Assembly: GCA_029887795.1 (NCBI GenBank)
Contig: JARXPE010000003.1
Location: 28,600-92,599, forward strand
Source: Thermoproteota archaeon
Lineage (GTDB): Archaea > Thermoproteota > Methanomethylicia > Methanomethylicales > Methanomethylicaceae
Reading direction: 5' to 3'
Length of the DNA: 64,000 nt
Part shown: positions 1-64,000 of the stretch, one piece after another
Layout of the letters: every line of letters starts with the position of its first letter
Position numbering within the stretch: the first letter of the stretch is position 1
Made by a program: the position numbers and the translations under genes
Notes under the pieces: model-generated
Told to the model about the DNA's origin: nothing
Database searches by the model: none
What the model saw: only the letters and a program-made list of their open reading frames with translations

Positions 1-1296
1 ACCGATATTGCGGGTATCCCCGCCAAGTTGATAGTAACGGTATCTATATCCGTCATATACATGGCGAGGGGATCTTCGACTTTTTCCCCCAGCTTAAATG
101 CAGTTGTTGGCACCGTCGGTCCGACGACCACATCAAACTCCTTAAAAAGCCTCTCAAAGTCCCTCCTTATCAGGGTCCTCACTTTGAGGGCCTTCAGATA
201 GTAGCCCTCATAATATCCGGCGGAGAGCGCGAAAGTTCCGAGGATAATTCTCCTCTTCACTTCCATACCGAAGAGGCTCCTGGTTCTGGAGTATGAGGCT
301 GACCAGTCCATCCCTTCGTCCTCCGCCCTAACTCCATACCTGATCCCGTCGTACCTAGCTAGATTCGAACTAGCCTCGGACATAGCAATCAGGTAATAGG
401 TGGGGAGCGCGTACCTAAGGGTCGGCAGTGTTGTCTCATTATACTCTCCTCCTAGGCTCTCAAGAATGTGTATACTCCTCCAAACCTCCTTCGCCACTCC
501 TTCCTCTGTCCCCTCTCCGAAAAATTCCTTTGGCACCCCGATCCTGATTCCTCTTATGTCCATATCCAGATATGATAGATAATCCTCGCGCGGCCTGTTG
601 ACGGAAGTCCCATCCATCTCATCATAACCCGCGATAATGTTCATCATCAAGGCGCAATCTCTAACATCGCGCGTCATTGGGCCTATCTGCTCTAGGCTGT
701 TTGCAAATGCCACAAGGCCGAACCTGCTCACCAGACCATACGTCGGCTTTAAGCCTACTATGCCGCAGAAACTCGCAGGGCACCTCACCGAACCTCCGGT
801 GTCTGAGCCGAGGGCTGCAGCCGCCTCCCTTGCCGCAACAGCTACAGCGCTCCCTCCGGAGGACCCTCCTGGGACTCTGGACCTATCCCATGGGTTTTTG
901 GAAGGAAAGAAGGCACTATTTTCCGTGGATGAACCCATGGCAAACTCGTCCATATTGGTCTTGCCAAGTATTACGGCCCCTGCCTCCTTTAACCTGCGGA
1001 CCACTGTAGCATCATAAGGGGGTATGTAGTCTTCGAGTAGCTTTGAACCACATGTCGTCCTCAGACCCTTTGTGCATATGTTGTCCTTGATGGCTATAGG
1101 CGCTCCGGAGAGCTTTTCCCCCACCGGTTTTCGTTCCACTCCGTTTACAGTGATATACGCATTCAGATCATCATCATACCTCTTAATCTGATCACAGTAA
1201 GCTTCAACCGCGTCCTCCCATGTGAGTTCACCTGACCTCAGAGACTCGCTTAGCTCAAATAGTGTGAGCTCTGTAATTCTCGTAAGTCTCCCCCCT
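1..1296 (-). CDS. gatA: Glu-tRNA(Gln)/Asp-tRNA(Asn) amidotransferase subunit A (GatA). Partial: runs off the window start; 5' end near 1290-1296 with no canonical in-frame start.
   Basis: Minus-strand translation from about 1290 downward reads ...[88 protein letters not shown]..., the amidase-signature N-terminus of GatA. It lies directly downstream of gatC. The frame stays open to position 1. Confidence 0.7.
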
Positions 1297-1591
1297 AAAC
1301 GATCTTCGGAGCCACAAAGAACCCATCCTTAGTCTTGGAAGCGGTGGAGAGCGCGTCCTTCTGCGAAAGAGAACCCTTCACATTATCCTCCCTAAAGACA
1401 TTAACCATCTCCACCACATGAAAGGTAGGTTCCACCTTGCTCAAATCCAACTCATCGAGCGTCTTGAACGCTTCCAATATTCTGTTCAACTGATGGGTGA
1501 TCTCTTCCTTCTCTTTTTCCTTTAGTTCTATTTTTGAGAGCCAAGCAAGCCTCTCAGTCCGCTCCATAGAGACTATCTTCAGGGTCTCCAT
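1295..1591 (-). CDS. gatC: Glu-tRNA(Gln)/Asp-tRNA(Asn) amidotransferase subunit C
   Basis: 98 aa; sequence [50 protein letters not shown]... is GatC-like in size and N-terminal helix; sits immediately upstream of gatA. Confidence 0.7.
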
Positions 1592-1705
1592 CTGACATCC
1601 CAGTCTATATCTTGCCCTTTGCTTAATAAAAATGCTGCAACACCCAGATATATTGCAGTAAAATATATATTTAAGAATAATAAGTAGGAAGGTGTGGTGT
1701 CAATT

Positions 1706-3862
1706 ATGACAAAAGAACCTATTATATTGAAGGTTGCAGAGGCAAAGTCACAAAGGGACGTTGGAAGGGGTTTGGCAAGGATAAGCCGCGATGTAATGTC
1801 GCGTCTAGGCTTAAGGCCTGGCGACTTCATATCCATCACAGGACAGCGCACCACGGTGGCGCGTATATGGCCTGCATATGAAGAGGATGAAGGTCAAGAC
1901 ATTATCAGGATCGATGGCATAATCCGCCACAACGCCGGTGCCTCAACAGGCGATGCGGTGAAGGTCTCTGAGGCAGAGATAAAGCCCGCAACAAAGGTGA
2001 TCTTGGCACCCGTAGACCGAATACAGTTCAGTTCCGACTTTAATGAGTACGTGAAACATATGCTTGAGGACAAGCCAGTTAGCAAATGTGATACCGTACC
2101 AATACCCGTACTGGGGGAAGCCTTGAAGCTCGTGGTATCTTCCGTCCAACCGTCTCCTTACGCATATGTGACGCAAGACACAGAGGTGATCATAAAGGAA
2201 GAACCAATTAAGGAGACTGAGATCACTGTTCCACAGGTGACATACGAGGACATCGGCGACCTTGAAGATGCCAAGACCAAGATCAGAGAAATGATAGAGC
2301 TTCCGATGAAACATCCCGAATTATTTAAGCACTTGGGAATAGAGCCCCCTAAGGGCGTAATGTTATATGGTCCTCCGGGCTGCGGAAAGACTCTCCTTGC
2401 AAAGGCTGTTGCCAACGAGTCTGGAGCAAACTTCCTATCAATCAACGGACCAGAGATCATGAGCAAGTTCTATGGAGAGTCAGAGAGTAGACTACGGGAG
2501 ATCTTTGAGGAGGCAGAGAAGTCCGCCCCAAGCATCATTTTCATAGACGAGATCGACTCGATCGCTCCCAAGAGAGAGGAGGTTACAGGGGAAGTAGAAC
2601 GGCGTGTTGTCGCTCAACTTCTCACACTCATGGACGGCTTGAAATCGAGGGGCCAAGTGGTGGTCATTGCGGCGACAAACAGACCCGACGCTGTCGACCC
2701 TGCCCTGAGGAGACCTGGAAGGTTCGACAGAGAGATCTCAATATCTATGCCAGACAAAAAGGCACGGCGCGAGATTCTTCAGGTTCATGTCAGGGGGATG
2801 CCCCTTGAGGAAGACGTAAACATCGACGAAATCGCAGAACTCACACATGGATTTAGCGGTGCTGACCTCGCAGCCCTCGCCAGAGAAGCGGCCATGCGCG
2901 CCCTCAGGCGCTTCTTGCCCAAGATCGACCTAGAGAAGAAAACAATACCTGCAAACATACTCAAGACGCTAAAGGTAAACAGGTCGGACTTCTACGAGGC
3001 ACTAAAGGAGATAACACCATCGGCACTGCGAGAGGTTTACATCGAAGTCCCAGAAGTCCACTGGGATGACGTCGGAGGTCTTGAGGACGTGAAGAAGCAA
3101 CTCAGGGAGATGGTGGAGCTTCCAATAAAGCACCCAGAGCTATTCGAGCAGATGGGCATAACTCCGCCTAAGGGGATACTCCTCTACGGTCCGCCAGGTA
3201 CAGGTAAGACTCTACTGGCAAAGGCTGTGGCCACCGAGAGTTCTGCGAACTTCATAAGCGTAAAGGGTCCTGAGGTCCTCAGCAAATGGGTGGGCGAATC
3301 AGAGAAGGCAATAAGGGAGATCTTCAAGAAGGCTAGACAGGCATCACCTTGCATTATATTCTTTGACGAGATAGATTCAATTGCACCCGTGAGGGGCGCC
3401 AGGTATGACTCTGGTGTGACTGAGCGCATCGTAAACCAGCTATTATCCGAGATGGATGGGCTCATGTCTCTGAAGGGTGTAGTCGTGATCGCCGCCACCA
3501 ACAGACCTGACATACTAGATCCTGCTCTATTGCGACCAGGTAGATTCGATAGAACTGTCTACATACCACTTCCAGATAAAAAAGCCAGAGAGGAGATCTT
3601 CAAGGTACACACCAAAAAGATGCCGCTGGCAGAGGATGTCAACCTCTCGGTACTTGCAGAGAAGACTGAGGGTTACACTGGTGCCGACATAGAAGCCGTA
3701 TGCAGGGAAGCCGCGCTTAATGCCCTCAGGGAGGAGATGAAACCTAAGAAAGTCGAGATGCGCCACTTCGAAGCTGCCATCAAGACAGTCCCAAAAACAA
3801 TTTCGACCGGCGACCTGAAAAGATACGAAGACATGAAGACCTTAAGTAAGATGTTCAGCTGA
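1706..3862 (+). CDS. cdc48: CDC48/VCP-like AAA+ ATPase (N-domain plus two AAA cassettes)
   Basis: Two Walker A motifs (GPPGCGKT and GPPGTGKT) and two DEID Walker B motifs; the 722-aa architecture is typical of archaeal CDC48. Start placed at the ATG at 1706 behind a GGAAGGTG ribosome-binding site; the track's GTG at 1694 is the alternative. Confidence 0.9.
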
Positions 3863-3946
3863 ATCGTAATAAATAAAAAGAAATTAAAATGATTTACCCT
3901 TCCTTTTTTATTCTTTATTCTTTATTTTATTCTTTATTCTTTTATC
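3863..3946. terminator. Convergent intergenic region with oligo-T/oligo-A tracts and imperfect ttattcttta tandem repeats
   Basis: Direct repeats of ttcttta / ttattcttta between the 3' ends of cdc48 (+) and the LeuA-family gene (-). T-runs resemble archaeal intrinsic terminators. Confidence 0.25.
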
Positions 3947-5488
3947 CTATGCCCTTCTTTTTCTGTAGATCCTGTTTAAGCTCTCCATCAGCGCATTTAC
4001 CGAAGCCATCACAATGTCTCCCCCGACTCCTATGCCCATTGCAGTCCTTCCCTCTCTATCCTCCACTGTGACCTCTACGGAGCATAAAGAGTCTGTCCCT
4101 CCTGAGATCGCTTCTAGCTTGTAGTTCAACAACCTTATCTCCTCCCCCAGTGCGCTTTGTATAGCCTTTGCAACAGCATCAACGGGTCCTGTCCCCACTC
4201 CGGCAGCGATCTTCTTCACGTTGTCTATGGTGATCTGAACTGAAGCGGTTGGTGTTATTTTGTTGCCTGTAATTATCAGTGCTTCCTCCAGCTTGGCTAC
4301 CCTCTCAGACTCGGGCACACTTCCGAGAACACCCTCGACTACAGCCACAACGTCGTCCTCGATTATCTTCTTTTTATGCACAGCCAGGCTCCTTACTCTC
4401 TCCACCACTTCCTTTATCTGATCTTCAGTAAGATTGAACTTCTCCTTAACGAATGATGCGACAGCATGCTTTCCTGTATGTTTGCCCATTACTATCCTCC
4501 TGCGCTGGCCGACCATCTCTGGGGTGAGGGGCTCATAACTCTCCGCCTTCGCCAGGACTCCATGAACATGGATTCCTGCCTCATGGGCAAAGGCATTGTC
4601 TCCCACAATTGGGAAATTTGGCATCAGCTTTATCATGCTATACTTCTCAACAAGCCTAGAAGTCTCCTTCAAGAGATTAAGCCTTATGCCCGTCTTCACG
4701 TGGTACATAGCGGTCAGCGCCGCTACGGTCTGCTCCACGCTCGCGTTGCCGCCTCTCTCCCCTAGTCCGTTGACCGTGGTGTGAACCTGCGCCGCCCCTG
4801 CCTTTACCCCTGCCAAAGTATTTGCCACTGCCATGCCAAAGTCATTATGACAGTGCACCGATATGGGCTTCTTTAATTCCTTTTTAAGTGTGGATATGAG
4901 GTGGTACATGGCCTCGGGCTCCATGACACCCACAGTATCGGGCACGTTATGTATATCGGCACCATGCTCTTCTACGCTCTTGTAAAATTTTATCAGCCTC
5001 TCCACCGGGGTTCTTGTGGCATCCTCGCAGGAAAACTCACACTCAAGCCCGTGAGCCTTCACGTATTCTGTCGCCGCTATGGCCTGTTCCAATGCCTTGC
5101 TCTCGTCCATTCTTAACTTGTATTTCAAATGTGTGTCTGAGGTTGCTATAAATATGTGAACCCTATCAACATTAGCCTTAATGCAAGCATCAATGTCTGC
5201 CGTAACACACCTTGCGAGTCCGCAGACTTTTGCCTTCAAACCACTCTCTTTTATCTTTTTTACCGTCTCGGTCTCCTCTTCTGAATTGACTGGGAATCCT
5301 CCCTCTATGACATCAACACCAAGCTCATCAAGTTTCTTGGCGATCTCCACTTTTTCATCTGGTGTGAAGCAAACTCCAGGAGTTTGCTCCCCGTCCCGGA
5401 GAGTTGTATCGAATACATAAACTCTTTCCGGAAATTTTGCCCTCTCCCTTATAGGTCTGATAAGGTCACTGACAAAGACCCCTTCCAT
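3947..5488 (-). CDS. 2-isopropylmalate / (R)-citramalate / homocitrate synthase family (LeuA/CimA) with C-terminal regulatory domain
   Basis: FDTTLRDGEQ motif and HxH(N)D metal ligands (HCHNDFGMAVANTLAGVKAGA); 513 aa with a LeuA-dimer-like C-terminus. Confidence 0.8.
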   Translation of the reverse strand: MEGVFVSDLIRPIRERAKFPERVYVFDTTLRDGEQTPGVCFTPDEKVEIAKKLDELGVDVIEGGFPVNSEEETETVKKIKESGLKAKVCGLARCVTADIDACIKANVDRVHIFIATSDTHLKYKLRMDESKALEQAIAATEYVKAHGLECEFSCEDATRTPVERLIKFYKSVEEHGADIHNVPDTVGVMEPEAMYHLISTLKKELKKPISVHCHNDFGMAVANTLAGVKAGAAQVHTTVNGLGERGGNASVEQTVAALTAMYHVKTGIRLNLLKETSRLVEKYSMIKLMPNFPIVGDNAFAHEAGIHVHGVLAKAESYEPLTPEMVGQRRRIVMGKHTGKHAVASFVKEKFNLTEDQIKEVVERVRSLAVHKKKIIEDDVVAVVEGVLGSVPESERVAKLEEALIITGNKITPTASVQITIDNVKKIAAGVGTGPVDAVAKAIQSALGEEIRLLNYKLEAISGGTDSLCSVEVTVEDREGRTAMGIGVGGDIVMASVNALMESLNRIYRKRRA

Positions 5489-5622
5489 AAACTAACACCG
5501 AGATCATAAGATAACTAGCACCCCACTTATAAAGATCGGTGCAAATTTGCGACGGTTCTTGGTATATAAAGATTTTAGATAAGGATTTTAACTCGATTAA
5601 CCATGATCGTAGTGGTGGTATT

Positions 5623-5988
5623 ATGAAGAAGGAATTGTCCGAAAAATTTAAGAAAAAAATGGGCTTCACGCCCACAATAATGGAAATTGCCACAGAGTTA
5701 GACCCGAAGCTCATCACATTTTATGACTTCTGCGACTCGACTATACAGGATGACAGTGCATTACCATCTAAGATAAAGATGCTTATTATAATGGCTATGG
5801 GCGCACAACGCCACTGCAAGGAGTGTGTAGTCTCTGCAATGCGCGGTGCATACAAAAAAGGAGCGACGGAGGCTGAGATTTTAGACACCATAAGATGCAT
5901 CGCAGTTGCTGGTGGCGCTCCAGCACTTTCTGCATGCAAAGAGGCCCTTCAACTTCTCAAAGATAAGAAATTGGCTGAAGGGTGCTGA
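5623..5988 (+). CDS. Carboxymuconolactone decarboxylase (AhpD-like) family protein
   Basis: About 120 aa; motif HCKECVVSAMRGAYKKGATEAEILDTIRCIAVAGGAPAL is typical of the CMD/AhpD fold. Start moved to the internal ATG at 5623. Confidence 0.55.
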   Translation: MKKELSEKFKKKMGFTPTIMEIATELDPKLITFYDFCDSTIQDDSALPSKIKMLIIMAMGAQRHCKECVVSAMRGAYKKGATEAEILDTIRCIAVAGGAPALSACKEALQLLKDKKLAEGC

Positions 5989-6121
5989 CCTACCCCCATC
6001 TAATATTAGAATAACACTCTAAATTCAAATCTTGAAGGGATGAAAATATCATCGATCAGGCTATCGAGATTAATTACACCACGGCTAATTTAAATGGAAG
6101 GTTTTTTGGAGGCTTTATGCC

Positions 6122-6682
6122 TCACTCCTCATAGAGCACTCCTATATCCTTTAATTTCTGGTGAATTTTTTCCACCGCTATTTTTACTTCATCTTCATGC
6201 TTTGCCCCAGTGCAAACCATCTTTCCAGAAGAGAATATCAAAAGCACTACCTTTGGCTCACTCATTCGGTAAATGAGCCCCGGAAACTGCTCCGGCTCAT
6301 ACATTACATTTTCCAGCAAGAATGCTGCCTTCTCCAAGTTGACTTCCGCATTCAGATTAGCAGAGGCCACAATATTCTGAATCTGGATCTCTGGCGTACC
6401 TATGATCACAATATTTCTATCCTTGAGGTTCTTGATGATCTTCTTGACCGCATTGTGGACCTCCTTCTCGGATTTTGCCCCGGTGCATACCATCTTGCCC
6501 GAGGAGAATATTAGTGTGGCAGTCCTCGGCTTTGATAGCCTATAGACAAGCCCAGGAAATTGCTCAGGATTATACTCCACACCGGGCACGTTCCCAGAGA
6601 TAGCGTCCAAGTCGATATTCTGGTTCATTGTTACGGATGCCACGACATTTTCTATTCGAACAGAAGGTTTTAACACAATCAT
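6122..6682 (-). CDS. tbp: TATA-box binding protein
   Basis: Two direct repeats, each with [10 protein letters not shown].....[16 protein letters not shown]; 186 aa. Confidence 0.9.
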
Positions 6683-6707
6683 TCGCTCCGAAAAATTAAT
6701 TTATATT

Positions 6708-7313
6708 TTAAAAAACTTTGCCGTCATTTATAAAGCTTTTTTGTTTCTGATCTAAAGAACCAAAAAGATAGAATCTGGAGGGCAATATTATCAATATAAT
6801 CAAGACTAGCAATATCCCCAAAACTACCAGGGGGTTCTTTATCCATATGAAAGGATACCCAAGGTATGGGACATACCAGACAACCTTCCCTATCACTCTG
6901 TCTTCTGGCACCCAGCTCCTCGGATTGTATGGGTTCTCATCAGGGTAGGCGTTCGCGTCCCCCTTCGTAAGTATGTAGTACTTTCCATTTATCTCCTCCT
7001 TATCTATTGCTCTATGTGACCAAGGAACTGGGTCATATACAGCAAATAAGAAATAATCAGTGATCTTCGTTTCTGGAAAGTAAAAGACTATAACGTCCCC
7101 AACAGGCCTATCACCTGCAACTATCTCCTCACCAGAGACCTTTTGTATGAACAAGAGCGAGCCGGTTGGTATGGTCGGCTCCATACTCCCGGACATAACA
7201 GCGGCGAACGGCATATTAGTTCCAGAGACTGCCCTTGCAACTCCACTGAATCCAAATATGAAAATTAGAAAAACAAAAAGTGCCTTAAGAAAGAACTTGC
7301 TGTCTTTTGACAT
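6708..7313 (-). CDS. Archaeal signal peptidase I (S26/Sec11-like)
   Basis: N-terminal transmembrane segment; SGSMEPT catalytic-Ser motif; TKGDAN box; C-terminal transmembrane segment. Confidence 0.7.
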   Translation of the reverse strand: MSKDSKFFLKALFVFLIFIFGFSGVARAVSGTNMPFAAVMSGSMEPTIPTGSLLFIQKVSGEEIVAGDRPVGDVIVFYFPETKITDYFLFAVYDPVPWSHRAIDKEEINGKYYILTKGDANAYPDENPYNPRSWVPEDRVIGKVVWYVPYLGYPFIWIKNPLVVLGILLVLIILIILPSRFYLFGSLDQKQKSFINDGKVF

Positions 7314-7320
7314 GTTCCAT

Positions 7321-8241
7321 CTACTGCCTCACAGGTCCCATCCCAAACTTTATTGCTAGCTTGTCCGCCCTTTCCTGAATCCTCCTAACCTCTTCCTCAG
7401 TGATGTGTTTGAATCTCCCCTGCATCTCCAAGTATTTTTTCACGGGCTCCCTCTTGGGAACTGGAACTGTCAGCCTCGTAACACCATTCTCCACCTCGTA
7501 GAGCGGCCAAAGACCTGTCAAAACAGCCATCTTTCCCAGCTCAATCCCCATGCTTATGTCGAACCTCCAGCCAGTAGGACAGGGAGTCAGAATATGGAGT
7601 AGCGCTGGTCCCTCAACTTCCAACCCCTTTTTAACCTTATTCATTAAATCGATCGGATAAGAGGGGCAAGCGGTGGCCGCGTAGGGAATATCATGCGCAA
7701 CCGCAATGCCAACCAGATCTTTTTTCTGCGTCCTCTGGCCTATGGATCTCTTGCCCGGCGGAGATGTTGTCGTCGCTGCACAGTAGGGGGTCGCCGAGCT
7801 CCTCTGTATTCCTGTATTCATATATGCCTCATTGTCATAACATATGTACAAAAAGTCGTGTCCTCTTTCCATCGCTCCACTTAGCGCCTGAATACCAATA
7901 TCGAACGTGCCACCGTCTCCCCCTATAGCTATGACGTGGGGGTTCTCATCTGACTTTTTCTTTCTTCTCAATGCCTTCATAGCACTCTCTATTCCGGATG
8001 CCAATGCCGCAGTGTTCTCAAAACCGAGATGAACCCAAGGCACTCTCCATGCTGTCTGCGGAAAATATGATGTTGCCACCTCGAGGCAGCCTGTCGCAGT
8101 AGTAACAATGATGTTTCTTCCGGCGGCCTTCAGCACTTGCCTTATTGCCGTTGCCGCCGTGCATCCTGCGCATAGCCTGTGACCTGGTGCCAAAAGCTCA
8201 TCTCTTGGAACTTCCTTAATAGATCTAAACATAGCACTCAT
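7321..8241 (-). CDS. porB: 2-oxoacid (pyruvate):ferredoxin oxidoreductase beta subunit (TPP-binding)
   Basis: CAGCTAATAIRQV and GGDGG..DIG TPP-binding motifs; adjacent to porA/D/G. Confidence 0.85.
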   Translation of the reverse strand: MSAMFRSIKEVPRDELLAPGHRLCAGCTAATAIRQVLKAAGRNIIVTTATGCLEVATSYFPQTAWRVPWVHLGFENTAALASGIESAMKALRRKKKSDENPHVIAIGGDGGTFDIGIQALSGAMERGHDFLYICYDNEAYMNTGIQRSSATPYCAATTTSPPGKRSIGQRTQKKDLVGIAVAHDIPYAATACPSYPIDLMNKVKKGLEVEGPALLHILTPCPTGWRFDISMGIELGKMAVLTGLWPLYEVENGVTRLTVPVPKREPVKKYLEMQGRFKHITEEEVRRIQERADKLAIKFGMGPVRQ

Positions 8242-8260
8242 AAAATCGCCCCTTTTTTGT

Positions 8261-9427
8261 TCACTCTCTTAAACCCACATACACACATGGTCTTGGTCTG
8301 CCCTCCTTCACGACATCTTTCACCAAACCGAACATCGCCTTAAAATCATCTGCCGTAACATCCCTCCCACCTAACCCAGCTACGAAGCTCTGAAGGAGTG
8401 GCCTTCTGGTAATATCGTACAATGCTGTTGCAATTTCTGCGAAGAGTGGATTGGAAGGACCTCCAGGGGTCAAGGCTCTGTCCATTACGCCCACCCCTTT
8501 CGCATCCTCAAGGATCGAAACTATGTCCTCCTTGGGGAAGGGTCTAAAGCACCTAATTGAGACAACGCCAACCCTCTCCCCCTCCTTCCTTAGCCCATTC
8601 GCTACGGCTCTAGCGGTCCCCGTGAGCGCGCCCATAGTCACTAAGGCGTACTCAGCATCTTCCATCATGTACGCATCCACAAACCTATACTCTCTTCCAA
8701 ACCGACTACAAAACTCTTTATTGACTTCTTTAATCTTCTTACGACTATTCTCTATAGCATCCACCACCTGGTATTTCATTTCGTAATATATCTCCGGTGG
8801 ACCTACAACCCCTATGCTATAGGCAAATTTTGGCGAGACTCTATTGACCATAGGCTTTGAAGGCACAAATTCCTTTACCAAACTCTCGTCTGGTAATATA
8901 ACTGGCTCGTATGTATGACTTAGTATAAATCCATCTAGATTTACCATGACTGGCAATAATACCTCTTCCGCAATCTTAAATGCCTCTAAAGTCGCATCAA
9001 AAGCCTCCTGTGCTGAGGTTGTCCACAATTGTATCCATCCCGCATCCCTCTCTGCCATGGCGTCAGAATGATCATTCCATATGTTAAGTGGAGCAGAGAG
9101 TGCCCTGTTGACATTAGCCATAACTATCGGCGTCCTCAGCCCAGAGGCCATAAATAAAACCTCATGCATGTATGCTAAGCCTTGTGAAGATGTTGCGGTG
9201 AAAACTCTGGCACCCGTTAGCGAAGCCCCAACACATGCGCTTAGGGCAGAATGCTCCGACTCAACGTTAATGTACTCAGCCTCCAACTCTCCATTAGCCA
9301 CAAATTCCGAGAGCTTCTCAACAATTGTCGTCTGTGGTGTTATGGGATAGGCTGCTATTACATCCACGTCCGCCATCTTAGCTGCATAAGCCACCGCGTA
9401 ATTTCCAGACAGTCCAACCCTCTTCAA
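8261..9427 (-). CDS. porA: 2-oxoacid (pyruvate):ferredoxin oxidoreductase alpha subunit
   Basis: GNYAVAYAA...AYPITPQT N-terminus typical of PorA. Start placed at the TTG (MKRVGLSG) just after the porD stop; the track's ATG at 9490 would overlap porD by 60 nt. Confidence 0.8.
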   Translation of the reverse strand: MKRVGLSGNYAVAYAAKMADVDVIAAYPITPQTTIVEKLSEFVANGELEAEYINVESEHSALSACVGASLTGARVFTATSSQGLAYMHEVLFMASGLRTPIVMANVNRALSAPLNIWNDHSDAMAERDAGWIQLWTTSAQEAFDATLEAFKIAEEVLLPVMVNLDGFILSHTYEPVILPDESLVKEFVPSKPMVNRVSPKFAYSIGVVGPPEIYYEMKYQVVDAIENSRKKIKEVNKEFCSRFGREYRFVDAYMMEDAEYALVTMGALTGTARAVANGLRKEGERVGVVSIRCFRPFPKEDIVSILEDAKGVGVMDRALTPGGPSNPLFAEIATALYDITRRPLLQSFVAGLGGRDVTADDFKAMFGLVKDVVKEGRPRPCVYVGLRE

Positions 9428-9429
9428 GC

Positions 9430-9711
9430 TTAACCCTCCTTGACCATAGTAATCGCCTTGACAGCACACGCTCTTTGGCAGATCCCACAACCCTTGCAGA
9501 AAGACAGGTCAACATCATAGGTTCCATCATCATTTATCTTTATCGCACCCTCTGGACAAAAGATCCAGCACATTCCGCACTTCGTACACTTCCTCTTATC
9601 AAAGACTGGTCTGAAAGTCCTCCAAGCGGTTACATCAAATTCTACCGAACTTCCTGGCTCCACAATGGTTCCACCAATGGGTATCTCTTTCCATCCCTTT
9701 GTTTTGCTCAC
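9430..9711 (-). CDS. porD: 2-oxoacid:ferredoxin oxidoreductase delta subunit (2x[4Fe-4S] ferredoxin)
   Basis: CTKCGMCWIFCPEGA and CKGCGICQRACAVKA motifs. Confidence 0.85.
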   Translation of the reverse strand: MSKTKGWKEIPIGGTIVEPGSSVEFDVTAWRTFRPVFDKRKCTKCGMCWIFCPEGAIKINDDGTYDVDLSFCKGCGICQRACAVKAITMVKEG

Positions 9712-10271
9712 CAGTGCCCCTCCCTATCAAATATTTTGGTCTGTGCAAATGCTGCTCTCACTGCTGCGACATTTCTTTCGGCATATGCCTTAAACCTCTC
9801 CCTTATGACCTCCTCAACGCTCTCCGGTTTGACGACCCCCGTTGCTCTGACCAACGCGCCCAAAATAGCCGTATTTGTGACCGGCGTGCCCAACTCTTTA
9901 ATGGCAATTCCTGTGGCGTCTACAGTTGCTACCCTCCGTGCATTGGGAAATTTTCCTGCGTATTTTTCTGGTCCATAAGCAGAATTCAGCACAATGATGC
10001 CTCCCTTCTTTAACCCTTCGCCTATGTCGTCTCCCTCCGATAAATGATGGTCTAGTACTACCACAACGTCGGGCTCGTATATTTGCGTCCTGATCAATAT
10101 CTCTTTATCATCTATGCGAGTAAACGCCAGTACAGGCGCTCCCCTCCTCTCAGGACCAAACGAGGCAAATGCTTGGGAGAATTTCCCTTCATTTATTGCC
10201 GCTGTGGCCAGGATCTCTGCAGCAGTTACCGAGCCTTGTCCTCCTCTACCGTGCCATCTTATCTCCAGCAT
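9708..10271 (-). CDS. porG: 2-oxoacid:ferredoxin oxidoreductase gamma subunit
   Basis: EIRWHGRGGQGSVTAAEILA N-terminus is typical of the POR gamma subunit; 4-nt overlap with porD. Confidence 0.85.
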   Translation of the reverse strand: MLEIRWHGRGGQGSVTAAEILATAAINEGKFSQAFASFGPERRGAPVLAFTRIDDKEILIRTQIYEPDVVVVLDHHLSEGDDIGEGLKKGGIIVLNSAYGPEKYAGKFPNARRVATVDATGIAIKELGTPVTNTAILGALVRATGVVKPESVEEVIRERFKAYAERNVAAVRAAFAQTKIFDREGHW

Positions 10272-10348
10272 CTACTTGCACCCGGATTGTACCAATTATT
10301 TTAAGCCACGTCCTTTAAAAATATACTCTCTGACTATAGGATGCGTTA

Positions 10349-10813
10349 ATGATAAATATTCTGCTCCCACATAGCCATTTTGGGGTTATCGCATTGCAAG
10401 ATGTACTAGCTATAATAAAGCAATACCTCGACGATGGTAAGGGCTTTGAGCTTGGGTTCGAGGGTGATACTCCGGTTCTCAGTGATGTAAAGGGGATCTC
10501 AAAACTCGAAATATCAAAAGGCGAGATGAGAGGTTTACCCATAAGAAAAGGCGGAAAGAAAAAAATCTTGGAAGATCAGAAATCTATAATCCTGAATGCA
10601 TCAAGGGTTCTAATTGACAATAAAGTGCCTTTCAAAGTGACAGTCGGATCCAAAGAAGCCACAATTCGCTTTGACCTTGATCACTATGTACATATGTATC
10701 CGGATCGATGTGTAGTTGTTGGTTTCAACAATCTCGATGAGCGCCCACTTTCCTTCATAAAAGAGTACCTTTCAAATTATCCAAATTTGAAACTTCTGAC
10801 ACCCAAGAGGTAA
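10349..10813 (+). CDS. Hypothetical protein
   Basis: 154-aa ORF with no recognisable motif. Confidence 0.35.
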   Translation: MINILLPHSHFGVIALQDVLAIIKQYLDDGKGFELGFEGDTPVLSDVKGISKLEISKGEMRGLPIRKGGKKKILEDQKSIILNASRVLIDNKVPFKVTVGSKEATIRFDLDHYVHMYPDRCVVVGFNNLDERPLSFIKEYLSNYPNLKLLTPKR

Positions 10814-10819
10814 AAATAA

Positions 10820-11011
10820 ATGAAAAAAATTTCAGCGATCCTATTCAGCATTTCACTTATATTGCTGTTCTCACCAACTTTCGTTTATTACCTGATGAGG
10901 GAGGCAATAAGTTCGACCCGATACCTGCTTCTCTTGAGCATTGCGCCATTTATATTAGGCATCATTATTTCACTAATCTCTAAGAAGTTGGACACTGGCG
11001 AGTCCACCTGA
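10820..11011 (+). CDS. Small predicted membrane protein (two transmembrane helices)
   Basis: Two hydrophobic segments; 7 nt downstream of the previous ORF. Confidence 0.3.
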   Translation: MKKISAILFSISLILLFSPTFVYYLMREAISSTRYLLLLSIAPFILGIIISLISKKLDTGEST

Positions 11012-11121
11012 AACCGTAACGGTGAGTGCATTCAAGGATCCCGCTGAACTAACAATTCTGCTCTACGAGATAAACTCGGACTATGGGACAACAGAATCTC
11101 AACATTCAGCTTTTTCCCCAA

Positions 11122-11634
11122 TTATGCTTGGCACTCATTGTAAAACTTCATCAAACCGATATACGCCTCTGAAGTTTTCCTTATCCTTTCCAAGTCTTTC
11201 TCCTCAACGGTTCTAACGATCTTCGCAGGCACGCCTATAGCCACACTTCCACTGGGGATCTCTTTGCCTTCTGGAACCAGTGCGCCAGCGCCCACTATGC
11301 ACCCCTCCCCGATCTTTGCCCCTGTTAGTATGACTGCCCCCATACCCACAAGAGTATTCCTTCCTACTTGGCAGCCATGCAGTATGCATCCGTGTCCCAC
11401 AGTACAACCATCATAGACTTTAGTCGGGAAACCCGGATCGGTATGAATTATTGATCCGTCTTGGATACTGACCCTTCTACCTATTGTTATCCTTTCAATA
11501 TCGCCTCTCAGGACTGCAAATGGCCAAATGTTGGTCTCCTCTCCGATCAAAACATCCCCTATAACAACCGCCATTTCATGAACAAAGGCGCTCGCATGTA
11601 TTACTGGTTCTTTGCCCTTCACCTTTTGGATCAA
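11122..11634 (-). CDS. Hexapeptide-repeat (left-handed beta-helix) protein, gamma-carbonic anhydrase/YrdA-like
   Basis: Repeated [LIV]G..xxxx hexapeptides with His ligands (IWPFAVLRGD...HGCILHGCQVG). Confidence 0.7.
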   Translation of the reverse strand: MIQKVKGKEPVIHASAFVHEMAVVIGDVLIGEETNIWPFAVLRGDIERITIGRRVSIQDGSIIHTDPGFPTKVYDGCTVGHGCILHGCQVGRNTLVGMGAVILTGAKIGEGCIVGAGALVPEGKEIPSGSVAIGVPAKIVRTVEEKDLERIRKTSEAYIGLMKFYNECQA

Positions 11635-11641
11635 TCTTCAA

Positions 11642-12151
11642 TCACCCAAGCTCAAATAGACTTACTTTGGACAAATCTGCATTTATAAAATATTTGAACT
11701 TAAAGGTCTCCTTCCATTCAGGTCTATCCATCACTCCTTGGAAGCAGACACCCACCACACTATCAAGTGTACTTACAACACTCAATTTTTGTTTTAAAGC
11801 ACTTGGGTTGATCTGTGATTTTGGCATTGCCAGCCCGCCCAACAACACAACGATCTGAAAATCTTTTTCAACGACGCACTCACCTGGAGAGTACCCGAGA
11901 CCTTTCCTGTCGACCAACTCAACGATTTTTTCCGTCTCACCATTTGGAGAGAAATAAGTTCTTATTGGCATATCTCTTATGCTGTAGGTCAAAAATTCAG
12001 CGAAAGGCAGGCAGGTGTAGGGTGTCCCTACAAAAAGTAGACTTCCACTTTTGTTTAATTTTACTATGGCACTCCTAAAGCATCTACTCAGGCCTACAAG
12101 ACCTTTTTCTACCATCGTCTCCGTCTCCAACGTTCCCCCTCCTTGTATCAT
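11642..12151 (-). CDS. Hypothetical protein
   Basis: 169-aa ORF; start uncertain (internal Met MVEKGL possible). Confidence 0.35.
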   Translation of the reverse strand: MIQGGGTLETETMVEKGLVGLSRCFRSAIVKLNKSGSLLFVGTPYTCLPFAEFLTYSIRDMPIRTYFSPNGETEKIVELVDRKGLGYSPGECVVEKDFQIVVLLGGLAMPKSQINPSALKQKLSVVSTLDSVVGVCFQGVMDRPEWKETFKFKYFINADLSKVSLFELG

Positions 12152-12307
12152 AATACTAGATTGCTTAGGTATTATTAGTTAAATCACTTATGATATTCAT
12201 TTCTACATCTCTACATACCATTATTTTTTGTTAACTTTTTTTACCAAAAATGCAAAGACAAATTCCTCTTACTAGTGGAAGTCTCAAGATTTTATTTTTA
12301 CCGCCTT

Positions 12308-12664
12308 CTATTCCACTCTTCTTTCAACAACTATTCTACAACGCGTTACCAAGGCGGCAATAACTCCCAGAGCTGCCAGCCATGGTGCGAGTATGGCCCC
12401 TACAATTCCTACTGTAGCAGGTATTTCTAGGAGCGTCTTTCCTCCCTCATCCTTAACAATTATCCTTGTGACGTTGCCCTCATGTATTAGCTCTTCTACT
12501 CTTTTTATCAGCTCGTTGGCCGCTATTGAGAACTCTTCGGTAATTCTTCTTTCCAGTTTAGTTCCGCAGGCTGGGCAATATTTTGCATCCTGGGCTACTG
12601 GGGTCCCACAATTTTGGCAGTACGGCATAACCCTCGCCTGATCAATAACTCTACAGCCTGACAC
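12308..12664 (-). CDS. Zinc-ribbon protein with C-terminal DUF4342-like hydrophobic domain
   Basis: CQNCG....CPACG zinc ribbon, followed by a ...RIIVKDEGGKTLLEIPATVGIVGAILAPWLAALGVIAAL segment. Confidence 0.5.
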   Translation of the reverse strand: MSGCRVIDQARVMPYCQNCGTPVAQDAKYCPACGTKLERRITEEFSIAANELIKRVEELIHEGNVTRIIVKDEGGKTLLEIPATVGIVGAILAPWLAALGVIAALVTRCRIVVERRVE

Positions 12665-12714
12665 TTAATCTTTACCAACCGAAAAAGACAATATCTTGGA
12701 GCATATAAAACAGA

Positions 12715-13359
12715 ATGGGGAACGAATTGACGAGACTGAAAACACTTCTAACAGAACTCTCACGATACGAAATTCCAAAGGGTCCGTCCCCTGCTTTTAC
12801 CCCCGTCCATATTGTTAAGGCACTCCTCTTATTGGAGAAAGGCAGTATGGGTCGCCAATCAATGTCAAAAATGCTTGGTCTTGGAGAAGGATCAGCCCGA
12901 ACGCTTGTTAAAAAACTCACAGAGCGTGCGCTGGTCTCCGTCGACCCCGTCGGGGGCTGCAATTTGACGAATGAAGGAAGGCTTATAGTAAATGAACTTC
13001 GCCAGACAATTTTATCCTCAAAAGAGTTTACTTTAGAAGATTTTGATATAAAACTCCCCTCTTTCGCAGTTCAGATCAGGGGTCCGTCCGCATTTACTAT
13101 TCCGATCACAAAGCTCAGGGATGTTGCAGTCAGGAACGGGGCAGAGGGCATGTTGGTGTTCACTGTCAAGGACTCGAAGATATCGCTTCCGATGATAGTG
13201 GACGACGTCTCAAAAGACTATCCCAAGCTTGTATCACTGATTAAAAACTCCTTCTTGCTGGAGGATGGAGATTTCATATTCATAGGGTTCGCAGAAGACA
13301 AAAATGCTGCGGAACTTGGAACGCTTGCGGCTGCTTTATTCTGCATCCTTGAATCTTGA
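12715..13359 (+). CDS. DUF4443-like archaeal protein (putative winged-helix regulator) linked to the ABC transporter
   Basis: 214 aa; N-terminal helical/wHTH-like region. Family assignment is from memory, not from a search. Confidence 0.4.
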   Translation: MGNELTRLKTLLTELSRYEIPKGPSPAFTPVHIVKALLLLEKGSMGRQSMSKMLGLGEGSARTLVKKLTERALVSVDPVGGCNLTNEGRLIVNELRQTILSSKEFTLEDFDIKLPSFAVQIRGPSAFTIPITKLRDVAVRNGAEGMLVFTVKDSKISLPMIVDDVSKDYPKLVSLIKNSFLLEDGDFIFIGFAEDKNAAELGTLAAALFCILES

Positions 13360-13444
13360 TTTTCTTCACTCAAATCCTCAAAGATTTTTGGCGAAAATTA
13401 TAAATTTATGACACATTAAGACATTTTTGAGGGAGGTTATTGTC

Positions 13445-14428
13445 ATGAAAAAAAGTATTATAGTACTATCAATTATCCTTATTGTAGCTTTTGGTACTGT
13501 GGCGGGACTGTACGGAACTGGGTTCCTCTCGCCCGCACCAAAAGTAAAGGTCCGTATAGGTTATCTTACAGGAGACTTACACCATCTGGCTCTTCATGTC
13601 GCAGTTGCGAGAAATTATTTTGCGCAGTACGGCCTTGAATATGAATTATATGAGTACATAAACGGACCAACCCTAATGCAGCATTTTGTGGTCGGGGAGC
13701 TTGATTTTGCATATGTTGGCACCCCTCCAGCATTGACGGCAAGGGCCAGCGGAATATCCTCCAATGCAACACACCTGCCCGTCGTAATAGGTTCTGGGAA
13801 TTTAGAGGGGTCTGCCTTGGTGGTGAACCCTGCCATTATTAAGAATGTAGGCGACCTAGAAAACAAAAAAATTGGGACGCCTGGCACAGGAACAATTCAA
13901 GACGTCCTAATCTCAACCTACGCAAAGAACAATAACCTAACAATCACAAAATATCCTGGGCGGATCTCCGATCTGCCGCTGCAGTATGGAAGGGGCGAGA
14001 TCGACGGATTTATTGGTTGGGAGCCCTACCCCTCGATTGCCGCTTATCAATACAACGCATCAATACTGCTCACCTCCCATGAAATCATGCCAAATCACCA
14101 ATGCTGTGTTCTTGTGGTCTCTGACAAGTTCCTCGCAGCACATCCCGAAATAGTGGATAAAATGGTCGCAATACACAAGGCTTCAATTGACTTTATCAAC
14201 ACCAACCCTGCCGAGGCTAAACAGCTCGCGATGAACATCACCAAACTACCAATGCCCGTGATAGAGCTTGCATTCTCACACATGTCCTTCTCAAAATCAG
14301 TAAACGTTGAGAGCATTAGAGCCTTCCTAGTCGACATGATAAGGCTCGGCATAATCAAAAATATAGATGTAAATCAGGTGGATAACTTCATAAACGGCTT
14401 TATAAATACCAAATACGTTGCTGGTTAA
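13445..14428 (+). CDS. ABC transporter substrate-binding protein, NitT/TauT (SsuA/NMT1-like) family
   Basis: Signal/anchor helix followed by an SsuA-like periplasmic-binding fold. ATG at 13445 sits behind a GAGGGAGG ribosome-binding site. Confidence 0.8.
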   Translation: MKKSIIVLSIILIVAFGTVAGLYGTGFLSPAPKVKVRIGYLTGDLHHLALHVAVARNYFAQYGLEYELYEYINGPTLMQHFVVGELDFAYVGTPPALTARASGISSNATHLPVVIGSGNLEGSALVVNPAIIKNVGDLENKKIGTPGTGTIQDVLISTYAKNNNLTITKYPGRISDLPLQYGRGEIDGFIGWEPYPSIAAYQYNASILLTSHEIMPNHQCCVLVVSDKFLAAHPEIVDKMVAIHKASIDFINTNPAEAKQLAMNITKLPMPVIELAFSHMSFSKSVNVESIRAFLVDMIRLGIIKNIDVNQVDNFINGFINTKYVAG

Positions 14429-14439
14429 ATGTGATCCCA

Positions 14440-15225
14440 ATGAAAAAACAATATCGGCGCCTGCGGTCTTTGCTCTATGCATTATCATCAGTTATCATAT
14501 TCTTTATTTTTTGGGAACTGATAGCCCTCTATTCTCCGTCTCCCTATCTTCCAGATCCTTACTCGGTTCTGAGGGCTTTCATCACAATCCTGACAGTTGG
14601 AGATGTTGACGGCTATACACTTACTTGGCATGCAGTTGTGAGTCTTGAGCGTGTCTTGCTAGGATTCGCTGTTGGCACTGCAACAGGCATTCCTATTGGA
14701 ATGCTACTGGGGATAAAACCCACACTAAAGGGCGCAGTAACGCCCATCATCGAGCCGCTCCGATTCATTCCACCAATAGCGTGGATCCCGCTTTCGATCG
14801 TTCTACTCATAGGCTTGTGGAGATATATCTTTTTAATATGGATCGGGGTTTTCTTTCCCGTACTATTGGATACCATAGCCGGTGTAAAAAGAACCTCAAT
14901 AACACTGATACAGATGGCGAGGACATTTGGAGCGGACAATAAAAAAATCATCACAAAGATCGTATTTCCGAGCTCCCTTCCTGAGATCATGAACGGGCTT
15001 AGGGTGGGTCTTGGGGTCGGCTGGATGTGCATAGTGGCTGCTGAGATGATAGGCGGCGAGCCTGTTGGTCTCGGAAGGCTGATCCTAAAATATGCAAACC
15101 TGCTCCAAATTGATGTGGTAATAGTGGGCATGATAACAATTGGTCTGATAGGTCTCGCGCTGAATTATCTCATTCTACTATTAGAGAAGAGGATGTTTAG
15201 GTGGAGGGTTGAGATTAGGGCGTAG
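14440..15225 (+). CDS. ABC transporter permease, NitT/TauT (SsuC-like) family
   Basis: Six transmembrane segments and an EAA-like loop; immediately follows the binding protein. Confidence 0.8.
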   Translation: MKKQYRRLRSLLYALSSVIIFFIFWELIALYSPSPYLPDPYSVLRAFITILTVGDVDGYTLTWHAVVSLERVLLGFAVGTATGIPIGMLLGIKPTLKGAVTPIIEPLRFIPPIAWIPLSIVLLIGLWRYIFLIWIGVFFPVLLDTIAGVKRTSITLIQMARTFGADNKKIITKIVFPSSLPEIMNGLRVGLGVGWMCIVAAEMIGGEPVGLGRLILKYANLLQIDVVIVGMITIGLIGLALNYLILLLEKRMFRWRVEIRA

Positions 15226-15996
15226 GTGTGCACATTGAAAAAAGCGATCTTGCTCGAATCGGTATCAAAAAAATACGAGGTCGGCTCCAGTTCCCTAGAA
15301 GTTATTAAAGACCTCACATTTGACGTAAACGAAAATGAATTTGTCTGCATCGTCGGACCATCGGGCTGTGGTAAGACCACGCTGCTCAGAATCGTCTCGG
15401 GGCTTGAACCTCCCTCTTCTGGCAGGGTTCTCGTTTTTGACACCCCTCCAGACCCCAGAAGGCAGAAGTTCGGTGTGATCTTCCAAGAAGACTCTTTGCT
15501 TCCATGGAGGACTGTTCTTGGGAACGTCAAATTTGGGCTAGAGCTTCAGGGCTATAAAGAGACTGAACATGAAAAGATCGCCAGAACTTATATCGAGTTG
15601 GTGGGTCTGCAGGGGTTTGAAAACTACTACCCGCACCAAATATCGGGTGGTATGAAGAAGAGGGTTGCAATAGCTAGGGCTCTAGCTATAAACCCTGATC
15701 TCATACTTATGGATGAGCCCTTTGCGGATCTAGATGCACAGACGAGGTCTCTCATGCAAAGGGAGCTACTGAATGTATGGTCAAAACTAAATAAGACTGT
15801 CCTGTTTATAACTCACAATGTCGAGGAAGCGGTCTTTCTTGCTCAAAGAGTCTTTGTTCTGACCAAGCGCCCCTCGAAGGTTAAGCAAATAATCAACATC
15901 GATCTTCCCTATCCAAGAGCTAGGCTTAGCCCTCCCTTCATATCATACCGTGAGCGCATATTGACCGCCTTCCATGAGGAATTGGAGGGTATCTGA
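15226..15996 (+). CDS. ABC transporter ATP-binding protein, NitT/TauT (SsuB-like) family
   Basis: Walker [10 protein letters not shown], signature LSGGMKKRVAIARAL, Walker B LILMDEPF; GTG start abuts the permease stop. Confidence 0.85.
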   Translation: MCTLKKAILLESVSKKYEVGSSSLEVIKDLTFDVNENEFVCIVGPSGCGKTTLLRIVSGLEPPSSGRVLVFDTPPDPRRQKFGVIFQEDSLLPWRTVLGNVKFGLELQGYKETEHEKIARTYIELVGLQGFENYYPHQISGGMKKRVAIARALAINPDLILMDEPFADLDAQTRSLMQRELLNVWSKLNKTVLFITHNVEEAVFLAQRVFVLTKRPSKVKQIINIDLPYPRARLSPPFISYRERILTAFHEELEGI

Positions 15997-15997
15997 A

Positions 15998-16546
15998 ATG
16001 GAAAAAGATAAAGATCTAACTATTCGTGACGAGCTGATAAATGCTGCTTTGACTTCCAACGAAGCGTTCTCGTCAACCCTTAAATCTATAATGCGGCGTA
16101 TGGATATCACTGCTAAGGATCTGAGTGAAGGCTCTGGCGTCCCCCTCAGCACCATAAATAAGATACTTTCTGAATGCAGAGACCTCCGCCTATCAACACT
16201 CAGAGATATTCTGAGATATCTCCATTCTCTTGAAACACCTCCTGCAGACATTATTATAGGAGTAATCGCTGCAAGGCCGTCTCTCGACGCGATTTCCAAG
16301 CATCAGCTATTGGCAAAAGGTAAACGCGTGATAATAAAAGAATACCCTGCCTTAACAATAGAAGATGCCATCATAAGCGCGATTAAGGCAGAGCGAGAGC
16401 ATGTGAACGGTCTAGTCTGCGCCTCTATAGTAGCCAGTATAATAGAAAAGTTTGTGCGAATCCCAATCGCCACAATAAAGGTCGAGGAATCAAACATTTT
16501 AGACTCCGTACACCTACTTGTGGAAAAAATAACCTCTACAAGCTAG
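15998..16546 (+). CDS. XRE-family helix-turn-helix transcriptional regulator with an uncharacterised C-terminal domain
   Basis: HTH segment ITAKDLSEGSGVPLSTINKILSECRDLRLSTLRDILRYL. ATG at 15998 behind GGAGGG; the track's ATG at 15974 lies inside the ABC ATPase gene. Confidence 0.55.
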   Translation: MEKDKDLTIRDELINAALTSNEAFSSTLKSIMRRMDITAKDLSEGSGVPLSTINKILSECRDLRLSTLRDILRYLHSLETPPADIIIGVIAARPSLDAISKHQLLAKGKRVIIKEYPALTIEDAIISAIKAEREHVNGLVCASIVASIIEKFVRIPIATIKVEESNILDSVHLLVEKITSTS

Positions 16547-16589
16547 TCTCTAGTCTATAAATCTTTTTTATTAATTATTAATAAAAAAT

Positions 16590-16660
16590 AAAAATATAAA
16601 GTCTCAAAATTACTTTAATATAATTTATTTTAATTTCAGGATTGAGGGCAAGATTTTTAA
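16590..16660 (+). promoter_or_regulatory. Candidate archaeal BRE/TATA promoter of the mcrBGA operon
   Basis: Very AT-rich 160-bp spacer with TATA-like boxes (aaaaatataaag, ctttaatataattta) 50-110 nt upstream of the mcrB ATG. GAGAGG ribosome-binding site at 16695-16700. Confidence 0.3.
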
Positions 16661-16707
16661 CCTCCAGTTATCTATTCTCACGTAAGAAATCTACAGAGAG
16701 GAGTTTT

Positions 16708-18042
16708 ATGCCAAAATATCCGGACAAAGTGAACTTGTACGACGACCGCGGAAAACTTTTTGAGACAAACGTTCCAGTTGAGGCTCTGAGCCCACTGAAA
16801 AACACTGCTATACAAAAAATCATCGCTTACGTAAAGCAATGCGTTGCGGTTAACTTGGAAGGTGTGGAAAAGGCGCTAGCTACAGGAGAAGTCGGCGGAA
16901 AATGGTGCATCATTAGAGGTAGATCTTTGAAACTCGATCTGGTAAAGAACGCAGGCAGCGTGGCGGACTCTTTGAAGAAGTGCTTGCAAGTAGATCCCGA
17001 TGACGACACAGAAGTAAAGGTTCTAAAGGGTGGAAAGCACCTCCTCGTAAAGGTTCCAGCAAAGAGGTTAAACGCTGGAGTTGAGTACACTACCGGAGCA
17101 ACAGCAGTGGCTGCTGCCCTCTGCTGCACAATAATTGAGAACTTTAATGTGAACATATGGGATGCAGACCTAGTACACGCTGCCGTCTGGGGAAGGTATC
17201 CGCAGACCATGGAGATGCTGGGTGGAAATGTGTCTTCACTATTGGCAGTGCCACAACAAAATGAGGGTATGGGCTACGCCCTTAGGAACATACCATGTGC
17301 ACACATCGCTCTCATCGCAAAGAAGAACGCTATGAATGCTGCCGCCCTCTCATCGATCTTGGAACAGACTGCGATGTTCGAGATGGGTGATGCCATTGGT
17401 AGCTTCGAGAGGTTCCACCTCTTGGGTCTAGCCTACCAGGGATTGAATGCTGACAACATAGTCTACGACCTTGTGAAAGAGAATGCAAAAACTGGAACAC
17501 TCGGAGATGTTGTCATTTCAACAGTGAAGAGAGCCCTATCGGATGGTGTCATCAAACCCTTAAAGAAGACACCGTCTGGATACACGCTCTACACCACAAG
17601 CGATCTCAATAAGTGGAATGCCTATGCTGCTGCAGGTCTATTGGCTGGAACAATGATCACTTGCGGTGCTGCCAGATCTATGCAACACGCTCCATCAGTC
17701 TTCATATACTTTAACGACCTTTTGGAGAGGGAGACTGGACTTCCAGGTGTGGACTTTGGTAGAGTCACAGGTACAGGCGTGGAAATGTCATTCTTCAGTC
17801 ACTCAATCTATGGTGGAGGAAATCCTGCCGTATTCCACGGAAACCACATAGTGACTCGACACAGCAAGGGCTTCACCATTCCATGCGTTGCTGCTGCCGT
17901 GGCGCTTGATGCTGGAACCACCATATACACCCCAGAGAGGATCAGCGGCGTAGTTGGTGAGGTCCTGAGCGAGGTACCTGAGCTTAGAGAATCTTTACGC
18001 TATGTGAATGAGGCCGCGGTCTCAATAAAAGGAGGAGTCTAA
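16708..18042 (+). CDS. mcrB: Methyl-coenzyme M reductase beta subunit
   Basis: [15 protein letters not shown]..., ...ALRNI..., [49 protein letters not shown] are hallmark McrB blocks. Start at the ATG at 16708 behind a ribosome-binding site; the track start at 16642 is an over-extension. Confidence 0.95.
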
Positions 18043-18044
18043 AA

Positions 18045-18821
18045 ATGGTAGAATATAAGCCCCAATATTACCCTGGAGGATCAAATGTAGCCGCCAATAG
18101 GCGGAAATACATCGATCCCAACTACAAGCTAAGAAAGCTAAGAACAATAAGCGACGATGACTTAGTTCGATTAATGGGTCATAGGGTCCCAGGCGAGGCT
18201 TACAAGAGCGTCCACCCGCCACTGGAAGAACTTGGCGAGCCTACATGCCCAATCAGGGAGATTGTAGAACCTACGCCCGGGGCAAAAGCCGGTGACAGGA
18301 TTCGTTACATACAATTCACAGACTCTGTATACTTTGCCCCATTGACTCCCTACATGAGAGCTTGGATGGGTCATATGCGATACCGTGGAGTGGACATTGG
18401 TGTTCTATCGGGGCGTGTCCCTCTTGAGGCCAGAGAGCGAGATCTTGAGAAGGTTGCTAAGGAACTCGTTGAGACCGAGATCTTCGATCCGGCGAGGGTC
18501 GGGATCAGGGGTGCCACAGTTCACGGTCATGCTTTGAGGCTCGACGAGAACGGTCTCATGTTCGATGCCCTGCGCAGGTTCCAGTATGATAAGAACAAGG
18601 GCGAGGTCGTCTATGTTAAGGACCAGGTTGGAGTTCCGCTCGACAGACCGATATACGTAGGAAAACCCACCCCTGAAGAGGAGCTGAGAAAAATAACCAG
18701 CCAGTTCAGAGTTGACGGAGAAGCCTTCAGGAATGACAAGGAACTGATTGAGTTCGTTCAGAGGATTCACATGCTCCGAACGGAAGCAGGTTTCGATCCT
18801 AACAAGGTGAAAGATCTATAG
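18045..18821 (+). CDS. mcrG: Methyl-coenzyme M reductase gamma subunit
   Basis: [55 protein letters not shown] are McrG blocks; starts 2 nt after the mcrB stop. Confidence 0.95.
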
Positions 18822-18832
18822 GAGGAATTGTA

Positions 18833-20503
18833 ATGAGCGAAGAGAAGAAGATGTTCCTAGAAGCGCTCAGGAGAAAGTTCAAGGAGTCTCCTGAAGAGAA
18901 ACAAACAAAATTCTACATATATGACGGATGGAAGCAGTCAAAGAGAAAGAGGGAGTTCGTAGAAGCTGCTCAGAAAATAGCCAAAGAGAGGACCGTCCCC
19001 TTCTACAACCCTGACCTCCACCTCGGCGGCATCCCATTAGGGCAGAGAGTCTTGATGCCTTACCGTCTATCGGGTACAGACATCTATTGCGAGGGTGATG
19101 ACCTTCACTTCATAAACAACGCCGCCATGCAGCAGATGTGGCATGACATAAGGCGGACTGTGATCGTCGGACTCGATGCTGCGCACACGGTCCTACAGAA
19201 GAGGCTCGGCAAAGAGGTCACCCCTGAAACCGTGAACCACTATCTAGAGGTACTTAATCACGCGCTGCCTGGTGCGGCTGTAGTTCAGGAGCACATGGTC
19301 GAGACACACCCTGGATTGGTCTCTGACAGCTATGTCAAGGTATTCACAGGAGACGACGAGCTCGCGGACGAGATCGACGATAGATTTCTTATCGACATAA
19401 ACAAGGAGTTCCCTGCAGAGCACGCGGCACAGCTAAAGGCTGCCATCGGAAAACGCATTTACCAGGTATGCCGCATGCCAACACTCGTGGCGATGACCTG
19501 CGACGGAGGTACAATGTCAAGATGGGCGGCTATGCAGATCTCAATGTCAATGATAAATGCATACAAACTTATGGCTGGAGAGGCTGCGGTGGGAGAATTC
19601 GCCTTCGCAGCAAAGCACGCAGAAGTCATAGAGATGGGCACTCTTATGCCTTGGAGGCGAGCAAGAGGTCCCAACGAGCCCGGAGGAATTCCATTGGGCT
19701 ATATGGCGGATATCTGCCAGGCCTCGAGGGTCAAGCCCGAGGATCCAGTCTGGGTCGCCTTGGAAGCCATTTCCATGGCAGCTGTCCTATACGACCAGTT
19801 CTGGTTCGGAAGCTACATGTCTGGTGGCGTCGGGTTCACGCAATATGCAACTTGCACCTACACTGACAACATCCTTGATGACTTCTGCTATTATGGCGCC
19901 GAGTACGTTAAAAAGAAGTACGGCGGTTTCGCAAAAGTCAAGCCGAGCTGGGATGTGATAAACGATGTTGCCACGGAGGTCACATTATACGGTCTGGAGC
20001 AATATGAAAGGTACCCTGCGCTGATGGAGACTCACTTCGGAGGATCCCAGAGGGCTGCCGTAGTAGCAGCTGGTGCTGGCGTCTCCGTGTCACTGGTGAC
20101 CGGTCATTCCACTGCAGGAATCAACGGTTGGTACCTCAGCCAGCTACTCCACAAGGAAGAGATGGGTCGACTTGGCTTCTACGGCTACGACTGCCAGGAC
20201 CAATGCGGATCAGCCAACAGCTTCTCATGGAGGAGCGACGAAGGTCTACCCTTCAACCTGAGGGGAGTGAACTACCCCAACTATGCTCTCAATGTCGGAC
20301 ACCAGTCAGCATACTGCGGTATAGTCTCCGCCGCTCACGGTGGGAGAGGCGACGCTTGGACAACAAACCCGTTGATAAAAGTTGCCTTTGCAGATAAGGA
20401 TCTGAAATTTGACTTCACGCACCCGAGGCTATGCTTCGGAAAAGGCGCTCTCAGGGAGTTCATGCCAGCTGGCGAGCGCGATCTAATAATCCCAAGCCAC
20501 TAA
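18833..20503 (+). CDS. mcrA: Methyl-coenzyme M reductase alpha subunit
   Basis: [73 protein letters not shown] are McrA blocks. GGAGG ribosome-binding site precedes the ATG. Confidence 0.95.
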
Positions 20504-20531
20504 ACCCCCTCTTTTTTATTGTGTTTTTAAA

Positions 20532-21119
20532 ATGACCGGATATTCATCGCTTAAGAGAATTTTTGAAATTATTGTCGACCTATCCAATTTAACGCCAGAG
20601 CTTGCCAAAGAAAAGTACTCTGAATTTCCATCACTTGCGAGTCATATTGCAATTTTATTTTCAAGAGACTATTTACACGATGTATTATCAAGGTTGGAAC
20701 TTCAACTGAGAATTGTGGAGAGCTATGATCCGCCCATCAGACCTGCGCTGGATCCTTACTCTTCTACACAACTTGGCATCTTCAGCAAGAACTTCTCTGA
20801 CTGGGAAATTGGACGCCTACTCAATTATCCAGCGTGCTGCATCGATTCGTTTTCCGAAGAACTCCGTTATGGATTAGACTCGAAACATTTAGAGGAACTG
20901 AACACTATAAAAGAAGAGGTTGTATTCGTCACAACTGCGGGATTTGTGCCCCACAGCATATTTTGTAAAGAAGCGTCAGAGAGCGCACTTATTGGCCTCC
21001 TGAAGTTAGACGCGTTGAAAGTATTAAATGATCTGGAGAAGGAGCTTGCACGCAGGCTCCCTCATGCTCACCCGGAATACCAAAAACACTATTATGACAT
21101 GCTAATCCCAGATGTCTAA
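20532..21119 (+). CDS. Conserved archaeal protein with a YPACCIDSF Cys-pair motif (DUF483-like, tentative); probable fourth gene of the mcr operon
   Basis: 195 aa, same strand, 28 nt after the mcrA stop. Family name is from memory only. Confidence 0.45.
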   Translation: MTGYSSLKRIFEIIVDLSNLTPELAKEKYSEFPSLASHIAILFSRDYLHDVLSRLELQLRIVESYDPPIRPALDPYSSTQLGIFSKNFSDWEIGRLLNYPACCIDSFSEELRYGLDSKHLEELNTIKEEVVFVTTAGFVPHSIFCKEASESALIGLLKLDALKVLNDLEKELARRLPHAHPEYQKHYYDMLIPDV

Positions 21120-21171
21120 ATAAAGGTCAGAAATTAAATTGAATGAACATACAAAAAAAGAATTTTAAAAC

Positions 21172-21945
21172 TCAAGATCGAGTAGCTTGCATTCTCCTAA
21201 TTTCCGATATTATTTTGGGTATATCTCTGAGAGAACTAACAATATAATCCACTTCAGGCATTAGATCTTCCGACGCGTCGCAAGACTCTCTTTTTACAAG
21301 CACAGAGAGGTCCGCTTCCCTCATAGCTAGGAGGTCGTTAACATCATTTCCCACCATTACCACAAGTCCATAAAATCTTCTGAGACTCTTTACAAAATTC
21401 ATCTTTTCTTTGGGTGACGCATCGGCAAGAACAAACCTCTTGTCTATCCCTAAAAACTTGGCGCACTTCAAGGTTGCCTCTCGACAGTTTCCTGTGGCAA
21501 GGAATACGTCATCGTCAGAATCTCTGAGCTTCTTAATGACTTCTTTAACATCATCGTAAAGTTTCCCTCCCAAACCCACAGCATGTGTTGGGGTCCCGTC
21601 TTTATTCAGTATTACCGCTGCACATGTACCAATCTCTGAACCACAGTGAGTTTTCGCCTCAAATATTACCCTGTTTAATGCTTCTAAAATGTCATTTTGC
21701 CTCAAGATCTCATCGCTGACCTTTGGGGAAGTCGGCAAGGGTGAACAAATTACCTTTCCGATCTTAATGTTTTTTTGTTTTTTTGCGTTCGGGTCGCCCT
21801 TCACATTCACGAGGTAGCCACCAATCTCTATAACAAATTTCAAAGTATTTACATGGAAAAGAAGTTCCTTTCTTTGAAGATCATATATTACTCTACAAGG
21901 CCTTAGTATAGTTCCCGATTTGTCAAATACTATTGCTGCCCTCAA
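21172..21945 (-). CDS. HAD-superfamily hydrolase resembling the catalytic domain of P-type ATPases (soluble P-type ATPase-like phosphatase)
   Basis: Motif I FDKSGT; motif VMVGNDVNDLLAMREADLSV equivalent to the P-type ATPase GDGxNDxP hinge. Confidence 0.65.
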   Translation of the reverse strand: MRAAIVFDKSGTILRPCRVIYDLQRKELLFHVNTLKFVIEIGGYLVNVKGDPNAKKQKNIKIGKVICSPLPTSPKVSDEILRQNDILEALNRVIFEAKTHCGSEIGTCAAVILNKDGTPTHAVGLGGKLYDDVKEVIKKLRDSDDDVFLATGNCREATLKCAKFLGIDKRFVLADASPKEKMNFVKSLRRFYGLVVMVGNDVNDLLAMREADLSVLVKRESCDASEDLMPEVDYIVSSLRDIPKIISEIRRMQATRS

Positions 21946-21958
21946 AAGTTAGCCCTCT

Positions 21959-22270
21959 TCATCCAGCACCGCACACGTTCCCACTGGTATCTATTTTGCC
22001 CTCGTCTCTGATTTCAGGTGTTTCGGATTTCTCTTTTTCAACCTCTTTTATTTTCTCTTGTTCCACTTCTTTTTCCATCTCTTGCCTAGGCTCTTTTACA
22101 AAATCCTCTTCAACCGTTTCTAGAAAGTCCTCATCGTAAAATAGTCCTGTTGAATCCAACTTAGCCCAGACTTTGCCATCCATTTCTCTCAATTCAACAA
22201 TTCTGCCGAGGGTACCAGTCCTTTTGTATATAACTGATGCCCCTTCCCTGAGCACACTTTGCCCCTCCAC
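21959..22270 (-). CDS. Small protein with an acidic EKE-rich tail (KOW-like N-terminus), hypothetical
   Basis: 103 aa; N-terminal beta-rich ...GTLGRIVELREMDGKVWAKLDSTGLFYDEDFLE, then a low-complexity acidic C-terminus. Confidence 0.35.
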   Translation of the reverse strand: MEGQSVLREGASVIYKRTGTLGRIVELREMDGKVWAKLDSTGLFYDEDFLETVEEDFVKEPRQEMEKEVEQEKIKEVEKEKSETPEIRDEGKIDTSGNVCGAG

Positions 22271-22325
22271 AAATATTTAATAAATTCTTATGCATTTTCT
22301 TTCCTATTAATCTGAGGGGTCCCAC

Positions 22326-23255
22326 TTGGAAGACCTTAAAGAGATTGTGAGCAAGACAAGATCGTACAAAGGGCTATCAAGAAAGGCCCAGATTGGGGAG
22401 ATTGTTAATATACTTGGCGAGGTTGACTATGACGACGCTGGAATATTGAATGTGGAAGGACTCAATATTGTGGTTTCTACAGACGGCATAGCAGAGGATC
22501 TAGTCAAGTCTGATCCTTGGTTTGCTGGGTATTATTCTGTCCTTGTTAATGTCAATGATGTGGTGATAAAGGGTGCTAGACCTCTTGGATATGTGAACGT
22601 TATATCTGGACCTAGAGAGATTAGGAACAAGATGGCAGAAGGCATAAAGGCTGGACTTGAAAAGTACAACGTCAAACTGCTCAAGGGTCATACACATCCG
22701 GACTCTTCATACGCGGCAATTGACGCCGCGGTGGTTGGAATAGCAAAAAAGGTCGTAAGGGGAACCGACGCCCGTCCTGGCGACGAAATTGTGATGGCCA
22801 TCGACCTTTCAGGATCGTTTGGTCTAAAGGGCTGGGTTAAATGCTTTGATAGTACAGTTAAAAAGTCATCTAAACAAGTTCAAGATATGATCTCTGCCAT
22901 AATCTCTGTCATAGAAACTGGAAAAGTGCATTGTTCTAGGGACATAAGTGCCCCTGGAATATTAGGAAGTCTGGCAATGTTATGTGAGGCTAGTGGTGTT
23001 GGAGCAGAAGTCTCTCTGGACAAGATCCCTGCCCCAAAAGGCTCTTCGCTTTCTGAGTGGTTGACTTCATACCCTGCAATGGGATTTATATTTGGCTCCT
23101 CTACTTCCAATGTCTTTGAGACCTTGAAGAATTCTGGTTTCTCTGTGGAATCTGTAGGTCGCTTCACAGCCGACAAAAAAATAATCGTGTCTATGGATCA
23201 TAAAAAAGAAATCTTCATGGATCTAGCGAGGGAGTCTGTCTTCGGATTGAGATAG
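22326..23255 (+). CDS. AIR-synthase-related (PurM/HypE/ThiL-like) protein; candidate methanogenesis marker protein 2
   Basis: VVSTDGIAEDL and downstream glycine-rich segments characteristic of the PurM-like N and C domains; TTG start; lies in the MCR island. Confidence 0.55.
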   Translation: MEDLKEIVSKTRSYKGLSRKAQIGEIVNILGEVDYDDAGILNVEGLNIVVSTDGIAEDLVKSDPWFAGYYSVLVNVNDVVIKGARPLGYVNVISGPREIRNKMAEGIKAGLEKYNVKLLKGHTHPDSSYAAIDAAVVGIAKKVVRGTDARPGDEIVMAIDLSGSFGLKGWVKCFDSTVKKSSKQVQDMISAIISVIETGKVHCSRDISAPGILGSLAMLCEASGVGAEVSLDKIPAPKGSSLSEWLTSYPAMGFIFGSSTSNVFETLKNSGFSVESVGRFTADKKIIVSMDHKKEIFMDLARESVFGLR

Positions 23256-24851
23256 TTCCGCGATCTCCTCTGGGGAGAAGGAGTTCACGACTTCACATAC
23301 GGGGCCCCTCATTGCTATCTTCCCGTCTCTGAGCAGTAGCGCTTCGTCACAGGTATTCATGACAAACCCCATATCGTGCGAGACTATTAAAAAAGTCTGC
23401 CGGAGCTCGTGCCTTGCATTCTTTATTGATTTGGAAACATCCTGCTGCGTTATTGGATCCATTGTGCCGGTAGGCTCGTCTAATATTACTAGGATCGGCT
23501 CTCTTATTAGGACTTGGGCAAGCGCGACCCTATGCCTCTCGCCCTCGCTCAACTCATCAGGGTACTTATTCAAAATAGGCTCTATCAGACTTTCTTGGAA
23601 ACCAGCCGCTCTCAAGACCATGGCTGCCTTGAATTTGGCAAATTCGTCTGGCAATTCAAGCCCGATGGCATCAGTAAGGTTCTCTTGCACAGTCCTGTGT
23701 GGATAAAGCGAGTACTCTTGGTGAAGCAAACCGATGTATGGCGTCGCTCTGCCGCGCCCCATAGGCCCTGGTTGTAACATGTCCACCCATTCATCACCTA
23801 TCCTCAGCCAGACCCTGCCAGATGTCGGTTCCGTAAGACCTGCAATGATCCTCGAAAGCGTCGTCTTCCCTGCCCCACTCATCCCTACAATGCCAAATAT
23901 CTGCCCCTCCCTAACCTCAAAGGAGACGTCATCTAGCGCTCTAACAACCCCTTTGTCTATGGAGAAGTAATGCTTCTTCAGCCCCTCTACCCTGAGTATT
24001 GTATCTCCCGCCTCTGCGGGCACCTCTTTTGATATGGTTTCTGCCTCTGATAGGAACTCCCTCACGATTTCCTTCGGGTCTCCTATGACCTTCACACTTC
24101 CGTTCTCTAACAGTATTGCCCTCTCACTCAAAGCTTCTACTGCCTCGGGCAGGTGTGATGTGACCAGCATGGTTATGTTTTTACCCTTGACCTCTTCGTT
24201 CAATATCCTGTATACCATCCTTGCACTCAGCGGATCGAGCGTCCCCGTGGGTTCGTCTGCCAGCAACAGTATGGGTCTTATTGCCAACTGCCTGCCTAGT
24301 ACGACCCTCTGCTTCTCACCACCACTGAGATCCCTCGCCGCATGGAGTAGCCTATGTTCCAGGCCCATCCTCTTGGCAAGCTCGAGCGCCTTGCGCCCAA
24401 CATCGGCATTCTCGAGTTCAGCTTTCTCTAACGCCTCAACAAAATTCTCGTACACGGTGAGGCTGCCGTAAAGAGCAAAGGTTCTTTGAAACATTATTGC
24501 TATCCTATTTTTAATGTCTTTGGCTGACTCCCTATCCTCCCAGAAGTCTACCTCAATAAGTTCCATCTTTCCACAACATCTAGGACAAACCTTCCCTGCC
24601 CTGCTAGGCCCCTCAACGAAGCCACATTCCTTGCATGATGCTACTCGGTATATCACTTTACCTGCCGTGGGAGCATATTCTCCAATCCCTTTAAGCATTG
24701 AGAGAAGCACACTCTTACCAGAACCGCTCTTCCCAAGAATCCCGACTCTTTCGCCTTCGCGAATTACTAGTGACACATCCTTGAGAACGTAATGCCCGTT
24801 AAACTTTTTGGAAACGCCATCTACGATGATCAATGCCTCCCTCATCGTCAT
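23223..24851 (-). CDS. atwA: MCR system component A2 (AtwA-like): soluble tandem ABC ATPase with a Zn-ribbon insert
   Basis: Two full ABC cassettes (GKSGSGKS/LSGGEKQRV/LLLADEPT and GMSGAGKTT/LSEGERHRVALAQVL/ILDEPTG) with no transmembrane domain. CKECG...CPRCCG insert in cassette 1. Next to ycaO-tfuA. Confidence 0.7.
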   Translation of the reverse strand: MTMREALIIVDGVSKKFNGHYVLKDVSLVIREGERVGILGKSGSGKSVLLSMLKGIGEYAPTAGKVIYRVASCKECGFVEGPSRAGKVCPRCCGKMELIEVDFWEDRESAKDIKNRIAIMFQRTFALYGSLTVYENFVEALEKAELENADVGRKALELAKRMGLEHRLLHAARDLSGGEKQRVVLGRQLAIRPILLLADEPTGTLDPLSARMVYRILNEEVKGKNITMLVTSHLPEAVEALSERAILLENGSVKVIGDPKEIVREFLSEAETISKEVPAEAGDTILRVEGLKKHYFSIDKGVVRALDDVSFEVREGQIFGIVGMSGAGKTTLSRIIAGLTEPTSGRVWLRIGDEWVDMLQPGPMGRGRATPYIGLLHQEYSLYPHRTVQENLTDAIGLELPDEFAKFKAAMVLRAAGFQESLIEPILNKYPDELSEGERHRVALAQVLIREPILVILDEPTGTMDPITQQDVSKSIKNARHELRQTFLIVSHDMGFVMNTCDEALLLRDGKIAMRGPVCEVVNSFSPEEIAELSQSEDRLPR

Positions 24852-24892
24852 GCACCAAAGAACACGATTATTAATGAGATGTGATATTTAAG

Positions 24893-25552
24893 TCATACAC
24901 TCCTATTGATTGTCGTCAGTTCTCTGATCTTCTTTAAAACTTCAATCGCATCAATCCGCTTTTGATCGACTCTCTCTCTTTTCAACAATTCTAGAATGAA
25001 CTTTGCCCTTTCTCTGCCTAATTTGTCTATGGCATTCTGAATTATCCTACTGTAATTTCTGAGGTGAAAGGGGGTCTCCTTAGCACTCTCTATTATGATC
25101 TCTCCGTCCGCCTTACTGATCATGCCTCTTGATATCAGTAGCTCCAAAGTAGCTCTTATATTGACCAAAGGCTCGGAGAGTGGTTGATATGTGTTTGGAT
25201 GGAATACAACCGCCACTTCGTCATCAGCGCTAATAACACCTTGTTTATACCATCTGTAAATCTTCCCGACTCCGATCATGCCGTAGAGATCCAACTCGCA
25301 AGCCCTCAGAGCTCCTATACTAGATCCGCCGACCACCTTTACTCCCTTTTTAAGGGCATAAAGTATCTCACGATGCGAAACTGCTGTTTTCTGGTAGAAG
25401 ACGCCATCCACAAGCCCTATTATCTCGAACCCCTCATCAACAGCTCCCGCCACATCTCCCCTCCCAGCAGGTGGCCTGTACTCAACATCGTCCAAAATTT
25501 TTTCCGCCTCTTCTACAGGCAGACTTGGTCCTAAAAACACAACAACTTTCAT
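24893..25552 (-). CDS. tfuA: TfuA-like protein (partner of YcaO for McrA thioglycine formation)
   Basis: MKVVVFLGPSLPVEEAE...PPAGRGDV...GSSIGALRA is the TfuA signature. Start moved to the ATG at 25552 (GAAGGT ribosome-binding site), 25 nt after the ycaO stop; the track start at 25618 overlaps ycaO. Confidence 0.8.
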   Translation of the reverse strand: MKVVVFLGPSLPVEEAEKILDDVEYRPPAGRGDVAGAVDEGFEIIGLVDGVFYQKTAVSHREILYALKKGVKVVGGSSIGALRACELDLYGMIGVGKIYRWYKQGVISADDEVAVVFHPNTYQPLSEPLVNIRATLELLISRGMISKADGEIIIESAKETPFHLRNYSRIIQNAIDKLGRERAKFILELLKRERVDQKRIDAIEVLKKIRELTTINRSV

Positions 25553-25577
25553 AACCTTCTTCACACTTTCGATTTTT

Positions 25578-26783
25578 TCAACATTGACTTTTCTTGATCT
25601 TTTGGAGCGCCCTAGCACCTATTCTGTCTTTGTCCAGTGCATAAACCTCTAAACCTGGGACTATGACCCGCACGGCGGGAATGTTGACTTCATTTCTCGT
25701 CAAATCCACAATTATGACCTCGTTCAACCCCGCCTTTTTAAGCTTATTTATGATGTGGTTTATGTCCTCCAAAACATCATCACTATCATAGCCTTCAAGT
25801 TCGCTTATGCTTACCCGATCACCGGAACCCTCAAACCACTTCTTATTCAACCTCTTCATGCGCTCATATCCTATCCTTCTCGCAAAAACTGCCTTGTAGG
25901 TGTCCTCCCTAGTCCCATGAATCGTTGTAAGCCTGCTCTGGGCAGCCTCAGTCAGCGCCCTAACCAGGGCGATCTCTGGCACAAGGTGCGTCCCAACTCC
26001 AAGCGAAAGAAGCGCTGGATCTTTAGTCATCTCATCATCTATCGCAACCGATATTGTGGGTATCCCTATGTCTGATGTTATGTCTTTTATATAGACTTGC
26101 ACCGAAGCCTCCCTGAATCTTCTTATAAGTTCCTCTGCCAAGTCACAACCCTCGACCAACAAATCTCTACCCTTAGTAACTCCCAACTCAAATAGAGACC
26201 AAGCATCCCTCTCTATGACCTCCAAGAGCCCATGCAGAATGGCTTCCTCTATCTCATTCCCTACTGCCAATCCATTGGTATTGGTTCTGAAGAGCTGGTT
26301 TTCCCCCCTGTAGGGATGGAATACTGCCTCTGCTGGAACTAGGACTGCTTTCCCATGAGTCAGCGAGTGCCCATGTACCCACTCAAGATTTTCACTATGA
26401 GAATAGCGCCTTAGTTTAGGAAGATTCAGGGCAAATGGATCGAGCACGCAGTATGACTCGGATAGTGATTCATAACTGCCTTTTATTATTCCAATTTCTC
26501 TTGGCTCTCCTGAGAACCTTTCTATTCCCTCCATTATCGCCGAGATCTTTGCCTCCTCGGGAACATGACCCTTACCGGTGTATACTGTTATCGCACCTTC
26601 TGCAGCAAGGGGTCGCATTGCCGTGAAAACTGGTATCCCTATCCTGTCCAGTCCTGTTATGTCCGCCACTCTAGTTATTCCCGCCTTACTGTAAACTTTT
26701 TCTAGCAGCTCTAAAGTTTCCATCAGAGGCTTAGCTCGATGGGTGCCCTCTTTGTGACGCTTTTTTATGGAACGAAGTATCAT
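25578..26783 (-). CDS. ycaO: YcaO-domain protein (methanogenesis marker 1; McrA glycine thioamidation)
   Basis: ITRVADITGLDRIGIPVF and downstream ATP-binding YcaO blocks; 401 aa; directly upstream of tfuA. Confidence 0.85.
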   Translation of the reverse strand: MILRSIKKRHKEGTHRAKPLMETLELLEKVYSKAGITRVADITGLDRIGIPVFTAMRPLAAEGAITVYTGKGHVPEEAKISAIMEGIERFSGEPREIGIIKGSYESLSESYCVLDPFALNLPKLRRYSHSENLEWVHGHSLTHGKAVLVPAEAVFHPYRGENQLFRTNTNGLAVGNEIEEAILHGLLEVIERDAWSLFELGVTKGRDLLVEGCDLAEELIRRFREASVQVYIKDITSDIGIPTISVAIDDEMTKDPALLSLGVGTHLVPEIALVRALTEAAQSRLTTIHGTREDTYKAVFARRIGYERMKRLNKKWFEGSGDRVSISELEGYDSDDVLEDINHIINKLKKAGLNEVIIVDLTRNEVNIPAVRVIVPGLEVYALDKDRIGARALQKIKKSQC

Positions 26784-26892
26784 GAAATCACGCCCATCGA
26801 CATTTTTGCCTCTAATTGTATTTTTATAGGATTACCATCCGTATCAATATTAGTCCCATGACTACAAAATCATTTGCGAATGATCAGCGGGA

Positions 26893-28149
26893 TCATCTTC
26901 CTTCTTCTTCAAGTTCCTTCATACCGGAGACCATAACTGCCACACCCACTGCACCTATTAGGTTCGGTCTTTCCGGAACGATCACATCGACACTCAAAAT
27001 CTCTGACATGGCCTTAACGAGCCCTTTTATGAGCGCTGTGGAGCCGACCTGCACAATCGGGTACCTGATGTCTATCTCCTGAAGCTGCTGTTCGAAGACC
27101 TGCTCCGCGACGCTGTGACACGCCGCCGCGGCAACATCCTCGACCTTAGCCCCGCTAGCAAGACCCGCGACCAGATCTTGTAGTCCAAATACTATGCAAT
27201 AGGCATTCATGGGGACTTTTCTGTAATCACCCTTCATTGCAAGATCTCCGAACTCTTCAAGAGATACTCCCAGTCTCTTTGCGCTCGTCTCTATAAATCT
27301 TCCGGACGCCCCTGCACAGACTCCTCCCACCGTAAAGCTATCCGGTATACTGTCATAGAGGGTGACTGCTTTGTTGTCCATCCCTCCTATGTCTATTACA
27401 GTAGCATCTCCCTTCTGCCTATCGCAGAGGTATAGTGCCCCCTTTGAGCAAGTGGAGACCTCCTCCATCGCAAGCTTGGCCTTATACGCCTCCTTTAGAA
27501 TCATTCTGCCATAACCTGTTACACCTATAGCCTCCAAACTTTCCAGGCTGACCTTTGCTTCTTTAAGTGCCATATTGAGTGCTAATTGCCCGCTCTCAAA
27601 TACACTCGTTGTCGGGATCCACCCTGAACCGATGATCTCGTCGTCCTTCATTATGACCGCCTTTGTTGTCGTAGACCCTGAGTCTATCCCGGCAGTCAGC
27701 CCCTCCTGTTTTGTCCTGGCGAATAGCGGTTTCTTTCCGATTATACTGACGAGGGCCTCCATCCTCAGCAGCAGAGCGCCCGCCTTGGTCCTCTCCGTGA
27801 ATGAGTAAGTCACAACAGGGATCTTTGTTTTGCTCTGAATGTATCTCCTGATAATACTTCGGGTAAGTGCGCCCTCCGCGCATTTGAAACATGTAGCTAT
27901 GAATACCCCGTCAGCCTCAACCCTTCCTTCCACGACCGCTTTTGCCCTTGCCATCATCACCTTTAGACCTGGACTTGCTACATGAAATCCAAGCTCATCC
28001 TCAATTGATCTTATCTCAGCTAGGTCGACCTCTGGGATAAAGATCTTGCCGCCAACTATTTCGGCAGCTTTCTCAATCTCATTTTGTATGCCACTATATT
28101 CCGTTCCACAGGATATCTGCGCTATCCTGATCTTTCTCGCCATCTTCAT
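26893..28149 (-). CDS. BadF/BadG/BcrA/BcrD-type ATPase (CoA-substrate-specific enzyme activase family) with an N-terminal roughly 140-aa extension; candidate methanogenesis marker 15
   Basis: [14 protein letters not shown] phosphate-1 motif and [10 protein letters not shown] phosphate-2 motif of the ASKHA/BcrAD family. Confidence 0.55.
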
Positions 28150-28368
28150 ACCCGATTAATGTGGTTTAAGCGCTCATTTATTTATTGCCTTCTATATGTT
28201 GAACCCAATATCCCCAATCACAAAAAAGCATCAACCTCACAAACTCTAGGAAATTTAGAGTAACGAGTACAATTTGTGTTTTTAGAGTTTATGATCTAGA
28301 GGAGGCTTTATATTGTTAAAGTAATTTTAAATGCGATCTGAACAATCGCCCGCACACCGACCTCAATT

Positions 28369-29517
28369 CTATTTGACGCGTATCTCTACAATGTCCTTAT
28401 CTGCGAGTTCATGTTCTCCGCCCACGCGTTCTCCATCATAATTAACTGATTCTCCCCAAACCCTTGCATATTTGAAGTTTTTATAGAGGTGAGAGTGCAC
28501 TATCTTCGCTATATCAATCACTTTTGTTCCTGCAGGCACAATAATTGGCTTCTCGGCTCTCTCCCCATTCGGCTCTTTTGTATAAATCCTCATTATTCCG
28601 AGTGTTCTGAAGAGGGCTTTTCCAAGATCTGCTACCCCCTCCCCAGTCAAAGCTGATATGCCAATGGCCTCTCTCCCCGTAGTTTTCTTGAACTCCTCCA
28701 CCGCAGCTGGATAAAGATCTACTTTATTTATCACGATAAGAGATGGCTTGTAAACTCTCGTCTGTTCCAGCGCCTCCTCAAAGTCCCTTAATGTAACGTC
28801 GCCCCACACCCTGACCACCGCATTTCTAACCCCGTTCTCCCTCAAAATTTTCTTAACATCTTCAATACCACAACTCATCCTACCCATACACATGATCTGA
28901 ATACCCCCGCCGTTGGTGACTTCTATCTCAACCCTGTTTGTCCTCCTATCAATGGTTATGCCTGCGTTTGTCAGTTCCTTCAGTATCTTCATAAACTGGT
29001 TTGGAGCGTCTCCACCGTCCAATACCAGTAGCAGCCCGTCAGCATTCCTTGCTAAACTCAAAACCTGTGCACCCCACGCTCCCTCTTCCATCTCCTCGTA
29101 TATGGCTGGGGTATCTACCAACTGAAACTGTATGTCTTCATACTTCATCATGCCCGGGACGGGCTCCCTAGTCGTAAACTGATGGTCTGATACCTCGGTC
29201 TTTGCATTTGTTACTCGCATTAACAACGAGCTCTTACCCGACCCAGTCATACCAAGCATAACTACCTGCGCCGCACCCTCCTTTTTAACTGCGAATCCGC
29301 CACCGCCGCCCCCCACCTTCCTCTTCTTCTGCTCCTCTAGCTCTGCCTTGAGCTGCGCTAGCCTCCTGCGAAGATACCCCCTCATCTTCTCGTTTCCTTT
29401 GTGTTCAGGTATGGATGAAATAAACTCTTGTAGGTACTTGATCTTCTCAGGTAGAGTCTTGGCCTCGATATACCTCCTCTCTGCAGCTTTTGCCTGGGGA
29501 GGGAGGTTAGCTGGCAT
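28369..29517 (-). CDS. Developmentally regulated GTP-binding protein (DRG/Obg family, C-terminal TGS domain)
   Basis: G1 GMTGSGKSSL, G3 DTPA, G4 NKVD, TGS-like C-terminus; the poly-Gly linker is typical of archaeal DRG. Confidence 0.8.
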   Translation of the reverse strand: MPANLPPQAKAAERRYIEAKTLPEKIKYLQEFISSIPEHKGNEKMRGYLRRRLAQLKAELEEQKKRKVGGGGGGFAVKKEGAAQVVMLGMTGSGKSSLLMRVTNAKTEVSDHQFTTREPVPGMMKYEDIQFQLVDTPAIYEEMEEGAWGAQVLSLARNADGLLLVLDGGDAPNQFMKILKELTNAGITIDRRTNRVEIEVTNGGGIQIMCMGRMSCGIEDVKKILRENGVRNAVVRVWGDVTLRDFEEALEQTRVYKPSLIVINKVDLYPAAVEEFKKTTGREAIGISALTGEGVADLGKALFRTLGIMRIYTKEPNGERAEKPIIVPAGTKVIDIAKIVHSHLYKNFKYARVWGESVNYDGERVGGEHELADKDIVEIRVK

Positions 29518-29566
29518 AACTATCCAAGAATAAGCTCAAAAAACCCAATATTAACTATTTGCTTTT

Positions 29567-30559
29567 TCATGTTAAAATATTCGCCTTCTTATGATTTCCC
29601 CCTTTTTTTAAAACACCAACCATTCTAGCAATCCTCACAACCCTATCAGCGAGCTTGCTAGCATTCTCCTCAAAGAGGTAAACGTTCGGTTCTATGCCGA
29701 ATCCTCCCTCATCCACGATCGCATCGAACCATCCCTCCCCCCTCTTTGCCAGCTCCTCTATGAACCTTATGAGCTCGTCCTCCCCTTCCTTATATGCAGG
29801 GTCTCTTTTGAGTGTGAAATACTTGAGATTCAATTTATTCAACACTGTCATAACGTCTGCATCATACTTTATGTTCATCGCCGACCTAATATTGGGATTG
29901 ACCCTCATGGCAGTAAGTAGGACTTTTCCAAGATGCCCCGAAACACCAAACTCAGGATCCATCAAAGATTTTGCCTTCCCTCTGAATCGAACAATTCTTC
30001 CGGGAACTCCAGCTACATCAGATATGGTCTTTGCCTCCTTTAGCGCCATCACAATGTTGGAAAAAACCTCCGGAAGCAACAATGTGAAATCTTGGCAGCT
30101 CTCTAAGGTATCTACTGCCAACCTAAGCTCGCTCAGGATCCTGCGCCTTAAATCCGATACATCCGCCAAACTCATATGGAGCTGCATGCAGATTGCACAT
30201 CTCTCTTCTTCAAGCTCATGAATCTTCATCTTGTGAGCGTGGCAGATCGTTCCACCTCTCCTAAGGCTCAGGCAGATCTTGCAAATGTGGTTTATCAGGT
30301 CGGTATAGGTCAACCTCTTCACGTTTATTTCTGAGGTTATGCTCTTTGCTAGGGCAGAGAGCTCTTCCACGCTGAATGGAGGCAAAATCACCTCTTTTTC
30401 ATCTTGTGCCAAGTATCCGCTCACTGCTGCCTGTGTGACCCCCAGTTTTCTTGCGATCCTTGTTTGCGTCCATCCATAGGTCTCTGACAACTCTTTTGCT
30501 ATTAAGACCCTTAGTGCTGGCAGGAGAACCCTAACTGTAATCTCGCAAGGCGGGTTCAA
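29567..30559 (-). CDS. thiR: ThiR-type regulator (N-terminal HTH fused to a ThiN thiamine-phosphate-synthase-like domain)
   Basis: HTH segment [20 protein letters not shown]; its C-terminal half is homologous to the ThiN part of the adjacent ThiDN (GVPGRI...FG.S.H...V). Confidence 0.6.
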
Positions 30560-30640
30560 AGCTCGCCCTCCATTATAAAGTAATTATTATAACCTTTATA
30601 TTGCATACTTATAAAAGTGATTAAAGATCTATTATAGTTT

Positions 30641-32008
30641 GTGGTGGAAATCTTGAGATCCAAAATACCAACGGTCCTAACGATAGCAGGCTCGGATTCT
30701 GGGGGAGGCGCTGGGATTGAGGCGGACCTGAAGACTTTTGCTTCCATTGGAGTTCATGGACTTGTTGCCCTAACGGCAGTCACGGCACAAAACACCACAG
30801 GAGTCATTGGCGTTCACGAACTCCCTCCCGAGATGGTGAGTCTTCAGATAGAAGCCGTGGTAAGGGATATTGGTGTTGATTTCGCAAAGACCGGAATGTT
30901 GTCATCCTCAACAATAATTAGAGAGGTTGCAAAAGCAATCAAAAAGTTTGGCTTGAAGGTTGTGGTAGATCCCGTGATGGTGGCAAAGTCTGGGGCTCCA
31001 TTGCTCCGAAGCGAGGCGGTTCTTTCACTCAAGGAGGAGCTTATTCCGTTGGCCGAGGTCGTCACTCCCAACTTGGATGAAGCCGAAGCACTCACTGGAA
31101 TGGAAATAAACTCAGTCGAAGACTCTATCAAAGCTGGAAAGTATCTTTTGAGTCTGGGTCCAAAAGCCGTGGTGGTGAAAGGTGGACATCTGAAAGGCGA
31201 TGCCGTGGACATCCTTTGCACGAGTGAGGGCTCTGTTAAGGAATACCGTTCCCCGAGAGTGGAGTCTTCTACAACCCACGGCACAGGATGCACATTCTCT
31301 TCTGCGATAGCTGCCTACCTGGCGCTCGGACTTTCTCTTGAAGACGCGGTTAAAGAGGCAAAGAACTTCGTTCTGAATGCAATTCTTTATGGACTTAAAA
31401 TAGGCAAAGGTGTGGGTCCCGTTGAACCGATGAGCAATCTGAGAATTGATGCCGAGCGCTACCGAGTGATCGCGAGAATGCAAGATGCTTTAAGCGTGCT
31501 AGAGTCAGCAGGGTCGATTGCACAGTTGGTGCCTGAGTGCCAGATAAACTTGGTTATGGCTTTGCCTCATCAATATGCAAAGAGTGTCGAGGCAGTTTGT
31601 GGCGTGCCTGGGAGGATCACAAATGTAGGGGGAAGGTTAAGAGCTTCCTCCTGTCCTACCTTTGGCGCCTCAAAACACGTCGCTAACGTGGTGCTCACAG
31701 TGATGGAATACGATCCAGCAATGAGATCGGCGATGAACATTCGGTACTCGAAAGAGATAATATCCAAATGCCAAAGCTTGGGATGGACTATAGGTTACTA
31801 TGACAGGACCAAAGAACCTCCAGAAGTGAAAGAAAAAGAGGGTGCCACAATACCATGGGGCGTCAGAGAGGCCATAAAATCAGCAGGTCGCGTGCCCGAT
31901 GTAATATACCATACGGGAGATCATGGAAAGGAGCCGATGGTTATAATATTGGGTAAGGATCCTGTGGAAGTGGTCATGCGCGCTTTAAAGTTGTCCAATT
32001 CGCTCTAG
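30641..32008 (+). CDS. thiDN: Bifunctional HMP/HMP-P kinase (ThiD) with C-terminal ThiN thiamine-phosphate synthase domain (ThiDN)
   Basis: N-terminal ThiD blocks ([43 protein letters not shown]) plus a roughly 180-aa ThiN domain. Confidence 0.8.
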
Positions 32009-32520
32009 CCCCTCCAAATCTCCAAGTTGAGGACTTGCCCTGAAATCTGGTCGAAGAGCCCGCTCCTCACACCCTCCAAGAAGGATACCACTTTGAATAA
32101 TGGTACGATCAGTACTTTTTCATATTCGACTATTCTCTCCTCATAAAGAGTCACAATAATGGGAATGATGATCACGGTCTTCCAGTTGCCAACGTTAAGA
32201 GGTTTAAACTCCTGTATTTTGCCCAAGAATTCTAGACTCCGGCTCAGTTGTCTCAAAGCAGAAATTTTAAGGGCTGAAGCTTTCCCTCGTCTCAGATTCC
32301 ATCGTTTGCAATCAGCCAAAATTATCCTTGGATTCTCCATGGCTATGACATCTATCTCGTATTTCTTTCTCTTGGAAGAAAATCTAAAATTTCTGAAGGT
32401 TAAAAACCCTGCCTCTGTCATTATTGCTGATGTGAGCTCCTCGAAATCTTTCCACCCTGCTTTTTTCAAGATCTCCTCAAATGGCTCGCCACGTCTCAGC
32501 TTGAACTCTATTTCTTTCAA
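32005..32520 (-). CDS. PD-(D/E)xK nuclease-fold protein (Hjc/Mrr-like), hypothetical
   Basis: YEIDVIA ...(11)... ILADCKRW matches the D...(D/E)xK core. Confidence 0.4.
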   Translation of the reverse strand: MKEIEFKLRRGEPFEEILKKAGWKDFEELTSAIMTEAGFLTFRNFRFSSKRKKYEIDVIAMENPRIILADCKRWNLRRGKASALKISALRQLSRSLEFLGKIQEFKPLNVGNWKTVIIIPIIVTLYEERIVEYEKVLIVPLFKVVSFLEGVRSGLFDQISGQVLNLEIWRG

Positions 32521-33356
32521 AGAGATCGTTTTACCGCACCTCTTCCGAAGAGTACGCTGGGGGGGAGTCTTGCTATTGGCGGGGTAGAAAGTTTATGTGC
32601 ATTCTCAATAACCCTTCTCAAAACCGTTTCAACTTTTTGCCTATTTTCTTCCCCAACAATTTCAACAATCTTGCTAAAACCATATCCAAGGTCCAAATGG
32701 TAATAAAGTACTGCATCTATCATATCGTAATCCATCCCCAACTCCTCCTTTATGGAGTGCCCCGGCCAGAGTCTTGGGCTGCTCTGTTTCTCTGCTATCT
32801 CGTCAGGCACGCCCAGATGCTTTGCTAGCAGCCTCACTTGAGTCTTATACAAGCCTCCAATGGGCAATATATCAACGCCGCCGTCGCCATACTTGGTAAA
32901 ATAACCGATCGCGAGTTCGCTTCTGTCGCCGCTTCCAACAACGATCCTCTTCTCGAGGTTCGCGAAGTAGTAAAGTATTGTCATTCTTATTCTAGCCTTA
33001 AGATTTCCCTCCGCTACTCTATCACCAAATCTGCCAACATGTTTTAGAAAACTCTCTACGATCTCTGTTATTTCAATAATCTTGTACCTTAAACCAAAGA
33101 TCTCTGCAACCTTCACAGCATCTTCAAGATCCACTTTGGGGGTTGAAGTTGCTTCTGGCATTATTAGGGCTAGTATCTTATCTCTTCTCAAAGCTCTTGC
33201 CAAAATCCCTGCGGTCGTCGAAGAGTCCAAACCGCCGCTAAGCCCAAAGACAACCTCCCGGTCTTTAACCACTTCTTTTATAAACTCTATTATTACCCTC
33301 TCAGCCCCTGCCACATCCAATCGTTGCAGTTCCTCAACCAACATGTTCTTTCCCAT
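32517..33356 (-). CDS. nadE: NH3-dependent NAD+ synthetase
   Basis: PP-loop SGGLDSS; YFTKYGDGG block; 279 aa. Confidence 0.85.
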   Translation of the reverse strand: MGKNMLVEELQRLDVAGAERVIIEFIKEVVKDREVVFGLSGGLDSSTTAGILARALRRDKILALIMPEATSTPKVDLEDAVKVAEIFGLRYKIIEITEIVESFLKHVGRFGDRVAEGNLKARIRMTILYYFANLEKRIVVGSGDRSELAIGYFTKYGDGGVDILPIGGLYKTQVRLLAKHLGVPDEIAEKQSSPRLWPGHSIKEELGMDYDMIDAVLYYHLDLGYGFSKIVEIVGEENRQKVETVLRRVIENAHKLSTPPIARLPPSVLFGRGAVKRSL

Positions 33357-33475
33357 TCCAGATCTATGTAAAATCGTATAAAAACGTAAACATCCCCAAT
33401 CCAGATGCTAGGCGACTTCTTGCCGATAGAGTTAAATTTCGCACGCCATTATTATGGTAACAGGTTGATGTATTT

Positions 33476-33754
33476 ATGGCCACAAAAGATCAGATGATGG
33501 GTGCCGGAATACTCGCAGTCTCATTGGTTCTAATAATTGTTTACATTTACTGGCTCTTCTTCTCTCCATATAGCTGGTGGGCAATAGTTATCCCTGTGTT
33601 CATCGGGGTTCTAGCGGTGCTTGGCATCGCTGGGTGGATCGGATATACTATGGCTACGACCCCGCCTCCCAAGCCACTTGACGAGTTGCCTGAGTTCAAA
33701 GAACCTGAGAAGAAAGAGCCTTCCGAAAGTAGCGAATCTCACAAGAAGAATTAA
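33476..33754 (+). CDS. Small membrane protein (two transmembrane helices, acidic/Lys-rich tail)
   Basis: Two hydrophobic helices followed by PPPKPLDELPEFKEPEKKEPSESSE. Confidence 0.35.
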   Translation: MATKDQMMGAGILAVSLVLIIVYIYWLFFSPYSWWAIVIPVFIGVLAVLGIAGWIGYTMATTPPPKPLDELPEFKEPEKKEPSESSESHKKN

Positions 33755-33886
33755 ACTGTGTAAGGTAAACTATAGACTGCAAGTTGTAAGCTGAAATTTG
33801 AAAATAGTAGTAAGGGTTAAGCTATTAACACTGAAAATCCACAGGCTAATATTGTCCTTCTCTCTAATAGATTGATGGTGAAATAA

Positions 33887-34567
33887 GTGAAGGTTTCATA
33901 TCCGCTTGTTCTGATAAACTATAAGACCTATCTGGAATCCCTTGGAAATAGGGGCGTTTTACTTGCGAAGACTGTTGAAAGAATCTCGAGAGAGTACGGA
34001 GTCTGCATGGCCGTAGCGCCACAATTTGTGGACATTACAAGGATATCAAAAGAAGTGTCGATTCCAGTCTTCTCCCAGCACTTAGACCCGGAACCACCTG
34101 GATCCCACACCGGTCACATCACCCCGGAATCTATCAAGGAAGCAGGCGCATGTGGCACCCTCTTAAACCACTCAGAACGCCGCCTAAGGGCTGATATTAT
34201 AGAGGACTCGATAAAAAGAAGTAGAGAGCTGGGCCTTCTAACATGTGTATGCGCCAATACATCTATAATAGGCAAAGCATTATCGACCCTAAACCCTGAC
34301 ATGGTTGCAATAGAGCCACCAGAGCTTATAGGGAGTGGAATCTCTGTATCCAAAGCCAAGCCCGAAGTCATAAGGTCTTCAGTTGAGATGATAAAGTCTG
34401 TGAGTCCTTCAGTGCGCGTTCTCTGTGGGGCCGGCATAACAGAAGGCATTGATGTCTCGAGGGCAATAGAGCTCGGCTCCGAAGGGGTACTAGTTGCATC
34501 AGGCGTCGTAAAGGCTAAGGATCCTGAGAAGATCTTGAAGGATTTTGCGAACTCCCTCTCCAGATAA
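33887..34567 (+). CDS. tpiA: Triosephosphate isomerase (archaeal short type)
   Basis: LINYKTY...NHSERR...IEPPELIGSG...CGAGI is the archaeal TIM signature. GTG start behind a GGTGA ribosome-binding site. Confidence 0.85.
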   Translation: MKVSYPLVLINYKTYLESLGNRGVLLAKTVERISREYGVCMAVAPQFVDITRISKEVSIPVFSQHLDPEPPGSHTGHITPESIKEAGACGTLLNHSERRLRADIIEDSIKRSRELGLLTCVCANTSIIGKALSTLNPDMVAIEPPELIGSGISVSKAKPEVIRSSVEMIKSVSPSVRVLCGAGITEGIDVSRAIELGSEGVLVASGVVKAKDPEKILKDFANSLSR

Positions 34568-34639
34568 TTTTTTGTATATTAATGTACAACAACGTTTAAA
34601 TATAGCTATTTATAACCTATTCAGTCCACTGGTGATCCC

Positions 34640-36004
34640 ATGTCTACTGATAAGACCAAAATACGTGTAGACCTCTCATTAGAAGAGATTCCTAAGTATT
34701 GGTACAACATCCTTCCAGATTTACCTGAACCGATGCCGCCCCCCCTAGACCCCTCGACCAAAAAACCCATCAGTCCTGAGGCACTCTTTGCGATTTTTCC
34801 CAAATCTTTAGTCATGCAGGAAGTTTCAACAGAGCGCTTTGTACAAATACCCGATGAGGTAAGGGAGATATATGCCCGATTGGGCAGACCGACCCCCCTC
34901 ATAAGGGCGAGAAGACTGGAAGAACACCTCCAAACCCCTGCCGAGATATACTACAAATACGAGGGTGTATCTCCCGCCGGCAGCCACAAGGGAAACACAG
35001 CGGTGGCTCAGGCCTACTACAACATGAAGGAGGGCGTGGAGCGGCTGGTCACAGAGACAGGAGCTGGTCAGTGGGGGACAGCGCTGGCGCTGGCAACATC
35101 CTTCTTCAACCTCAAATGCAGGGTCTTTATGACAAGGGCATCCTACAACCAGAAGCCCTACCGACGGATCGTTATGGAACTTTATGGGGCTGAGGTGTTT
35201 CCTTCCCCGAGCACGGTAACAGACTTTGGGCGAAAAGTTCTGAGGGAGCGACCAGACCACCCCGGAAGCCTAGGTGTGGCAATAAGCGAGGCAATAGAAA
35301 CCGTGATTAAAGATCCAAAATCCAAATACTCCTTGGGCTCTGTTTTGAACCACGTTCTTATGCACCAGACGGTCATCGGTCAAGAAGCAAAAATACAGAT
35401 GGCGATGATCGACCGGACTCCGGACTATGTAATTGGCTGCGTGGGAGGAGGCAGCAATTACGCTGGTTTAGCTTATCCCTTCATACAGGAAAAACTTAAT
35501 GGAAAACTCGAGGCAGACTTCATATCTGTGGAGCCCACCGCAGTCCCATCATTCACCAAGGGGGTATATGCTTACGACTTTGGCGATACTGCTGGACTTA
35601 CACCCCTGCTTCCAATGTACACGGTAGGGCATAATTTCGTGACCCCCCCAATACACGCTGGCGGGCTGAGATACCATGGCAAGGCACCGTCCATGAGCAT
35701 TCTCGTCAAAAACCGCGTCATTAAACCTGTGGCCGTCACCCAGAAGAATGTTTTTGAGGCCGGAAAGACGTTTTCACGATGCGAGGGTATTGTTCCAGCC
35801 CCGGAGAGCGCCCATGCAGTTTACATGGCTATGGAGATCGCAAGAATGTGCAAGGAAAAGAACGAGAAGAAGGTCATACTCTTCAACTTGAGCGGACACG
35901 GTCTTTTAGATCTGGGAGGTTATGGGGAATATCTTTCTGGCGCCTTACCCGAGAACTGCGAGCCGAAGGGCTTCGCTTTTGATGACTTGCCTCTTAAAAT
36001 CTAG
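34640..36004 (+). CDS. trpB2: Tryptophan synthase beta-like protein, TrpB2 type
   Basis: PLP Lys region [23 protein letters not shown]; GxGGGSN block [11 protein letters not shown]; 454 aa with the N-terminal extension typical of TrpB2; no trpA adjacent. Confidence 0.85.
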
Positions 36005-36083
36005 TCTGCTTTGATTCGATTCCAACTATTTCTTATTTTCCTTCTATTCCACATTGTGAATAACTGATGCTTACAAAGTAAGG

Positions 36084-36587
36084 TTAGCTAAGGCTCACTT
36101 TAGTCACAGTGGGTATTGTCAAGAGCTTTGAGACAACTTCTCCTGGTATTTTCCTCTCAGTTATTATCAGCAATTTAGGATCAGGATTCAGATCTGGATC
36201 CTCTGCCAAAATCTGTCTAATACTAACCCCTGCCTCGGCTATGTGGCTTGTTGCTTTTGCTATCACCCCAACTGCGTCTGGACGCGCCCTGATCTCAACA
36301 ACACTGTAGCCCAATTCCGGCGCCACATCTTTCAAAAAACTGCCTGCAGGCCTCAACCCAGAAAAAATCCTCTTCATCCTGGCGTCGCTCAAGATGTCCT
36401 TAACAGCCTCCCTGACAACTCTCCTGTCGACCTTGACCGCCTTGGCTATGCTGGTATCTGCTATCTCAACGTTGCCACAGACAACTTTACCTTTTTCATT
36501 AATGCTAAAACCTAGCTCAACCATCAGTCTAGCCACCTTGAGCTTCGCTGGTGCACCAGAGAAGAATTTCTCTATCTCTTTCCACAT
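36084..36587 (-). CDS. ACT-domain putative regulator (COG2150-like)
   Basis: N-terminal helical region plus C-terminal ACT-like beta-alpha-beta-beta-alpha-beta segment (VVEIRARPDAVGVIAKATSHIAEAGVSI). Start tentatively at internal M7 behind AGGGA; the track start is 36605. Confidence 0.45.
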   Translation of the reverse strand: MWKEIEKFFSGAPAKLKVARLMVELGFSINEKGKVVCGNVEIADTSIAKAVKVDRRVVREAVKDILSDARMKRIFSGLRPAGSFLKDVAPELGYSVVEIRARPDAVGVIAKATSHIAEAGVSIRQILAEDPDLNPDPKLLIITERKIPGEVVSKLLTIPTVTKVSLS

Positions 36588-36713
36588 ACTAATTTCCCTG
36601 TACAATTATATGCAAAAACGCTTATATATGGTTATTCTAAACAAATCATTCCCAAATGTCTCAACCTTCTAAACGGAATCAAGACTGGTATCCACAAATT
36701 ATTACTCTTGAAT

Positions 36714-37268
36714 TTACTCTTGATCTCCACCCACACCAACAACTATCGTCCCGATATTGGGATCGTCCTCAGAGACTCCAAACTTCTTCTTCAAATAAAG
36801 ATCTGCAGGGGGAGACGGGCTTCCTACAACTATTCCCAAACCTGCTAACTCAGGTATTTGAAGGGGGAGCATGATTAAGCTGATCTTGTCAATCTTCTCT
36901 TTTATCAGACGCATCTTGTCTTTGTAGAATACAAGGTTTCCCATAACAATATTGCCCTCATTTTTTAGCTTTTCCAACTCCCCCTCATCATAGACGTCCT
37001 CACCAATGGTTTCCTCATCGCAGACTATCTTTACGAGCGACGTCTTTGGCCATCTGAGACTTGCGTTGGTTATACAGGCATAAACGGCTTTCTTGCGAAG
37101 GGCCTCTCTGACACCCAAATTTATGCCTTTGCATAGTCCCATTAAGACCTTTCCCTCAGCCTCCCTCTCTAGCCTTTCGATCTCAGCCCGGTCCTCTTGG
37201 CTTAAGAGTGTAGCCTTTATGATTCCCTTCAGTCCCATCAATTTTTCCAGAACATTACCTTCTGACAT
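36714..37268 (-). CDS. Uncharacterised protein; last gene of the mmp/A2/RACo operon
   Basis: 184 aa; overlaps the 3' end of the RACo-like gene by 14 nt, which suggests cotranscription. Confidence 0.4.
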   Translation of the reverse strand: MSEGNVLEKLMGLKGIIKATLLSQEDRAEIERLEREAEGKVLMGLCKGINLGVREALRKKAVYACITNASLRWPKTSLVKIVCDEETIGEDVYDEGELEKLKNEGNIVMGNLVFYKDKMRLIKEKIDKISLIMLPLQIPELAGLGIVVGSPSPPADLYLKKKFGVSEDDPNIGTIVVGVGGDQE

Positions 37269-39156
37269 ATCTCCTCACGACCCTTGGTGCCTTAACATTG
37301 GCTACTACCTCAGGAAAATCTTCCAGTTTACTATTGGGCATGTACATGGCATTAACGTATTCCTCCTCAAAAATTGGTTCTGCTGCCAGCTCTACATACT
37401 TAACCGCCTTCGCGATAGCCCCTGCCTCACACCTCATCTCTACTGATTTGAGGCACATCCTCGCACCAGATCCAGCTGTATTCCCCAAAAATGAGATCTT
37501 GGATATTGGCAGCTCCGGTATCATCCCTATCGTTCTGGCATTCTCGGGATCTATGTAATTCCCAAAAGCGCCAGCTATTATTATCCCCGATAGGTCTTCT
37601 CTCCTGAAACCACTCTTTCTCATGAGCGTCATGTACCCTGCATACATCGCAGCTTTTGCCTTCTGAATCTCCCTAATGTCCTCCTGAGTTATTACAATGT
37701 CCTCTTTTCCGGATGCTGTATCCTCTTTAAACACCAAGACAAACTCCTTTCCGTCTGCCCCGTCCCTGATCCTCTTATGATCTTGAAGCACGATCTTTCC
37801 TGACATATCAATTACTCCTCTTTTGAGCATCTCCGCGACCGCGTCTATTATGCCCGAACCACAAATGCCTCTGGCTCTCTCTCCGTCTATAGTATTGTAC
37901 TCCACCTCAAAATCCTCTCCAATCTTGACTTTTTCTATGGCGCCGCTGGCGGCTCTCATTCCGCATTTGATGTGTGCCCCTTCAAATGCTGGACCTGACG
38001 CGGTCGAGCATGACCATAGCCCCTCCTTACATCCCAATACTACCTCGGTATTTGTTCCTACATCCATTAGCAGCGTCAACCTCTCCTTCTCATGTATTCT
38101 AGACGCTAAAATATCCGCTATCGCATCAGCCCCGACAAAACCCGCAACGTTTGGGAGCGTATGAATATTGCCCGCCGGGTTTATCCTAATGCCCAAATCC
38201 CTAGCTCTGACATTGTAAGCATTCCCCAAAACTGGGGGGTAAGGTGAAAATCCGAGTGACCTGACATTAAGCCCCAAGAAGAGGTGATGCATCGCTGTAT
38301 TTCCCACAGCCACAAGCTCGTAGAGGTCTTCTCTCCTGATACCTGTTTCCTCAAGCCCTCTATCTATGAGTGAATTTATGCCGTCGATTATTGCTTTTTG
38401 AATTTCTCTAAGGTTTTCATCAGACTGGGAGGCGTATCCTATCCTTGATATGACATCTTCTCCATACCTTATCTGCGGATTCATTATGCCATCTGCGAAT
38501 ATGATCCCTCCATCCAATAAGTCCACTATGAAGACGGCAAGCTTGGTTGTACCTATATCCACTGCTACCCCATAGAGTTCTTTGGTTCTGTCCCCCAGCT
38601 GAATATTCACAATCTCATGATTATTCAAGATTGTAAAAGTAACCTTCCAATCACCCTCCCTTAGTATCTTTGGCATCTTCTTAATGGTATCATAATCTAT
38701 TAGAACTGGATCAAACCCCATTCCTGCCAGGACCTGGGCGATCCTGACATCGTCTCCCTTAGGATCTTGAAGAGAGGGTGGCAAAACTTCCACATAGACT
38801 TTTTTGACGTTCGGCCTCAGAGTGATTGCAGGCTCCTTGCCCATTATCACGAGCCTCTGTCTCCCGACCCTGCTTTGGTCTGGTACTTGGACCACCATGT
38901 CCTCCTCAACAATTAACTGGCACGCCAGGCGGTAGCCTTTTCTTATTCTCTCATCACCGACCCTTTTCTTCTCTTGTTCAGTAGGGGGCGGGGCTCTTCC
39001 CTCAAGTATTTCAACTAGACATTTACCGCAGAAACCCTTTCCGCCGCAGATGTTTGCCAAATCGACTCCTGCCCTCAGTGCCGCAAACATGACAGTGGAT
39101 CCTGCGGGGACTGAAACCCTCTTCCCCTCAGGCAAGAACTTCACTTCAAACTCCAT
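37255..39156 (-). CDS. RACo/RamA-like ATP-dependent reductive activase (N-terminal 2Fe-2S ferredoxin domain plus ASKHA ATPase/DUF4445)
   Basis: N-terminal plant-type ferredoxin Cys pattern (CGGKGFCGKC...C). Central VAVDIGTTK and DVGTNTE ASKHA phosphate motifs. Start ATG overlaps the stop of the upstream A2-like gene (atggagtttga). Confidence 0.65.
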   Translation of the reverse strand: MEFEVKFLPEGKRVSVPAGSTVMFAALRAGVDLANICGGKGFCGKCLVEILEGRAPPPTEQEKKRVGDERIRKGYRLACQLIVEEDMVVQVPDQSRVGRQRLVIMGKEPAITLRPNVKKVYVEVLPPSLQDPKGDDVRIAQVLAGMGFDPVLIDYDTIKKMPKILREGDWKVTFTILNNHEIVNIQLGDRTKELYGVAVDIGTTKLAVFIVDLLDGGIIFADGIMNPQIRYGEDVISRIGYASQSDENLREIQKAIIDGINSLIDRGLEETGIRREDLYELVAVGNTAMHHLFLGLNVRSLGFSPYPPVLGNAYNVRARDLGIRINPAGNIHTLPNVAGFVGADAIADILASRIHEKERLTLLMDVGTNTEVVLGCKEGLWSCSTASGPAFEGAHIKCGMRAASGAIEKVKIGEDFEVEYNTIDGERARGICGSGIIDAVAEMLKRGVIDMSGKIVLQDHKRIRDGADGKEFVLVFKEDTASGKEDIVITQEDIREIQKAKAAMYAGYMTLMRKSGFRREDLSGIIIAGAFGNYIDPENARTIGMIPELPISKISFLGNTAGSGARMCLKSVEMRCEAGAIAKAVKYVELAAEPIFEEEYVNAMYMPNSKLEDFPEVVANVKAPRVVRRYVRR

Positions 39157-40828
39157 GCTTCGCCTCACCAAAATATCTGTTTATAACATCTTTTGGCTCG
39201 CCATCCATTATAACCTTCCCGTCCTTGATCAACACGCACCTATCAGCAACTTCCTCTACAAATTCTAATTGATGGCTGACCAGGATTATGGCTGGCTTGA
39301 ACCATATCTTTATCCTCTTGAGGAGGTTAGCTACCCTCCTAAGGGTCAAAGGGTCTAGATCCCCAAAGGGCTCGTCCAAAATCAAGACTTTGGGATTCGA
39401 TACCAAAGAGAGTGCCAAGGCGACCCTTATCTTCTCCCCACCAGACAATTGATAGGTTTTCTTTGTAAGTACCCCTTCGGTCATTCCGAACCATTCAAGG
39501 ATTTTTAAAGCCAACTCCTTTGCCTTCTCCGGATCTTTTTCTTTGAAGATCTCCTTTAAGAGGCTCCTGTCAAGCCCTGCCTCTTTGAGTTTTATCTCCA
39601 TCTCCCCTTCTGGCAGTTCTGCAAGCCTTCCCAGAACGTCAACCACCGCATCACTTATCCCCTTTCTCTCAGCCCTGCGAACCGCCTCCTCAAGCGACCT
39701 ATAGTCCTTTATTCCTATGAGCGCTGCAAAGAGTTCAAGTACGCTTGACCAGTAAGGGAGGTCGAACTCTTGGTGGAGAATTCCTATCCTCCGCCTCGCC
39801 CTGAGGCTCTTTCTCCCAAACTTCCCCAGAGGGACCCATTCTCCCCTGTAAAAGATCTTAACATCCCCTGCGTCTGGCAACTCTAAACCCGCCAACATCC
39901 TCATTATGACAGTCTTGCCAGCGCCAGAAGGTCCTACAATGCCCGTTATTTCCCCAGTTCTGAAATTTAGAGTGGTCTCCTTTAACTCAAAGACCTTACC
40001 ATACGGAACTAGTTTGTAAACCTTCCTCGTTTTTTCAATTTTGAGGACATCCTCCCCAAGGATCTTTACCTTACTAAGAGGCTCTTCAAGTCTGGAAAGA
40101 AAGCTCTCCACCACGGTTCTGGTTTCCCCCTCCATTGAAACCCTTCCCTTCTCAAGGAGTATGGCCCTGTCTGCCAAGGACATGTGAATTGAAGGATTAT
40201 GTGAGACGAAGAGGACGCTCATTCCGTACTCGTCCCTTGCTCTCTTCAAAGCATCAACCAATGCTGCCCTACTCTGGAAATCTGTCATAGTCCCAGGTTC
40301 GTCCAAGAGCAGGAGTCTTGGCCTTCTAGCGATCTGTCTAGCCACAATCAACCTTTGCTTTTCACCACCGCTGAGAACTCCTGACCAGAGATCTGCTCTA
40401 CTTTCCAGTCCCACAACCTTCAAGACTTCCATCGCCCTTGCCCTGTACTCCTCATACTCTCCTTCGTCTTGAGGAATTACCTCATCCCCGATATCATAAT
40501 ACACAAGCGCCCTCACCACGTTGTCCACAACGGAATCTGGCCACAGACCGAAGGTTCTCTGGAGCTGTATTGCAGTCCTTCTTTGTAGTTCCAGAAAAGA
40601 CTCTTTCGGGGAGTCCGGATTAACTTCGAGGTCTTCAAAGACTATTCTTCCGCCGTCGAAACCCTCAACACCCCTAAGAATTCTCAATAACGTTGTTTTG
40701 CCCGCCCCGCTCTCACCTAGGATTCCAACAATCTCGCCCCTGTCGAGTCGGAAAGAGACGGAGTCGAGCACCTTAAAGCCAGAAAAACTCTTGATAACAC
40801 CATCACACAAAAGCAACAATCGTATCAC
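39146..40828 (-). CDS. Second AtwA-like soluble tandem ABC ATPase (component A2 paralogue) with a long helical insert in cassette 2
   Basis: GESGAGKTT/LSGGEKQRLIVARQI/LLLDEPG and GPSGAGKT/LSGGEKIRVALALSL/ILDEPFG; no transmembrane domain. Roughly 80-aa insert (KDYRSLEEAVRRAERKG...KILEWFGM) between the Q-loop and the signature motif. Confidence 0.6.
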   Translation of the reverse strand: MIRLLLLCDGVIKSFSGFKVLDSVSFRLDRGEIVGILGESGAGKTTLLRILRGVEGFDGGRIVFEDLEVNPDSPKESFLELQRRTAIQLQRTFGLWPDSVVDNVVRALVYYDIGDEVIPQDEGEYEEYRARAMEVLKVVGLESRADLWSGVLSGGEKQRLIVARQIARRPRLLLLDEPGTMTDFQSRAALVDALKRARDEYGMSVLFVSHNPSIHMSLADRAILLEKGRVSMEGETRTVVESFLSRLEEPLSKVKILGEDVLKIEKTRKVYKLVPYGKVFELKETTLNFRTGEITGIVGPSGAGKTVIMRMLAGLELPDAGDVKIFYRGEWVPLGKFGRKSLRARRRIGILHQEFDLPYWSSVLELFAALIGIKDYRSLEEAVRRAERKGISDAVVDVLGRLAELPEGEMEIKLKEAGLDRSLLKEIFKEKDPEKAKELALKILEWFGMTEGVLTKKTYQLSGGEKIRVALALSLVSNPKVLILDEPFGDLDPLTLRRVANLLKRIKIWFKPAIILVSHQLEFVEEVADRCVLIKDGKVIMDGEPKDVINRYFGEAKHGV

Positions 40829-40900
40829 CGTAATGAGGATTTACTGAAACTACACTATCTCAAAACTATCTTCTCTATAAATTATTTCACCGTTTGCGCC

Positions 40901-41812
40901 TCACGAGAAATAGGACTCTGGCAAGATCCTAACAAGTATGTAATCCCTCATTTGAGATCTTGTTATACGAGATAGTTCATCGAGCCTTTTTCCCTCAACG
41001 ACCACAGAGGCAACTTTCTCCTTGTACTCGTCGTACGGCAACTTAATCCTGACGCCGTCGACCTTCAATGTTACTGGATTTGGTGAGAGGGCGTCCAAAA
41101 CTTCCGGAACCTGCCTCTCCACCTCGTTCTTTACAAGCGCTGGCTCTATTATTAATGGATCCAAATCCATTTCCCTCCGCCTTCCCTCGATCAGTTTTCC
41201 TGCTAGCTCTGAGACCCTTCTCAACTTCTCTATCATGTCTACAGTTCTTGCCCTCTCTGGATATCTCCCTATTCCTCCAACATAACCACTCGCTCCCTCC
41301 ACCTCCAGTTCGGGTGGTCCGCCAGTCACTATCACTGGTACGGATAACTCCTTGAACAACTTTGGCTTAAATCTCCTCAAACAGTGCTCAAAGTTCCCGA
41401 GCGTAAAAACTGCGAGATCATGTTCTTCAATAAGCTGCCTCTCCTGTACTGATGTATGCACTATCTTCTGACCTACTCCCCTAGCCAGTCCCATTATGTT
41501 TGTCTTTGCACCGTGCCTCCTCAAGTTCTCAGCTATATCACAGGCAGGGTGTGGAAGGTGGTGCCTGGATAATGTAGGGGCCACAACTACAACCTCGGTT
41601 CCTATGAGTGGGGCATCTCTGAGCTTGCCCTTTACCTCTTGGACTATTTCTTGCAACCTTCCAACTTCTTCCTCTGGGATCGCCAAATTCATTATTAGGT
41701 CCAGTCCGATCACAGTCTTTTGTATCACAAAGCCTCCAACATCTTCTACAAACTCCAGTAAAAGTTCATGCTTATACATGCCGCCCTCAAAGATGACATA
41801 TTTTAACATCAC
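40901..41812 (-). CDS. Candidate methanogenesis marker protein 7
   Basis: 303 aa; size, operon position (with marker 17-, marker 3- and A2-like genes) and composition fit Mmp7. Assignment by context and memory. Confidence 0.45.
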   Translation of the reverse strand: MMLKYVIFEGGMYKHELLLEFVEDVGGFVIQKTVIGLDLIMNLAIPEEEVGRLQEIVQEVKGKLRDAPLIGTEVVVVAPTLSRHHLPHPACDIAENLRRHGAKTNIMGLARGVGQKIVHTSVQERQLIEEHDLAVFTLGNFEHCLRRFKPKLFKELSVPVIVTGGPPELEVEGASGYVGGIGRYPERARTVDMIEKLRRVSELAGKLIEGRRREMDLDPLIIEPALVKNEVERQVPEVLDALSPNPVTLKVDGVRIKLPYDEYKEKVASVVVEGKRLDELSRITRSQMRDYILVRILPESYFS

Positions 41813-42360
41813 TCGTCCACCGCCAAATCAGCAGCCATTTTCTTCCAATCCTCTCTGATGGGGTCCTCCGCAGCCATAACAGTCAGAAGATCGCCTTCCT
41901 TAATCACGTGCCGAACCCTGAACCCTTCGGGTATCACTCTATTCACGAGTTCGTTCACCTTATCCGAAACACTTACCCTCTCCTTCTTTATTTTGAGCTC
42001 CTTCAAACTCTCTGGCTCTGCGCCTCTCACCACGATCTCTGTTCTTCCAGATTGCTCGACCTTGTCTCTTCCATAAGTGCTCCACAGACTTCTAAGCGCA
42101 TCTCCAAGGTCAATCTCATCCTCTAATATGACCCTCACGCTACCAGATCTTGCCTCTATCCTTGCTAGCTCCCCTATCTTATTCTTGATCTCGCGCTCCC
42201 TATATTTGACCTTCATTACAAAGAGCGGGAACTCGGGCTTTATCAGGACTGCAATCCCTGTTACACTATTCCCTAGCGCTAGATCCTCCACGTTTCTCTC
42301 AACAATATGTCTATACATCTCTCCCCCCGTGTTGTCTGAAGAGACCACGACTATCTTCAT
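41809..42360 (-). CDS. Candidate methanogenesis marker protein 17
   Basis: 183 aa; 4-nt overlap with the downstream gene; context-based assignment. Confidence 0.4.
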   Translation of the reverse strand: MKIVVVSSDNTGGEMYRHIVERNVEDLALGNSVTGIAVLIKPEFPLFVMKVKYREREIKNKIGELARIEARSGSVRVILEDEIDLGDALRSLWSTYGRDKVEQSGRTEIVVRGAEPESLKELKIKKERVSVSDKVNELVNRVIPEGFRVRHVIKEGDLLTVMAAEDPIREDWKKMAADLAVDE

Positions 42361-42361
42361 C

Positions 42362-42781
42362 TTAGCTCCCCCCTGCCTCCTCCACTATCTTCTTAAGCTT
42401 CGAGACGTCCAACCTCGTTTTCGGCTCTGTTTCCTTTATCTCCAATACACCCTCTGCCTCAAGCGCCTTTGATACATTCTTCAGCACATTCCTCTCGGCA
42501 CCCAGCATAAAATACCCTGGTCTTGGTCCTCCTCCCCTCTTCGCCCTACATATCCTCTCGTCCCCAATCCTGTAGCCCCTCACCTTGAAGAATATTCTGT
42601 TAGGGTCCATTTCCCTCAATGCTTTCATTACCTTCTCCAACTCCGCCTCTTCTCCCTCTATTAAAACTCCATAGCAGGTCTCCTTGTAATTAACTCCGCC
42701 CAGCGCTGCCACTTTTTCCATAAGCATAGAAGGTGTTAGATTCGAGTCTGGCGATAACATCACCACAAAAGTCTTTATCAT
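42362..42781 (-). CDS. Small conserved protein, candidate methanogenesis marker 5/6 family
   Basis: 139 aa; sits between the marker 3-like and marker 17-like genes; translationally coupled. Confidence 0.35.
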   Translation of the reverse strand: MIKTFVVMLSPDSNLTPSMLMEKVAALGGVNYKETCYGVLIEGEEAELEKVMKALREMDPNRIFFKVRGYRIGDERICRAKRGGGPRPGYFMLGAERNVLKNVSKALEAEGVLEIKETEPKTRLDVSKLKKIVEEAGGS

Positions 42782-44301
42782 GCCCCCTCCTCCATAATGT
42801 ATACCTTTCTCCCTTCCCTCAGACCATTCAATATGGCGAGATTTTCCAGAACTCTGCCGACAATGTTGGTTCCATCAAAGCTTTCTGCCGTCGGACCAAA
42901 CTTGTCACTCTCCATTAGTCTGATACCGACCATTCCGGCGAACTTCTTAACAGAGTTTGTGACCCCTATTATTCCGGAACCGACTTTACCCTTGGGAAGA
43001 TTCTCGGGCATAAGGCCTTTTCCCAAACTCTCATCACCTTTAAAGAGAACAACTTCCTTCGTTGAAAAGAATACCTCTAGACGCCCAACGCGTCTAAGAT
43101 CTAAGCCAGTGACTCTCCTGAAGTATTTCACAGAGATCGGAGCATATCTCTCATTTAACTGAATCTTCAAGATCTGATCACGAGGAAGTCCTGTACATCT
43201 GACAACCCCTTGCTTGTATATCTCTACCGTGGTAGCTGGTGAGTGGTCCACTACGATCCCATCATCCCCTAAATAGCCCTCCCTGACATGGATGATTCCT
43301 GCCCTCTCTAACGCCCCTTTTACCTCTCCTTGGGTTCTCCCAAGAAGATCTAACCTCTCTGGAATTAGAACCGTTTGTATCATATCTCCTTCCTTGGCAA
43401 CATCAGCAAGCTCAATTCCACTGACGACTCGCCCAGCTATCACGTGATCTTTTGAGATTGCCGACTTCTGAAGATATATGTAAACCAACCCTGCATTATT
43501 ACCGGAGCTTCTGACAGAAACGACCCCCCTTTCTCTACTCCCCACATCCTCGCTTTTTATGGAGAGTAGTCTGATTTTATCATGCGCAATAAAGCGGCTA
43601 GTCTTTCTGGCGACTGTAAAACCTTCGCTCAGCGCGTTATATACATGTTCCACACAAATAGGAGACTGAGGATTTAGTTGTATCTCCATTTTTGTAAATA
43701 TCATGTCGCCCTCGTTTAACTTGTAATCATTTTTGACCCGTACTAGCGATCCAGGATCAGACTTTTTCTCCCAGACTGGTAAAATCTTATTAATTTTATC
43801 TCCAATCCTGAAAGCCTCAAGCAAGTGCCTGCCATAAACTACGCGCCCCAGGACTCTGCAGCCCTTCGGTGGAAAGTAAAGCGCGCTATGGGTCCGCTTA
43901 CTGAATACAAGGTGCGAGCTCTCATTGCTGGAACCTGAGAGGCTCACAGTAATTTCATATCTTCGCAACTCGACCTCTTCTTTGGAAGGCAGGAATTCTG
44001 TTTTGGTGGGTCCAAATACCACAGCATCGATAGTTGCCCACCTGACACCACATCCTTCAAAGCTCTTGTAAGCCTGCTTCCACTTTTCTAACTCATCATC
44101 GCACTCCCACCTTAGTATCATCCTGCCTCGCGTTGTATGAACCTCATAAAGGTTTGTGGGGATGCGCTCTACATCTATTTTTCTTTTGACGGCAACTATG
44201 TAGCCTTCTTTGACTTTAATGCCCGATCTCTCCAAAAAATCCCCCAAGCTTTCATCTTTTCGCGCTTCCATTTCGACGCCATCAACTACTACTCTCAACA
44301 C
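42778..44301 (-). CDS. Candidate methanogenesis marker protein 3 (UPF0288-like), first gene of the activation operon
   Basis: 507 aa; size and position fit Mmp3; transcribed divergently from mcrDC. Confidence 0.5.
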   Translation of the reverse strand: MLRVVVDGVEMEARKDESLGDFLERSGIKVKEGYIVAVKRKIDVERIPTNLYEVHTTRGRMILRWECDDELEKWKQAYKSFEGCGVRWATIDAVVFGPTKTEFLPSKEEVELRRYEITVSLSGSSNESSHLVFSKRTHSALYFPPKGCRVLGRVVYGRHLLEAFRIGDKINKILPVWEKKSDPGSLVRVKNDYKLNEGDMIFTKMEIQLNPQSPICVEHVYNALSEGFTVARKTSRFIAHDKIRLLSIKSEDVGSRERGVVSVRSSGNNAGLVYIYLQKSAISKDHVIAGRVVSGIELADVAKEGDMIQTVLIPERLDLLGRTQGEVKGALERAGIIHVREGYLGDDGIVVDHSPATTVEIYKQGVVRCTGLPRDQILKIQLNERYAPISVKYFRRVTGLDLRRVGRLEVFFSTKEVVLFKGDESLGKGLMPENLPKGKVGSGIIGVTNSVKKFAGMVGIRLMESDKFGPTAESFDGTNIVGRVLENLAILNGLREGRKVYIMEEGA

Positions 44302-44580
44302 ATCATCCCTATCCTTCTCAAATGAAGTTCCATTAATTAACCTTTATAGAAATTCAACCTATTTTTGTGTATTTGCTTTTGCCTAGGGCTTTGCCAAAAT
44401 CAGCAAGAAAACCTCTGAGCATCAAAGATGGGCTTCTCAATTTTTCGCCAACGTCCTCATCCTGACTTAAATTTTTTTGTTTTACTATTCCGTATCAACT
44501 TTTAAAAGACTTGGATGATCTACCACCGCCTAAGCAACTATTTATTTATTCGATCCTATTAATAGCCTAGGGGTTATACT
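44302..44580. promoter_or_regulatory. Divergent promoter region between the mmp3 operon (-) and mcrDC (+)
   Basis: 279-bp AT-rich spacer with TATA-like boxes on both strands (ttatagaaatt, tttatttatt). Confidence 0.3.
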
Positions 44581-44898
44581 TTGGAAACAAAAGACAAGCC
44601 TGAAATTGAGATCCTGCCTAGGCGACTTATGCCAAGCAAAAAAGCCGAGGATTTTGCTGCACTGTTGAAGGACACTGGAATGGTCTCGGAGGTCCTATTC
44701 CAGAGGCACAACTACTCCGGAGGAGGGTATATGGTAGGAAGGTTCATTCTCTTAATATCCGAAAATTCGCCAGAAACTGTTATTGGTAAGATCAAACCAT
44801 TGTGCGAACAGGTTATGCCGTATGGCTATGACATCAGAGTAGGTCGCTTCACCAAACCTAGACCTACTGTAAAAGATTACTTGGCTGGAAGGGTGTAA
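44581..44898 (+). CDS. mcrD: McrD-like protein (short form, 105 aa)
   Basis: EIEILPRRLMPS...AEDFAALL and C-terminal MPYGYDIRVGRFTKPRPTVKDYLAGR match conserved McrD blocks; TTG start; lacks the usual C-terminal roughly 40 aa. Confidence 0.55.
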   Translation: METKDKPEIEILPRRLMPSKKAEDFAALLKDTGMVSEVLFQRHNYSGGGYMVGRFILLISENSPETVIGKIKPLCEQVMPYGYDIRVGRFTKPRPTVKDYLAGRV

Positions 44899-44917
44899 AG
44901 GTTTAGGGGCGATTTGC

Positions 44918-45559
44918 TTGGACGAAGCTATTGGAAGGAGCTCTCAGATCGTGGATTGTCGGGAAGCTCAGGGCATAGGGGAGGGTGGCGGACTCGCCCA
45001 ACGTGGGACGATTTCGGAATCGGAACGCTTCGACGTGGTCGCGGTTGCAATGTCTCCTTCTAAAAGACATATCACAAAACCCATCTGTGAAATAACTTAC
45101 GGTCTAAGGGAACAGGGCATCAGAACGAGCGTCTTAGTTCTCGAGTCTGGATCAGGGGTGCCTTCCGACTCGCCCTATGGAGGCGCACCAGGTGGAACAA
45201 TGGCTGGAATCAACGAAAAAGAGATACTCCAGATAAGAAGATACAAACTCGCCCTATTCCACTTGGGCGGCATTGGGGGACATGTTGTCTATAAAGCTAA
45301 AACCTTTCTGCGATATGTCGACATCCCCACCATTATAGTCTGTGAGGCACCTGTAGACTATGAGGATTTTGCCAAGGTTGGGATCATCACCCGACTTGTA
45401 CGCCCGCCTCCCGATAAGGTCGAATGCCTAGGAACGATTGTCGATATTGTGACTGGCGTTGTGAGGGGTGTCAGCGCACCGCGCGACAAACTCAACGAAA
45501 TAGTGACAAAAGTAAAATTTTGGCTTAGCAAATTTGATGAGGAACATAAAAAAAGGTGA
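44918..45559 (+). CDS. mcrC: Methyl-coenzyme M reductase operon protein C
   Basis: VDCREAQGIGEGGGLAQRGT, VAVAMSPSKRHITKPICEITYGLRE, LFHLGGIGGHVVYKAKTFLR, IIVCEAPVDYEDFAKVGI are canonical McrC blocks. Confidence 0.85.
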   Translation: MDEAIGRSSQIVDCREAQGIGEGGGLAQRGTISESERFDVVAVAMSPSKRHITKPICEITYGLREQGIRTSVLVLESGSGVPSDSPYGGAPGGTMAGINEKEILQIRRYKLALFHLGGIGGHVVYKAKTFLRYVDIPTIIVCEAPVDYEDFAKVGIITRLVRPPPDKVECLGTIVDIVTGVVRGVSAPRDKLNEIVTKVKFWLSKFDEEHKKR

Positions 45560-45566
45560 AATTAAA

Positions 45567-46043
45567 TTGGCAAAGATATTCATATTTCCGCCCAACAGCC
45601 TGATTCTCTTTGACTTAGTGAAAAGGGAGGGTCATACCCCCTTGGGGTTGGGGGAAGAGGTTGCAAAGAATGTAAACAGACCCGAGATCGATTCTCCACC
45701 AATGAACATAACTCCTGACTTCCCTAGGAGAGGTCTAAAATACGCTGCCATAGAGGTCCCTTCAGGCGTTAGGGGGAGGCTGGCGCTGATCGGTCCTCTT
45801 GTTGAGGAGGCAGATGCCGCCATTATTGTGGAAGAACCAGAGGCACTTTTCGGGTGTGCCAGTTGTGGAAGAACAAACGAATTTCTAATTTACCTAATAA
45901 AACAGCGCAACATACCTTTCATTAAAGTTCCATATCCTTCTACAGAAGAAGATGCGAGAATCATGGTTTCAAAAATAAGAAAATTTCTCTCATCACTCAA
46001 TGAAATCCAGAAGACAAATACAACGATGGCGACGAAGACATAG
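45567..46043 (+). CDS. Conserved small protein cotranscribed with mcrDC (uncharacterised)
   Basis: TTG start 8 nt after a GGTGA ribosome-binding site that lies inside the mcrC 3' end; 158 aa; CASCG motif. Confidence 0.4.
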   Translation: MAKIFIFPPNSLILFDLVKREGHTPLGLGEEVAKNVNRPEIDSPPMNITPDFPRRGLKYAAIEVPSGVRGRLALIGPLVEEADAAIIVEEPEALFGCASCGRTNEFLIYLIKQRNIPFIKVPYPSTEEDARIMVSKIRKFLSSLNEIQKTNTTMATKT

Positions 46044-46129
46044 CAAAAACTTAGCCCATGATTTGACGAGGAAATCATTCGCCATTTGCTCTTATTCAAT
46101 ACCGAAAGAAAAATAACTTTTATTTAGGC

Positions 46130-46339
46130 TTACAGGATTTCAACCACTTTTTTCCTTGACTTAAATCCTGAAACTATCCTAATCTGAGATGGTTGCACCT
46201 TGAAGTGTTTGGCTAGCTTATTAATCAACTCTATATTTGCCCTTCCTCCCTCTGGTCTCTCTTTCAATCCTACAAAAATTGTATCGCCTTCCACCTTCAC
46301 AAAATCTTCTCCCAATTTTACCTCTACATCGTACCTCAT
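46130..46339 (-). CDS. DUF167/YggU-like small protein
   Basis: 69 aa; ...VKVEGDTIFVGLKERPEGGRAN.ELI..LAK.FKV......IVSG..SR.K.V.I fits the DUF167 pattern. Confidence 0.55.
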   Translation of the reverse strand: MRYDVEVKLGEDFVKVEGDTIFVGLKERPEGGRANIELINKLAKHFKVQPSQIRIVSGFKSRKKVVEIL

Positions 46340-46747
46340 AAAACCATCCTCTACTGTTTTCCTCTGGCAGGTTAATTAAAACCTTCTAAATATGCTCTTT
46401 TAAGGTTATTATTGTAAAGGCCTGAAAAATTATAAAACTCGCAATAACAAAAAGACCGCTCATAAATTTCAATCATGTTATTAAAATTTGCATAATTTAA
46501 TTTAACAAATAATGCATATCAGTATTTGGATCGATTCTCATGAAAAATGAATGAGTGATTTTTATCCAAAGTTTCGAGTCGCATCAGTCCAAGCGATCCT
46601 ATACCCCCAAAAAGAGAGAAAACAATATAGAAGTTGGAAGAACAGGGGCTAATGCCAAGAAAATGAGTTCATCAAAGCAACAGAAAAGGAGTTCAAAAAA
46701 GCTAAAGTAATTCTTGCAGGCTTTTTTGATATTTCAGTACATGGCAT

Positions 46748-46996
46748 TCATTCATAATACTTTAATGTCTCCTTCAATTTTTCAAAAATAAACGCTTTTG
46801 CCTTTATCAACTCCTCCCTATCTCCTATAAGCACCCAAGCCATCGGAATGGCGTCCCCATCAACGGGTGATGGTGCTTGTATAGGCTTTTCTGCGAGTTC
46901 AACTTTAAATCTATGTGTTGCCTCGGCTATGATTGAGTAGGGAGTCCCTGGAGGTATGGGCATAAAAAAGCCCTTCTTTTTATCTTCATTTTCCAT
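46748..46996 (-). CDS. Hypothetical protein
   Basis: 82-aa ORF; no motif recognised. Confidence 0.3.
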   Translation of the reverse strand: MENEDKKKGFFMPIPPGTPYSIIAEATHRFKVELAEKPIQAPSPVDGDAIPMAWVLIGDREELIKAKAFIFEKLKETLKYYE

Positions 46997-47054
46997 AATA
47001 ATCCCTATCCAATGATTTTAATTGCTTATGTTTTTCGCAATATTTTATTACACT

Positions 47055-48059
47055 CTAATTTATGCTTATGTTAAATACGATCTCTGAAATTCCTATTCCG
47101 TACTCAGCTATTCTTTTTGTACTATCAAATATGACCGCCAAAGTTCCGAGAACCTCCTTTGAAGAACTATGACCGAATTTTTCTAAAACTTCCTCTATTG
47201 ACTTAACCGTAGATCTGGCGTCGTGTATAACCCTGTTTGCATCCAAAAGATTGTTGCTCTTAAGGCAATTTAATGACTTTACAAAAATAGTTCCAGTTTT
47301 TTCCAACAGTTCTTTTATGACCAAAGTAGAATTATTATCAATTTTATCAATCAAATCCAATAAAATTGTAGAGATCTTGCACACATGATCGGCAACCCTC
47401 TCTACATGTCTAAATATTATCCTATATTCCAAAACCTCTCTGCCCATTTTAATGTCATAATCGAGTGCCGAAAGCTTATCCTCTATGATGCTTGAAAGCC
47501 ATCTGCTTCCCATGAAGTACAGTTTATCTATGTCATCATCCCTCTCAACTACATCTAATAGAATATTTTTATTTTTTGAAGCAAGAGCCTTACAAACATC
47601 CAAAATCATATTGTGAACCATGGAGGTCATTCTCATCAAAATCTTGTTTATTGGGTACTCATAAGGTCTAAGGATTACTTGTATAGTCATGCTGTTAATA
47701 GATTCGTCTACTATCTCGCCACCAGCCATTTTGTTCTTTATAATTTTTCTCAACTTATCTCTGACTTCAAACTCTGGCCCCACTTCTAAAAGATCTAACT
47801 TTATAACATCATAACCTGCGATGTATGCTGCCATTATCTTTCTAATGAGAAATCCTGCATCGGTTTCTTTTTCCTTAATTAAAATCTCTCTTTCCTTTCT
47901 TTTTTCCGAATTGATTGTTGATATTCTAATATTTCCATCATCAAGTACTTGTACATCGACCTCTGACTTTGCTCCGAGACCTCTCGCCTTAACCCATTCC
48001 TTGGGGAGTGCGACAGTGAATGTGGAAGCTCCAACCCTTTGTAAACGCCTTACCACCAT
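47055..48059 (-). CDS. Phosphate uptake regulator, AbrB/SpoVT-like N-domain fused to two PhoU repeats (archaeal PhoU-type)
   Basis: N-terminal swapped-hairpin motif RLQRVGASTFTVALPKEWVKARGL; C-terminal PhoU-like helical repeats; divergent from pstS. Confidence 0.7.
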   Translation of the reverse strand: MVVRRLQRVGASTFTVALPKEWVKARGLGAKSEVDVQVLDDGNIRISTINSEKRKEREILIKEKETDAGFLIRKIMAAYIAGYDVIKLDLLEVGPEFEVRDKLRKIIKNKMAGGEIVDESINSMTIQVILRPYEYPINKILMRMTSMVHNMILDVCKALASKNKNILLDVVERDDDIDKLYFMGSRWLSSIIEDKLSALDYDIKMGREVLEYRIIFRHVERVADHVCKISTILLDLIDKIDNNSTLVIKELLEKTGTIFVKSLNCLKSNNLLDANRVIHDARSTVKSIEEVLEKFGHSSSKEVLGTLAVIFDSTKRIAEYGIGISEIVFNISIN

Positions 48060-48188
48060 TTTTCTCAGCTCTATATACGTTAAATACTCGCATATTTTCT
48101 TTATCTGTATATATATTAAATACTGGAATATATACTATTTAAAAATAGTATATATGCTTTCTCGCAATTCTTCGTTTTGGTGCAATCT

Positions 48189-49256
48189 ATGAGATATGGC
48201 ATATCTCGAATCTCGTTGGTTGCTATTGTTGCCGTCGTTTTAGTCTCTGCAGGCGTGGGATATTACATTATTAATTCTCAGCAAGTAACTCCTGTTTCTA
48301 TAACAGCTGGAGGCGCATCTTTTCCTTATCCATTGATTACTAAGTGGATTTCCGAGTATAACAAGTTATACCCACACATACAAATCTCTTATCAATCCGT
48401 AGGCAGCGGGGCTGGCATAAGCAATTTATTCTCCAAGACTTTTGATTTTGCAGGGTCAGATGCCACGCTTACTGACGCGCAGCTGGCAAACTATTCCGTA
48501 TTACACATACCGGAGACCATGGGGGGCGTAGTGGTATCCTACAATATACCTGGTGTTGGAAGTGGATTAAAGCTCACGGCCGACGTTATTGCAAAAATAT
48601 TTCAAGGTAACATTACAAAGTGGAATGACCCCGAGATAATATCCCTAAACCCCTCCCTAAACCTTCCGGATAAAAACATTGTTGTAGTAAGGAGATCCGA
48701 TTCCAGCGGAACAACATTTGTATTCACAAACTACCTTAAAAATGCCTCCTCATTTTGGAAATTGGGCAGTGGTACATCAGTTAACTGGCCCGTTGGGATT
48801 GGTGCACCACAGAATAGCGGAGTAGCGAGCACTCTGCTTCAGACTCCTTATTCAATTGGCTATCTGGAGTTTTTCTACGCTCACAACAATTCTATCCCAT
48901 ACGCTTCAATTCAAAATAAAGATGGACAATTCGTTCAACCGTCTTTACAAACCATATCGAACGCTGCCAAAGCTGGAGCTGCGCTCTTGACAAATGATGT
49001 GCGAACCCCTATAGTAAACCTTCCGGGCAAAGATGTTTATCCTATAGCCGCATTTACCTACATTTTAATTTACAAGGATCTTTCCTACATGGATTTCAAC
49101 AAAGCTAAAGCCATTGTGAACTTCATCTGGTGGATTATACACGATGGTCAGAACTATTCTGAGTCGCTGCTATATCCAAAATTACCAACTGAAGTCGTTA
49201 AAATTGGAGAATCCTTGCTAAAACAAGTTACTTGCCAAGGTAAACCTATACTTTAG
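48189..49256 (+). CDS. pstS: Phosphate ABC transporter substrate-binding protein
   Basis: Signal/anchor helix, then a PstS fold (GGASFPYPL...SVGSGAGI...RRSDSSGTT). Confidence 0.85.
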   Translation: MRYGISRISLVAIVAVVLVSAGVGYYIINSQQVTPVSITAGGASFPYPLITKWISEYNKLYPHIQISYQSVGSGAGISNLFSKTFDFAGSDATLTDAQLANYSVLHIPETMGGVVVSYNIPGVGSGLKLTADVIAKIFQGNITKWNDPEIISLNPSLNLPDKNIVVVRRSDSSGTTFVFTNYLKNASSFWKLGSGTSVNWPVGIGAPQNSGVASTLLQTPYSIGYLEFFYAHNNSIPYASIQNKDGQFVQPSLQTISNAAKAGAALLTNDVRTPIVNLPGKDVYPIAAFTYILIYKDLSYMDFNKAKAIVNFIWWIIHDGQNYSESLLYPKLPTEVVKIGESLLKQVTCQGKPIL

Positions 49257-49266
49257 ATGATGAACT

Positions 49267-50202
49267 ATGAACTACAAATCTAATTCTTTTTTTGAAAAGC
49301 TTTTTAAGTCTACACTAAAAATAGCCGCCTTGATAGTTATTGGAATATTTATCCTTTTATTCTACTCGTTAGTAGAGCGTTCCATTCCTTCTTTATCTCA
49401 AAATGGGCTCGAAATATTGTTGGGAACCTCATGGGATCCAAACTTTGAGATATTCGGGGGCGCTCCTGCGATTCTGGGCACACTCTTCTCGTCTGCAATC
49501 GCTTTAGTTTTTGCTCTGCCAATAAGCCTTTGCATAGCCATCTTCTATACCGAGTATGGTCCCGTTAGACTCCGTCCATTTATATCCGGAGTAATGGACC
49601 TTTTGGCAGCCATACCAAGTGTGATATATGGGATATGGGGTTTATGGACGCTCTCTCCAATACTAAAAATAAACTTCCAAGAACCAATTATTGCCTCTAT
49701 TGGTTTCATACCTTTATTCTCAGGACCTGCCTATGGGCTGAGCATATTCCTGGCATCCTTGATCCTGACAATCATGATAACTCCTATAATCTCTTCCATA
49801 AGTATTGACATTTTCTCAAAAACGCCCATGCCTCTAAGAGAAGGTATGTTTGCATTGGGTGCAACTAAATGGGAGGTCATCAAAAATGTAGTTTTTCCTT
49901 TTGCCAAAAGAGGCGTTTTTGCGGCTACAATACTTGGTTTAGGAAGAGCTCTTGGAGAGACTATGGCAGTAACAATGGTAATTGGAAATTCCTATATTTG
50001 GCCTTTTAAATCCATATCGCTTTTTTCCTCAGCAAGTACCATAACTAGCAAGATAGCTAGTGAGTTTCCTGAAAGCGTTGTAAATATAATTCATAACTCA
50101 TCATTAATCTCTTTAGCGTTGGTTTTGCTACTCATTTCAATCTCAATAAATTTTGTTGCTGAAATTATTTCTAAAAAATCCGCTGGAAGGTTAAATGTAT
50201 GA
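49267..50202 (+). CDS. pstC: Phosphate ABC transporter permease PstC
   Basis: Six transmembrane segments; EAA-like loop ...LGRALGETMAVTMV. Confidence 0.85.
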   Translation: MNYKSNSFFEKLFKSTLKIAALIVIGIFILLFYSLVERSIPSLSQNGLEILLGTSWDPNFEIFGGAPAILGTLFSSAIALVFALPISLCIAIFYTEYGPVRLRPFISGVMDLLAAIPSVIYGIWGLWTLSPILKINFQEPIIASIGFIPLFSGPAYGLSIFLASLILTIMITPIISSISIDIFSKTPMPLREGMFALGATKWEVIKNVVFPFAKRGVFAATILGLGRALGETMAVTMVIGNSYIWPFKSISLFSSASTITSKIASEFPESVVNIIHNSSLISLALVLLLISISINFVAEIISKKSAGRLNV

Positions 50203-51026
50203 AAGTTCGACGTGCGAAAGATTTTATCATTAAACTCATATCGACACTAGTAACTTTGTTAATTGCAGTTCCACTATTGTGGATAATTTTTGATGTAGTT
50301 ATAAAAGGGGCTTCTGCCTTAAGTTTAGAGTTTATCACTTCCCTTCCAGCACCATTTGGAGAGACCGGTGGTGGTATTGGGAATGCCATAATAGGAACCT
50401 TAATAATAAATACCATGGCCTGCATAATTGGGCTTCCATTAGGAATTGCTACTGGTATATACCTGTCAGAATACAGCAATGGCAGCAGAATTTCGGCACT
50501 GCTTAGAACCGCTATAGACACTCTTTCAGGAATACCTTCGATCATCCTCGGTCTTTTCGCATTCTCTATCATTGTTATCAGGGTGGGACATTACACCGCT
50601 CTTGCTGCGGCTTTTGCTCTTTCTATTATAATGATTCCTGTGGTTTCTAAAGCGACTGAAGAGGGGATGAAAACGGTTTCCATTGATATACGTGAGGGTG
50701 CGATAGCCCTAGGTTTACCTAAGTGGATAATTACTACAAAGATTGTTTTAGGTATAGCCAAGAGCAGCGTAATCACCAGCAGTCTATTAGCATTCGCCAG
50801 AATCAGCGGCGAAACAGCTCCGCTGCTTTTCACATCCCTATTCAGCTATTATTGGCCTAGGGGTATAAATGAGCCAATGGCCAGCCTCCAAGTTTTAATT
50901 TATAATTATGCGATGAGTGGCTTCGAATCCTGGGTAGTTAAAGCATGGGGTGCGTCTTTGCTTTTGCTGCTGCTTGTGCTTTCAATAAATATTCTAGTCA
51001 GAAGATTTTCAACAAAGGTGGTATGA
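50199..51026 (+). CDS. pstA: Phosphate ABC transporter permease PstA
   Basis: Transmembrane permease with ...ARISGETAPLLF loop; 4-nt overlap with pstC. Confidence 0.85.
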   Translation: MKVRRAKDFIIKLISTLVTLLIAVPLLWIIFDVVIKGASALSLEFITSLPAPFGETGGGIGNAIIGTLIINTMACIIGLPLGIATGIYLSEYSNGSRISALLRTAIDTLSGIPSIILGLFAFSIIVIRVGHYTALAAAFALSIIMIPVVSKATEEGMKTVSIDIREGAIALGLPKWIITTKIVLGIAKSSVITSSLLAFARISGETAPLLFTSLFSYYWPRGINEPMASLQVLIYNYAMSGFESWVVKAWGASLLLLLLVLSINILVRRFSTKVV

Positions 51027-51785
51027 ATGTCTGAGAATAAGCTTAAAGTCGAAAGTTTAAGTGCTTGGTTCTACGAAAAGCAAGTGCTTAATCAAGTATC
51101 TTTGGATTTTCCAGACAAGAAAGTTATCGCGATAATAGGGCCATCTGGTTGTGGGAAAACCACCTTTATTAGATGTTTAAATAGAATGCATGAGTTGACA
51201 CCAGGGGCTAAAGTAAAGGGTAGGGTAGTTTTGGACGGGAAGGACATATACACTGAAATGGATGCCATGGAGGTAAGGAGAAAAATTGGCATGGTCTTCC
51301 AAAAACCAAACCCCTTCCCCAATATGTCCATTTATGACAATGTTGTAGCTGGTTTAAAATTGATGGGCATTCGTGATAAGAATTTATTGGATAAGGTAGT
51401 TGAGAGTAAGCTCAGAGAAGTTGGTTTATGGGATGAAGTTTCCGACGACCTAAAAAGGTCTGGCGCTCAGTTATCGGGTGGACAACAGCAGCGACTCTGT
51501 ATAGCTAGGGCCCTCGCAACCGATCCAGAAGTTTTGCTAATGGATGAGCCAACTTCATCGCTTGATCCTTCCTCAACAGCAAAAATAGAGAGTCTTGTTA
51601 GGGTTCTAAAAAATCATGCTACAGTGATCATAATAACTCACAACGTACAGCAGGCGGCTAGAGTATCAGATTACACTGCTTTTCTCTATCTTGGAGATCT
51701 AATCGAATTTGGTGAGACTAAAAAAGTCTTTGAATCTCCAAAGAACCCCTTAACTGAGAAATATGTTACTGGGAGGTTTGGCTAA
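51027..51785 (+). CDS. pstB: Phosphate ABC transporter ATP-binding protein
   Basis: [35 protein letters not shown]. Confidence 0.9.
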
Positions 51786-52414
51786 TGGAACCAAATATGG
51801 AAATATATGTCAAAAAAATCAATTCCACACTACTCGAGATGACTGAACTTATTGAGAATATAGGTGACTACGTAAAAGCCGCATTAGAGGAAAAGAAAGG
51901 CGGGCTCCTGCCATTGACAACAGAGATGTGCAAGGCAGCTCAATTAAAAGAAGAAAAAGTATTAGAAATTTGCGTTGAAGCTCTTATAAGAATGCAACCT
52001 TTTGCCTCAGACCTGAGAACTCTCACAACATCCATGAAAGTAGCATATGACATTTCAAGGATTTGCAGGTATTTGAGAAATATTATCGAGGTTATGGAAG
52101 AGTTCAACATATCTGAATGTGATGTCGGGGATGTACTACCATTATTGAAAGATGCTAGGGCTATGGTGACTTCAAGCATTAGCTCCTACATAAATAGAGA
52201 TCTTAAAACAGCAAAGGATCTAATAAAGGCAGATGACTCGATCGATCAAAGATATAGGACAATTTTGAGAAAACTTGCTACTGGAGAGTTCAACGGAACA
52301 TGCATCCTTTTCAATGGATTAACTGCGAGGATAATCGAACGTATGGCAGATCATGCGTGCTACATCTCATATGAAACTATCTACTTGGTAACTGGAAACA
52401 GGGTCGAGTATTAA
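51785..52414 (+). CDS. phoU: Phosphate transport system regulator PhoU
   Basis: Two PhoU helical repeats (DLRTLTTSMKVAYDISRICRY / ERMADHACYIS); ATG overlaps the pstB stop by 1 nt. Confidence 0.8.
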   Translation: MEPNMEIYVKKINSTLLEMTELIENIGDYVKAALEEKKGGLLPLTTEMCKAAQLKEEKVLEICVEALIRMQPFASDLRTLTTSMKVAYDISRICRYLRNIIEVMEEFNISECDVGDVLPLLKDARAMVTSSISSYINRDLKTAKDLIKADDSIDQRYRTILRKLATGEFNGTCILFNGLTARIIERMADHACYISYETIYLVTGNRVEY

Positions 52415-52421
52415 ATGGGTT

Positions 52422-52826
52422 TCAGGCTTGCCTAGGTCTGGGTCTCATGACCCTGAACCTGACACTATTTATCTCTCCCTTTAGGAGCTTTTCGACGTCC
52501 TCTGAAAACGCTATAAGATTGATGTTGACCATCACAAATCTTCCGTCCCTCGATCTCCTTAACCTAATGGTGCCCTGCGTATTTTTCTGGGAATTATACC
52601 TGCTTTGGGTCGACGTCTGCCCCCCGGAAGGAGCGACGCCGCTCACTTGTCCTCCTTTCTGACCACGTGTCTCCAGAGTAACTCCGAGCTCCATTGCCTT
52701 ATACTTAACGTCTTCATAAGAATCTTCTGGAACGTCCCAAGCTTTGATCTCTGGGTTCCACCTTCCCCCGACCGATTTTATATATTCTGCGAGCTCTGGA
52801 TTATATTTCGAGGATACTAACACCAT
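52422..52826 (-). CDS. Small protein: DUF5710-like N-terminal domain, Gly/Ser/Gln-rich linker, basic beta-rich C-terminus
   Basis: AEYIKSVGGRWNPEIKAWDVPED resembles the ...LGARWD...K.W.VP motif found at the N-termini of plasmid/phage primases. Start at the internal ATG behind GAGGA; the track's longer ORF overlaps the neighbouring HD gene. Confidence 0.4.
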   Translation of the reverse strand: MVLVSSKYNPELAEYIKSVGGRWNPEIKAWDVPEDSYEDVKYKAMELGVTLETRGQKGGQVSGVAPSGGQTSTQSRYNSQKNTQGTIRLRRSRDGRFVMVNINLIAFSEDVEKLLKGEINSVRFRVMRPRPRQA

Positions 52827-52998
52827 AATTAGTCCTCGATTTTTCTTTATAATTTGGGATATATATACTACCCTCAAGAAATTTTGCATTTTATAACCTT
52901 TGTTAATCCCATCAATTTTCCTCGTATATGAAATCGATGTGTGCCCTTCTGCGATACAGTTAAAACTTTTTAAAAATATAAATAACGAGGTGAACTCG

Positions 52999-53550
52999 TT
53001 GGACACAAAAGTCGTGACCGAGACTGTCAGGATTCTCAAAAACATTCCTAGGACTGGTTGGCTCCAGCGGGGAATACCGCCCTCTATAGCAGAGACCGTT
53101 GCAGAACATTCTTTCGAGGTGAGCTCAATACTTGCGACCGTTGCTATGCATGCGGGAGATATTTTGGACAACAAAAAATTGCTACTAATGGGGATCATTC
53201 ATGACTGGGGAGAATCCGTGGCAGGTGATATTCCCCGTTCGCTCACTAGAAAAATAGGCAAGGAGACGAAAAAAGTTACAGAAAAGCGAATAATGCAGGA
53301 GCTATCATCGATTAGTGGTTTCCCTGAACTCTTCAAACTATTTGAGGAATACGATGAACAAAGAACCCAAGAATCCATCGTTACAAAAGCTGCTGATTTG
53401 ATTGCGACTCTAAGGCAGGCTTTAGAATACGCAAAGATGAACTACCGCGTAGATGACATAATAGATAGCTGTCAAAAAGAGTTAGACGAGATCATGAAAG
53501 GGATAAAAGATGAATCCATAATTAGCATACTCAGGAGTTTGACCCTTTGA
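52999..53550 (+). CDS. HD-domain phosphohydrolase (YfbR-like 5'-deoxynucleotidase family)
   Basis: H...HD...D motif (VAEHSFEVS...IIHDWGESVAGD). TTG start behind a GAGGTGA ribosome-binding site. Confidence 0.6.
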   Translation: MDTKVVTETVRILKNIPRTGWLQRGIPPSIAETVAEHSFEVSSILATVAMHAGDILDNKKLLLMGIIHDWGESVAGDIPRSLTRKIGKETKKVTEKRIMQELSSISGFPELFKLFEEYDEQRTQESIVTKAADLIATLRQALEYAKMNYRVDDIIDSCQKELDEIMKGIKDESIISILRSLTL

Positions 53551-53606
53551 TCCGTTTGGAAATTAAATCTAAATTTTATAATAATTGGTCTTTAAACACA
53601 AACTTG

Positions 53607-54575
53607 CTAATCCATCGATTTTAAAAATTCCACCACTGCGTTCAAGAATTCTTCTGGTCTTTCTTCATGGGGAATGTGCCCACATTCATCAATTCTCACA
53701 AGGTAAGCGCTTGGTATTTCTTTCGCGAGCCGCTCTGCATAAGAAGGGGGAATTATTTTATCCTCGGTTCCAGTAATTATCAAAACTGGCACTGAAATTT
53801 TGCTCAAGTTATCCGACAATCTAAGATCCCTAGAAGCTAATGTATACTGCCAGAGCGCATAGTCCCAGTTCTCAGCCATGAGGGGCCTGCGGTAACCCTC
53901 TATTATATCTGGGGTGATCTTGGAATCATTGTACCACGCCAAGTATATGGTGTTTATACCACTATCGCCAGCTATGCTCCTAACCAGAAGTGGTCCCAAT
54001 CTTTGGAATTGGGGCAGATATTGAAAAATTCCTACAAACCAAGGGGCTCCCCCTCCATAAACAGCAGCGTCTTCCAAAATCAGGGCAGAAACCCTGTCTG
54101 GATGCCTGTAATATGTCAGTAACGCTACAGCCCCTCCAGCAGAGTGTCCCAAAATTATTGCCTTATGAATGCCTAGCCCGTCCATCAAACCTACTGCCAA
54201 ATCTGCCGCAAATTCATTAGTGTAGGGGTTAATCCCTTCCCAATTCTCGAGCAAAGGTCTCTCGGTAAAGCCAAAAGCTGGTCTGTCAAAAGCTATGACA
54301 GTTCCATACTTTGAGAGGTCTTTAATTATTGGATCGAAGGAGAATAGATATGCGCCAAAACCGTGCATGAGGATTATTGCGGGCTCTCCAGAACCATAAA
54401 TTTTGTAATGCACATTCAAACCATTAACAATCATAAACTTACTGTCTTCCTTTCCTAGTCTATCTGATGGAAACGTTCCTGGGATTTCTGGGATCGGAAT
54501 CAAGTAGGGAACAACAAAAAATATAAACAAAAATGAAGTCAGCCCGATGATTATTATTTTCCTCTTCTTATTCAT
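53607..54575 (-). CDS. Alpha/beta-hydrolase fold protein with N-terminal membrane anchor
   Basis: Nucleophile elbow GHSAGG; HGFGAY oxyanion region; N-terminal transmembrane helix. Confidence 0.7.
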   Translation of the reverse strand: MNKKRKIIIIGLTSFLFIFFVVPYLIPIPEIPGTFPSDRLGKEDSKFMIVNGLNVHYKIYGSGEPAIILMHGFGAYLFSFDPIIKDLSKYGTVIAFDRPAFGFTERPLLENWEGINPYTNEFAADLAVGLMDGLGIHKAIILGHSAGGAVALLTYYRHPDRVSALILEDAAVYGGGAPWFVGIFQYLPQFQRLGPLLVRSIAGDSGINTIYLAWYNDSKITPDIIEGYRRPLMAENWDYALWQYTLASRDLRLSDNLSKISVPVLIITGTEDKIIPPSYAERLAKEIPSAYLVRIDECGHIPHEERPEEFLNAVVEFLKSMD

Positions 54576-54578
54576 ACT

Positions 54579-55844
54579 TCAACCCGTCTTTCCTTGCGTG
54601 GACTCCAACAACTCCTTCGCCCTAGAAATTCTAATAGTTCTCTCTTTTACCATTTGCTCCGCGATCTTATCCACAAGATCGCCTGCAGCCCCTGCCATTA
54701 TGGCTATGTTTCTAGCATGAAGCTCCATATGCCCTCTCTGTATCCCCTCTGTGGCGAGAGCCCTCAGAGCTGCAAAGTTCTGAGCCAATCCAACAGCACA
54801 GGCAACCTCTGCTAATTCGTTGGCAGTTCTTACCCCAAGTATTTTTAGGCTAAGCTGAGCAACAGGGTGCGTCTTCGTTGCTCCTCCCACTATGCCCAGC
54901 GCTATAGGGACTTCAAGTTCTCCCACAAGGTCACCGCTAGAATTTTTGTACCACCTCGATAGTGGCAAATACCTTCCCGTGAGAGATGCATATGCATGAG
55001 CGCCCGCCTCTATTGCCCTAGTGTCATTTGTGGTTGCCAAAGTAACCGCCGTTATACCATTCATTATTCCTTTGTTATGAGTGGTCGCCCTATAGGGGTC
55101 ATAATACGCGAATTTATAGGCTTTCACAATATTGTCAACAACTTCTTCTCCGCCAATGTTCTCCTTTTTGTACAACACTGTGGCTTTGACCATCCTCTCC
55201 GTGGCAAGGTTGGACAAGATCCTCAATAGAACTCTTCCCTGTACTATCTGCTCGACCTCTGGAGCTATTCCTTCTAAAATCGTATTAACGGTGTTTGCAC
55301 CCATCGCATCCCTACAGTCCACGAAGAACTCTACCACCATCATACTATCCTCTGGCGGTCCAACAATTCTAACTCCTAGGTCCTTAACTCCGCCCCCTAT
55401 TTTGGGTAGTATGTCAGCAAATCGGTTTGCTTTTTTGACAAGCTCACCTTTGAATTTTAAAATTCTATTCTTTGCCTCCTCCAGATCCTTGACCTGCAAA
55501 ATTTGTAATTGCCCTCTCATCACCGGCGGGGTACTTTTCGCCGTGAACCCCTCTGGAAGCGCGAGCTTTGCCGCGTGACTCGCCGCGGCAACCACCGAAG
55601 GTTCTTCAGTTGCCATTGGTATCAGATAGTCCTTCCCATTGATTCTGAAGTTAGTTGCAATCCCTAGCGGGATCTGTATCGTTCCTATTACATTCTCGAT
55701 CATTTTGTCTGCCAGTGAGATTTCAAGTCCGCAATCCAAGACCTTCAATTCCTCCTCAGAGAGTCCTGTTCGCTCGACGAGTACCTTCCTTCTCTCCTCT
55801 ATGGACATCTTGTAAAATCCTGGTATTCTGGAATCTGTTACCAT
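54579..55844 (-). CDS. hmgA: HMG-CoA reductase, class II (bacterial/Archaeoglobus type)
   Basis: IENVIGT, EEPSVVAAASHAAKLA, DAMGANTVNT, ATHNKGIMNGI, ATEGIQRGHMELHARNIA match class-II HMGR blocks nearly throughout. Confidence 0.85.
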   Translation of the reverse strand: MVTDSRIPGFYKMSIEERRKVLVERTGLSEEELKVLDCGLEISLADKMIENVIGTIQIPLGIATNFRINGKDYLIPMATEEPSVVAAASHAAKLALPEGFTAKSTPPVMRGQLQILQVKDLEEAKNRILKFKGELVKKANRFADILPKIGGGVKDLGVRIVGPPEDSMMVVEFFVDCRDAMGANTVNTILEGIAPEVEQIVQGRVLLRILSNLATERMVKATVLYKKENIGGEEVVDNIVKAYKFAYYDPYRATTHNKGIMNGITAVTLATTNDTRAIEAGAHAYASLTGRYLPLSRWYKNSSGDLVGELEVPIALGIVGGATKTHPVAQLSLKILGVRTANELAEVACAVGLAQNFAALRALATEGIQRGHMELHARNIAIMAGAAGDLVDKIAEQMVKERTIRISRAKELLESTQGKTG

Positions 55845-56531
55845 TTAGTTAACCCCCAGGTTTTTTAGCACCTCTATGACACCTTTCCCGTTATCTTCCT
55901 GGCATATAATGTCTGCCATCTTCTTCAGTTCTGGCACAGCGTTACCTACTGCTACCCTAATGTCTGCGATCTCAAATAATGGCATATCGTTAATCTCGTC
56001 TCCAATAGCCATCAACCTGCCTCCGCCAAGATTAATCGCGGCAATTTTTGCCCCCCTTCCTTTGTTCCAACCAGCTGGCAAAATCATGTACCCATCCTTA
56101 TTGAAGTCAATAAAAATTTCATTTTGAAGTCCACGGTCTATAATTATACTCTCCAACAAAGCAGCGTCTCTCCTATCCCCAAATATTATGACCGTCCCCT
56201 CTTTGAACTTAATACCCTCCTCCTGAAGCGTTTTTACCAAATCTTTCTTTGTATCTAGCCATTCGCTACCAACCAAAACTTCCTTTCTATTACCCCTTTC
56301 TGTAATGAGAATTGTACCATTTTCAACAACTAGCGAATCGAAGATCTTCACAACGTCCTTGTCAGGTATATCTTCAAACAACCTCCCTGTGGCGAGTATC
56401 TTCTTTTGAGTGATTTTGATTAAAAATTCCTTAACCTCATCAGATATTTTAAAGCCTAAATCCTCACTCGCAATAGTTCTATCGTAGTCCATCACTATCA
56501 AATCTAAATTGATCTTCAAATTTTTGCACAA
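55845..56531 (-). CDS. HAD-superfamily hydrolase (Cof/SPP-like subfamily IIB)
   Basis: Motif I IVMDYDRTI; C-terminal GDEINDMPLF motif IV. Confidence 0.65.
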   Translation of the reverse strand: MCKNLKINLDLIVMDYDRTIASEDLGFKISDEVKEFLIKITQKKILATGRLFEDIPDKDVVKIFDSLVVENGTILITERGNRKEVLVGSEWLDTKKDLVKTLQEEGIKFKEGTVIIFGDRRDAALLESIIIDRGLQNEIFIDFNKDGYMILPAGWNKGRGAKIAAINLGGGRLMAIGDEINDMPLFEIADIRVAVGNAVPELKKMADIICQEDNGKGVIEVLKNLGVN

Positions 56532-56548
56532 GCCTCAAACACCTTAAC

Positions 56549-57805
56549 CTAAACGCCATCACCAAGTAGCCTCTTGTAGAGGGCTAAATGATCTCTTGCT
56601 CCTCTCTCAGCAGAGAAGAGCTCATCATAAATCTTTTTGCTCTCCTTGCCCATCATCCTTGCTCTCTTTTCATCCGATAACACATATTCTAAAGCCTCTG
56701 CTAAACTATTCGCGTCCTCGGGAGGTACCAAAAATCCATTTACTCCTGGCCATATCTGCGCAGGGATACCTCCCACACTCGTCCCTATTACGGGTTTTCC
56801 AAATGCCATTCCCTCCGTTATAGCAAGCCCGAATCCCTCCTGAAGTGATGGAAGAACAACAACATCACACGCCTTTAGTGCCGCCATCAAGAGCTCCCTT
56901 TTTATAGCACCCGTAAATATCACTTTGTCTTTCAAGTCTTTACATGAGACCATCATCTGCAATTCGTTGTAATAATCTTCCTTATCTTTGATCTTCAAAA
57001 CTTCTTTGCTCAGAGATCCGTTTCCCACAAAGACGAGTTTGTACTTTAACTTCAGTTTAGAAACCGCCTCTATCAGGATGTTCTGCCCTTTCAGCCTGTC
57101 TATTCTCGCAACGCAGAGTATTAACTTCTCATCTTCTGAGATGTCGTAGGCCTTTCTGAAGTCTATGTTCGAGTCCTCGACCTCTATGAATGGGGGGATG
57201 CATGTAACCTTGCTCCACGATAATCCAGACTTCAGCGCCGAATTTACATAAGCCTTCGTCGAAAAAATGGAATTTGCATACTCTTTTAAATATTCAACCA
57301 CAAATCTTCTCCATCCCGACTCGACCTCATCGATAAAAGGTATGTGCCATGTAAATAGTATGGGGACTCTCAAATCTCTCAACAACCATCCTAAAGGCAT
57401 TAACTGAAAGTCGTGCACATGAATAATGTCTGGGCGCTCCTTCTGATAAACCTCCCTAACCCTATCCTGAAAGTACAAATTTACGCCCATATAACCATTA
57501 AAACCATAAACATGTTTGTTGTAGAGGCGATCAATTGGAACATTCTTACCATGAAATACCTTGAGGATCAACTCCTTGAATTCTGTGTATTCCTTCACCA
57601 TCCCCTCTGGAAAGCCTCTGGTACGGGGGACTCGATAAATATTAAAACCCTCGATTTGTTCTTCAGGGGGCAATTTAGGTGTTCGAAGATTAACAAAAAC
57701 TGCATCATGTCCTTTTTCCCTCAACTTTCGCGACAGCCAAATGAGGTAATAGGATACCCCTCCTGTGCTCGGAAAAAAAGACTGGCTAACATAAAGGATC
57801 TTCAC
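56549..57805 (-). CDS. Glycosyltransferase family 4 (GT-B fold)
   Basis: N-terminal GT4 domain plus C-terminal EX7E-like ...PSLQEGFGLAITEGMAFGKPVI. Confidence 0.8.
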   Translation of the reverse strand: MKILYVSQSFFPSTGGVSYYLIWLSRKLREKGHDAVFVNLRTPKLPPEEQIEGFNIYRVPRTRGFPEGMVKEYTEFKELILKVFHGKNVPIDRLYNKHVYGFNGYMGVNLYFQDRVREVYQKERPDIIHVHDFQLMPLGWLLRDLRVPILFTWHIPFIDEVESGWRRFVVEYLKEYANSIFSTKAYVNSALKSGLSWSKVTCIPPFIEVEDSNIDFRKAYDISEDEKLILCVARIDRLKGQNILIEAVSKLKLKYKLVFVGNGSLSKEVLKIKDKEDYYNELQMMVSCKDLKDKVIFTGAIKRELLMAALKACDVVVLPSLQEGFGLAITEGMAFGKPVIGTSVGGIPAQIWPGVNGFLVPPEDANSLAEALEYVLSDEKRARMMGKESKKIYDELFSAERGARDHLALYKRLLGDGV

Positions 57806-57848
57806 TCATATCACCCTGAAGTTCAAAAATCCTATCATGTTCCCAATA

Positions 57849-59477
57849 TTATGCGATTTGCTTCAATAATATTGCTTCTTGCAAACTGTTAATTCCTCCC
57901 ACCTCTTTTAAAATACTTATTCCTTCTAGAATTCTATTCCTGTTTCTCTTACTCAATATATCAAAAACCTCCCTTGCCTCAAAAAGTATTACGGATAAAA
58001 CCTCCCAACTTCCAAAAACTGCCTCCGTAATCTCTCTGTTGAGACCAACATCTTTAAACTCTTCAGCTTTTTTGAAACCTTTCAAAACGATTGGCGGCTC
58101 AATGAGATAGAGTTTATCATTTTTAAAAGTTACAAAATAAGGGATGTATAGAAGTTCTACGTCATTACCCAATTCTACGCCTTTCCAAATATAGTTTTTT
58201 AATACTTTCAACTCTGATTCCAACGATTTTATGGTGCTTTCTGAAAGGTCTTTGAATTTTTTGTACTCGAATTTCAACCTGTCCTCTCTTGCACGCAAAT
58301 TACAAAGAGCTTTTTCACGCTCAGCCAACAGGGAATTCAATTCATTGATCATCACTCCTCTTTTTATCACAAGCTCCCTCCTTACCTTTCTCAGTTCAAG
58401 ATCTTCTTTGGATGGTACGATTCTTTCCTCCTCCTTGAGCCTCGATATTTTATTTTGCACCTCCTCAACTCTCTTGAGGATTCTCTCCCTCTGTTCCTGA
58501 AGTTGTAAAAGAGTTTCCTTGTATGTACTTTCATTTTTTTTGTTTACTTCAATCGATCTCTCACAATCTTCAAGATCTTTAATGATGCTTCTAATTTTGT
58601 CAAATTTCTCGCTACCCTCTTCGACCCTCTTCTTTTCAATGGAAAGTTTTTCTTTTTTAGCCTCGATCCTTGCAATTTTTTCTCTTATTTCATTAACCTC
58701 TTTCTTTATTTTTTCCATTTTGCTGTCTACTTCATTGAGTTCGTCCATTAAATTTTTAACCAAATTTTCAAGACTCTTTCGTTCGTTCTTTAGCGAATCC
58801 TTATGTTTATGGAATTCCTCCCTGATCTTTTTCAGTTCCTCGTTCTCACTTGCAGTCAGTAGACCCTCGATCTGAATATTTTTATCCGTAATTTTTTTCT
58901 CGTATTCCTTGTTTATTCTCATACACTCTTCTTGAATTTTTTTAAGGTCTTCCTTTAACTTCAACCCTTGGCTCTCTAACGATGACCTTACATTATCTAA
59001 ATACTCCTCCAAAGATTCATAAATTCTCACGACTTCTTTTGCAATAGAAATTGCCTCCTCTCTGGTCAGGATATGTGGCGCAGCGTATCCATCTTGAATC
59101 TTTTCTTCGACCGTGCTTCCCATCCACCTTAAAAGTTTTTCATTTCCGATCAAGGGTAAATTGTAGATTTTTGAAGAGAGAACTCCATACTCCTCGTGAA
59201 GTTCTATAACCTCTCCGATCCTCACACCATGAACTCCCATACCATCGATGGGAATGACATATTTCCCCTCGCGAACAAGGTAAATTGGATAATAGACCTT
59301 ATACAGGGAATCAACTCTTTCCAACCTATCCTCGCTTATAAATCCCACTAGGCTCCTCCATCTTTTCCCTAGGATTCCCATGGCTTCTAGTAGCGCTAGT
59401 ACGTCCCCAGCTTGGGGGGGAAGTGCCCTCAAATTTCCGTCTTTTTCAACACTGAATCCAAAATTCATGAGCCTCAA
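57849..59477 (-). CDS. Large coiled-coil protein, uncharacterised
   Basis: 542 aa; a central stretch of about 330 aa is heptad-rich Glu/Lys/Leu coiled coil, flanked by globular ends. Confidence 0.45.
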   Translation of the reverse strand: MRLMNFGFSVEKDGNLRALPPQAGDVLALLEAMGILGKRWRSLVGFISEDRLERVDSLYKVYYPIYLVREGKYVIPIDGMGVHGVRIGEVIELHEEYGVLSSKIYNLPLIGNEKLLRWMGSTVEEKIQDGYAAPHILTREEAISIAKEVVRIYESLEEYLDNVRSSLESQGLKLKEDLKKIQEECMRINKEYEKKITDKNIQIEGLLTASENEELKKIREEFHKHKDSLKNERKSLENLVKNLMDELNEVDSKMEKIKKEVNEIREKIARIEAKKEKLSIEKKRVEEGSEKFDKIRSIIKDLEDCERSIEVNKKNESTYKETLLQLQEQRERILKRVEEVQNKISRLKEEERIVPSKEDLELRKVRRELVIKRGVMINELNSLLAEREKALCNLRAREDRLKFEYKKFKDLSESTIKSLESELKVLKNYIWKGVELGNDVELLYIPYFVTFKNDKLYLIEPPIVLKGFKKAEEFKDVGLNREITEAVFGSWEVLSVILFEAREVFDILSKRNRNRILEGISILKEVGGINSLQEAILLKQIA

Positions 59478-59758
59478 TTTTTTATCCCTGCGGCATAACC
59501 TTGATCTTCCGCGATTATTAACCTTTTACTTTAGTATTATTAATCATCATTTCACACTAGCTTTCGATATATGATTATAAATTTATTTAGACAGAGCCTT
59601 ATGAAATCCAGAAAATTGATCGCTAGAAGTTTAAAATTTGGATCGAAATTTTTTTAAGTCCCAATATATACAAAAATCATGTCACTTCTAGGATTCTCTC
59701 TTTTTTTATGAGATTTTCCTGGGAGTTATAGAAATCTGCTATTGGTTGTTGGTTTCAG

Positions 59759-62700
59759 ATGCCTAAAATAGCCTTTTATAAAAAAATTACATCTTTGATT
59801 TTAATCTCAGTAATTCTTATGAGCAATCTTCAAGTCGCTCTAGCCTACTCATTCTCAGAGAATGAGCTTCCCCATAGGCCTATTTATCCTTTATATAAAG
59901 AAGTAGATACGGAAAATATTGTAACGCCCAGTTATATTGCCCAGACTGGCTTCTCCCCAGAGGATCTCTCCCCCATTACTGTGGGTGGTCATTACGATCC
60001 AAAATCTATTCTTAATGAAATAACACCCACTCCACTTAACATATACCTTTATGTGAGGAATAACTTTAACTTTGAACCATACTACGGGTTTTTAAAGGGA
60101 CCATCTTTAACAAATCTTGACAAATCAGGAAATGATTTAGATCTTGCTGTCCTTTTGGTTTATCTTTTAAGATCTGCATCATATCCTGCAAAATACGTCT
60201 ACGGGACGATCACTCTTCCATCAGACAAAGTCATTAATTGGCTTGGAGTAAATACCACGGATGCTGCACTCTCATTATTAAAGGCTGCAGGGATCCCTTC
60301 TAGATTGACTGTTACTAATGAAGGTATCGCATCGATAGAACTTGAGCATTTTTGGGTGGAGGTCTATTACGAAGGTAAATGGTACGCGTTGGATCCAAGC
60401 TTCAAGGAGTATGTTTATTACCAGCCCGAGTCTATCGTGGAAGATTGGCTAAACGGGTCTAAAATAGTAAAAGACCTAATTGATAACACAAACTTCGATG
60501 GTTATTACATAAAAATGGCTCAGCCCAGCATCTTTACCTCCCCTGATCTAAACTCTTCAAACATAATTTCAGCCGTAAATGGCACCACAGGCTTCATAAT
60601 ATCGAAGGGAGCGAACGAGATCTCGCTCGGGGATGTCGAGACTTTTAATAAAGTCTACTCCGGTATAAAGTTGGATGCTTTAGGAGGTAAGGAGATAGTT
60701 CCTGAGATAACTGACAAACTGCCCGCTTCGCTACCATTCACGGTTGTGGCACACCTCAAAGAATACTCCGAAGTCCCTTCAGAGATGGTTTTTAACATCA
60801 CAATTGAGTCTGGGTCTCTAAAATACACACGCAGTATTTCTGAGCTTGGAGGAAGAAGGGTAACATTGACTTTCCTGCCCACTACGGCTGCCGATCTAGC
60901 TCTACGTAATAAAACTGATCTCTCAGTTGGTCCAATCTCCAATATTAACGTTACACCGGCTCTCCTTATAGATGGTGAGTTGGTAGCCAATGGATCTTCT
61001 ATGCTTCTCGGCACCGATACCTCATTAAATGTAACTATAGTCGGTCCAACCACCTCGTACTCAAAGTCAGTAACCGTAGTCTCGGGCGGCATATATGTGG
61101 TTGTGCTTGATCATAATAGAATATTCGAGTCACTGCTCCGCCTCAGGCAGGACCGCCTCTCTTTGACTAACAAACTCATGGAGTACGGCATCAGGGAGTT
61201 ATCGTTAGACGAAGTAACTGGGGAATCGTTTTACATCACTGGTCTGTCTTTCTGGAAGCATTGGATGGACTATGTGGATCACCTTGGCTCAAAAATCAAA
61301 GTTGCGTATGTTAGGTATCCTTCTGTACTCCTCGTGGGTAGTGGTATAGAGGTCGTCAAATCGGGGGACACGCCAATCAGTCTTAAGACTGTAGGTGTAT
61401 ACTTCAATATACTGTTTAATCTCATCACCCCGGTCTCTCACACTAATGATAGAAATGCCGAGCTGGACTTTCTTGCAAGAACAGCGGTCAGATCTTCCAA
61501 GCTCGAGGCATCAGTGATCGAGGAATTTCTTGAGCTGCCCTCCTTCTCTACCCAGACCATATTCGAGCATGCAGCTGCCGAAGGGATCAGGATCGTGATG
61601 ATAAATTCTTCAAATGTTGAAGTCTTGGACTCGCTTGCAATAAACGCGTCTGATAAGGTCTTTATAAGGGAAGCTGTCAACTCAGGTTTAACTGTTCTCG
61701 TTCCTGAGAGAAATATTCTCATCGGTGACTGGAATGGTACTGGCTACTACATAACAAATACGACTAGCGGCGCATGTTCTTACATGTTAACTGGTGGAAT
61801 ACAAGGCGGTTGGGGAAGGGGTTGGTCTGCGTGGATACAGGACGCGCTTGGAACGATAGTATCTGGAATGCTGAAGACGTTCGACAAGGCCAGTAATTGG
61901 GCCAGAGTTACACCAATTGTTGGAAGGATATTAAGTGCAGCTGATACTATTATTGGAAGCACAATAGATCTATATTACTCCTCCCCTTGCGACTTTTGGA
62001 CAAAGATGACTGCCGCACTTGCCAAGACCGCTACAACAATAGTGACGAATGGTCTCTTGGCATATGTCGAGGTTCAAACAGGCGGAACAACAACAGGAAT
62101 AATCGAAGCAGCCGCCGCTGAAGGTGCCGTGGGCTTCACTGTGAACGAGATAGTTAATGCCATTCAAGACTATATGATCTCGGAGCTTGGGCTCGACAAG
62201 CCTAATACCTGTGCAGATCCGGAGCTAGAGGTTTATCCTGTGTATATAGATCTGGGCAAGGTAAAGTATGGTGATGTGGTGACGGGAAAACTTATGGTCA
62301 GAAATAAGAACTACCGTGATATGAATTACGAAGTTCAGAATCTGATCCCCTTGGTATTCGAAATTAAAACGGTAGACCCTGCCCTCAGGTTCTCACCATC
62401 TCGTGGATCCGCCACTAGCTCTCAAATCATTGATATAACCTTAGATACTAAAAAAATCCCTCTGTCTGAGGTTCCAGAAAAAGGCGAAAAAACATTTTTC
62501 AGTGAGGTTGAGATCACAAGCAACAGCAAGTATGTGAAAACTTGGCGAGCTAAAATAGCTTATAAACTGACCACAGAAGAGGGAGCTTTGGTAGTTGTTA
62601 ATCCTTCTTCCTTAACTAAAACCTATATACAGGGCAAGGTCTTCTTTGATACTCTGAAATTTAGAATAAACTCTCTCGGCAAAGCGACTGTATACATCTC

Positions 62701-64000
62701 TCCAGGGAAAATTCCAATTGGTAGCGGTTATCTTCAAGTGGATCTAACCAAAGTAACTTTTGATGACAAAGGTTCTAAAGATATTCAAGTCTTGGTTTCA
62801 GTACCCTCAGGGACTGGAACGTATACAGGAACTTTTAACATCCTGGCAGAGTATACCCAAGGAAATGAAGTTAAAAAAACTACGATTCCGCTTTTAATCA
62901 CTATCGTTGTTGAGGCACAGCCAAAAGACAAAGATCCTAGGCCGCCCAACCCTCCAGATCAGAGTAATGACAAGCCACAACCACCTGGAGGGGATCATCC
63001 TGATGATACTTTCGATGTTTCTACCTCTTTCTTGGAACAGAAAACAATGGGCTACTCCCTTATAGCTATGGCTGTGAAGAAAAGTATGCCTTACGCAGAA
63101 TCGCTTCAGACAATATCCAGGACCGCTAAGCTCCTGTCAACTTTAGCCATAGCAGAGAACATGAGTCTATATGTTACGTCGAGCAGAGAGTATGCAACCG
63201 CCTATGCTTTGGCATCGGTAAATAGCAACGAAGTACTTAAGACCCTTTCTGATGCCCCGAATGTTGTTATCATGGATAGGGGTTTCTCTGATGGTGCTAA
63301 AGTTTTGCTTTCTGATTTAGGTATACCATTCTCTGTAATTCCTTCAGCACAGGTTGTGGTGGGCTCTTGGGTGCCCGAAGACCTAGCAAGGATCCATCCA
63401 ATTATGATACTGCCATCTGGATCTCTCTTTGGAATATCCTCGCAAATATTCAAGGCGAAGCTAGAGAAATATGTTGAAGCTGGGGGCACAATAATTGTCT
63501 TCTCACAGCAATACGGCTCGGACTTCAATGTACTCCCTGGTAGCCCCAATGGCTTCGGTTGGAGTGAGGACCAGATGTGCTATGGAGATGCTGCCTATAT
63601 AGACACATTAATGCCGATTGTCTCGAGCCAATATTATGTCACCATCTCCGAGCCAATCGATGGATATTTCACCTCTTACCCGTCCGAAACTACGGTTATT
63701 CTAAGGAGGACGAAGAATGACTTCCCAGCTATGATTCTCTATCCCTTCGGAAAAGGGTACGTTATAGCCACCACGATGTACACTGACTGGTCTCACACTA
63801 AGGGAGGTGCTATGACATCCGGGATGCACCTCGTGCGGGATGCTATAGCTTGGGCTCTATCAAATAAGCAGAAGCTTCAGGAGTTACCAATCTATAGATC
63901 GTCAAGTGTCGAAGTGACTGTGAAAAACACATCGCCGGAGATCTCCTCTAGCGTTGCACTCTCATTAATAAGTCCAAGCGGTGATATTGTTAAGCGCCAA
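59759..64000 (+). CDS. Very large secreted or cell-surface protein (>1,400 aa, partial at the 3' end) with a transglutaminase-like domain whose catalytic Cys is replaced by Asp
   Basis: Open frame from the ATG at 59759 to the window end; all minus-strand ORFs inside look antisense. Signal peptide MPKIAFYKKITSLILISVILMSNLQVALA. TGase-like core GNDLDLAVLLVYLLRSASYPAKYVYG ... EHFWVEVYYEGKWYALDPS. Pro-rich linker PKDKDPRPPNPPDQSNDKPQPPGG near 62.9 kb. Confidence 0.6.
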   Translation, partial: MPKIAFYKKITSLILISVILMSNLQVALAYSFSENELPHRPIYPLYKEVDTENIVTPSYIAQTGFSPEDLSPITVGGHYDPKSILNEITPTPLNIYLYVRNNFNFEPYYGFLKGPSLTNLDKSGNDLDLAVLLVYLLRSASYPAKYVYGTITLPSDKVINWLGVNTTDAALSLLKAAGIPSRLTVTNEGIASIELEHFWVEVYYEGKWYALDPSFKEYVYYQPESIVEDWLNGSKIVKDLIDNTNFDGYYIKMAQPSIFTSPDLNSSNIISAVNGTTGFIISKGANEISLGDVETFNKVYSGIKLDALGGKEIVPEITDKLPASLPFTVVAHLKEYSEVPSEMVFNITIESGSLKYTRSISELGGRRVTLTFLPTTAADLALRNKTDLSVGPISNINVTPALLIDGELVANGSSMLLGTDTSLNVTIVGPTTSYSKSVTVVSGGIYVVVLDHNRIFESLLRLRQDRLSLTNKLMEYGIRELSLDEVTGESFYITGLSFWKHWMDYVDHLGSKIKVAYVRYPSVLLVGSGIEVVKSGDTPISLKTVGVYFNILFNLITPVSHTNDRNAELDFLARTAVRSSKLEASVIEEFLELPSFSTQTIFEHAAAEGIRIVMINSSNVEVLDSLAINASDKVFIREAVNSGLTVLVPERNILIGDWNGTGYYITNTTSGACSYMLTGGIQGGWGRGWSAWIQDALGTIVSGMLKTFDKASNWARVTPIVGRILSAADTIIGSTIDLYYSSPCDFWTKMTAALAKTATTIVTNGLLAYVEVQTGGTTTGIIEAAAAEGAVGFTVNEIVNAIQDYMISELGLDKPNTCADPELEVYPVYIDLGKVKYGDVVTGKLMVRNKNYRDMNYEVQNLIPLVFEIKTVDPALRFSPSRGSATSSQIIDITLDTKKIPLSEVPEKGEKTFFSEVEITSNSKYVKTWRAKIAYKLTTEEGALVVVNPSSLTKTYIQGKVFFDTLKFRINSLGKATVYISPGKIPIGSGYLQVDLTKVTFDDKGSKDIQVLVSVPSGTGTYTGTFNILAEYTQGNEVKKTTIPLLITIVVEAQPKDKDPRPPNPPDQSNDKPQPPGGDHPDDTFDVSTSFLEQKTMGYSLIAMAVKKSMPYAESLQTISRTAKLLSTLAIAENMSLYVTSSREYATAYALASVNSNEVLKTLSDAPNVVIMDRGFSDGAKVLLSDLGIPFSVIPSAQVVVGSWVPEDLARIHPIMILPSGSLFGISSQIFKAKLEKYVEAGGTIIVFSQQYGSDFNVLPGSPNGFGWSEDQMCYGDAAYIDTLMPIVSSQYYVTISEPIDGYFTSYPSETTVILRRTKNDFPAMILYPFGKGYVIATTMYTDWSHTKGGAMTSGMHLVRDAIAWALSNKQKLQELPIYRSSSVEVTVKNTSPEISSSVALSLISPSGDIVKRQ

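Follow-up and report, generated by a model that had tools for sequence, protein, structure and literature searches.

The 64,000-nucleotide stretch analysed here (hereafter, the window) is a chromosome segment of a Methanomethylicia (Thermoproteota) methanogen carrying nearly all of the genes that build, modify and activate MCR; the assignment follows from McrA, which in sequence comparison shares 91% identity with its counterpart in Ca. Methanosuratincola subterraneus. In our view it is highly probable that this chromosomal neighbourhood, in which the genes for active MCR are gathered, was inherited vertically and is characteristic of the class Methanomethylicia. The arrangement is a class-wide, inherited variant of clusters already known from other methanogens, and not a transferred island. 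Profile searches against NCBIfam with curated cut-offs (given below as score/cut-off) and against Pfam, complemented by sequence matching to the PDB, recovered every gene of the MCR set named in a preliminary description of this DNA. The reading frames that it called marker-like do fall into methanogenesis-marker families, with Mmp3, 5, 6, 7, 15 and 17 scoring above the curated cut-offs; the frame at 22326-23255 is Mmp2-like but sub-threshold (251/365), and cautious wording was apt for this protein, for the A2 paralogue and for RACo, all of which stay below cut-off. Sixteen marker genes lie within 34 consecutive genes, a clustering far beyond chance (hypergeometric P ~5e-19 uncorrected and ~8e-16 after multiplication by the number of windows, for an assumed, not measured, genome of ~1600 genes with 38 markers). 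Moreover, DUF2098 belongs to the MCR activation complex whose structure has been solved, so the window encodes each of the six subunits of this complex that are not MCR itself (McrC, Mmp7, Mmp17, Mmp3, A2 and DUF2098).

The structural MCR operon (16708..20503, plus strand) comprises mcrB (16708-18042; TIGR03257, 659/516), mcrG (18045-18821; TIGR03259, 390/172) and mcrA (18833-20503; TIGR03256, 1005/768), and contains neither mcrD nor mcrC. The start of mcrB is most likely ATG 16708, not TTG 16642; GGAGG lies 6 nt upstream of this ATG, and an AT-rich region precedes the gene. A DUF483 gene (20532..21119, plus strand; Pfam DUF483, 109 bits), whose product had been described as a Cys-pair protein, follows mcrA after 28 nt, is found at the corresponding place in Methanosuratincola and a third lineage (L093), and is probably co-transcribed with mcrBGA; a PDB search returned no match for the protein among solved structures. 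Upstream of mcrB, the reported sulfonate-type importer and XRE regulator were both borne out. NCBIfam profiles identify an SsuA/NMT1-type ABC importer (13427..15996, plus strand) with a binding protein (13427-14428; SsuA_fam 123 bits, below the 163.5 cut-off), a SaoP/TauC-like permease (14431-15225) and a SaoA/taurine-like ATPase (15226-15996), while the XRE-type HTH gene (15974..16546, plus strand), called from HTH_26 (29.3 bits, cut-off 22; HTH_3 22.8 bits), overlaps the 3' end of the ATPase gene and keeps its position in Methanosuratincola and L093. Three Methanomethylicia lineages keep the importer upstream of mcrBGA, and a similar one adjoins cfb-mcrBDCGA in an Archaeoglobi locus (L095). 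By analogy with ssuABC of M. acetivorans, which has been described as CoM-specific and induced under CoM starvation (PMC12068725), this SsuABC-like importer probably takes up coenzyme M or a related sulfonate.

The gene at the left border itself, unnamed in the preliminary description, encodes a DUF4443/CggR_N-type winged-helix regulator (12715..13359, plus strand; Pfam DUF4443 67.9 bits, PH0730-like_N 33.8 bits). Its position is kept in Methanosuratincola and L093, and homologues with 26-33% identity lie directly upstream of, and divergent from, A2 in ~20 Methanomassiliicoccales mcr clusters, which makes it a candidate regulator of the cluster. Just outside this border, a DUF2124 gene (11642..12151, minus strand; the Pfam family is that given for the identical gene in L001) is possibly a further MCR-associated gene. 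The association is positional: the gene is kept in place in L007 and L093, and homologues occur 3-4.5 kb from an orphan mcrC in Methanotrichaceae/Methanosarcinales loci and right after mcrA in L057.

On the other side of mcrBGA, the protein previously called a HAD phosphatase (21172..21945, minus strand) is a soluble P-type-ATPase-like HAD protein: its NCBIfam matches are solely to the P/N domains of P-type ATPases and its PDB matches are isolated CopA/CopB catalytic domains, and a "soluble P-type ATPase" figures among the methanogen-associated core proteins (PMC4153887). The neighbouring small acidic protein is DUF2098 (21959..22270, minus strand; Pfam DUF2098 76.8 bits, cut-off 25), the small subunit of the MCR activation complex; its best PDB matches, although weak (E 0.006), are the DUF2098 chain L of 8S7X/8S7V/9H1L, and in M. 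maripaludis DUF2098 co-purifies with McrC, a loop of which binds it (PMC12176620). Next comes the Mmp2-like PurM/AIR-synthase-family gene (22326..23255, plus strand; TIGR03267 250.6 bits against 365, with sll0787 as next-best family at 202 bits); AIRS-family genes also adjoin mcr in L094 and L095. Four co-directional genes then span 23223..28149 on the minus strand, namely mmp15 (26893-28149; 649/456), ycaO (Mmp1; 25578-26783; 464/365), a TfuA-related tfuA (24893-25618; 272/235) and component A2 (23223-24851; 766/517), the last encoding a CxxC...CxxC Zn motif. With spacings of 109, -41 and 41 nt, they appear to form an operon.

In the second half of the region, the minus strand carries mmp3 (42778-44301; 485/234), mmp6 (42362-42781; 136/126; formerly just a "small" operon gene), mmp17 (41809-42360; 123/67) and mmp7 (40901-41812; 389/349), the frames of which overlap or abut throughout 40901..44301. 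Divergently from mmp3 run mcrD (44581-44898), mcrC (44918-45559; 288/214) and mmp5 (45534-46043; 209/140), the last being the additional small gene of the preliminary description, which had correctly noted that mcrD-mcrC is detached from mcrBGA. McrD is a short form of 105 aa (NCBIfam 44/100, below cut-off; Pfam MCR_D 40.8, cut-off 25) whose alignment to solved McrD (8W33) covers mainly the C-terminal part of the latter, and a length of 105-109 aa is common to the window and Methanosuratincola. All Fe-S cluster ligands of McrC and Mmp7 named in the activation-complex paper are conserved: McrC matches 8S7V chain I (E 2.8e-73) and keeps C12/H49/C55/H118 as C14/H51/C57/H122, and Mmp7 matches chain H (E 2.5e-79) and keeps H84/C90/C143 as H85/C91/C144, while Mmp17 matches chain G (E 6e-14).

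The two divergent units are separated by 279 bp (44302..44580) containing two separated TATA-like boxes. Read as its reverse complement, CCTTTATAG lies ~42-48 nt ahead of the GTG of mmp3, and TATTTATTTAT and CTATTAATAG lie ~15-45 nt ahead of the TTG of mcrD. The divergent junction is present in 14/14 Methanomethylicia loci and, as mmp3 diverging from mcrC, in Nezhaarchaeota (L045) and a Guaymas Thermoprotei MAG (L077); given this conservation, a regulatory link between the mmp3 operon and mcrDC-mmp5 is plausible, and the likely back-to-back promoters between mmp3 and mcrD would probably provide the coupling. The shared promoter region proposed earlier is not a single compact promoter in the window; in comparison with L009, the spacer is 84-100% conserved at both ends and unique in the middle. 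In relatives it measures 44-175 bp, and 44-70 bp in most. The window carries an expanded form of the compact 44-70-bp spacer, with a TATA-like box, presumably of a promoter, at each conserved end. Since this 279-bp spacer departs from the compact form of the relatives, the two divergent units could be less tightly coupled here.

Downstream of mmp7, the mmp operon seems to continue through three further genes. The first (39146..40828, minus strand), starting 72 nt after mmp7, encodes a twin-NBD ABC ATPase paralogous to A2 (NCBIfam A2 333/517, below cut-off; 32% identical to the window's A2) with M. maripaludis A2 as best PDB match (8S7V/9H1L chain K, E 1e-71). Both NBDs retain Walker A, Walker B and LSGG motifs in intact form, NBD2 carries an insert, and the Zn-motif segment is deleted, no CxxC motif being found on inspection of the protein; its family is separate from A2, and members of it adjoin MCR genes in Nezhaarchaeota L045 and L094. 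Overlapping it by 26 nt is a gene (37255..39171, minus strand) for a RACo-type ATP-dependent reductive activase of corrinoid proteins with a 2Fe-2S domain and an ASKHA ATPase. Although it scores below the AcsV cut-off (533/800; RamA subfamily, 160 bits), the protein can be aligned with solved RACo (3ZYY) from end to end (residues 7-622, E 1e-130) and has Cys42/48/51/84, and as judged from its sequence it is a bona fide RACo activase. The last gene (36714..37268, minus strand) overlaps that of RACo by 14 nt and encodes a 184-aa protein with no match in Pfam, NCBIfam or PDB and an unusable single-sequence AlphaFold model (pLDDT 36); its place after RACo is conserved in Methanomethylicia, and mcr clusters of Methanomassiliicoccales contain homologues. 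Two features are lineage-specific: mcrDC-mmp5 is detached and divergent, and the mmp operon is extended by an A2 paralogue lacking the Zn motif, by RACo and by the 184-aa protein.

Conceivably, these three proteins constitute a lineage-specific electron-input module of MCR activation, with RACo spending ATP to send low-potential electrons towards the McrC/Mmp7 clusters and not serving corrinoid proteins. The 26- and 14-nt overlaps and the 72-nt distance to mmp7 recur in every Methanomethylicia locus, it has yet to be established which physiological donor supplies the activation complex with electrons, and the Nature paper on the complex draws a parallel to ATP-driven Co(II)/Co(I) activation; the MCR adjacency of the Zn-less A2 family in Nezhaarchaeota and L094, and of 184-aa homologues in Methanomassiliicoccales, points in the same direction. 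However, Bathyarchaeia, Jordarchaeales and Freyarchaeota that lack MCR have RACo relatives with ~50% identity, and the Jordarchaeales one (L091) adjoins MttB, a corrinoid protein and MtrH, and is directly followed by a 184-aa homologue (E 5e-16). Moreover, in L045 and L094 the A2 paralogue lies beside MCR with no RACo within 10 kb; thus, the A2 paralogue and RACo appear to be separate modules that are joined only in Methanomethylicia. A corrinoid activase is in any case required by methyl-reducing methanogens. We regard the electron-input role as unlikely, and RACo most likely serves to reactivate Co(II) corrinoid proteins belonging to methyltransferases that supply methyl groups to CoM.

The two halves of the region are separated by a housekeeping block (28369..36605) encoding a DRG GTPase, ThiN-HTH, ThiDN, an Mrr-like protein, NadE, a 92-aa membrane protein, TpiA, TrpB2 and TrpY; the gene content reported earlier stands, and the length, previously put at about 9 kb, is 8.2 kb. 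The order unk184-RACo-A2'-Mmp7-Mmp17-Mmp6-Mmp3, divergent from McrD-McrC-Mmp5, was identical in 14/14 Methanomethylicia species representatives sampled. The mcrBGA half with its POR/DUF2124 flank recurs in Ca. M. subterraneus and L093, the housekeeping genes lie in the same order between both MCR halves, running on into DRG, in the complete M. verstraetei genome, and the whole layout, with interruption or outer flanks, is conserved in the three lineages sampled. Housekeeping genes, even the Mrr-like one, are kept in place equally well, and the constancy of gene order across this evolutionary distance could in part be due to slow rearrangement and not to selection. That the clustering has no regulatory meaning at all, being a frozen ancestral order in small, slowly rearranging genomes, is nevertheless improbable in view of the marker enrichment, of the overlapping frames in the mmp operon, which argue for co-translation, and of the overlapping gene sets placed repeatedly, in differing orders, beside mcr in Methanomassiliicoccales, Nezhaarchaeota, L094 (with cfb genes) and Archaeoglobi L095.

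Vertical descent of the neighbourhood is further consistent with its composition. GC is 0.472/0.471 in the MCR halves, 0.476 in the left flank and 0.478 in the interruption, GC3 is 0.496/0.501, 0.502 and 0.508, respectively, and RSCU correlations are 0.85-0.93, so that in composition and codon usage the MCR genes equal both the left flank and the housekeeping genes lying between them. The sole compositionally deviant segment is the pst-phoU block (47-54.6 kb), to the right of and outside the region. Neither tRNA nor flanking direct repeats were found, nor mobility genes among the border genes scanned, and the interruption and outer flanks (POR, DUF2124; MJ0093-like, HMG-CoA reductase) are syntenic in other genera, their proteins being 45-91% identical to those of the window. 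Hence, despite the extreme concentration of MCR-related genes, and despite the DUF4443 regulator, 184-aa protein and DUF2098 shared with the distant Methanomassiliicoccales super-clusters (ancient transfer or common ancestry), the suggestion that the 33 kb moved horizontally as a unit is very improbable and already disfavoured for any recent event, in line with the mostly vertical mcr descent that Hua et al. (2019) infer for TACK lineages (PMC6783470).

The earlier view that these functions are scattered in classical methanogens was overstated. In M. acetivorans, A2 and six Mmps make up an MCR activation operon that RT-PCR has verified and that appears essential, none of its genes being deletable (bioRxiv 10.64898/2026.03.18.712670), and Methanomassiliicoccales hold mcr and all these markers within ~16-17 kb (PMC4153887, and our locus comparison), a cluster (~17 kb) tighter than the window's arrangement. 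Unlike in Methanosarcina, the set appears to be split into three units: mmp15-ycaO-tfuA-A2, mmp3-mmp6-mmp17-mmp7-A2'-RACo-184aa, and the divergent mcrD-mcrC-mmp5. On our reading, mcrBGA, probably on one transcript with DUF483, supplies the enzyme, short McrD likely acts as F430-insertion chaperone, and YcaO-TfuA put thioglycine into McrA. The ATP-driven activation complex of McrC, Mmp7, Mmp17, Mmp3, A2 and DUF2098 passes electrons via the [8Fe-9S-C]-type clusters of McrC and Mmp7 and reduces F430 Ni(II) to Ni(I), with Mmp5, Mmp6 and Mmp15 as the other members of the "MCR activation operon" described in Methanosarcina. If RACo serves corrinoid proteins, one operon would cover both ATP-dependent reductive reactivation steps of methyl-reducing methanogenesis.

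The gene content of the 33-kb MCR (methane-forming enzyme) region at 12715-46043, as called from an ORF map and from NCBIfam and Pfam profile searches against curated cut-offs, agrees with the preliminary description almost item by item. On the forward strand, the region opens with a DUF4443/CggR_N-type regulator (12715-13359), previously left unnamed, which is followed by an SsuA/NMT1-type ABC importer (13427-15996), an XRE-type HTH protein (15974-16546), mcrB, mcrG and mcrA (16708-20503), which score well over the curated cut-offs, and a DUF483 gene (20532-21119). The reverse strand carries genes for a soluble P-type-ATPase-like HAD protein (21172-21945) and a DUF2098 protein (21959-22270), earlier called a small acidic protein; beyond a convergent Mmp2-like gene (22326-23255) comes the reverse-strand run mmp15-ycaO-tfuA-A2 (28149 down to 23223), all four over their cut-offs. 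After an 8.2-kb housekeeping block (28369-36605; DRG, ThiN-HTH, ThiDN, Mrr-like, NadE, TpiA, TrpB2 and TrpY), a second half consists of mmp3-mmp6-mmp17-mmp7 (44301 down to 40901, all over cut-off), a paralogue of A2 lying 72 nt after mmp7 (39146-40828), a RACo-type activase whose frame overlaps that of the A2 paralogue by 26 nt (37255-39171), and a 184-aa protein overlapping the RACo frame by 14 nt (36714-37268), all on the reverse strand. Across a 279-bp spacer (44302-44580) from mmp3 lie mcrD, mcrC and mmp5 (44581-46043). The presence of 16 marker genes in 34 consecutive genes has a hypergeometric P of ~5e-19 uncorrected, or ~8e-16 after multiplication by the number of windows, for an assumed genome of 1600 genes with 38 markers; the marker clustering is non-random, far beyond chance.

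The marker ORFs proved to belong to the methanogenesis-marker (Mmp) families, with the exception of the Mmp2-like gene, which stays below threshold (250.6 bits vs the TIGR03267 cut-off of 365) in a full-length match (3-307 of 1-322), and for which "marker 2-like" is the right wording. McrD, of 105 aa, scores 43.7 vs a cut-off of 100 with NCBIfam TIGR03260 and 40.8 vs 25 with Pfam PF02505, and aligns mainly with residues 117-171 of 8W33; the full-length McrD fold comprises ~130-170 aa, and the short McrD is kept in Methanosuratincola (109 aa). PDB sequence searches with the DUF483 and 184-aa proteins gave no match. Within the housekeeping block, an Mrr_cat/NERD-like nuclease-domain gene (32005-32520, reverse strand) lies between thiDN and nadE, overlapping the nadE frame by 4 nt; a counterpart with 40% identity stands at this position in M. 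verstraetei, and such conservation is unusual in a restriction-type gene. At the right end of the window, an ORF of >1,423 aa (59732-64000, forward strand), which has a hydrophobic N-terminal segment and continues past the window, probably encodes a surface or S-layer-type protein.

The MCR activation complex of M. maripaludis contains six non-MCR subunits, McrC, Mmp7, Mmp17, Mmp3, A2 and DUF2098 (Ramirez-Amador et al. 2025, PMC12176620; PDB 8S7V/8S7X/9H1L). Five of these families are represented in the window by proteins over the NCBIfam cut-off, and the sixth is recognized by Pfam (DUF2098, 76.8 vs a cut-off of 25); the best PDB match of the DUF2098 protein is the DUF2098 chain of the solved complex, albeit with a weak E of 0.006. 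Since the small acidic protein is a DUF2098 member, all six non-MCR subunits are encoded in the window. Alignment to 8S7V chain I places the McrC ligands C12, H49, C55 and H118 of M. maripaludis at C14, H51, C57 and H122, and alignment to chain H places the Mmp7 ligands H84, C90 and C143 at H85, C91 and C144, so that every ligand named in that paper for the three [8Fe-9S-C]-type clusters is kept. Mmp17 and the A2 paralogue likewise gave matches to chains of the solved structures. The A2 gene (23223-24851) scores 766 bits vs the TIGR03269 cut-off of 517 and carries CKEC and CPRC at residues 73 and 89; true A2 has twin ABC nucleotide-binding domains (NBDs) with a Cys4 zinc motif in NBD1. The likeness to M. 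maripaludis therefore extends to homologues of all six subunits, the McrC and Mmp7 ligands and the A2 zinc motif, but not to the gene arrangement, as its mcrC lies inside mcrBDCGA; the additional A2 paralogue is likewise a feature of the window beyond the M. maripaludis complex. The complex itself was isolated from M. maripaludis, and its Thermoproteota counterpart is a prediction from the genes.

The layout is shared by the whole class as sampled. McrA shares 91% identity with its counterpart in Ca. Methanosuratincola subterraneus, followed by an unannotated set at 78-88%, including a Nezhaarchaeales sequence (83%), and then by Korarchaeum (74%) and Archaeoglobi (73%); an identical McrA sequence occurs in four NCBI MAGs, including GCA_038885815.1, homologues of Mmp3 and RACo are annotated as Methanomethylicaceae or Verstraetearchaeota, and the species representative closest in McrC is Methanomethylicota WYZ-LMO10 (95%). 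These affiliations assign the window to the chromosome of a methanogen of the Methanomethylicia (Thermoproteota). A synteny scan based on McrC alignment, with one genome per species, yielded 14 Methanomethylicia loci, among them the complete genomes of M. petrocarbonis and M. verstraetei as well as Methanomethylicus mesodigestus. In every one of the 14, the 184-aa protein, RACo, the A2 paralogue, Mmp7, Mmp17, Mmp6 and Mmp3 are encoded in this order on one side of a divergent junction, with McrD, McrC and Mmp5 on the other; the noted detachment of mcrDC from mcrBGA and its divergence from the mmp operon are upheld. Ca. M. subterraneus and a third lineage share the mcrBGA half with the window, and the genes upstream of it (pyruvate:ferredoxin oxidoreductase, a gamma-carbonic-anhydrase-like gene and DUF2124) are conserved too. 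M. verstraetei has the housekeeping genes of the interruption as well: after its mmp half come TrpY, TrpB2, TpiA, NadE, the Mrr-like gene, ThiDN, ThiN and DRG, with no change of order relative to the window, so the interruption shows no less conservation than the MCR genes. Given that protein identities between genera range from 45% (Mmp17) to 91% (McrA), the layout is old. In the literature, Berghuis 2019 does not discuss the mcr accessory genes.

The spacer between mmp3 and mcrD measures only 44-70 bp in most Methanomethylicia and contains two AT-rich boxes, which suggests a compact back-to-back promoter pair. It is longer in the window (279 bp) and in WYZ-LMO10 (826 bp; locus L009, 7969-8794), and a comparison of the two shows conservation at the ends only (85% over 48 nt and 18/18 nt). 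Each end has a TATA-like box at a sensible distance from the start codon, and we take these boxes to be putative promoter elements. The middle is unique, and the idea of a MITE in the spacer finds no support, as no further copy of the inner part occurs in the window or the fetched loci. In WYZ-LMO10, the extra sequence includes two N bases and several GC-rich motifs that are short and resemble hairpins. Co-regulation of the units, as proposed earlier, appears plausible from this arrangement.

The preliminary description also raised the possibility that the region was transferred as a unit. We compared GC, GC1-3 and relative synonymous codon usage (RSCU) of the two halves with those of the flanks and the interruption, and searched for tRNAs, Rfam families and long direct or inverted repeats. 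GC and GC3 are 0.472/0.496 and 0.471/0.501 in the two halves, 0.476/0.502 in the left flank and 0.478/0.508 in the housekeeping block, and the codon usage of both halves is the same as in the left flank and the housekeeping block. For the island, the tRNA search found none, the Rfam search returned no match, and the repeat search revealed no meaningful flanking repeats. None of the hallmarks of a genomic island (deviant composition, adjacent tRNA, flanking repeats, mobility genes among the border genes scanned, patchy presence) was observed, and all Methanomethylicia sampled carry the arrangement at this one locus. The data give no support for transfer as a unit: the composition matches the flank, tRNAs and repeats are lacking, and the layout is class-wide. 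The only deviant segment lies outside the island; it is a pstSCAB-phoU block at 47055-54575 (PhoU/MazE-like, pstS, pstC, pstA, pstB, phoU, a 258-aa gene and an alpha/beta hydrolase) with a GC of 0.36-0.44 (about 0.40) vs ~0.47. It is inserted between an MJ0093-like gene (46748-46996) and HMG-CoA reductase (54579-55844), which in the other Methanomethylicia loci fetched follow each other directly, without the pst block. The acquisition-like signal is thus carried by this phosphate block, not by the MCR region.

That the genes cluster is not surprising and does not speak for transfer; the clustering is unusual only in part. The statement that these functions are scattered in classical methanogens is true of Methanococcales, which have nothing else within 10 kb of mcrBDCGA, and of Methanotrichaceae, where mcrC stands alone, but it does not apply to M. 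acetivorans or to Methanomassiliicoccales. M. acetivorans has an RT-PCR-verified MCR activation operon of A2 and Mmp5, 6, 17, 7, 3 and 15, whose genes could not be deleted (bioRxiv 10.64898/2026.03.18.712670). The same seven families, all over their cut-offs, are found in the window, where mmp3-mmp6-mmp17-mmp7 are contiguous and co-directional; however, the set is distributed over three places, with mmp15 and A2 beside ycaO-tfuA and mmp5 beside mcrDC, while mcrC and mcrD lie outside the mcr operon, divergent to mmp3, and the operon is extended by the Zn-less A2 paralogue, RACo and the 184-aa protein. In Methanomassiliicoccales, 13 marker genes including mcr were reported within ~16 kb (Borrel et al. 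2014, PMC4153887), and about 30 loci of this order in our scan show the arrangement (YcaO, TfuA) McrB(D)GA ... A2-McrC-Mmp3-6-5-15-17-7. As in the window, mcr, A2, McrC, Mmp3/5/6/7/15/17 and often YcaO/TfuA share one neighbourhood, and both groups are H2-dependent methyl-reducing methanogens. Yet the Methanomassiliicoccales cluster is tighter (about 17 kb vs 33 kb) and co-linear, with mcrD inside mcrBDGA, and has no housekeeping interruption, embedded RACo and A2 paralogue, or adjacent ABC importer. In a JGI contig (3300005573; L094, 75% McrA), an A2-paralogue-type ATPase and DUF2099 precede mcrBDCGA, followed by cfbA, Mmp2, cfbB, cfbD and cfbE; an Archaeoglobi locus (L095) has, in order, an NMT1-type ABC importer, cfbE, cfbD, cfbB, Mmp2 and mcrBDCGA. 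Both resemble the window in that Mmp2/AIRS-family genes adjoin MCR, but they retain an intact mcrBDCGA along with F430 biosynthesis genes (cfbA-E), of which the window has none, and have no Mmp3/6/17/7 operon within 10 kb. A detached mcrC divergent to mmp3 was also found in Nezhaarchaeota (L045) and in a Guaymas Thermoprotei MAG (L077), and this detachment looks like a Thermoproteota trait. In sum, this locus represents a variant, specific to the class, of MCR/activation gene clusters already known; its extension by RACo and the A2 paralogue, its short McrD and the companion genes that it shares with other clusters may merit follow-up.

Among these companions, the importer has the architecture of an SsuABC-type system, a permease and an ATPase of the sulfonate type plus a binding protein of the SsuA family, although SsuA_fam scores 123 vs a cut-off of 163.5. 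An NMT1-type importer also adjoins the Archaeoglobi cfb-mcr cluster. In M. acetivorans, ssuABC is described as a CoM-specific transporter induced under CoM starvation (PMC12068725). Considering this precedent, which comes from M. acetivorans only, the most likely role of the importer would be the import of CoM or a sulfonate; a literature search on CoM biosynthesis in Methanomethylicia returned nothing relevant. The DUF4443/CggR_N-type regulator is kept at the head of the cluster in Methanomethylicia, and in Methanomassiliicoccales (L035-L086) a homologue of 26-33% identity lies directly upstream of A2 and divergent from it, which makes it a candidate cluster-specific transcription factor common to two phyla. 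Homologues of the 184-aa and DUF2098 proteins also lie within the Methanomassiliicoccales cluster. DUF2124 (11642-12151, reverse strand), just left of the region and kept in this position in Methanomethylicia, recurs near mcr genes in several orders: its homologues lie 3-4.5 kb from orphan mcrC in Methanotrichaceae/Methanosarcinales MAGs and, in one locus (L057), directly after mcrA. DUF2124 may represent an unrecognised MCR-associated family.

The extension of the mmp operon comprises three genes. The A2 paralogue shares 32% identity with A2 and keeps the Walker A, Walker B and signature motifs in both NBDs, but the zinc-motif segment is deleted, CxxC is absent, and the score of 333 bits does not reach the TIGR03269 cut-off of 517; by these features it is A2-like, not an A2 equivalog. 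It belongs to a family distinct from A2, which includes genes adjoining mcrA in Nezhaarchaeota, the L094 gene immediately preceding mcrBDCGA and, as a remoter member, a gene from Methanotrichaceae. The RACo protein matches C. hydrogenoformans RACo (PDB 3ZYY) over its full length (residues 7-622, E 1e-130), with the same N-terminal 2Fe-2S domain, linker, middle domain and ASKHA ATPase; the Cys42/48/51/84 motif for the 2Fe-2S cluster is present, and homologues carry Pfam Fer2, RACo_linker, Raco_middle and RACo_C_ter. Its score with the NCBIfam AcsV "exception" model (533 vs a cut-off of 800) indicates that it is not an AcsV equivalog, and judged by its domains and motifs it is a bona fide RACo-type activase. 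Elsewhere, RACo is encoded beside acs or methyltransferase-corrinoid genes, whereas here the gene is translationally coupled to an A2-like ATPase within the MCR activation operon. The 184-aa protein has homologues inside Methanomassiliicoccales mcr clusters, and its single-sequence AlphaFold2 model (pLDDT 35.8) is too low in confidence to use.

The nearest relatives of RACo outside the class, at ~50% identity, come from MCR-less Bathyarchaeia, Jordarchaeales and Freyarchaeota. The Jordarchaeales gene adjoins an MttB-family methyltransferase, a corrinoid protein and MtrH, and is directly followed by a 184-aa homologue on an MCR-less contig (L091, 8014-8553); this copy seems either to be interrupted by an in-frame stop or to have been missed in gene calling. 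[quoted passage not shown] A literature search for RamA or a corrinoid activase in Methanosuratincola found nothing. Alternatively, the RACo-type reductase, the Zn-motif-less A2 paralogue and the 184-aa partner, recruited by the MCR activation operon in Methanomethylicia, could constitute a dedicated electron-input module for the Ni(II) to Ni(I) reduction of F430. We regard this as improbable, and an MCR-specific RACo was rejected as the default reading, since MCR-less Bathyarchaeia and Asgard archaea have close relatives of the gene in corrinoid-methyltransferase contexts. If true, such a module would, at least for Thermoproteota methanogens, point to the physiological electron donor in MCR activation.

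How MCR is activated has become approachable only recently; the structure of the complex dates from 2025 and comes from one euryarchaeon. The present locus reveals that a Thermoproteota methanogen of a cultured class encodes the full subunit set with conserved ligands and a distinct operon layout. Further genes stand out as companions of MCR in more than one phylum, namely the DUF4443 regulator, the 184-aa protein, DUF483, DUF2124, the soluble P-type-ATPase-like protein and the Zn-less A2 paralogue. These leads are useful for groups culturing Methanosuratincola, and the locus suggests links of MCR activation to corrinoid reactivation, through RACo, and to CoM uptake.

Follow-up and report, generated by a model that had tools for sequence, protein, structure and literature searches.

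What does an ABC importer encoded directly upstream of mcrBGA bring into the cell, and does its position tell anything about its cargo? The question is raised by a locus in a Ca. Methanomethylicaceae genome (assembly GCA_029887795.1), of which 64,000 nt of contig JARXPE010000003.1 were analysed on the + strand; this whole stretch is referred to below as the window. The initial annotation had placed a NitT/TauT-type importer at 13445-15996, co-directional with and upstream of mcrBGA, and coordinates, Pfam matches and motifs confirmed it, together with the flanking winged-HTH (wHTH) gene, the HTH_3/HTH_26 gene and the canonical mcrBGA. The features of the locus are the following.

12715..13359, + strand: putative regulator, a winged-HTH (PH0730-like_N/CggR_N) and DUF4443 protein, from Pfam matches
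13392..13436, + strand: putative promoter and ribosome-binding site preceding the transporter operon, from direct sequence reading
13445..14428, + strand: substrate-binding protein (SBP), 327 aa, NMT1/SsuA/TauA fold
14431..15225, probable start ATG 14440, + strand: permease, BPD_transp_1, from family match
15226..15996, + strand: ABC ATPase, 256 aa, ABC_tran 111 bits
15998..16546, ORF opening at 15974, + strand: XRE-like partner protein, 182 aa, HTH_26 and HTH_3
16547..16707, + strand: AT-rich spacer with T-run, mcrBGA promoter and Shine-Dalgarno sequence (SD), from sequence reading
16708-18042, + strand: mcrB, TIGR03257 659 bits, above the cut-off
18045-18821, + strand: mcrG, TIGR03259 390 bits, above the cut-off
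18833-20503, + strand: mcrA, TIGR03256 1005 bits, above the cut-off

The SBP, permease and ATPase genes are, judging by their conservation, genuine genes rather than chance ORFs, because an identical SBP was deposited from a Ca. Methanomethylicaceae MAG and dozens of SBP orthologues share 50-87% identity. Together they correspond to a type I binding-protein-dependent ABC importer, with an SBP, a BPD_transp_1 permease having several hydrophobic segments and an EAA-type loop (ARTFGADNKKIITKIVFPSSLPEIMNGLRVGLG), and an ATPase in which Walker A, the ISGGM signature, Walker B and the H-loop are intact (the motifs include ITHN). The fold of the SBP and the similarity of the permease and ATPase assign them to the NitT/TauT family (TC 3.A.1.16/17), and homologues are named "NitT/TauT family" by JGI.

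The genes of the transporter and the XRE-like protein are separated by gaps of only 2, 0 and 1 nt. Ahead of the SBP gene, a BRE-like CGAAAA (13392-13397) and a TATA box TTATAAAT (13398-13405) are followed by the SD GAGGGAGG (13429-13436); the first two may be regarded as archaeal promoter elements, and TATA-like elements occupy the same place in the spacers of orthologous transporters. The probable start of the XRE-like gene, at 15998, lies 1 nt past the ATPase stop; this gene is the last of the operon and is translationally coupled to the ATPase gene. Behind it, a T-run at 16563-16572 is likely a terminator, and then come the mcrBGA promoter GGGCAAGATTTTTAAC (16646-16661) and the SD GAGAGGAG (16696-16703). 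The mechanical ORF of mcrB opens at 16642, but ATG 16708 is probably the true start, because it stands behind this SD and gives a protein of 444 aa, as in relatives. In every species with a placeable mcrB start, the XRE-like gene and mcrB are separated by a non-coding AT-rich spacer of 60-190 nt (410 nt at one locus). A BRE/TATA element of the GGCAAnnnTTTAAtA type before mcrB is kept in most spacers inspected, and no operator shared by the transporter and mcrBGA units was seen in the spacers compared. By this reading, the transporter with the XRE-like gene and mcrBGA would be separate transcription units, each with its own promoter.

The XRE-like protein consists of an N-terminal HTH and an alpha/beta sensor-like domain of about 100 aa with an invariant Cys. 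Its family includes 926 members, some of which also match PrpR_N, and its model (pLDDT 79) gave weak LacI/PurR/PrpR-like structural matches. The gene adjoins the transporter in 10 of 15 species loci of archaea other than Methanomethylicia, where mcr is not nearby, as well as in Bathyarchaeota BA2 and an Aigarchaeote, again with mcr not nearby; the loci that pair both without an adjacent mcr are L008, L033, L035, L038, L043, L046 and L048, and further L049, L054, L055, L086, L096 and L097. Because of this pairing and of the coupling to the ATPase gene, the XRE-like gene belongs with the transporter rather than with mcr, and its product may be the regulator of the transporter. As to the other putative regulator (DUF4443 67.9 bits, PH0730-like_N 33.8 bits in Pfam), its gene is kept 5' of the SBP gene in those Methanomethylicia loci that extend far enough upstream; no such gene was found beside the transporter in the loci of other lineages examined.

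The linkage of the transporter to mcr is conserved in relatives: adjacency was found in all 22 of the 22 Methanomethylicia species that have enough flank for such a count. However, the whole 20-kb block around it (POR, TBP, DUF2124 ... HAD, mmp2, atwA) is conserved as fully, so that the adjacency says little specific. The place beside mcrBGA is, on this comparison of gene orders, an inherited synteny of the class and not an operonic coupling. The suggestion of a functional link with mcr, drawn in the initial annotation from the placement, is weakened by the own promoter of mcrBGA, the conservation of the entire block and the affiliation of the XRE-like gene with the transporter. Should the cargo prove to be an ordinary sulfur nutrient, the locus would serve as a warning against reading function into a place beside mcr that is conserved within a highly syntenic lineage.

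These data bear directly on the idea that the importer is a dedicated salvage system for coenzyme M (CoM) coupled to MCR, which supplies CoM to a host unable to make it. The adjacency in 22/22 species agrees with it, and some methanogens are naturally auxotrophic for CoM (PMC10658910). The initial annotation regarded the genetic assignment of CoM uptake as poor; this view is outdated, since ssuABC of Methanosarcina acetivorans is treated as a CoM-specific ABC transporter, with ssuA and ssuC induced when cells are starved of CoM (PMC12068725; see also PMC10658910), and this precedent favours salvage, too. Sensitivity of M. acetivorans to BES was attributed to SsuABC in the passage of PMC10658910 that cites Zhang et al. 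2000. Moreover, CoM is a routine supplement in the cultivation of M. petrocarbonis LWZ-6, a strain with the same locus (L024; PMC12244365). Against salvage stand the separate promoters, the spacers compared, in which a shared operator was not seen, the unspecific adjacency in a neighbourhood that is syntenic as a whole, and the occurrence of the module with an identical pocket in many organisms that do not use CoM. When growth factors were tested singly with LWZ-6, only yeast extract was reported as essential (PMC12244365), which suggests growth without added CoM. No CoM-biosynthesis genes were found within the 64-kb window. Taken together, we consider dedicated salvage unlikely.

The permease offers another candidate cargo, namely nitrate, nitrite, bicarbonate or cyanate, as in importers of the NrtABCD/CmpABCD type. 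Among solved structures, NrtB (8W9M, E 5e-34) and CmpB (E 2e-30) come closest to it, and ntrB and ntrCD are among the NCBIfam matches of the transporter. However, this structural match is uninformative, because no SsuC or TauC structures are present among the PDB matches of the permease. Furthermore, neither NrtA nor CmpA is matched by the SBP sequence at E<0.01. The SBP is shorter than both by about 100 residues and resembles them less in structure than it does TauA and SsuA, and the ATPase has no extra regulatory domain of the kind fused in NrtC. A pocket like that of NrtA/CmpA had been named in advance as an argument against a sulfonate importer, and by sequence the SBP has no such likeness. 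Cargo of this type is already disfavoured and seems extremely improbable.

The SBP itself, with an N-terminal membrane anchor at residues 1-29, matches Pfam NMT1_2 (79 bits, cut-off 24.7). It scored 123 bits (E 1e-35) with TIGR01728 SsuA_fam, below the cut-off of 163.5, and it also fell short of the cut-offs of the TauA equivalog (24.6 bits against 304) and SaoX (81 bits against 300); one bacterial member of the clade (L064) passes the SsuA_fam cut-off with 185 bits. Among solved SBPs, the best sequence matches are the SsuA proteins of X. citri and E. coli (E 1.5e-5 and 2.4e-5). In a Foldseek search with the AlphaFold model (pLDDT 97.1), E-values between 5e-19 and 1e-16 were obtained for 3UN6, TauA, SsuA and Thi5, with TM 0.77-0.83 for TauA and SsuA. 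Thus, the suggested relationship to SsuA and TauA holds, SsuA being the nearest solved SBP by sequence and TauA being among the top structural matches.

Foldseek leaves SsuA and TauA unseparated from Thi5, ThiY, NrtA and PqqT. Since Thi5, ThiY (3IX1), the thiamine-binding 4NMY and PqqT fall within the same range of E-values, a heterocyclic vitamin precursor (HMP/FAMP, thiamine or another cofactor) could be the cargo, as for ThiY, the C. difficile thiamine binder and PqqT. The Cys-Cys pair of the SBP aligns with the CCCFC motif of Thi5, and 14 kb downstream there are ThiN and ThiDN genes. Nevertheless, Thi5 is less similar to the SBP in sequence than SsuA is, the family scores on SsuA_fam and not on ThiY-type models, and no consistent linkage of thiamine genes was found in the 90 loci examined. 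This makes a vitamin precursor very unlikely.

More is learned from the pocket. Over 84 distinct homologues, Asp44, His46, Met78, Asn119, Gln152, Trp192, His218, Cys220 and Cys221 are invariant, and the SBP is a member of a distinct "D-x-H ... H-Q-C-C" clade of the NitT/TauT family. In X. citri SsuA, sulfonate is bound by Gln36, Gly68, Gly86 and Ser141, with Trp185 also in the pocket (PMC3839906). In a sequence alignment, not one of coordinates, Gly68, Gly86, Ser141 and Trp185 correspond to G74, G92, T150 and W192 of the SBP, and position 150 is T or S in all 84 sequences. The sulfonate-binding Gln (Gln36 of SsuA, Gln30 of TauA) is replaced by Leu41. By this alignment, the sulfonate site would be retained in part, with G74, G92, T150 and W192 kept and the Gln lost. 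Hinge 2 ends at the Cys-Cys pair, whose position coincides with or adjoins that of Leu204-Asp205 of TauA, as follows from alignment and from the topology of the model; in TauA these residues contact the tail of the ligand, i.e., its non-sulfonate end (PMC6906117).

On these grounds, the locus would be an autonomous, self-regulated type I importer of a small sulfur-bearing anion, belonging to a Cys-lined clade, a proposal that we hold about as probable as its negation. Such an importer would be composed of a membrane-anchored SBP, a homodimeric permease and a homodimeric ATPase, with the HTH-plus-sensor protein co-translated. The cleft may combine an oxyanion site of the SsuA/TauA kind, made by backbone and hydroxyl groups (Gly74, Gly92, Thr150), with Trp192 stacking on the ligand, and an invariant soft cluster of Asp44, His46, Met78, His218, Cys220 and Cys221. 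The anionic head of the ligand would be placed at the helix-dipole site and its sulfur or thiophilic end at the His/Cys cluster. The permease may contribute a Cys in the pore-lining helix: Cys200 (numbered in the ORF from GTG 14431) belongs to the TM5 motif GWMCIVAAEM and is kept in nearly all archaeal relatives and in one bacterial subgroup, while Thr takes its place in the other bacterial subgroup and Ala in NrtB and CmpB. By position arithmetic only, this residue would be equivalent to Sec210 of SaoP and Met163 of MetI.

The same cluster speaks against a sulfonate cargo, for a His2-Cys2-Met-Asp set looks more like a metal site than a site for an organosulfonate. An importer of a thiophilic metal, organometallic or metal-thiolate species (Ni, Co, Zn) might be imagined by analogy with the role proposed for the SAO (selenocysteine-assisted organometallic) locus. 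Invariant His46, His218, Cys220, Cys221, Met78 and Asp44 resemble a soft-metal site, and zinc is present in the solved structure of 3UN6, the highest-ranking structural match. In NCBIfam, the three subunits match SaoX, SaoP and SaoA best, of which SaoX has a CC and SaoP a Sec or Cys. CbiQ/CbiO are neighbours of the transporter in Hadarchaeales loci, and its neighbours in an Aigarchaeota locus include genes for a Zip permease and a DtxR-like repressor. The large demand of MCR for nickel would also suit a metal. On the other hand, every Sao equivalog cut-off is missed widely, the remaining Sao genes are absent from the window and the neighbourhoods of relatives, the SAO substrate is itself a proposal, and the correspondence of Cys200 to the gate residue of SaoP relies on position arithmetic only. 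We know of no NitT/TauT-type importer that carries a metal. A metal cargo is quite unlikely in our opinion.

Returning to the sulfur-bearing anion, its nature may be judged from the distribution of the clade. The SBP clade covers at least 236 species, many of them without MCR. Its hosts with no known use of CoM include Bathyarchaeia, where the loci lie amid housekeeping genes, Aigarchaeota, Dehalococcoidia, Desulfobacterota and Actinomycetota. The transporter family also occurs in Methylarchaeales HK01M and H03B2 (L041, L045; PMC9478090), in Acr-bearing WYZ-LMO6 Hadarchaeota (L052; PMC10811742) and in Bathyarchaeota BA2 (L096), which are further CoM-using (MCR/ACR) lineages.

In Desulfobacterota, relatives with the same Cys-bearing permease are encoded in an operon that was not described before. 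It contains, in order, genes for a Mo-oxidoreductase (PhsA/Fdh-like), an Fe-S protein, COG2122, an MMP16(ComF)-type protein (TIGR03287 376 bits, cut-off 364), an HdrD-like CCG protein and HcyBio, followed by the SBP, permease, ATPases, an MtaA-type URO-D protein (NF004889 339 bits, cut-off 244), a corrinoid protein and a URO-D protein; HcyBio (COG1900) genes are two in number. Homologues of four enzyme types that act on CoM in methanogens are thereby brought together. It is improbable, though worth stating, that the clade consists of importers of CoM-type thiols or disulfides and that certain sulfate reducers synthesise a CoM-like cofactor, import it and methylate it. The His/Cys set of the SBP would then capture the sulfur end through a bound metal (cf. 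the zinc sites of MtaA-type proteins) or by thiol-disulfide exchange, and the two Cys residues in the permease dimer would pass it through the pore. If this were true, an economy of cofactors would exist between sulfate reducers and MCR/ACR archaea.

The Desulfobacterota operon can also be read as a system of homocysteine/methionine synthesis or as a demethylase system. This leads to a non-sulfonate sulfur nutrient (thiosulfate, polysulfide, cysteine, homocysteine or methionine) feeding sulfur incorporation of the COG1900/COG2122 type. The COG2122, HcyBio, Mo-oxidoreductase and corrinoid/URO-D set around bacterial relatives could make homocysteine and then methionine, a broad spread in anaerobes suits a general nutrient, and yeast extract is required by LWZ-6 (PMC12244365). 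The conserved acidic residues Asp44, Glu121 and Asp153 of the SBP could bind an ammonium group in the manner of Glu106 and Asp205 of TauA (PMC6906117), but, being near the anion site, they disfavour a dianion such as thiosulfate. It also counts against such a nutrient that CysP and MetQ, the known SBPs for thiosulfate and methionine, belong to other families. We find this cargo doubtful, and with an ordinary sulfur nutrient the finding would amount to routine annotation.

Within the preferred reading, a small sulfur-bearing anion, the self-contained nature of the module and the spread of its Cys-lined family in many anaerobes indicate that the cargo is probably a small sulfur compound, with CoM as one candidate. 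For the Methanomethylicia host, CoM, its disulfide or a related C2 sulfonate may tentatively be put first among the specific candidates, though at less than even odds, and some other organic source of sulfur has a similar probability. The CoM cargo put forward in the initial annotation is weakened by the invariance of the pocket in hosts with no known use of CoM and is in part favoured by the bacterial operons with MMP16, HdrD-like and MtaA-type genes and by the other MCR/ACR archaea; the alternative offered there, uptake of a sulfur source, agrees with the findings no less than CoM does. If the cargo were CoM or its precursor, an uptake route for CoM and the inhibitor BES would be indicated in the only cultured non-euryarchaeal class of methanogens, which would be useful in cultivation and inhibition studies. 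In addition, a widespread transporter clade restricted to anaerobes was defined, with an invariant His/Cys/Met pocket and a putative dedicated regulator in archaea.

Among known systems, NrtABCD and CmpABCD belong to the same transporter family and include the closest solved permeases, but NrtA and CmpA take only structural ranks 26-36. TauA of E. coli (6SSY/6ST0) is a top-3 structural match of the SBP (E 9e-18). Its hinge Glu106 corresponds to Glu121, Thr132 has a Thr/Ser equivalent and the backbone sulfonate site is kept, whereas Gln30 becomes Leu, the Asp205 region becomes Cys-Cys and tauD is absent.

SsuABC (E. coli; X. citri SsuA 2X26, 3E4R, 3KSX) has the same three-component architecture, and SsuA is among the best structural matches of the SBP (TM about 0.8) with an identity of only 17-19%. 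Gly-Gly of the SsuA pocket is changed to Cys-Cys and Gln36 to Leu, the invariant Asp-x-His, Met and His are added, and the SBP is anchored in the membrane. Unlike SsuABC, the present operon encodes an XRE-like protein; the FMN-dependent monooxygenase and reductase genes (ssuD, ssuE) were not found among annotated neighbours in the window or related loci. SsuABC of M. acetivorans, likewise from a methanogen, bears the same NitT/TauT "ssuABC" annotation; it has no reported location beside mcr, and Methanosarcina proteins were not among the SBP matches listed.

Finally, each of the three subunits finds its best NCBIfam match in the SAO locus (SaoX, SaoP and SaoA), known from Clostridioides difficile and further anaerobes, although the scores stay below the cut-offs for the SBP (81 against 300), the permease (166 against 295) and the ATPase (223 against 360; TauB, with 219 bits, is also below its cut-off). 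SaoL (MerB-like), SaoB, SaoT, SaoC, SaoD and SaoE are absent among the window genes and the neighbours in relatives. SaoP has Sec or Cys in the pore-lining gate region, to which Cys200 of the present permease may correspond by position; selenocysteine is absent here, and the cleft of SaoX contains a CC at 224-225, near 220-221 of the SBP (bioRxiv 10.1101/2022.07.06.499078). The hosts of the SAO locus are restricted to anaerobes, as are those of the transporter clade considered here.

The genes considered here are those of a real importer, correctly recognised by the initial annotation: the trio encoding a binding protein, a permease and an ATPase of the NitT/TauT type lies upstream of mcrBGA as described, and all subunits (3/3) are intact. 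The window originates from a genome of Ca. Methanomethylicaceae (Verstraetearchaeota/Methanomethylicia), and a substrate-binding protein (SBP) 100% identical over 98% of the query was deposited from a Ca. Methanomethylicaceae MAG. The locus is arranged as follows.

12715-13359, + strand: wHTH/DUF4443 protein
Between the wHTH/DUF4443 and SBP genes: spacer of 85 nt with BRE/TATA and a Shine-Dalgarno sequence
13398-13405: TTATAAAT, ahead of the SBP-permease-ATPase-XRE-like gene set
13445-14428, + strand: SBP with an N-terminal membrane anchor
14431/14440-15225, + strand: permease with the EAA loop
15226-15996, + strand: ATPase with Walker A and B, signature motif and H-loop
15998-16546, + strand: XRE-like HTH protein
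16563-16572: T-run after the XRE-like stop
Between the XRE-like gene and mcrB: AT-rich spacer of 161 nt
16646-16661: element GGGCAAGATTTTTAAC, ~45 nt upstream of the mcrB start
16708-18042, + strand: mcrB
18045-18821, + strand: mcrG
18833-20503, + strand: mcrA

In the gene series SBP-permease-ATPase-XRE-like, the intergenic gaps measure 2, 0 and 1 nt. In orthologous loci with a placeable mcrB start, the spacer between the XRE-like gene and mcrB is non-coding, AT-rich (63-81%) and 60-190 nt long (410 nt in one locus), and an element of the GGCAAnnnTTTAAtA type was found in most of the spacers inspected. The promoter context of the SBP gene in orthologous loci differs from that of mcr, and an operator common to the two promoters was rejected after inspection of about 14 of 21 orthologous spacer pairs, which gave two distinct conserved contexts and no common motif. 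Methanosuratincola and Methanomethylicus have a TTGTAyAC-like element ahead of the SBP TATA that the window lacks. An Rfam search of 12000-17000 for a riboswitch or another RNA element preceding the transporter or mcr gave no match at E≤1. The longest mcrB ORF starts with TTG at 16642 and would encode 466 aa; the start that is conserved, ATG at 16708, has a strong Shine-Dalgarno sequence ahead of it and gives 444 aa. The 22 extra codons of the longer form (16642-16707) overlap the predicted mcr promoter. Judging from these sequence features, the transporter and XRE-like genes probably form one transcription unit and mcrBGA another, with read-through being possible.

Scanning one genome per GTDB species with the SBP profile gave 79 loci, which were then searched with the window proteins by tblastn. 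The order ATPase, XRE-like gene, mcrB was found in all 22 Methanomethylicia-type species loci whose flank extends 3.5 kb or more downstream, so the linkage of transporter and mcr is conserved in relatives; the 47 other loci with sufficient flank contain no mcr gene. In the same 22 loci, CDC48, leuA, TBP, four POR genes, a hexapeptide transferase and DUF2124 are kept upstream, and DUF483, HAD, DUF2098, mmp2 and atwA downstream. Since unrelated genes are equally kept, the adjacency of transporter and mcr is no better conserved than that of housekeeping genes and is little informative alone. Thus, of the functional tie to mcrBGA proposed initially, the fixed position within the class stands, but separate promoters and neighbourhood-wide synteny speak against the rest; the link of the importer to MCR is positional, not operonic.

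The window is an MCR "service island" with two further segments. The first (20532-28149) contains DUF483, DUF2098, mmp2, atwA (A2), tfuA, ycaO and a BcrAD/BadFG-type ATPase, and the second (39146-45559) a second A2-like double ABC ATPase, mcrC, DUF2113, DUF2102, mmp3 and a short McrC-like protein; mcrD was not seen among the window ORFs scanned. The window also carries a RACo-type corrinoid activase (37255-39171), two ThiN-domain genes, one of them a ThiD-ThiN fusion (29567-32008), and a complete pstSCAB-phoU phosphate uptake operon (48177-52414) with a PhoU/MazE-like gene upstream. A very long ORF (>1413 aa, 59759-64000) runs off the window end, G+C falls to 35% around 46-48 kb (46000-48000), and a 36-bp repeat in two copies lies at 48058-48131. 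Scans of the window for tRNAs and tandem repeats gave nothing relevant.

The XRE-like gene, initially placed on the mcr side, belongs to the transporter. Its homologues (33-45% identity), often divergently transcribed, adjoin the transporter in 10 of 15 archaeal species loci outside Methanomethylicia, all lacking an adjacent mcr; the hosts are Hecatellales, Bathyarchaeia, a Nitrososphaeria-labelled MAG, other Thermoproteota (including isolate Kor3), Hadarchaeales and Baldrarchaeota. The same adjacency was found in Bathyarchaeota BA2 and in an Aigarchaeote. About 926 proteins make up the family; of its best 120 matches, all those with a name are archaeal. The protein combines an HTH with an alpha/beta domain of ~100 residues in which one Cys (position 141 in the 182-aa form) is invariant; some family members are tagged PrpR_N, and the fold search gave only weak LacI/PurR/PrpR_N-like matches. 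Our preferred reading is that the protein serves the module as a dedicated, ligand-responsive regulator.

Among solved structures, the SBP is closest in sequence to SsuA of X. citri (E 1.5e-5) and of E. coli (E 2.4e-5), with Thi5 ranking next. The predicted model (pLDDT 97.1) matches 3UN6, TauA, SsuA, Thi5, CmpC-CRD, NrtA, ThiY and PqqT, all at 13-19% identity and with similar E-values, so the fold does not identify the ligand; a heterocyclic precursor as the cargo is very improbable in our estimation. The SBP missed the cut-offs of SsuA_fam (123 bits against 163.5), TauA (25 against 304) and SaoX (81 against 300), and the best scores of the permease and ATPase, to SaoP and SaoA, were both below cut-off.

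Projection of the SBP alignment onto the published contacts of X. citri SsuA (PMC3839906) gave the following correspondences. Gly68, Gly86 and Trp185 are kept as G74, G92 and W192, and Ser141 corresponds to T150, which is T or S in all homologues; the side-chain sulfonate donor Gln36 is lost, being replaced by Leu41. Another departure from SsuA and TauA is Cys220-Cys221 at the end of the second hinge, where SsuA has Gly-Gly and where, at or next to this position, TauA has Leu204-Asp205, which reads the non-sulfonate end of taurine (PMC6906117).

These cysteines belong to a clade signature, D44-x-H46 ... H218-Q-C220-C221, obtained from the homologue alignment. In 84 distinct SBPs from Methanomethylicia, other archaea and two bacterial subgroups (overall identity ~33%), the invariant residues are Asp44, His46, Gly74, Met78, Gly92, Pro95, Asn119, Gly122, Ser123, Pro146, Gln152, Trp192, His218, Cys220 and Cys221; in the topology of the predicted model they lie at strand ends and helix N-termini and face the cleft. 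The motif scan yielded 236 relatives in GTDB species, and a profile search 418 protein clusters at E≤1e-20. The hosts are anaerobes, including Bathyarchaeia, Hadarchaeales, Methylarchaeales, Aigarchaeota and Baldrarchaeota among archaea and many Desulfobacterota, as well as Dehalococcoidia, Bacillota and Actinomycetota, among bacteria. The clade is divided into two groups by a permease motif: GWMC(200)IVAAEMIGGE in Group 1 (nearly all archaea, including the window, and some Desulfobacterota) and GWMTLVAAEFTGVK, with Thr in place of Cys200, in Group 2 (most Desulfobacterota). The permease motif of Desulfatitalea alkaliphila M08but (L062) assigns it to the Thr group. At the Cys200 position, Ala is found in NrtB and CmpB. 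Nitrate or bicarbonate is hardly credible as the cargo.

Bacterial relatives of Group 1 occur in a tight operon of 13 genes with a divergent sigma-54 activator on Desulfobacterota-type contigs (loci L090, 2665-16374; L092, 2655-16354; L068; L053; L044). It comprises, in order, a Mo-oxidoreductase, a small Fe-S protein, COG2122/AbpE_bact, an HcyBio protein with an inserted ferredoxin domain passing the methanogenesis-marker-16 model TIGR03287 (376 bits, cut-off 364), an HdrD-like CCG protein, a second HcyBio protein, the Cys-lined importer (SBP, permease, ATPases), an MtaA-type URO-D methyltransferase passing the methylcobalamin:CoM methyltransferase model NF004889 (339 bits, cut-off 244), a corrinoid protein and another URO-D; in some versions an aldehyde dehydrogenase or a TPP enzyme is present in addition. 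In methanogens, HdrD-like and MtaA-type enzymes serve in CoM heterodisulfide reduction and CoM methylation, respectively. Enzymes of the MMP16/ComF type make CoM in methanogens (PMC12068725). The operon looks like an undescribed pathway for a thiol cofactor, thioether or methionine, and can also be read as a homocysteine/methionine synthesis or demethylase system. Group-1 transporters were also found in other CoM users, namely in Methylarchaeales HK01M and H03B2 (PMC9478090), in Hadarchaeota WYZ-LMO6, the only Acr-bearing family of that lineage (PMC10811742), and in Bathyarchaeota BA2. The CoM-type enzyme genes of the operons and the transporters in other CoM users give independent support to a thiol/organosulfur theme. 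That the cargo is another sulfur nutrient seems rather unlikely.

Other contexts point away from this theme. Bathyarchaeia loci have only housekeeping neighbours, Hadarchaeales loci adjoin CbiQ and CbiO, and in an Aigarchaeote (L097:4299-8588) the neighbours of the XRE-like/SBP/permease/ATPase module are a metal permease of the Zip family and a gene for a DtxR/Fe-dependent repressor. The Aigarchaeote locus hints at a metal connection for some clade members; a thiophilic metal or organometallic species as the cargo is, in our view, improbable.

Group-2 operons (L064:9905-15121 and at least 13 other Desulfobacterota loci: L058-L060, L069, L074-L076, L078-L081, L084, L085) run on into a MSMEG_0568 radical-SAM/MSMEG_0567 GNAT fusion and an sll0787 AIR-synthase-like gene, whose product scores as well with methanogenesis marker 2 (295 bits) as with its own family. 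A corresponding link to mmp2 of the window (22326-23255) was rejected, as it belongs to the Thr-permease and not the Cys subgroup.

No CoM-biosynthesis genes were found in the 64-kb window; the PALP protein (34640-36004) is a TrpB-like enzyme and no cysteate synthase. M. petrocarbonis LWZ-6, which carries the same locus (L024), is grown in a medium containing CoM, and yeast extract alone was reported essential when growth factors were added singly (PMC12244365). This suggests, indirectly, that LWZ-6 is not a strict CoM auxotroph. No Methanomethylicia entries of the CoM-pathway table of PMC12068725 were found in the supplements covered.

Summarizing these data, we regard the case for an organosulfur anion as the cargo as evenly poised and, within this reading, CoM, its disulfide or a C2 sulfonate as a tentative choice. 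The general idea of NitT/TauT-type CoM uptake is already known: SsuABC of this type in M. acetivorans, induced by CoM starvation, is treated as a CoM-specific transporter (PMC12068725), and a review citing BES-resistance work places ssuABC in almost all methanogens (PMC10658910). For the Cys theme, the nearest analogue on record is SaoX/SaoP of the SAO locus, a system with a substrate that is likewise a matter of conjecture. The importer of the window differs from what is known by its Cys/His/Met-lined pocket, the Cys of its permease, its dedicated XRE-like partner and its fixed position beside mcrBGA in one class.

Follow-up and report, generated by a model that had tools for sequence, protein, structure and literature searches.

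The gene directly upstream of mcrB in the window, as we call the whole 64,000-nucleotide stretch of DNA analysed here, probably encodes a one-component regulator of coenzyme M (CoM)/sulfonate supply, with its adjacency to mcr being a feature of the 'MCR island' and not evidence of its target. The first-pass annotation had presented the protein as a dedicated regulator of mcr, a proposal that fares poorly against the finding that the gene shares an operon with an SsuA-type ABC transporter and that its homologues outside Methanomethylicia, 68 loci among the 80 best, are never found beside mcr. Judged from its relatives and their gene neighbours, the protein appears more likely to regulate CoM supply than to be a dedicated mcr regulator, whereas direct action on mcr, though conceivable, finds no support here.

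The gene (15998..16546, forward strand) runs from an ATG at 15998 to a TAG at 16546, has the Shine-Dalgarno (SD) sequence GGAGGG 7 nt 5' of its start codon and, as first annotated, encodes a 182-aa protein with an N-terminal cro/C1-type helix-turn-helix (HTH). The identical product is a called gene in the Ca. Methanomethylicaceae metagenome-assembled genome GCA_038885815.1, and the closest database homologue, at 98% identity, likewise comes from Methanomethylicaceae. A helix at the N terminus (aa 9-19) leads into an XRE/Cro-type HTH (aa 21-79), which is followed by a C-terminal alpha/beta lobe (aa 85-181). Pfam HTH_26 matches aa 28-76 with 29.1 bits, above its cut-off of 22, while HTH_3 falls marginally short with 22.7 bits against a cut-off of 23; when 34 diverse members of the family were scanned individually, HTH_3 was found in 32 of them. 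With a profile match beyond the curated threshold for the XRE/Cro-C1 HTH superfamily (PF01381, PF13443) and a helical bundle that superimposes on solved XRE proteins, the regulator is a member of that superfamily. A search of PDB sequences with the family profile returned nothing significant, only weak HTH matches, and the idea of an XRE antitoxin was rejected on account of the faintness of the HigA/HipB matches, the lack of a toxin-like neighbour and the conserved chromosomal context. Five residues (K55, Y116, A131, C141 and P156) are conserved to at least 90% in the most diverse family alignment, and C141 is invariant also in two narrower ones.

The C-terminal part of about 100 aa had been described as free of any recognised motif and, on that footing, as a novel domain. 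The description holds to the extent that a scan of the single protein places no Pfam family above threshold there; the novelty does not, for fold searches and searches across the family agree on a sub-threshold similarity to PrpR_N (PF06506). In the regulator itself this profile matches aa 120-174 with 19.0 bits against a cut-off of 29.1 (E 1.2e-3) and is covered only from position 13 to position 67 of its 167, leaving the two-lobed domain incomplete; among the 34 diverse family members, 24 match it at E<=0.1, the best with E 8.7e-8. An AlphaFold2 model built with 34 homologues (mean pLDDT 80) combines a helical HTH (aa 9-79) with a beta-alpha-beta lobe (aa 85-181), and about 92 residues of this lobe align to PrpR-type structures of 186-187 residues, so that the model both resembles solved PrpR-type N-domains and bears out the picture of an XRE protein with an extra domain. 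The C-terminal domain is thus distantly related to PrpR_N and shortened to about half of the two-lobed fold. A profile that stays below threshold in the window protein and yet recurs across the family speaks for remote homology and not for membership, and the regulator does not qualify as a true PrpR_N domain protein: it scores under the threshold, lacks the full length of the domain and stands outside the sigma-54 context, a Pfam scan of its 182 aa having found neither an AAA+ nor a sigma-54 interaction domain. Proper PrpR_N domains, as in the sigma-54 activators PrpR (PDB 2pju) and an NtrC-family protein (2q5c), precede an AAA+ module, whereas here half a domain follows an XRE HTH. Could the half-lobe serve merely in dimerisation? 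It could, but the strong conservation of Y116, A131, C141 and P156 suggests that the domain is more than a scaffold.

Upstream, the regulator gene is preceded on the same strand by three genes of an ABC transporter. The first (13445..14428, ATG at 13445) encodes an SsuA-family substrate-binding protein (SBP) of 327 aa with Pfam NMT1_2 and NMT1 matches, the second (14431..15225) an SsuC-like permease (BPD_transp_1) and the third (15226..15996) an SsuB-like ATPase (ABC_tran). A single nucleotide separates the stop codon of the ATPase gene from the ATG of the regulator gene, and in relatives the called genes lie 4-10 nt apart; the regulator gene is therefore the fourth and last gene of an ssuA-ssuC-ssuB-like operon. 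Relative to the ssu operon of Methanosarcinaceae, the window ATPase is 46-53% identical, the permease 36-40% and the SBP about 30%. The best PDB sequence matches of the window SBP are the SsuA proteins 3e4r and 2x26 (E ~1e-5), and its top NCBIfam match is TIGR01728 (SsuA_fam) with 123 bits, below the cut-off of 163.5, which the SBP beside the Methanosarcinaceae homologue of the regulator exceeds with 165.5 bits. Because the window SBP stays under this cut-off and shares only about 30% identity with the Methanosarcinaceae SsuA, sulfonate remains its putative substrate.

A profile search of 1.84 billion representatives recovered 193 50%-identity representatives at E<=1e-3, most of them 165-195 aa long and aligned end to end; the family comprises at least 1472 90%-identity clusters, and a GTDB scan with one genome per species found 417 relatives of the regulator. 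It is a widespread archaeal family that joins an XRE-type HTH to a truncated PrpR_N-like alpha/beta domain, and it occurs in Methanosarcinales (Methanosarcina, Methanolobus, Methanococcoides, Methanohalophilus, Methanoperedens, ANME-2/3 and Methanothrix) as well as in Methanomicrobiales, Methanocellales, Methanomassiliicoccales, Thermoplasmata and Hadesarchaea. Gene neighbours were tallied for the best 80 of the 417 relatives, by comparing the proteins encoded around the regulator in the window, as well as cysteate synthase, with all the loci. In the 12 loci from Methanomethylicia the HTH gene accompanies both the ABC transporter and mcr. Elsewhere, full-length homologues of about 40% identity adjoin an ssu-type ABC operon, within 3 kb (33 of 68 loci), or the cysteate synthase gene in Methanothrix/Methanotrichaceae (17 of the 68), and mcr at none of the 68; the remaining 18 have neither the transporter nor cysteate synthase. 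At the 33 ABC-linked loci the HTH gene is mostly divergent, 150-900 bp from the SBP gene; at the 17 Methanothrix loci it and the cysteate synthase gene point away from each other, with about 190 bp between them in most cases. This synthase was identified on one Methanothrix locus (L066) by TIGR03844 (598 bits against a cut-off of 325) and on the others by tblastn (61-68% identity). Separate look-ups added ABC linkage in Methanoregula, Methanomassiliicoccales, a Thermoplasmata genome and Hadesarchaea. Five of the 18 partnerless loci were inspected and showed no common neighbour; genes for MarC, a pterin-binding protein, XPB helicase, an AIRS-like protein, a HAD protein and DUF7502 together with a geranylgeranyl-reductase-like protein were seen there. 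Cysteate synthase is an enzyme of CoM biosynthesis, so the family is linked to the cofactor twice and independently, through neighbouring uptake genes in some lineages and through a neighbouring biosynthesis gene in another. Across the family the partner would therefore be CoM/sulfonate supply, a function tied to methanogenesis yet distinct from mcr.

The identity of the uptake genes matters for this argument. Four near-identical Methanosarcina loci (L091-L094) carry ATPase, permease and SBP genes in this order, followed by the divergent HTH gene. Of the 23 positions of the guide RNA published for M. acetivorans ssuC (PMC10750270), 19 agree with the permease gene of these loci; none of the 12.5-kb loci has a second match, and the chance expectation is estimated at about 3e-4. 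The deletion coordinates in the literature, in turn, give correctly which of ssuB, ssuC and ssuA were removed. Because guide RNA and deletion coordinates agree, the operon beside the Methanosarcina family gene is, on these sequence comparisons, identified as ssuABC, the CoM/BES transporter. The literature describes ssuABC as the CoM transporter on the basis of sensitivity to the CoM analogue BES (PMC10658910; PMC12068725). In transcriptome tables of M. acetivorans, MA0063, MA0064 and MA0065 are the ATPase, permease and SBP genes (PMC12068725), and the gene order and the orthologous loci indicate that MA0067 would be the family member next to them. In the CoM-starved delta-MMP16 strain, the log2 change is +2.19 for MA0065 (ssuA), +1.48 for MA0064 (ssuC) and +0.62 for MA0067 (PMC12068725). 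According to the same study, the response of M. acetivorans to CoM starvation includes ssuA, ssuC, the cysteate synthase gene (cs), comDE and hdrABC; its passages on regulation name no regulator for this response, nor does the literature searched, and the search found no paper on MA0067 and no experiment on any family member. The protein closest to this setting, the ssuA-linked Methanosarcinaceae homologue (L043:6001-6522), is 42% identical to the window regulator over 173 aa (aa 7-178, E 2e-41), and the two share the full-length architecture and the linkage to an SsuA-type ABC transporter that mark the MA0067-like family. They differ in arrangement: in Methanosarcinales the gene is divergent from ssuA, whereas here it closes the transporter operon and abuts mcrBGA.

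Where might such proteins bind? Phylogenetic footprinting of the divergent intergenic regions at homologous loci showed BRE/TATA blocks conserved for both genes. Just 3' of the TATA of the HTH gene, Methanosarcinaceae carry the palindrome ATGTCCT-N4-AGGAYAT (ATATGTCCT-N4-AGGAYAT); the palindrome seen in Methanosarcina is ATATGTCTAGACATAT; in Methanothrix the palindrome AGGGACAAAnTTTGTCCT lies 5' of the BRE/TATA of cs, and TTGTCC lies between the TATA and the ATG of the HTH gene. In three groups of loci the pentamer TGTCC/GGACA occurs 13, 7 and 21 times where shuffled sequences lead one to expect 1.6, 1.0 and 3.6, respectively, an enrichment whose significance is overstated because the sequences within each group are related. 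The arrangement of half-sites differs among lineages, and the conservation of the recognition-helix positions S51, T52 and K55 through the family alignments makes a partly shared DNA specificity plausible; on the sequence record, the half-site data are suggestive. In the window, a candidate promoter/operator of the transporter-regulator operon (13392..13424, forward strand) is formed by a BRE/TATA-like element CGAAAATTATAAAT (13392-13405) and two GACA cores 10 nt apart (13410-13414 and 13420-13424), and is followed by the SD GAGGGAGG of the SBP gene (13429-13437); the promoter block GCGAAAATTATAAATTTATGAYAYATTAAGACA is kept in the closest species (L012-L015). The 85-nt promoter region of the transporter holds three TGTC/GACA cores and the 161-nt spacer before mcrB holds none. 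The exact TGTCC pentamer was not found in the promoters of the window, where only the 4-nt core occurs.

It is then conceivable how the regulator might work. A dimer would bind half-sites of the TGTC(C) type lying across or beside the BRE/TATA and the start of transcription of the transporter operon and, in the divergent arrangements, would bind the promoter of its own gene as well; in the window, where the regulator gene lies within the transporter operon, control of the operon would at the same time be autocontrol. The PrpR_N-like lobe would sense CoM or a related sulfonate or thiol, possibly via the nearly invariant C141, such that scarcity of the cofactor would raise uptake or, in other lineages, adjust biosynthesis. 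The position of the Methanothrix site 5' of the BRE/TATA of cs would suit activation, and autorepression would be in keeping with sites that cover the point where transcription of the HTH gene begins.

Must the signal be CoM? The effector may instead be a general sulfonate or sulfur signal, and a structural lobe is also imaginable, because linkage of the HTH gene to ABC genes extends to Hadesarchaea and a Thermoplasmata genome and because the lobe is only half of a sensor fold. On this account, which we consider improbable, the protein would respond to sulfite, cysteate, taurine, isethionate or thiol redox state, or would be a non-sensing XRE protein with an oligomerisation lobe. It would sit well with Methanomassiliicoccales, where the family gene lies directly 3' of genes for thioredoxin and a thioredoxin-reductase-like protein. 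It accords less well with the independent tie to the CoM-specific cysteate synthase at the 17 Methanothrix loci, or with the Methanosarcina transporter, described as CoM-specific in the literature, whose ssuA and ssuC are induced by CoM starvation (PMC12068725); the four strongly conserved residues of the lobe count against a purely structural role.

What is the significance, then, of finding a regulator of CoM/sulfonate supply, if that is what it is, next to mcr? As the first-pass annotation had suggested checking, the neighbourhood was compared among relatives: the gene lies directly 5' of mcr on the same strand in 12 of 12 loci of Methanomethylicia GTDB species (11 scored automatically, the other being L018, whose contig ends in mcrB) and likewise in the loci L001-L006. 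In Methanosuratincola verstraetei, M. petrocarbonis and other Methanomethylicia the gene order is kept from a DUF4443 regulator through the ABC transporter, the HTH gene and mcrBGA to DUF483, HAD, DUF2098, methanogenesis marker 2 and component A2, and the 'MCR island' of the class holds TfuA and YcaO besides DUF483, marker 2 and A2. With about 20 kb collinear throughout the class, the conserved position of the regulator says little about its function. The literature searched contains no statement on whether Methanomethylicia synthesise their own CoM. The class-wide placement of a CoM-linked gene between ssu-like genes and mcr, in an island that also holds A2, marker 2, TfuA and YcaO for the maturation of MCR, invites the thought that in Methanomethylicia the protein senses CoM and controls both the transporter operon and mcrBGA, thereby coupling MCR synthesis to the cofactor. 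Such a dual role seems unlikely: beyond BRE/TATA, no motif is common to the transporter and mcrB promoters, and the genes of M. acetivorans that PMC12068725 highlights as responsive to CoM starvation do not include mcr.

The spacer between the regulator and mcrB measures 161 nt (16547-16707), in agreement with the roughly 160 bp, on the same strand, given at first pass, and it does hold a candidate mcr promoter. The BRE/TATA-like block GGGCAAGATTTTTAAC (~16643..16660, forward strand), about 50 nt 5' of the mcrB ATG, is conserved in an alignment of 14 distinct Methanomethylicia spacers, pairing with GGCAATGCTTTAATATT in Methanosuratincola, and by analogy with archaeal promoter architecture it is likely to be the mcrBGA promoter. 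The SD of mcrB, GAGAGGAG, is conserved over the same 14 spacers. The genes mcrB (16708-18042), mcrG (18045-18821) and mcrA (18833-20503), all on the forward strand, are canonical by Pfam and NCBIfam, with every NCBIfam equivalog above its cut-off. An mcrB start at TTG 16642, as in a mechanically called ORF, was rejected in favour of ATG 16708, which has the SD and from which MCR_beta_N aligns from residue 6. An Rfam search of 12000-21500 found no RNA family.

The search for palindromes in the spacer, likewise suggested at first pass, was carried out and revealed, 18 nt past the regulator stop, a T6 run and a perfect 12-1-12 A/T palindrome, TTTTTTATTAAT T ATTAATAAAAAA (16564..16588), a length reached by only 6 of 2000 dinucleotide shuffles. 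The palindrome is partly kept in the nearest relatives, and Methanosuratincola has a different inverted repeat in the same place, as would be expected of a terminator or insulator more than of a conserved operator. It is thus probably, as far as such a pattern can tell, the terminator or insulator of the transporter-regulator operon, and may still act as an operator. Two transcription units, ssuA-ssuC-ssuB-regulator and mcrBGA, would be the most economical reading of the region. That the protein binds this spacer, for instance at the palindrome, and is dedicated to mcrBGA in Methanomethylicia is in our judgement the least probable of the readings considered: the statistical oddity of the palindrome and the same-strand adjacency to mcrBGA in all Methanomethylicia loci examined are set against an adjacency confined to one class with about 20 kb of synteny and absent from all 68 homologous loci outside it, a gene close-coupled translationally to the ABC ATPase gene and followed by a T-run after its stop codon, and a palindrome that is poorly conserved even in close relatives and, like the whole spacer, has no TGTC/GACA core.

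A regulator of CoM/sulfonate supply built in this way, as we favour, would have few close counterparts in design. The restriction-modification controllers C.AhdI and C.BclI, as well as ClgR and HipB, are HTH-only proteins (~70-95 aa) or have other partners, and none has a PrpR_N-like lobe. LacI/GalR-type regulators resemble it by design in that an HTH is joined to a small-molecule-binding Rossmann-like fold, but LacI has a LacI-type HTH and a sensor of two lobes and about 270 aa, whereas here one lobe of about 95 aa follows an XRE-type HTH. The bacterial ssuEADCB genes, which include those of an aliphatic sulfonate ABC transporter, are regulated in E. coli and Corynebacterium by Cbl and CysB, of the LysR type, and by SsuR, of the ROK type; the archaeal protein would be their functional analogue and not their homologue, Pfam and NCBIfam scans having found no LysR or ROK domain in it.

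CoM is the obligatory methyl carrier of methanogenesis, and the system that takes it up is the entry route of the inhibitor BES, for which the original work on resistant transposon mutants is said to be that of Zhang et al. 2000. It is an attractive if tentative thought, to which we would give somewhat less than even chances, that the MA0067-like family is the missing CoM sensor of methanogens and alkane-oxidising archaea, whose half-domain and cysteine would read free CoM or CoM-S-S-CoB and control ssuABC together with cs/comDE, with the mcr genes of Methanomethylicia perhaps tied to the cofactor as well. The case puts on record an unusual domain architecture, in which an XRE HTH is joined to half of a PrpR_N sensor fold, and is a reminder that adjacency to mcr does not by itself make a gene an mcr regulator. 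Above all, it makes the family a prime and testable candidate for the CoM-responsive regulator of methanogens.

Besides the regulator gene that closes the ssu-like operon, i.e. the XRE-type HTH gene following the SsuA-type ABC transporter genes, a putative second regulator (12715-13359, + strand) lies directly 5' of the transporter operon. By domain assignment, its product combines an N-terminal PH0730-like/CggR_N winged-helix domain with DUF4443. Among the fetched loci, tblastn detected a DUF4443 regulator at this position only in those from Methanomethylicia, and none beside the HTH homologues that other lineages carry. At the other end, in the spacer that separates the regulator gene from the mcrB promoter, it is the position of a symmetrical element that is conserved and not its sequence; where the window has its A/T palindrome, Methanosuratincola loci (L001, L017 and L018) carry an imperfect, GC-containing inverted repeat, AACCTG-N9-CAGGGTT, about 15-40 nt past the HTH stop codon.

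What surrounds the homologous HTH genes in other archaea? In a Methanotrichaceae locus (L066, 3076-5801), the cysteate synthase gene adjoins the HTH homologue. Downstream of the synthase gene, and on its strand, come an ABC-type ATPase-like gene and a CobW/HypB-like GTPase gene. The ATPase of the window has tblastn matches at this offset in nine further Methanothrix loci, which points to conservation of the ATPase-like gene, at the least, in those loci. In Hadesarchaea (L097/L098, 3580-4929), a 449-aa gene, whose product has no Pfam match, separates the ssu-type ABC operon from the HTH homologue. In Methanomassiliicoccales (L008/L009, 5644-7522), where the HTH homologue faces the ssu-type ABC operon in convergent orientation, a thioredoxin gene is followed by a thioredoxin-reductase-like gene and then, after 4 nt, by the start of the HTH homologue; these thioredoxin neighbours possibly hint at a thiol or redox link of the conserved cysteine.

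Downstream of the regulator gene, the mcr operon and a DUF483 gene together occupy 16708-21119 (+). The subunit genes are ordered mcrB-mcrG-mcrA, with neither mcrC nor mcrD among them, and the DUF483 gene (20532-21119, +), 28 nt 3' of the operon, is kept at the same place after mcr in Methanomethylicia. A cluster of MCR-associated genes follows (21172-26783), comprising a HAD hydrolase (21172-21945, -), DUF2098 (21959-22270, -), a methanogenesis marker 2-like AIRS protein (22326-23255, +; TIGR03267 at 250.6 bits, below the cut-off of 365), component A2/AtwA (23223-24851, -; 766 bits), TfuA (ORF 24893-25618, -) and YcaO (25578-26783, -). The last two, assigned via Pfam calls mapped over from locus L095, form the pair implicated in McrA thioglycine formation. 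The ssu-like operon, together with its regulator, thus lies inside an 'MCR island'.

Follow-up and report, generated by a model that had tools for sequence, protein, structure and literature searches.

Organization of the mcr locus

The window, which is the entire 64,000-nt stretch of DNA from a Thermoproteota archaeon that was analysed, encodes methyl-coenzyme M reductase (MCR) together with MCR maturation proteins. The gene under study lies directly behind mcrA and codes for a protein of the Pfam family DUF483. The genes that surround it are as follows.

15974-16546, plus strand: HTH regulator
16708..18042, plus strand: mcrB (TIGR03257, 659 bits); true start ATG 16708, with GAGAGGAG just upstream
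18045..18821, plus strand: mcrG (TIGR03259)
18833..20503, plus strand: mcrA (TIGR03256, 1005 bits)
20532..21119, plus strand: DUF483 protein gene, ATG start, 195 aa (evidence: Pfam PF04467, orthologues, dN/dS, AF2)
21172..21945, minus strand: HAD-type hydrolase, soluble P-type ATPase domain-like (Pfam Hydrolase and partial NCBIfam P-type ATPase matches)
21959..22270, minus strand: DUF2098 protein (PF09871, 76.8 bits)
22326..23255, plus strand: methanogenesis marker 2-like protein (Mmp2), AIR-synthase-related family (TIGR03267, E=2e-74, below the curated cut-off)
23223..24851, minus strand: MCR component A2 (AtwA; TIGR03269, 766 bits)
24893..25618, minus strand: TfuA-related McrA-glycine thioamidation protein (NF033432, 272 bits)
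25578..26783, minus strand: YcaO-related McrA-glycine thioamidation protein (Mmp1; TIGR03266, 464 bits)
26893..28149, minus strand: methanogenesis marker 15 (Mmp15; TIGR03286, 649 bits)

The mcrB ORF as listed, with a TTG start at 16642, was found to be over-extended, its TIGR03257 match beginning only at residue 28. A RACo/AcsV-like corrinoid activase and an A2-like paralogue are also encoded in the same window, beyond Mmp15.

A sequence-only reading of the stretch had placed the DUF483 ORF 28 nt behind mcrA on the same strand, with a convergent gene on its 3′ side. Both statements are borne out: the TAA codon of mcrA occupies 20501-20503, which leaves a spacer at 20504-20531, and the convergent gene is that of the HAD-type hydrolase, 52 nt from the end of the ORF.

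The DUF483 protein

The assignment to DUF483 had been a guess. A Pfam search bore it out, PF04467 matching at E=1.7e-31 with a score of 109.2 bits, well over the cut-off of 25; the match covers residues 55-172 and profile positions 1-121 of 122. DUF483 was the sole Pfam family matched at E<=10, and no Fe-S family was among the matches. No NCBIfam model, including the curated methanogenesis marker set, and no PHROGs entry matched the 195-residue protein. Neither the McrC models (PF04609 and TIGR03264) nor the McrD models (PF02505 and TIGR03260) matched it, in agreement with the earlier statement that it is not one of these two accessory proteins.

Orthologues with 48-98% identity were found in about 30 genomes. 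The closest homologues, in the same range of identity, carry DUF483 annotations in Candidatus Methanomethylicaceae or Verstraetearchaeota, and the window itself stems from a Methanomethylicaceae archaeon. Pairwise dN/dS between the window gene and its orthologues was 0.07-0.14, which indicates purifying selection. The range of orthologues and the low dN/dS mark the ORF as a real and functional coding gene; on this comparative evidence, DUF483 of the window is a genuine, selectively maintained protein-coding gene. The Pfam family is uncharacterised, and within it the gene is an unremarkable member that had been annotated before; it is a reasonable candidate for an MCR accessory rather than a new kind of system.

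The protein contains four conserved motifs, RPALDP (residues 70-75), YPACC (99-103), GFVPHSIFC (137-145), and LPHAHPEY (176-183). It has three cysteines in all, C102, C103, and C145, of which the first two form the strictly adjacent pair that had been pointed out in NYPACCIDSF (residues 98-107, nt 20823-20852); the two are indeed contiguous. The cysteine-bearing elements are encoded at the following positions.

20835..20840, plus strand: codons of the Cys pair C102-C103, at the N-terminus of the predicted helix 101-110; the pair is invariant in every long-form homologue in the alignments
20952..20966, plus strand: H141-S-I-F-C145, which reads C-S-x-x-C in most homologues, with C145 invariant

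Across 21 diverse long-form members, R70, P71, A72, P75, G94, Y99, P100, C102, C103, F107, G137, F138, P140, C145, and Y183 are invariant, and H180 is nearly so. In the alignments, position 141 is a cysteine in all lineages but Methanomethylicia, where it is mostly a histidine, as in the window. The Cys/His exchange at this position, combined with three invariant cysteines, is as expected for metal ligands, and suggests that C102, C103, C145, and position 141 make up a putative metal site that holds zinc or an Fe-S cluster. Adjacent cysteine pairs are more usual at cluster sites than at mononuclear sites.

An AF2 model, built on 20 orthologues, is confident (pLDDT 92.4, pTM 0.88) and consists mainly of helices, along with three short strands, as the earlier description of a mostly helical 195-residue protein would have it. 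No solved structural relative of the model was found, and PF04467 is a family without a solved structure or known function. A CCG/HdrB-like domain (PF02754) was considered and rejected, with no HMM match and no CxnCCGxmCxxC motif in DUF483.

Conserved position behind mcrA in Methanomethylicia

Synteny was assessed in a locus set of one genome per species, which comprised 29 Methanomethylicia-type loci and one Methanocaldococcus locus. The window proteins were mapped onto these loci, and the flank could be assessed in 28 of them, one locus (L007) beginning inside the DUF483 gene. The order HTH-mcrB-mcrG-mcrA-DUF483, followed by the HAD hydrolase and DUF2098 genes on the opposite strand, and then by Mmp2, A2, and TfuA, is kept in 27 of the 28; the pairing of the HAD hydrolase with DUF2098 is likewise conserved. 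In the exception, L013, the orthologue (55% identity) is flanked by Hjc and a metallophosphatase, and mcr is absent within 8 kb. By gene order, DUF483 is fixed directly after mcrA across the class Methanomethylicia. An earlier description of this systematic embedding in MCR maturation clusters, or of the junction described next, with its terminator-like tract and missing Shine-Dalgarno sequence, could not be found.

The mcrA-DUF483 junction

20504..20531, plus strand: mcrA-DUF483 spacer, ACCCCCTCTTTTTTATTGTGTTTTTAAA, 28 nt; a C-rich stretch, T6 (20512-20517), and T5 (20524-20528), with no Shine-Dalgarno sequence before the ATG

Junctions were extracted from 29 loci, in 27 of which the spacer measures 15-57 nt; two loci have longer spacers, of 149 and 263 nt. 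A C-rich stretch and then a T6-T9 run, often two runs, begins 5-20 nt past the mcrA stop codon in 28 of the 29 (the exception is L031, described below). Relative to the DUF483 ATG, the T-tract lies anywhere between -3 and -36, whereas its distance from the mcrA stop is steady; the tract is thus anchored to the stop codon, and belongs to the end of mcrA rather than to the start of DUF483. Within the window, a run of at least six T occurs in the 45 nt after the stop codon for 8 of 64 ORFs. Five to six T are enough for archaeal oligo-T termination in vitro (PMC2253867), and terminators with two U4-tracts showed the highest termination efficacy in M. maripaludis (PMC8716108). The 28-nt spacer looks like an archaeal U-tract terminator of this kind.

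The translation signals of the four genes also differ. Shine-Dalgarno sequences of the GGAG type were found before mcrB in 20 of 24 loci, before mcrG in 22 of 23, and before mcrA in 24 of 25, but before DUF483 in only 2 of 29. Comparison of the loci further showed that the final mcrA codons differ synonymously between loci, with no TATA-like element conserved among them, and a DUF483 promoter of its own within the 3′ end of mcrA was rejected on these grounds for the short-spacer loci. In Methanosuratincola-type loci the spacer measures 49 nt, and the T-tract, located around -36 to -23 relative to the ATG, might also serve as a weak TATA-like element. A scan for bacterial-type promoters and terminators was uninformative for an archaeon, and the T-run, Shine-Dalgarno, and comparative analyses were used instead.

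The gene had been read as a probable fourth cistron of the mcr operon. As a plain mcrBGA-DUF483 operon, the product of which would be a stoichiometric chaperone or F430-handling factor in place of McrC or McrD, this proposal is very unlikely. Its transcriptional part agrees with the common strand, with spacers of 15-57 nt in most loci, with the conserved synteny of mcrA and DUF483 (adjacent in 27 of 28 assessable loci), and with a 3′ end of mcrA in which no promoter-like element is conserved. It is opposed by the terminator-like tract (two U-tracts terminate most effectively in M. maripaludis), and by a DUF483 start that lacks the Shine-Dalgarno sequence of mcrB, mcrG, and mcrA. A strong terminator between the two genes had been named as a finding that would speak against the proposal; in form, one is there, as T6 plus T5 in the window and as at least six T in 28 of 29 loci. 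At best, DUF483 would be an attenuated read-through gene rather than a plain fourth cistron, and read-through is the likeliest route to its expression, since spacers of 15-30 nt leave no room for a promoter. Read-through combined with translation without a Shine-Dalgarno sequence would result in a low amount of DUF483 relative to the very abundant MCR. A literature search found no transcript data for the mcrA-DUF483 junction or for cultured Methanosuratincola.

The replacement of McrC and McrD can be judged from a second set of genes in the same window.

40901-41812, minus strand: Mmp7 (TIGR03274)
41809-42360, minus strand: Mmp17 (TIGR03291)
42362-42781, minus strand: Mmp6 (TIGR03272)
42778-44301, minus strand: Mmp3 (TIGR03268)
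44581-44898, plus strand: McrD-like protein (weak match, 43.7 bits; tblastn against McrD of L032 and L033, 1e-16 to 1e-20)
44918-45559, plus strand: McrC (TIGR03264, 288 bits)
45534-46043, plus strand: Mmp5 (TIGR03271, 209 bits)

McrC and a McrD-like protein are thus encoded 24 kb from DUF483 in the same genome, and DUF483 is therefore no replacement for either. The two also coexist with DUF483 in other lineages, in loci of the L032, L033/L034, and L044/L045 types.

MCR-linked gene orders in other lineages

Outside the conserved arrangement of the Methanomethylicia, DUF483 was found in four further gene orders, each within a cluster of MCR or methanogenesis marker genes.

L031 (GCA_054474235.1; DUF483 44% identical to that of the window): mcrBGA-DUF483-B12/radical-SAM, then HAD and DUF2098
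L032 (Ca. Nezhaarchaeota): mcrBGA, A2-like, McrD, B12/radical-SAM, DUF2098-DUF483 (4-nt overlap)-Mmp5-Mmp15, McrC, A2, YcaO
L033/L034: DUF2098, A2-like, McrD, mcrAGB, YcaO, divergent DUF483-Mmp5-Mmp15; McrC, Mmp17, Mmp6, Mmp3
L044/L045 ('Ca. Bathyarchaeota' MAG): mtrE-H, McrD, A2-like, A2, YcaO, DUF483, HdrC/HdrB

TIGR04014, the model of the 'methyl-coenzyme M reductase glutamine C-methyltransferase', has a cut-off of 360; on it, the B12/radical-SAM gene of L031 reaches 485 bits and that of L032 505 bits. No radical-SAM gene adjoins DUF483 in the window. Taken together, these gene orders show that the recurring direct neighbours of DUF483 are McrA-modifying enzymes, a subunit of the activation complex, and Mmp5/Mmp15, and the repeated placement within MCR and marker clusters makes an MCR-connected role plausible.

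The activation-complex subunit is DUF2098. In Methanococcus maripaludis, DUF2098 was identified by cryo-EM and pull-down experiments as a part of the ATP-driven MCR activation complex, in which it is bound to a loop of McrC (PMC12176620). DUF483 might accordingly be pictured as an accessory of the reductive activation of MCR that works with DUF2098, McrC, Mmp3/7/17, and A2, for example as a small Fe-S protein that provides clusters or electrons, and not as a post-translational modification factor. The genes for DUF2098 and DUF483 are translationally coupled in Nezhaarchaeota and lie two genes apart in Methanomethylicia, two lineages have Mmp5/Mmp15 behind DUF483, all have A2 close by, and the CC...CxxxC pattern could hold an Fe-S cluster. 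DUF483 is, however, missing from the McrC pull-downs and from the cryo-EM complex of M. maripaludis (PMC12176620), an organism that may lack an orthologue, and the Pfam search at E<=10 gave no Fe-S family. A role in activation is the main alternative to the reading favoured below, and is judged to be unlikely.

Distribution of the family and loci away from mcr

The long-form members with a named taxon belong to Methanomethylicia, Nezhaarchaeota, a 'Bathyarchaeota' MAG, Methanococcales, and Methanopyri, and all of these lineages are known to contain archaea that encode MCR; the DUF483 locus of the 'Bathyarchaeota' MAG itself bears mtr, McrD, and A2 genes. In non-exhaustive, word- or pattern-limited searches, no DUF483 was seen in other methanogen orders, including Methanobacteriales and class II. 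When 1.84 billion cluster representatives were searched with a profile, only 15 matched at E<=1e-3, and the family is therefore small. The earlier reading had held that members widespread in non-methanogens would speak against a tie to MCR. The named long-form members, all from MCR-related lineages, agree with such a tie, but marginal relatives, short or fused, occur in viral and phage-like contigs (see below).

In the euryarchaeal lineages, DUF483 has the following neighbours.

Methanocaldococcus indicus: GTP cyclohydrolase III, sirC-like, hemA, C5-epimerase-like, DUF483, U32 peptidase
Methanothermococcus okinawensis: F420 ligase, TrkA
Third Methanococcales-type locus (grouped by similarity only): DUF2120, Na/H exchanger
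Methanopyri-type contigs: DUF483 between two KaiC-like ATPases

No mcr gene was found near DUF483 in the three Methanococcales loci or in the Methanopyri-type loci, and the neighbours are not conserved. The F430-handling function that had been suggested for DUF483 finds its one point of contact here, in the hemA and sirC-like genes of Methanocaldococcus indicus. This link was rejected, as the neighbours differ in the other Methanococcales loci, and F430 handling has no specific support.

DUF483 lies away from mcr in L013, in the three Methanococcales loci, and in the Methanopyri-type loci, and in the non-exhaustive searches it looks patchy among methanogens; this distribution is counter-evidence to a role in MCR biogenesis.

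The same loci bear on the notion that DUF483 is an unrelated small protein, and that its place behind mcrA is inherited synteny without functional meaning. The Methanococcales and Methanopyri neighbourhoods are unrelated to MCR, L013 has no mcr nearby, a terminator-like tract parts DUF483 from mcrA, and distant relatives exist in viruses, all as such a notion would predict. Contrary to it, DUF483 sits within MCR or methanogenesis-marker clusters in five local gene orders from different lineages, all named long-form members come from lineages with MCR-encoding archaea, and the spacer is in many loci too short for an independent promoter. Synteny without function is, on this balance, quite unlikely.

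Viral and phage relatives

Relatives that share the PxCC...GFxPCS core, either short (about 100 aa) or fused to other domains, were found in contigs of viral or phage-like character, where they score close to the Pfam cut-off. A search of the literature on DUF483 and PF04467 found a single paper, on Thermus phages, which reported that DUF483 lies next to radical-SAM genes in Cumys and phiMa, and that fusions of it to methyltransferase or radical-SAM domains occur (PMC11437467). Two IMG/VR contigs were checked. One (L047) encodes a 476-aa protein composed of DUF483 (31.7 bits) and a C-terminal region with a weak methyltransferase-like match, and carries a radical-SAM gene two genes downstream; in the other (L046), a DUF483-like ORF abuts a radical-SAM gene. 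These checks provide independent confirmation of the published association with radical-SAM and methyltransferase functions (PMC11437467). A tblastn search of phage GenBank with a short DUF483 relative gave no match.

A proposed role in MCR biogenesis

We lean slightly towards the view that, in methanogens of the Thermoproteota (TACK), DUF483 is one of the genes for MCR biogenesis, and that it would act as a sub-stoichiometric accessory of MCR maturation. The broader statement, that DUF483 has some role in MCR biogenesis, whichever it may be, is fairly probable. DUF483 would not be a catalytic MCR subunit, and would act during the maturation of McrA, at the stage of post-translational modification or of assembly, most likely as a partner or adaptor of modifying enzymes of the radical-SAM or methyl-transfer type, a partnership that its distant viral relatives also display. 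Such a partnership is favoured because radical-SAM and methyltransferase genes are the only recurrent partners of DUF483 outside archaea, and because archaeal DUF483 adjoins the glutamine C-methyltransferase twice and YcaO twice. The specific proposal that DUF483 is a metal-containing partner or adaptor at the post-translational maturation step of McrA is tentative, with the balance somewhat against it.

Expression of the accessory would follow from the junction. Most mcrBGA transcripts would end at the U-tract, and DUF483 would be made from the minority that reads through. Its translation would be independent of a Shine-Dalgarno sequence, with ribosomes possibly re-initiating behind the mcrA stop codon close by, and its amount would be low and sub-stoichiometric to McrA. 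The junction, with its strong-looking U-tract, no Shine-Dalgarno sequence, and no room for a promoter, offers a test case for how archaea express a structural operon at a far higher level than the accessory gene that trails it.

These elements can be joined into one scheme, in which DUF483 is a hitherto unrecognised maturation factor of MCR, a small adaptor with a metal or Fe-S site that links McrA, while nascent or still unassembled, to the glutamine C-methyltransferase, possibly to Mmp10, or to YcaO-TfuA; in which it is produced by programmed read-through of the mcrA terminator; and in which the DUF483 core is a general partner module of radical-SAM enzymes and methyltransferases in methanogens and viruses. 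This scheme is doubtful. If true, DUF483 could be a missing part for obtaining active Thermoproteota MCR in heterologous hosts. The absence of DUF483 from the proteins that co-purify with McrC in M. maripaludis, mentioned above with its proviso on the orthologue, is counter-evidence to the role in MCR biogenesis as well, and so is the lack of a radical-SAM gene beside DUF483 in the window.

The role proposed here is an association-based hypothesis on an already annotated DUF. MCR is the enzyme behind nearly all biological methane, and its modified residues, its F430 cofactor, and its active Ni(I) state are only partly explained, with several maturation steps to which no protein is assigned. 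The adjacency to mcrA throughout a class of methanogens that lies outside the Euryarchaeota, the neighbouring genes for modifying enzymes and for the activation complex, and the lack of a solved structural relative make DUF483 a concrete candidate that is cheap to test. It may be of relevance for the expression of MCR, or of alkyl-CoM reductases, of uncultured archaea in model hosts.

Comparison with known systems

The DUF483 of the window shares RPALDP, YPxCC, GF(I/V)P(C/H)SxxC, and LPHxH..Y, and a length of 170-210 aa, with the Pfam members of Methanopyrus kandleri (WP_011018927.1), Methanocaldococcus, and Methanothermococcus. It differs from these in having a histidine rather than a cysteine at position 141, and in the tight linkage of its gene to mcrA, the euryarchaeal members examined being scattered. 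The resemblance to the HdrB-type CCG domain (PF02754) is superficial, and consists of a CC pair followed, after about 37 residues, by CxxxC.

The viral and bacterial DUF483 proteins have the PxCC...GFxPCS core in common with the archaeal protein, and their radical-SAM and methyltransferase neighbours are mirrored by the glutamine C-methyltransferase in L031 and L032. Identity is about 30% over about 60-100 residues, the proteins are short or fused, and their presumed substrate is DNA, not McrA.

Like McrC and McrD, DUF483 is encoded by a small non-catalytic gene in or near the mcr structural genes, and presumably aids MCR maturation. It has no sequence relationship to either, and is located behind mcrA and a U-tract, not between mcrB and mcrG. 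DUF2098 offers a further parallel, as a small protein, once without an assigned function, that is conserved in the same cluster, and the gene of which adjoins and overlaps that of DUF483 in Nezhaarchaeota. The two proteins belong to different families, and binding to McrC has structural evidence for DUF2098 and none for DUF483.

Methanogenesis island of the window

The DUF483 gene lies in a methanogenesis island that takes up about 30 kb of the window (16708-46043). The first part of this island contains mcrBGA, DUF483, HAD, DUF2098, Mmp2-like, component A2, TfuA, YcaO, and Mmp15 genes, and the last part contains Mmp7/17/6/3, McrD-like, McrC, and Mmp5. Further features of the island and its upstream flank are as follows.

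15974-16546, + strand: XRE-type HTH protein, its C-terminal part weakly PrpR_N-like (upstream of mcrB)
37255-39171: RACo/AcsV-like corrinoid activase (within the island)
39146-40828, - strand: A2-like paralogue, a second double-ABC ATPase related to component A2 (within the island)
44581-44898, + strand: short McrD-like protein of 105 aa

The XRE-type HTH gene directly precedes mcrB, a position that is kept in nearly all Methanomethylicia loci, and the encoded protein is a candidate mcr regulator. The stop codon of the HTH gene is followed by a T6 run, and the 161-nt stretch upstream of mcrB is strongly AT-rich, with several TATA-like stretches. The mcrB reading frame, as listed, begins at TTG 16642; however, both the family match and a GAGAGGAG motif indicate that translation in fact begins at ATG 16708.

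Downstream of DUF483, a gene for a HAD hydrolase with likeness to the P-type ATPase catalytic domain forms a pair with DUF2098, whose family supplies a subunit of the MCR activation complex; a 13-nt spacer separates the two (21172-22270, - strand). Locus comparison revealed that this pair is conserved in Methanomethylicia and at the mcrBGA-DUF483 locus of GCA_054474235.1. The Mmp2-like gene (22326-23255, + strand) and the component A2 gene (23223-24851, - strand) converge, and their 3′ ends overlap by 33 nt; therefore, the T6 run that follows the stop codon of A2 falls within the Mmp2-like coding sequence.

Unusual and viral DUF483 loci

In one Methanomethylicaceae MAG (L025, 7719-7983), mcrA and DUF483 are separated by a 263-nt spacer that holds a (GATACT)x7 microsatellite, and the DUF483 start is preceded by a GGTGGTG motif, in which this locus differs from the others. 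In L013, whose MAGs carry the label Nitrososphaeria/Nitrososphaerales, a DUF483 orthologue with 55% identity to that of the window (7986-8585) is flanked by Hjc and metallophosphatase/IleRS genes, with no mcr within 8 kb. Viral contigs from IMG/VR (L047, 3719-5149 and 5669-6820; L046, 2343-4489) encode a DUF483 domain in fusion with a methyltransferase-like one and have a radical-SAM gene close by; this is an uncharacterised module that presumably modifies nucleic acids.

Component A2 and McrD relatives in other lineages

The second double-ABC ATPase scored 333 bits against TIGR03269, well under the cut-off of 517, and may represent a distinct A2 paralogue family. Related proteins are encoded in Ca. 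Nezhaarchaeota (L032, 3418-5169), in a further lineage (L033, 20-1714), and in a ‘Ca. Bathyarchaeota’ MAG (L044, 5252-6973), and the gene repeatedly adjoins McrD in other lineages. At 43.7 bits, the McrD-like protein of the window falls short of the TIGR03260 cut-off of 100, but it matches the McrD-like proteins of about 110 aa from L032 and L033. There appears to be a truncated form of McrD in Thermoproteota.
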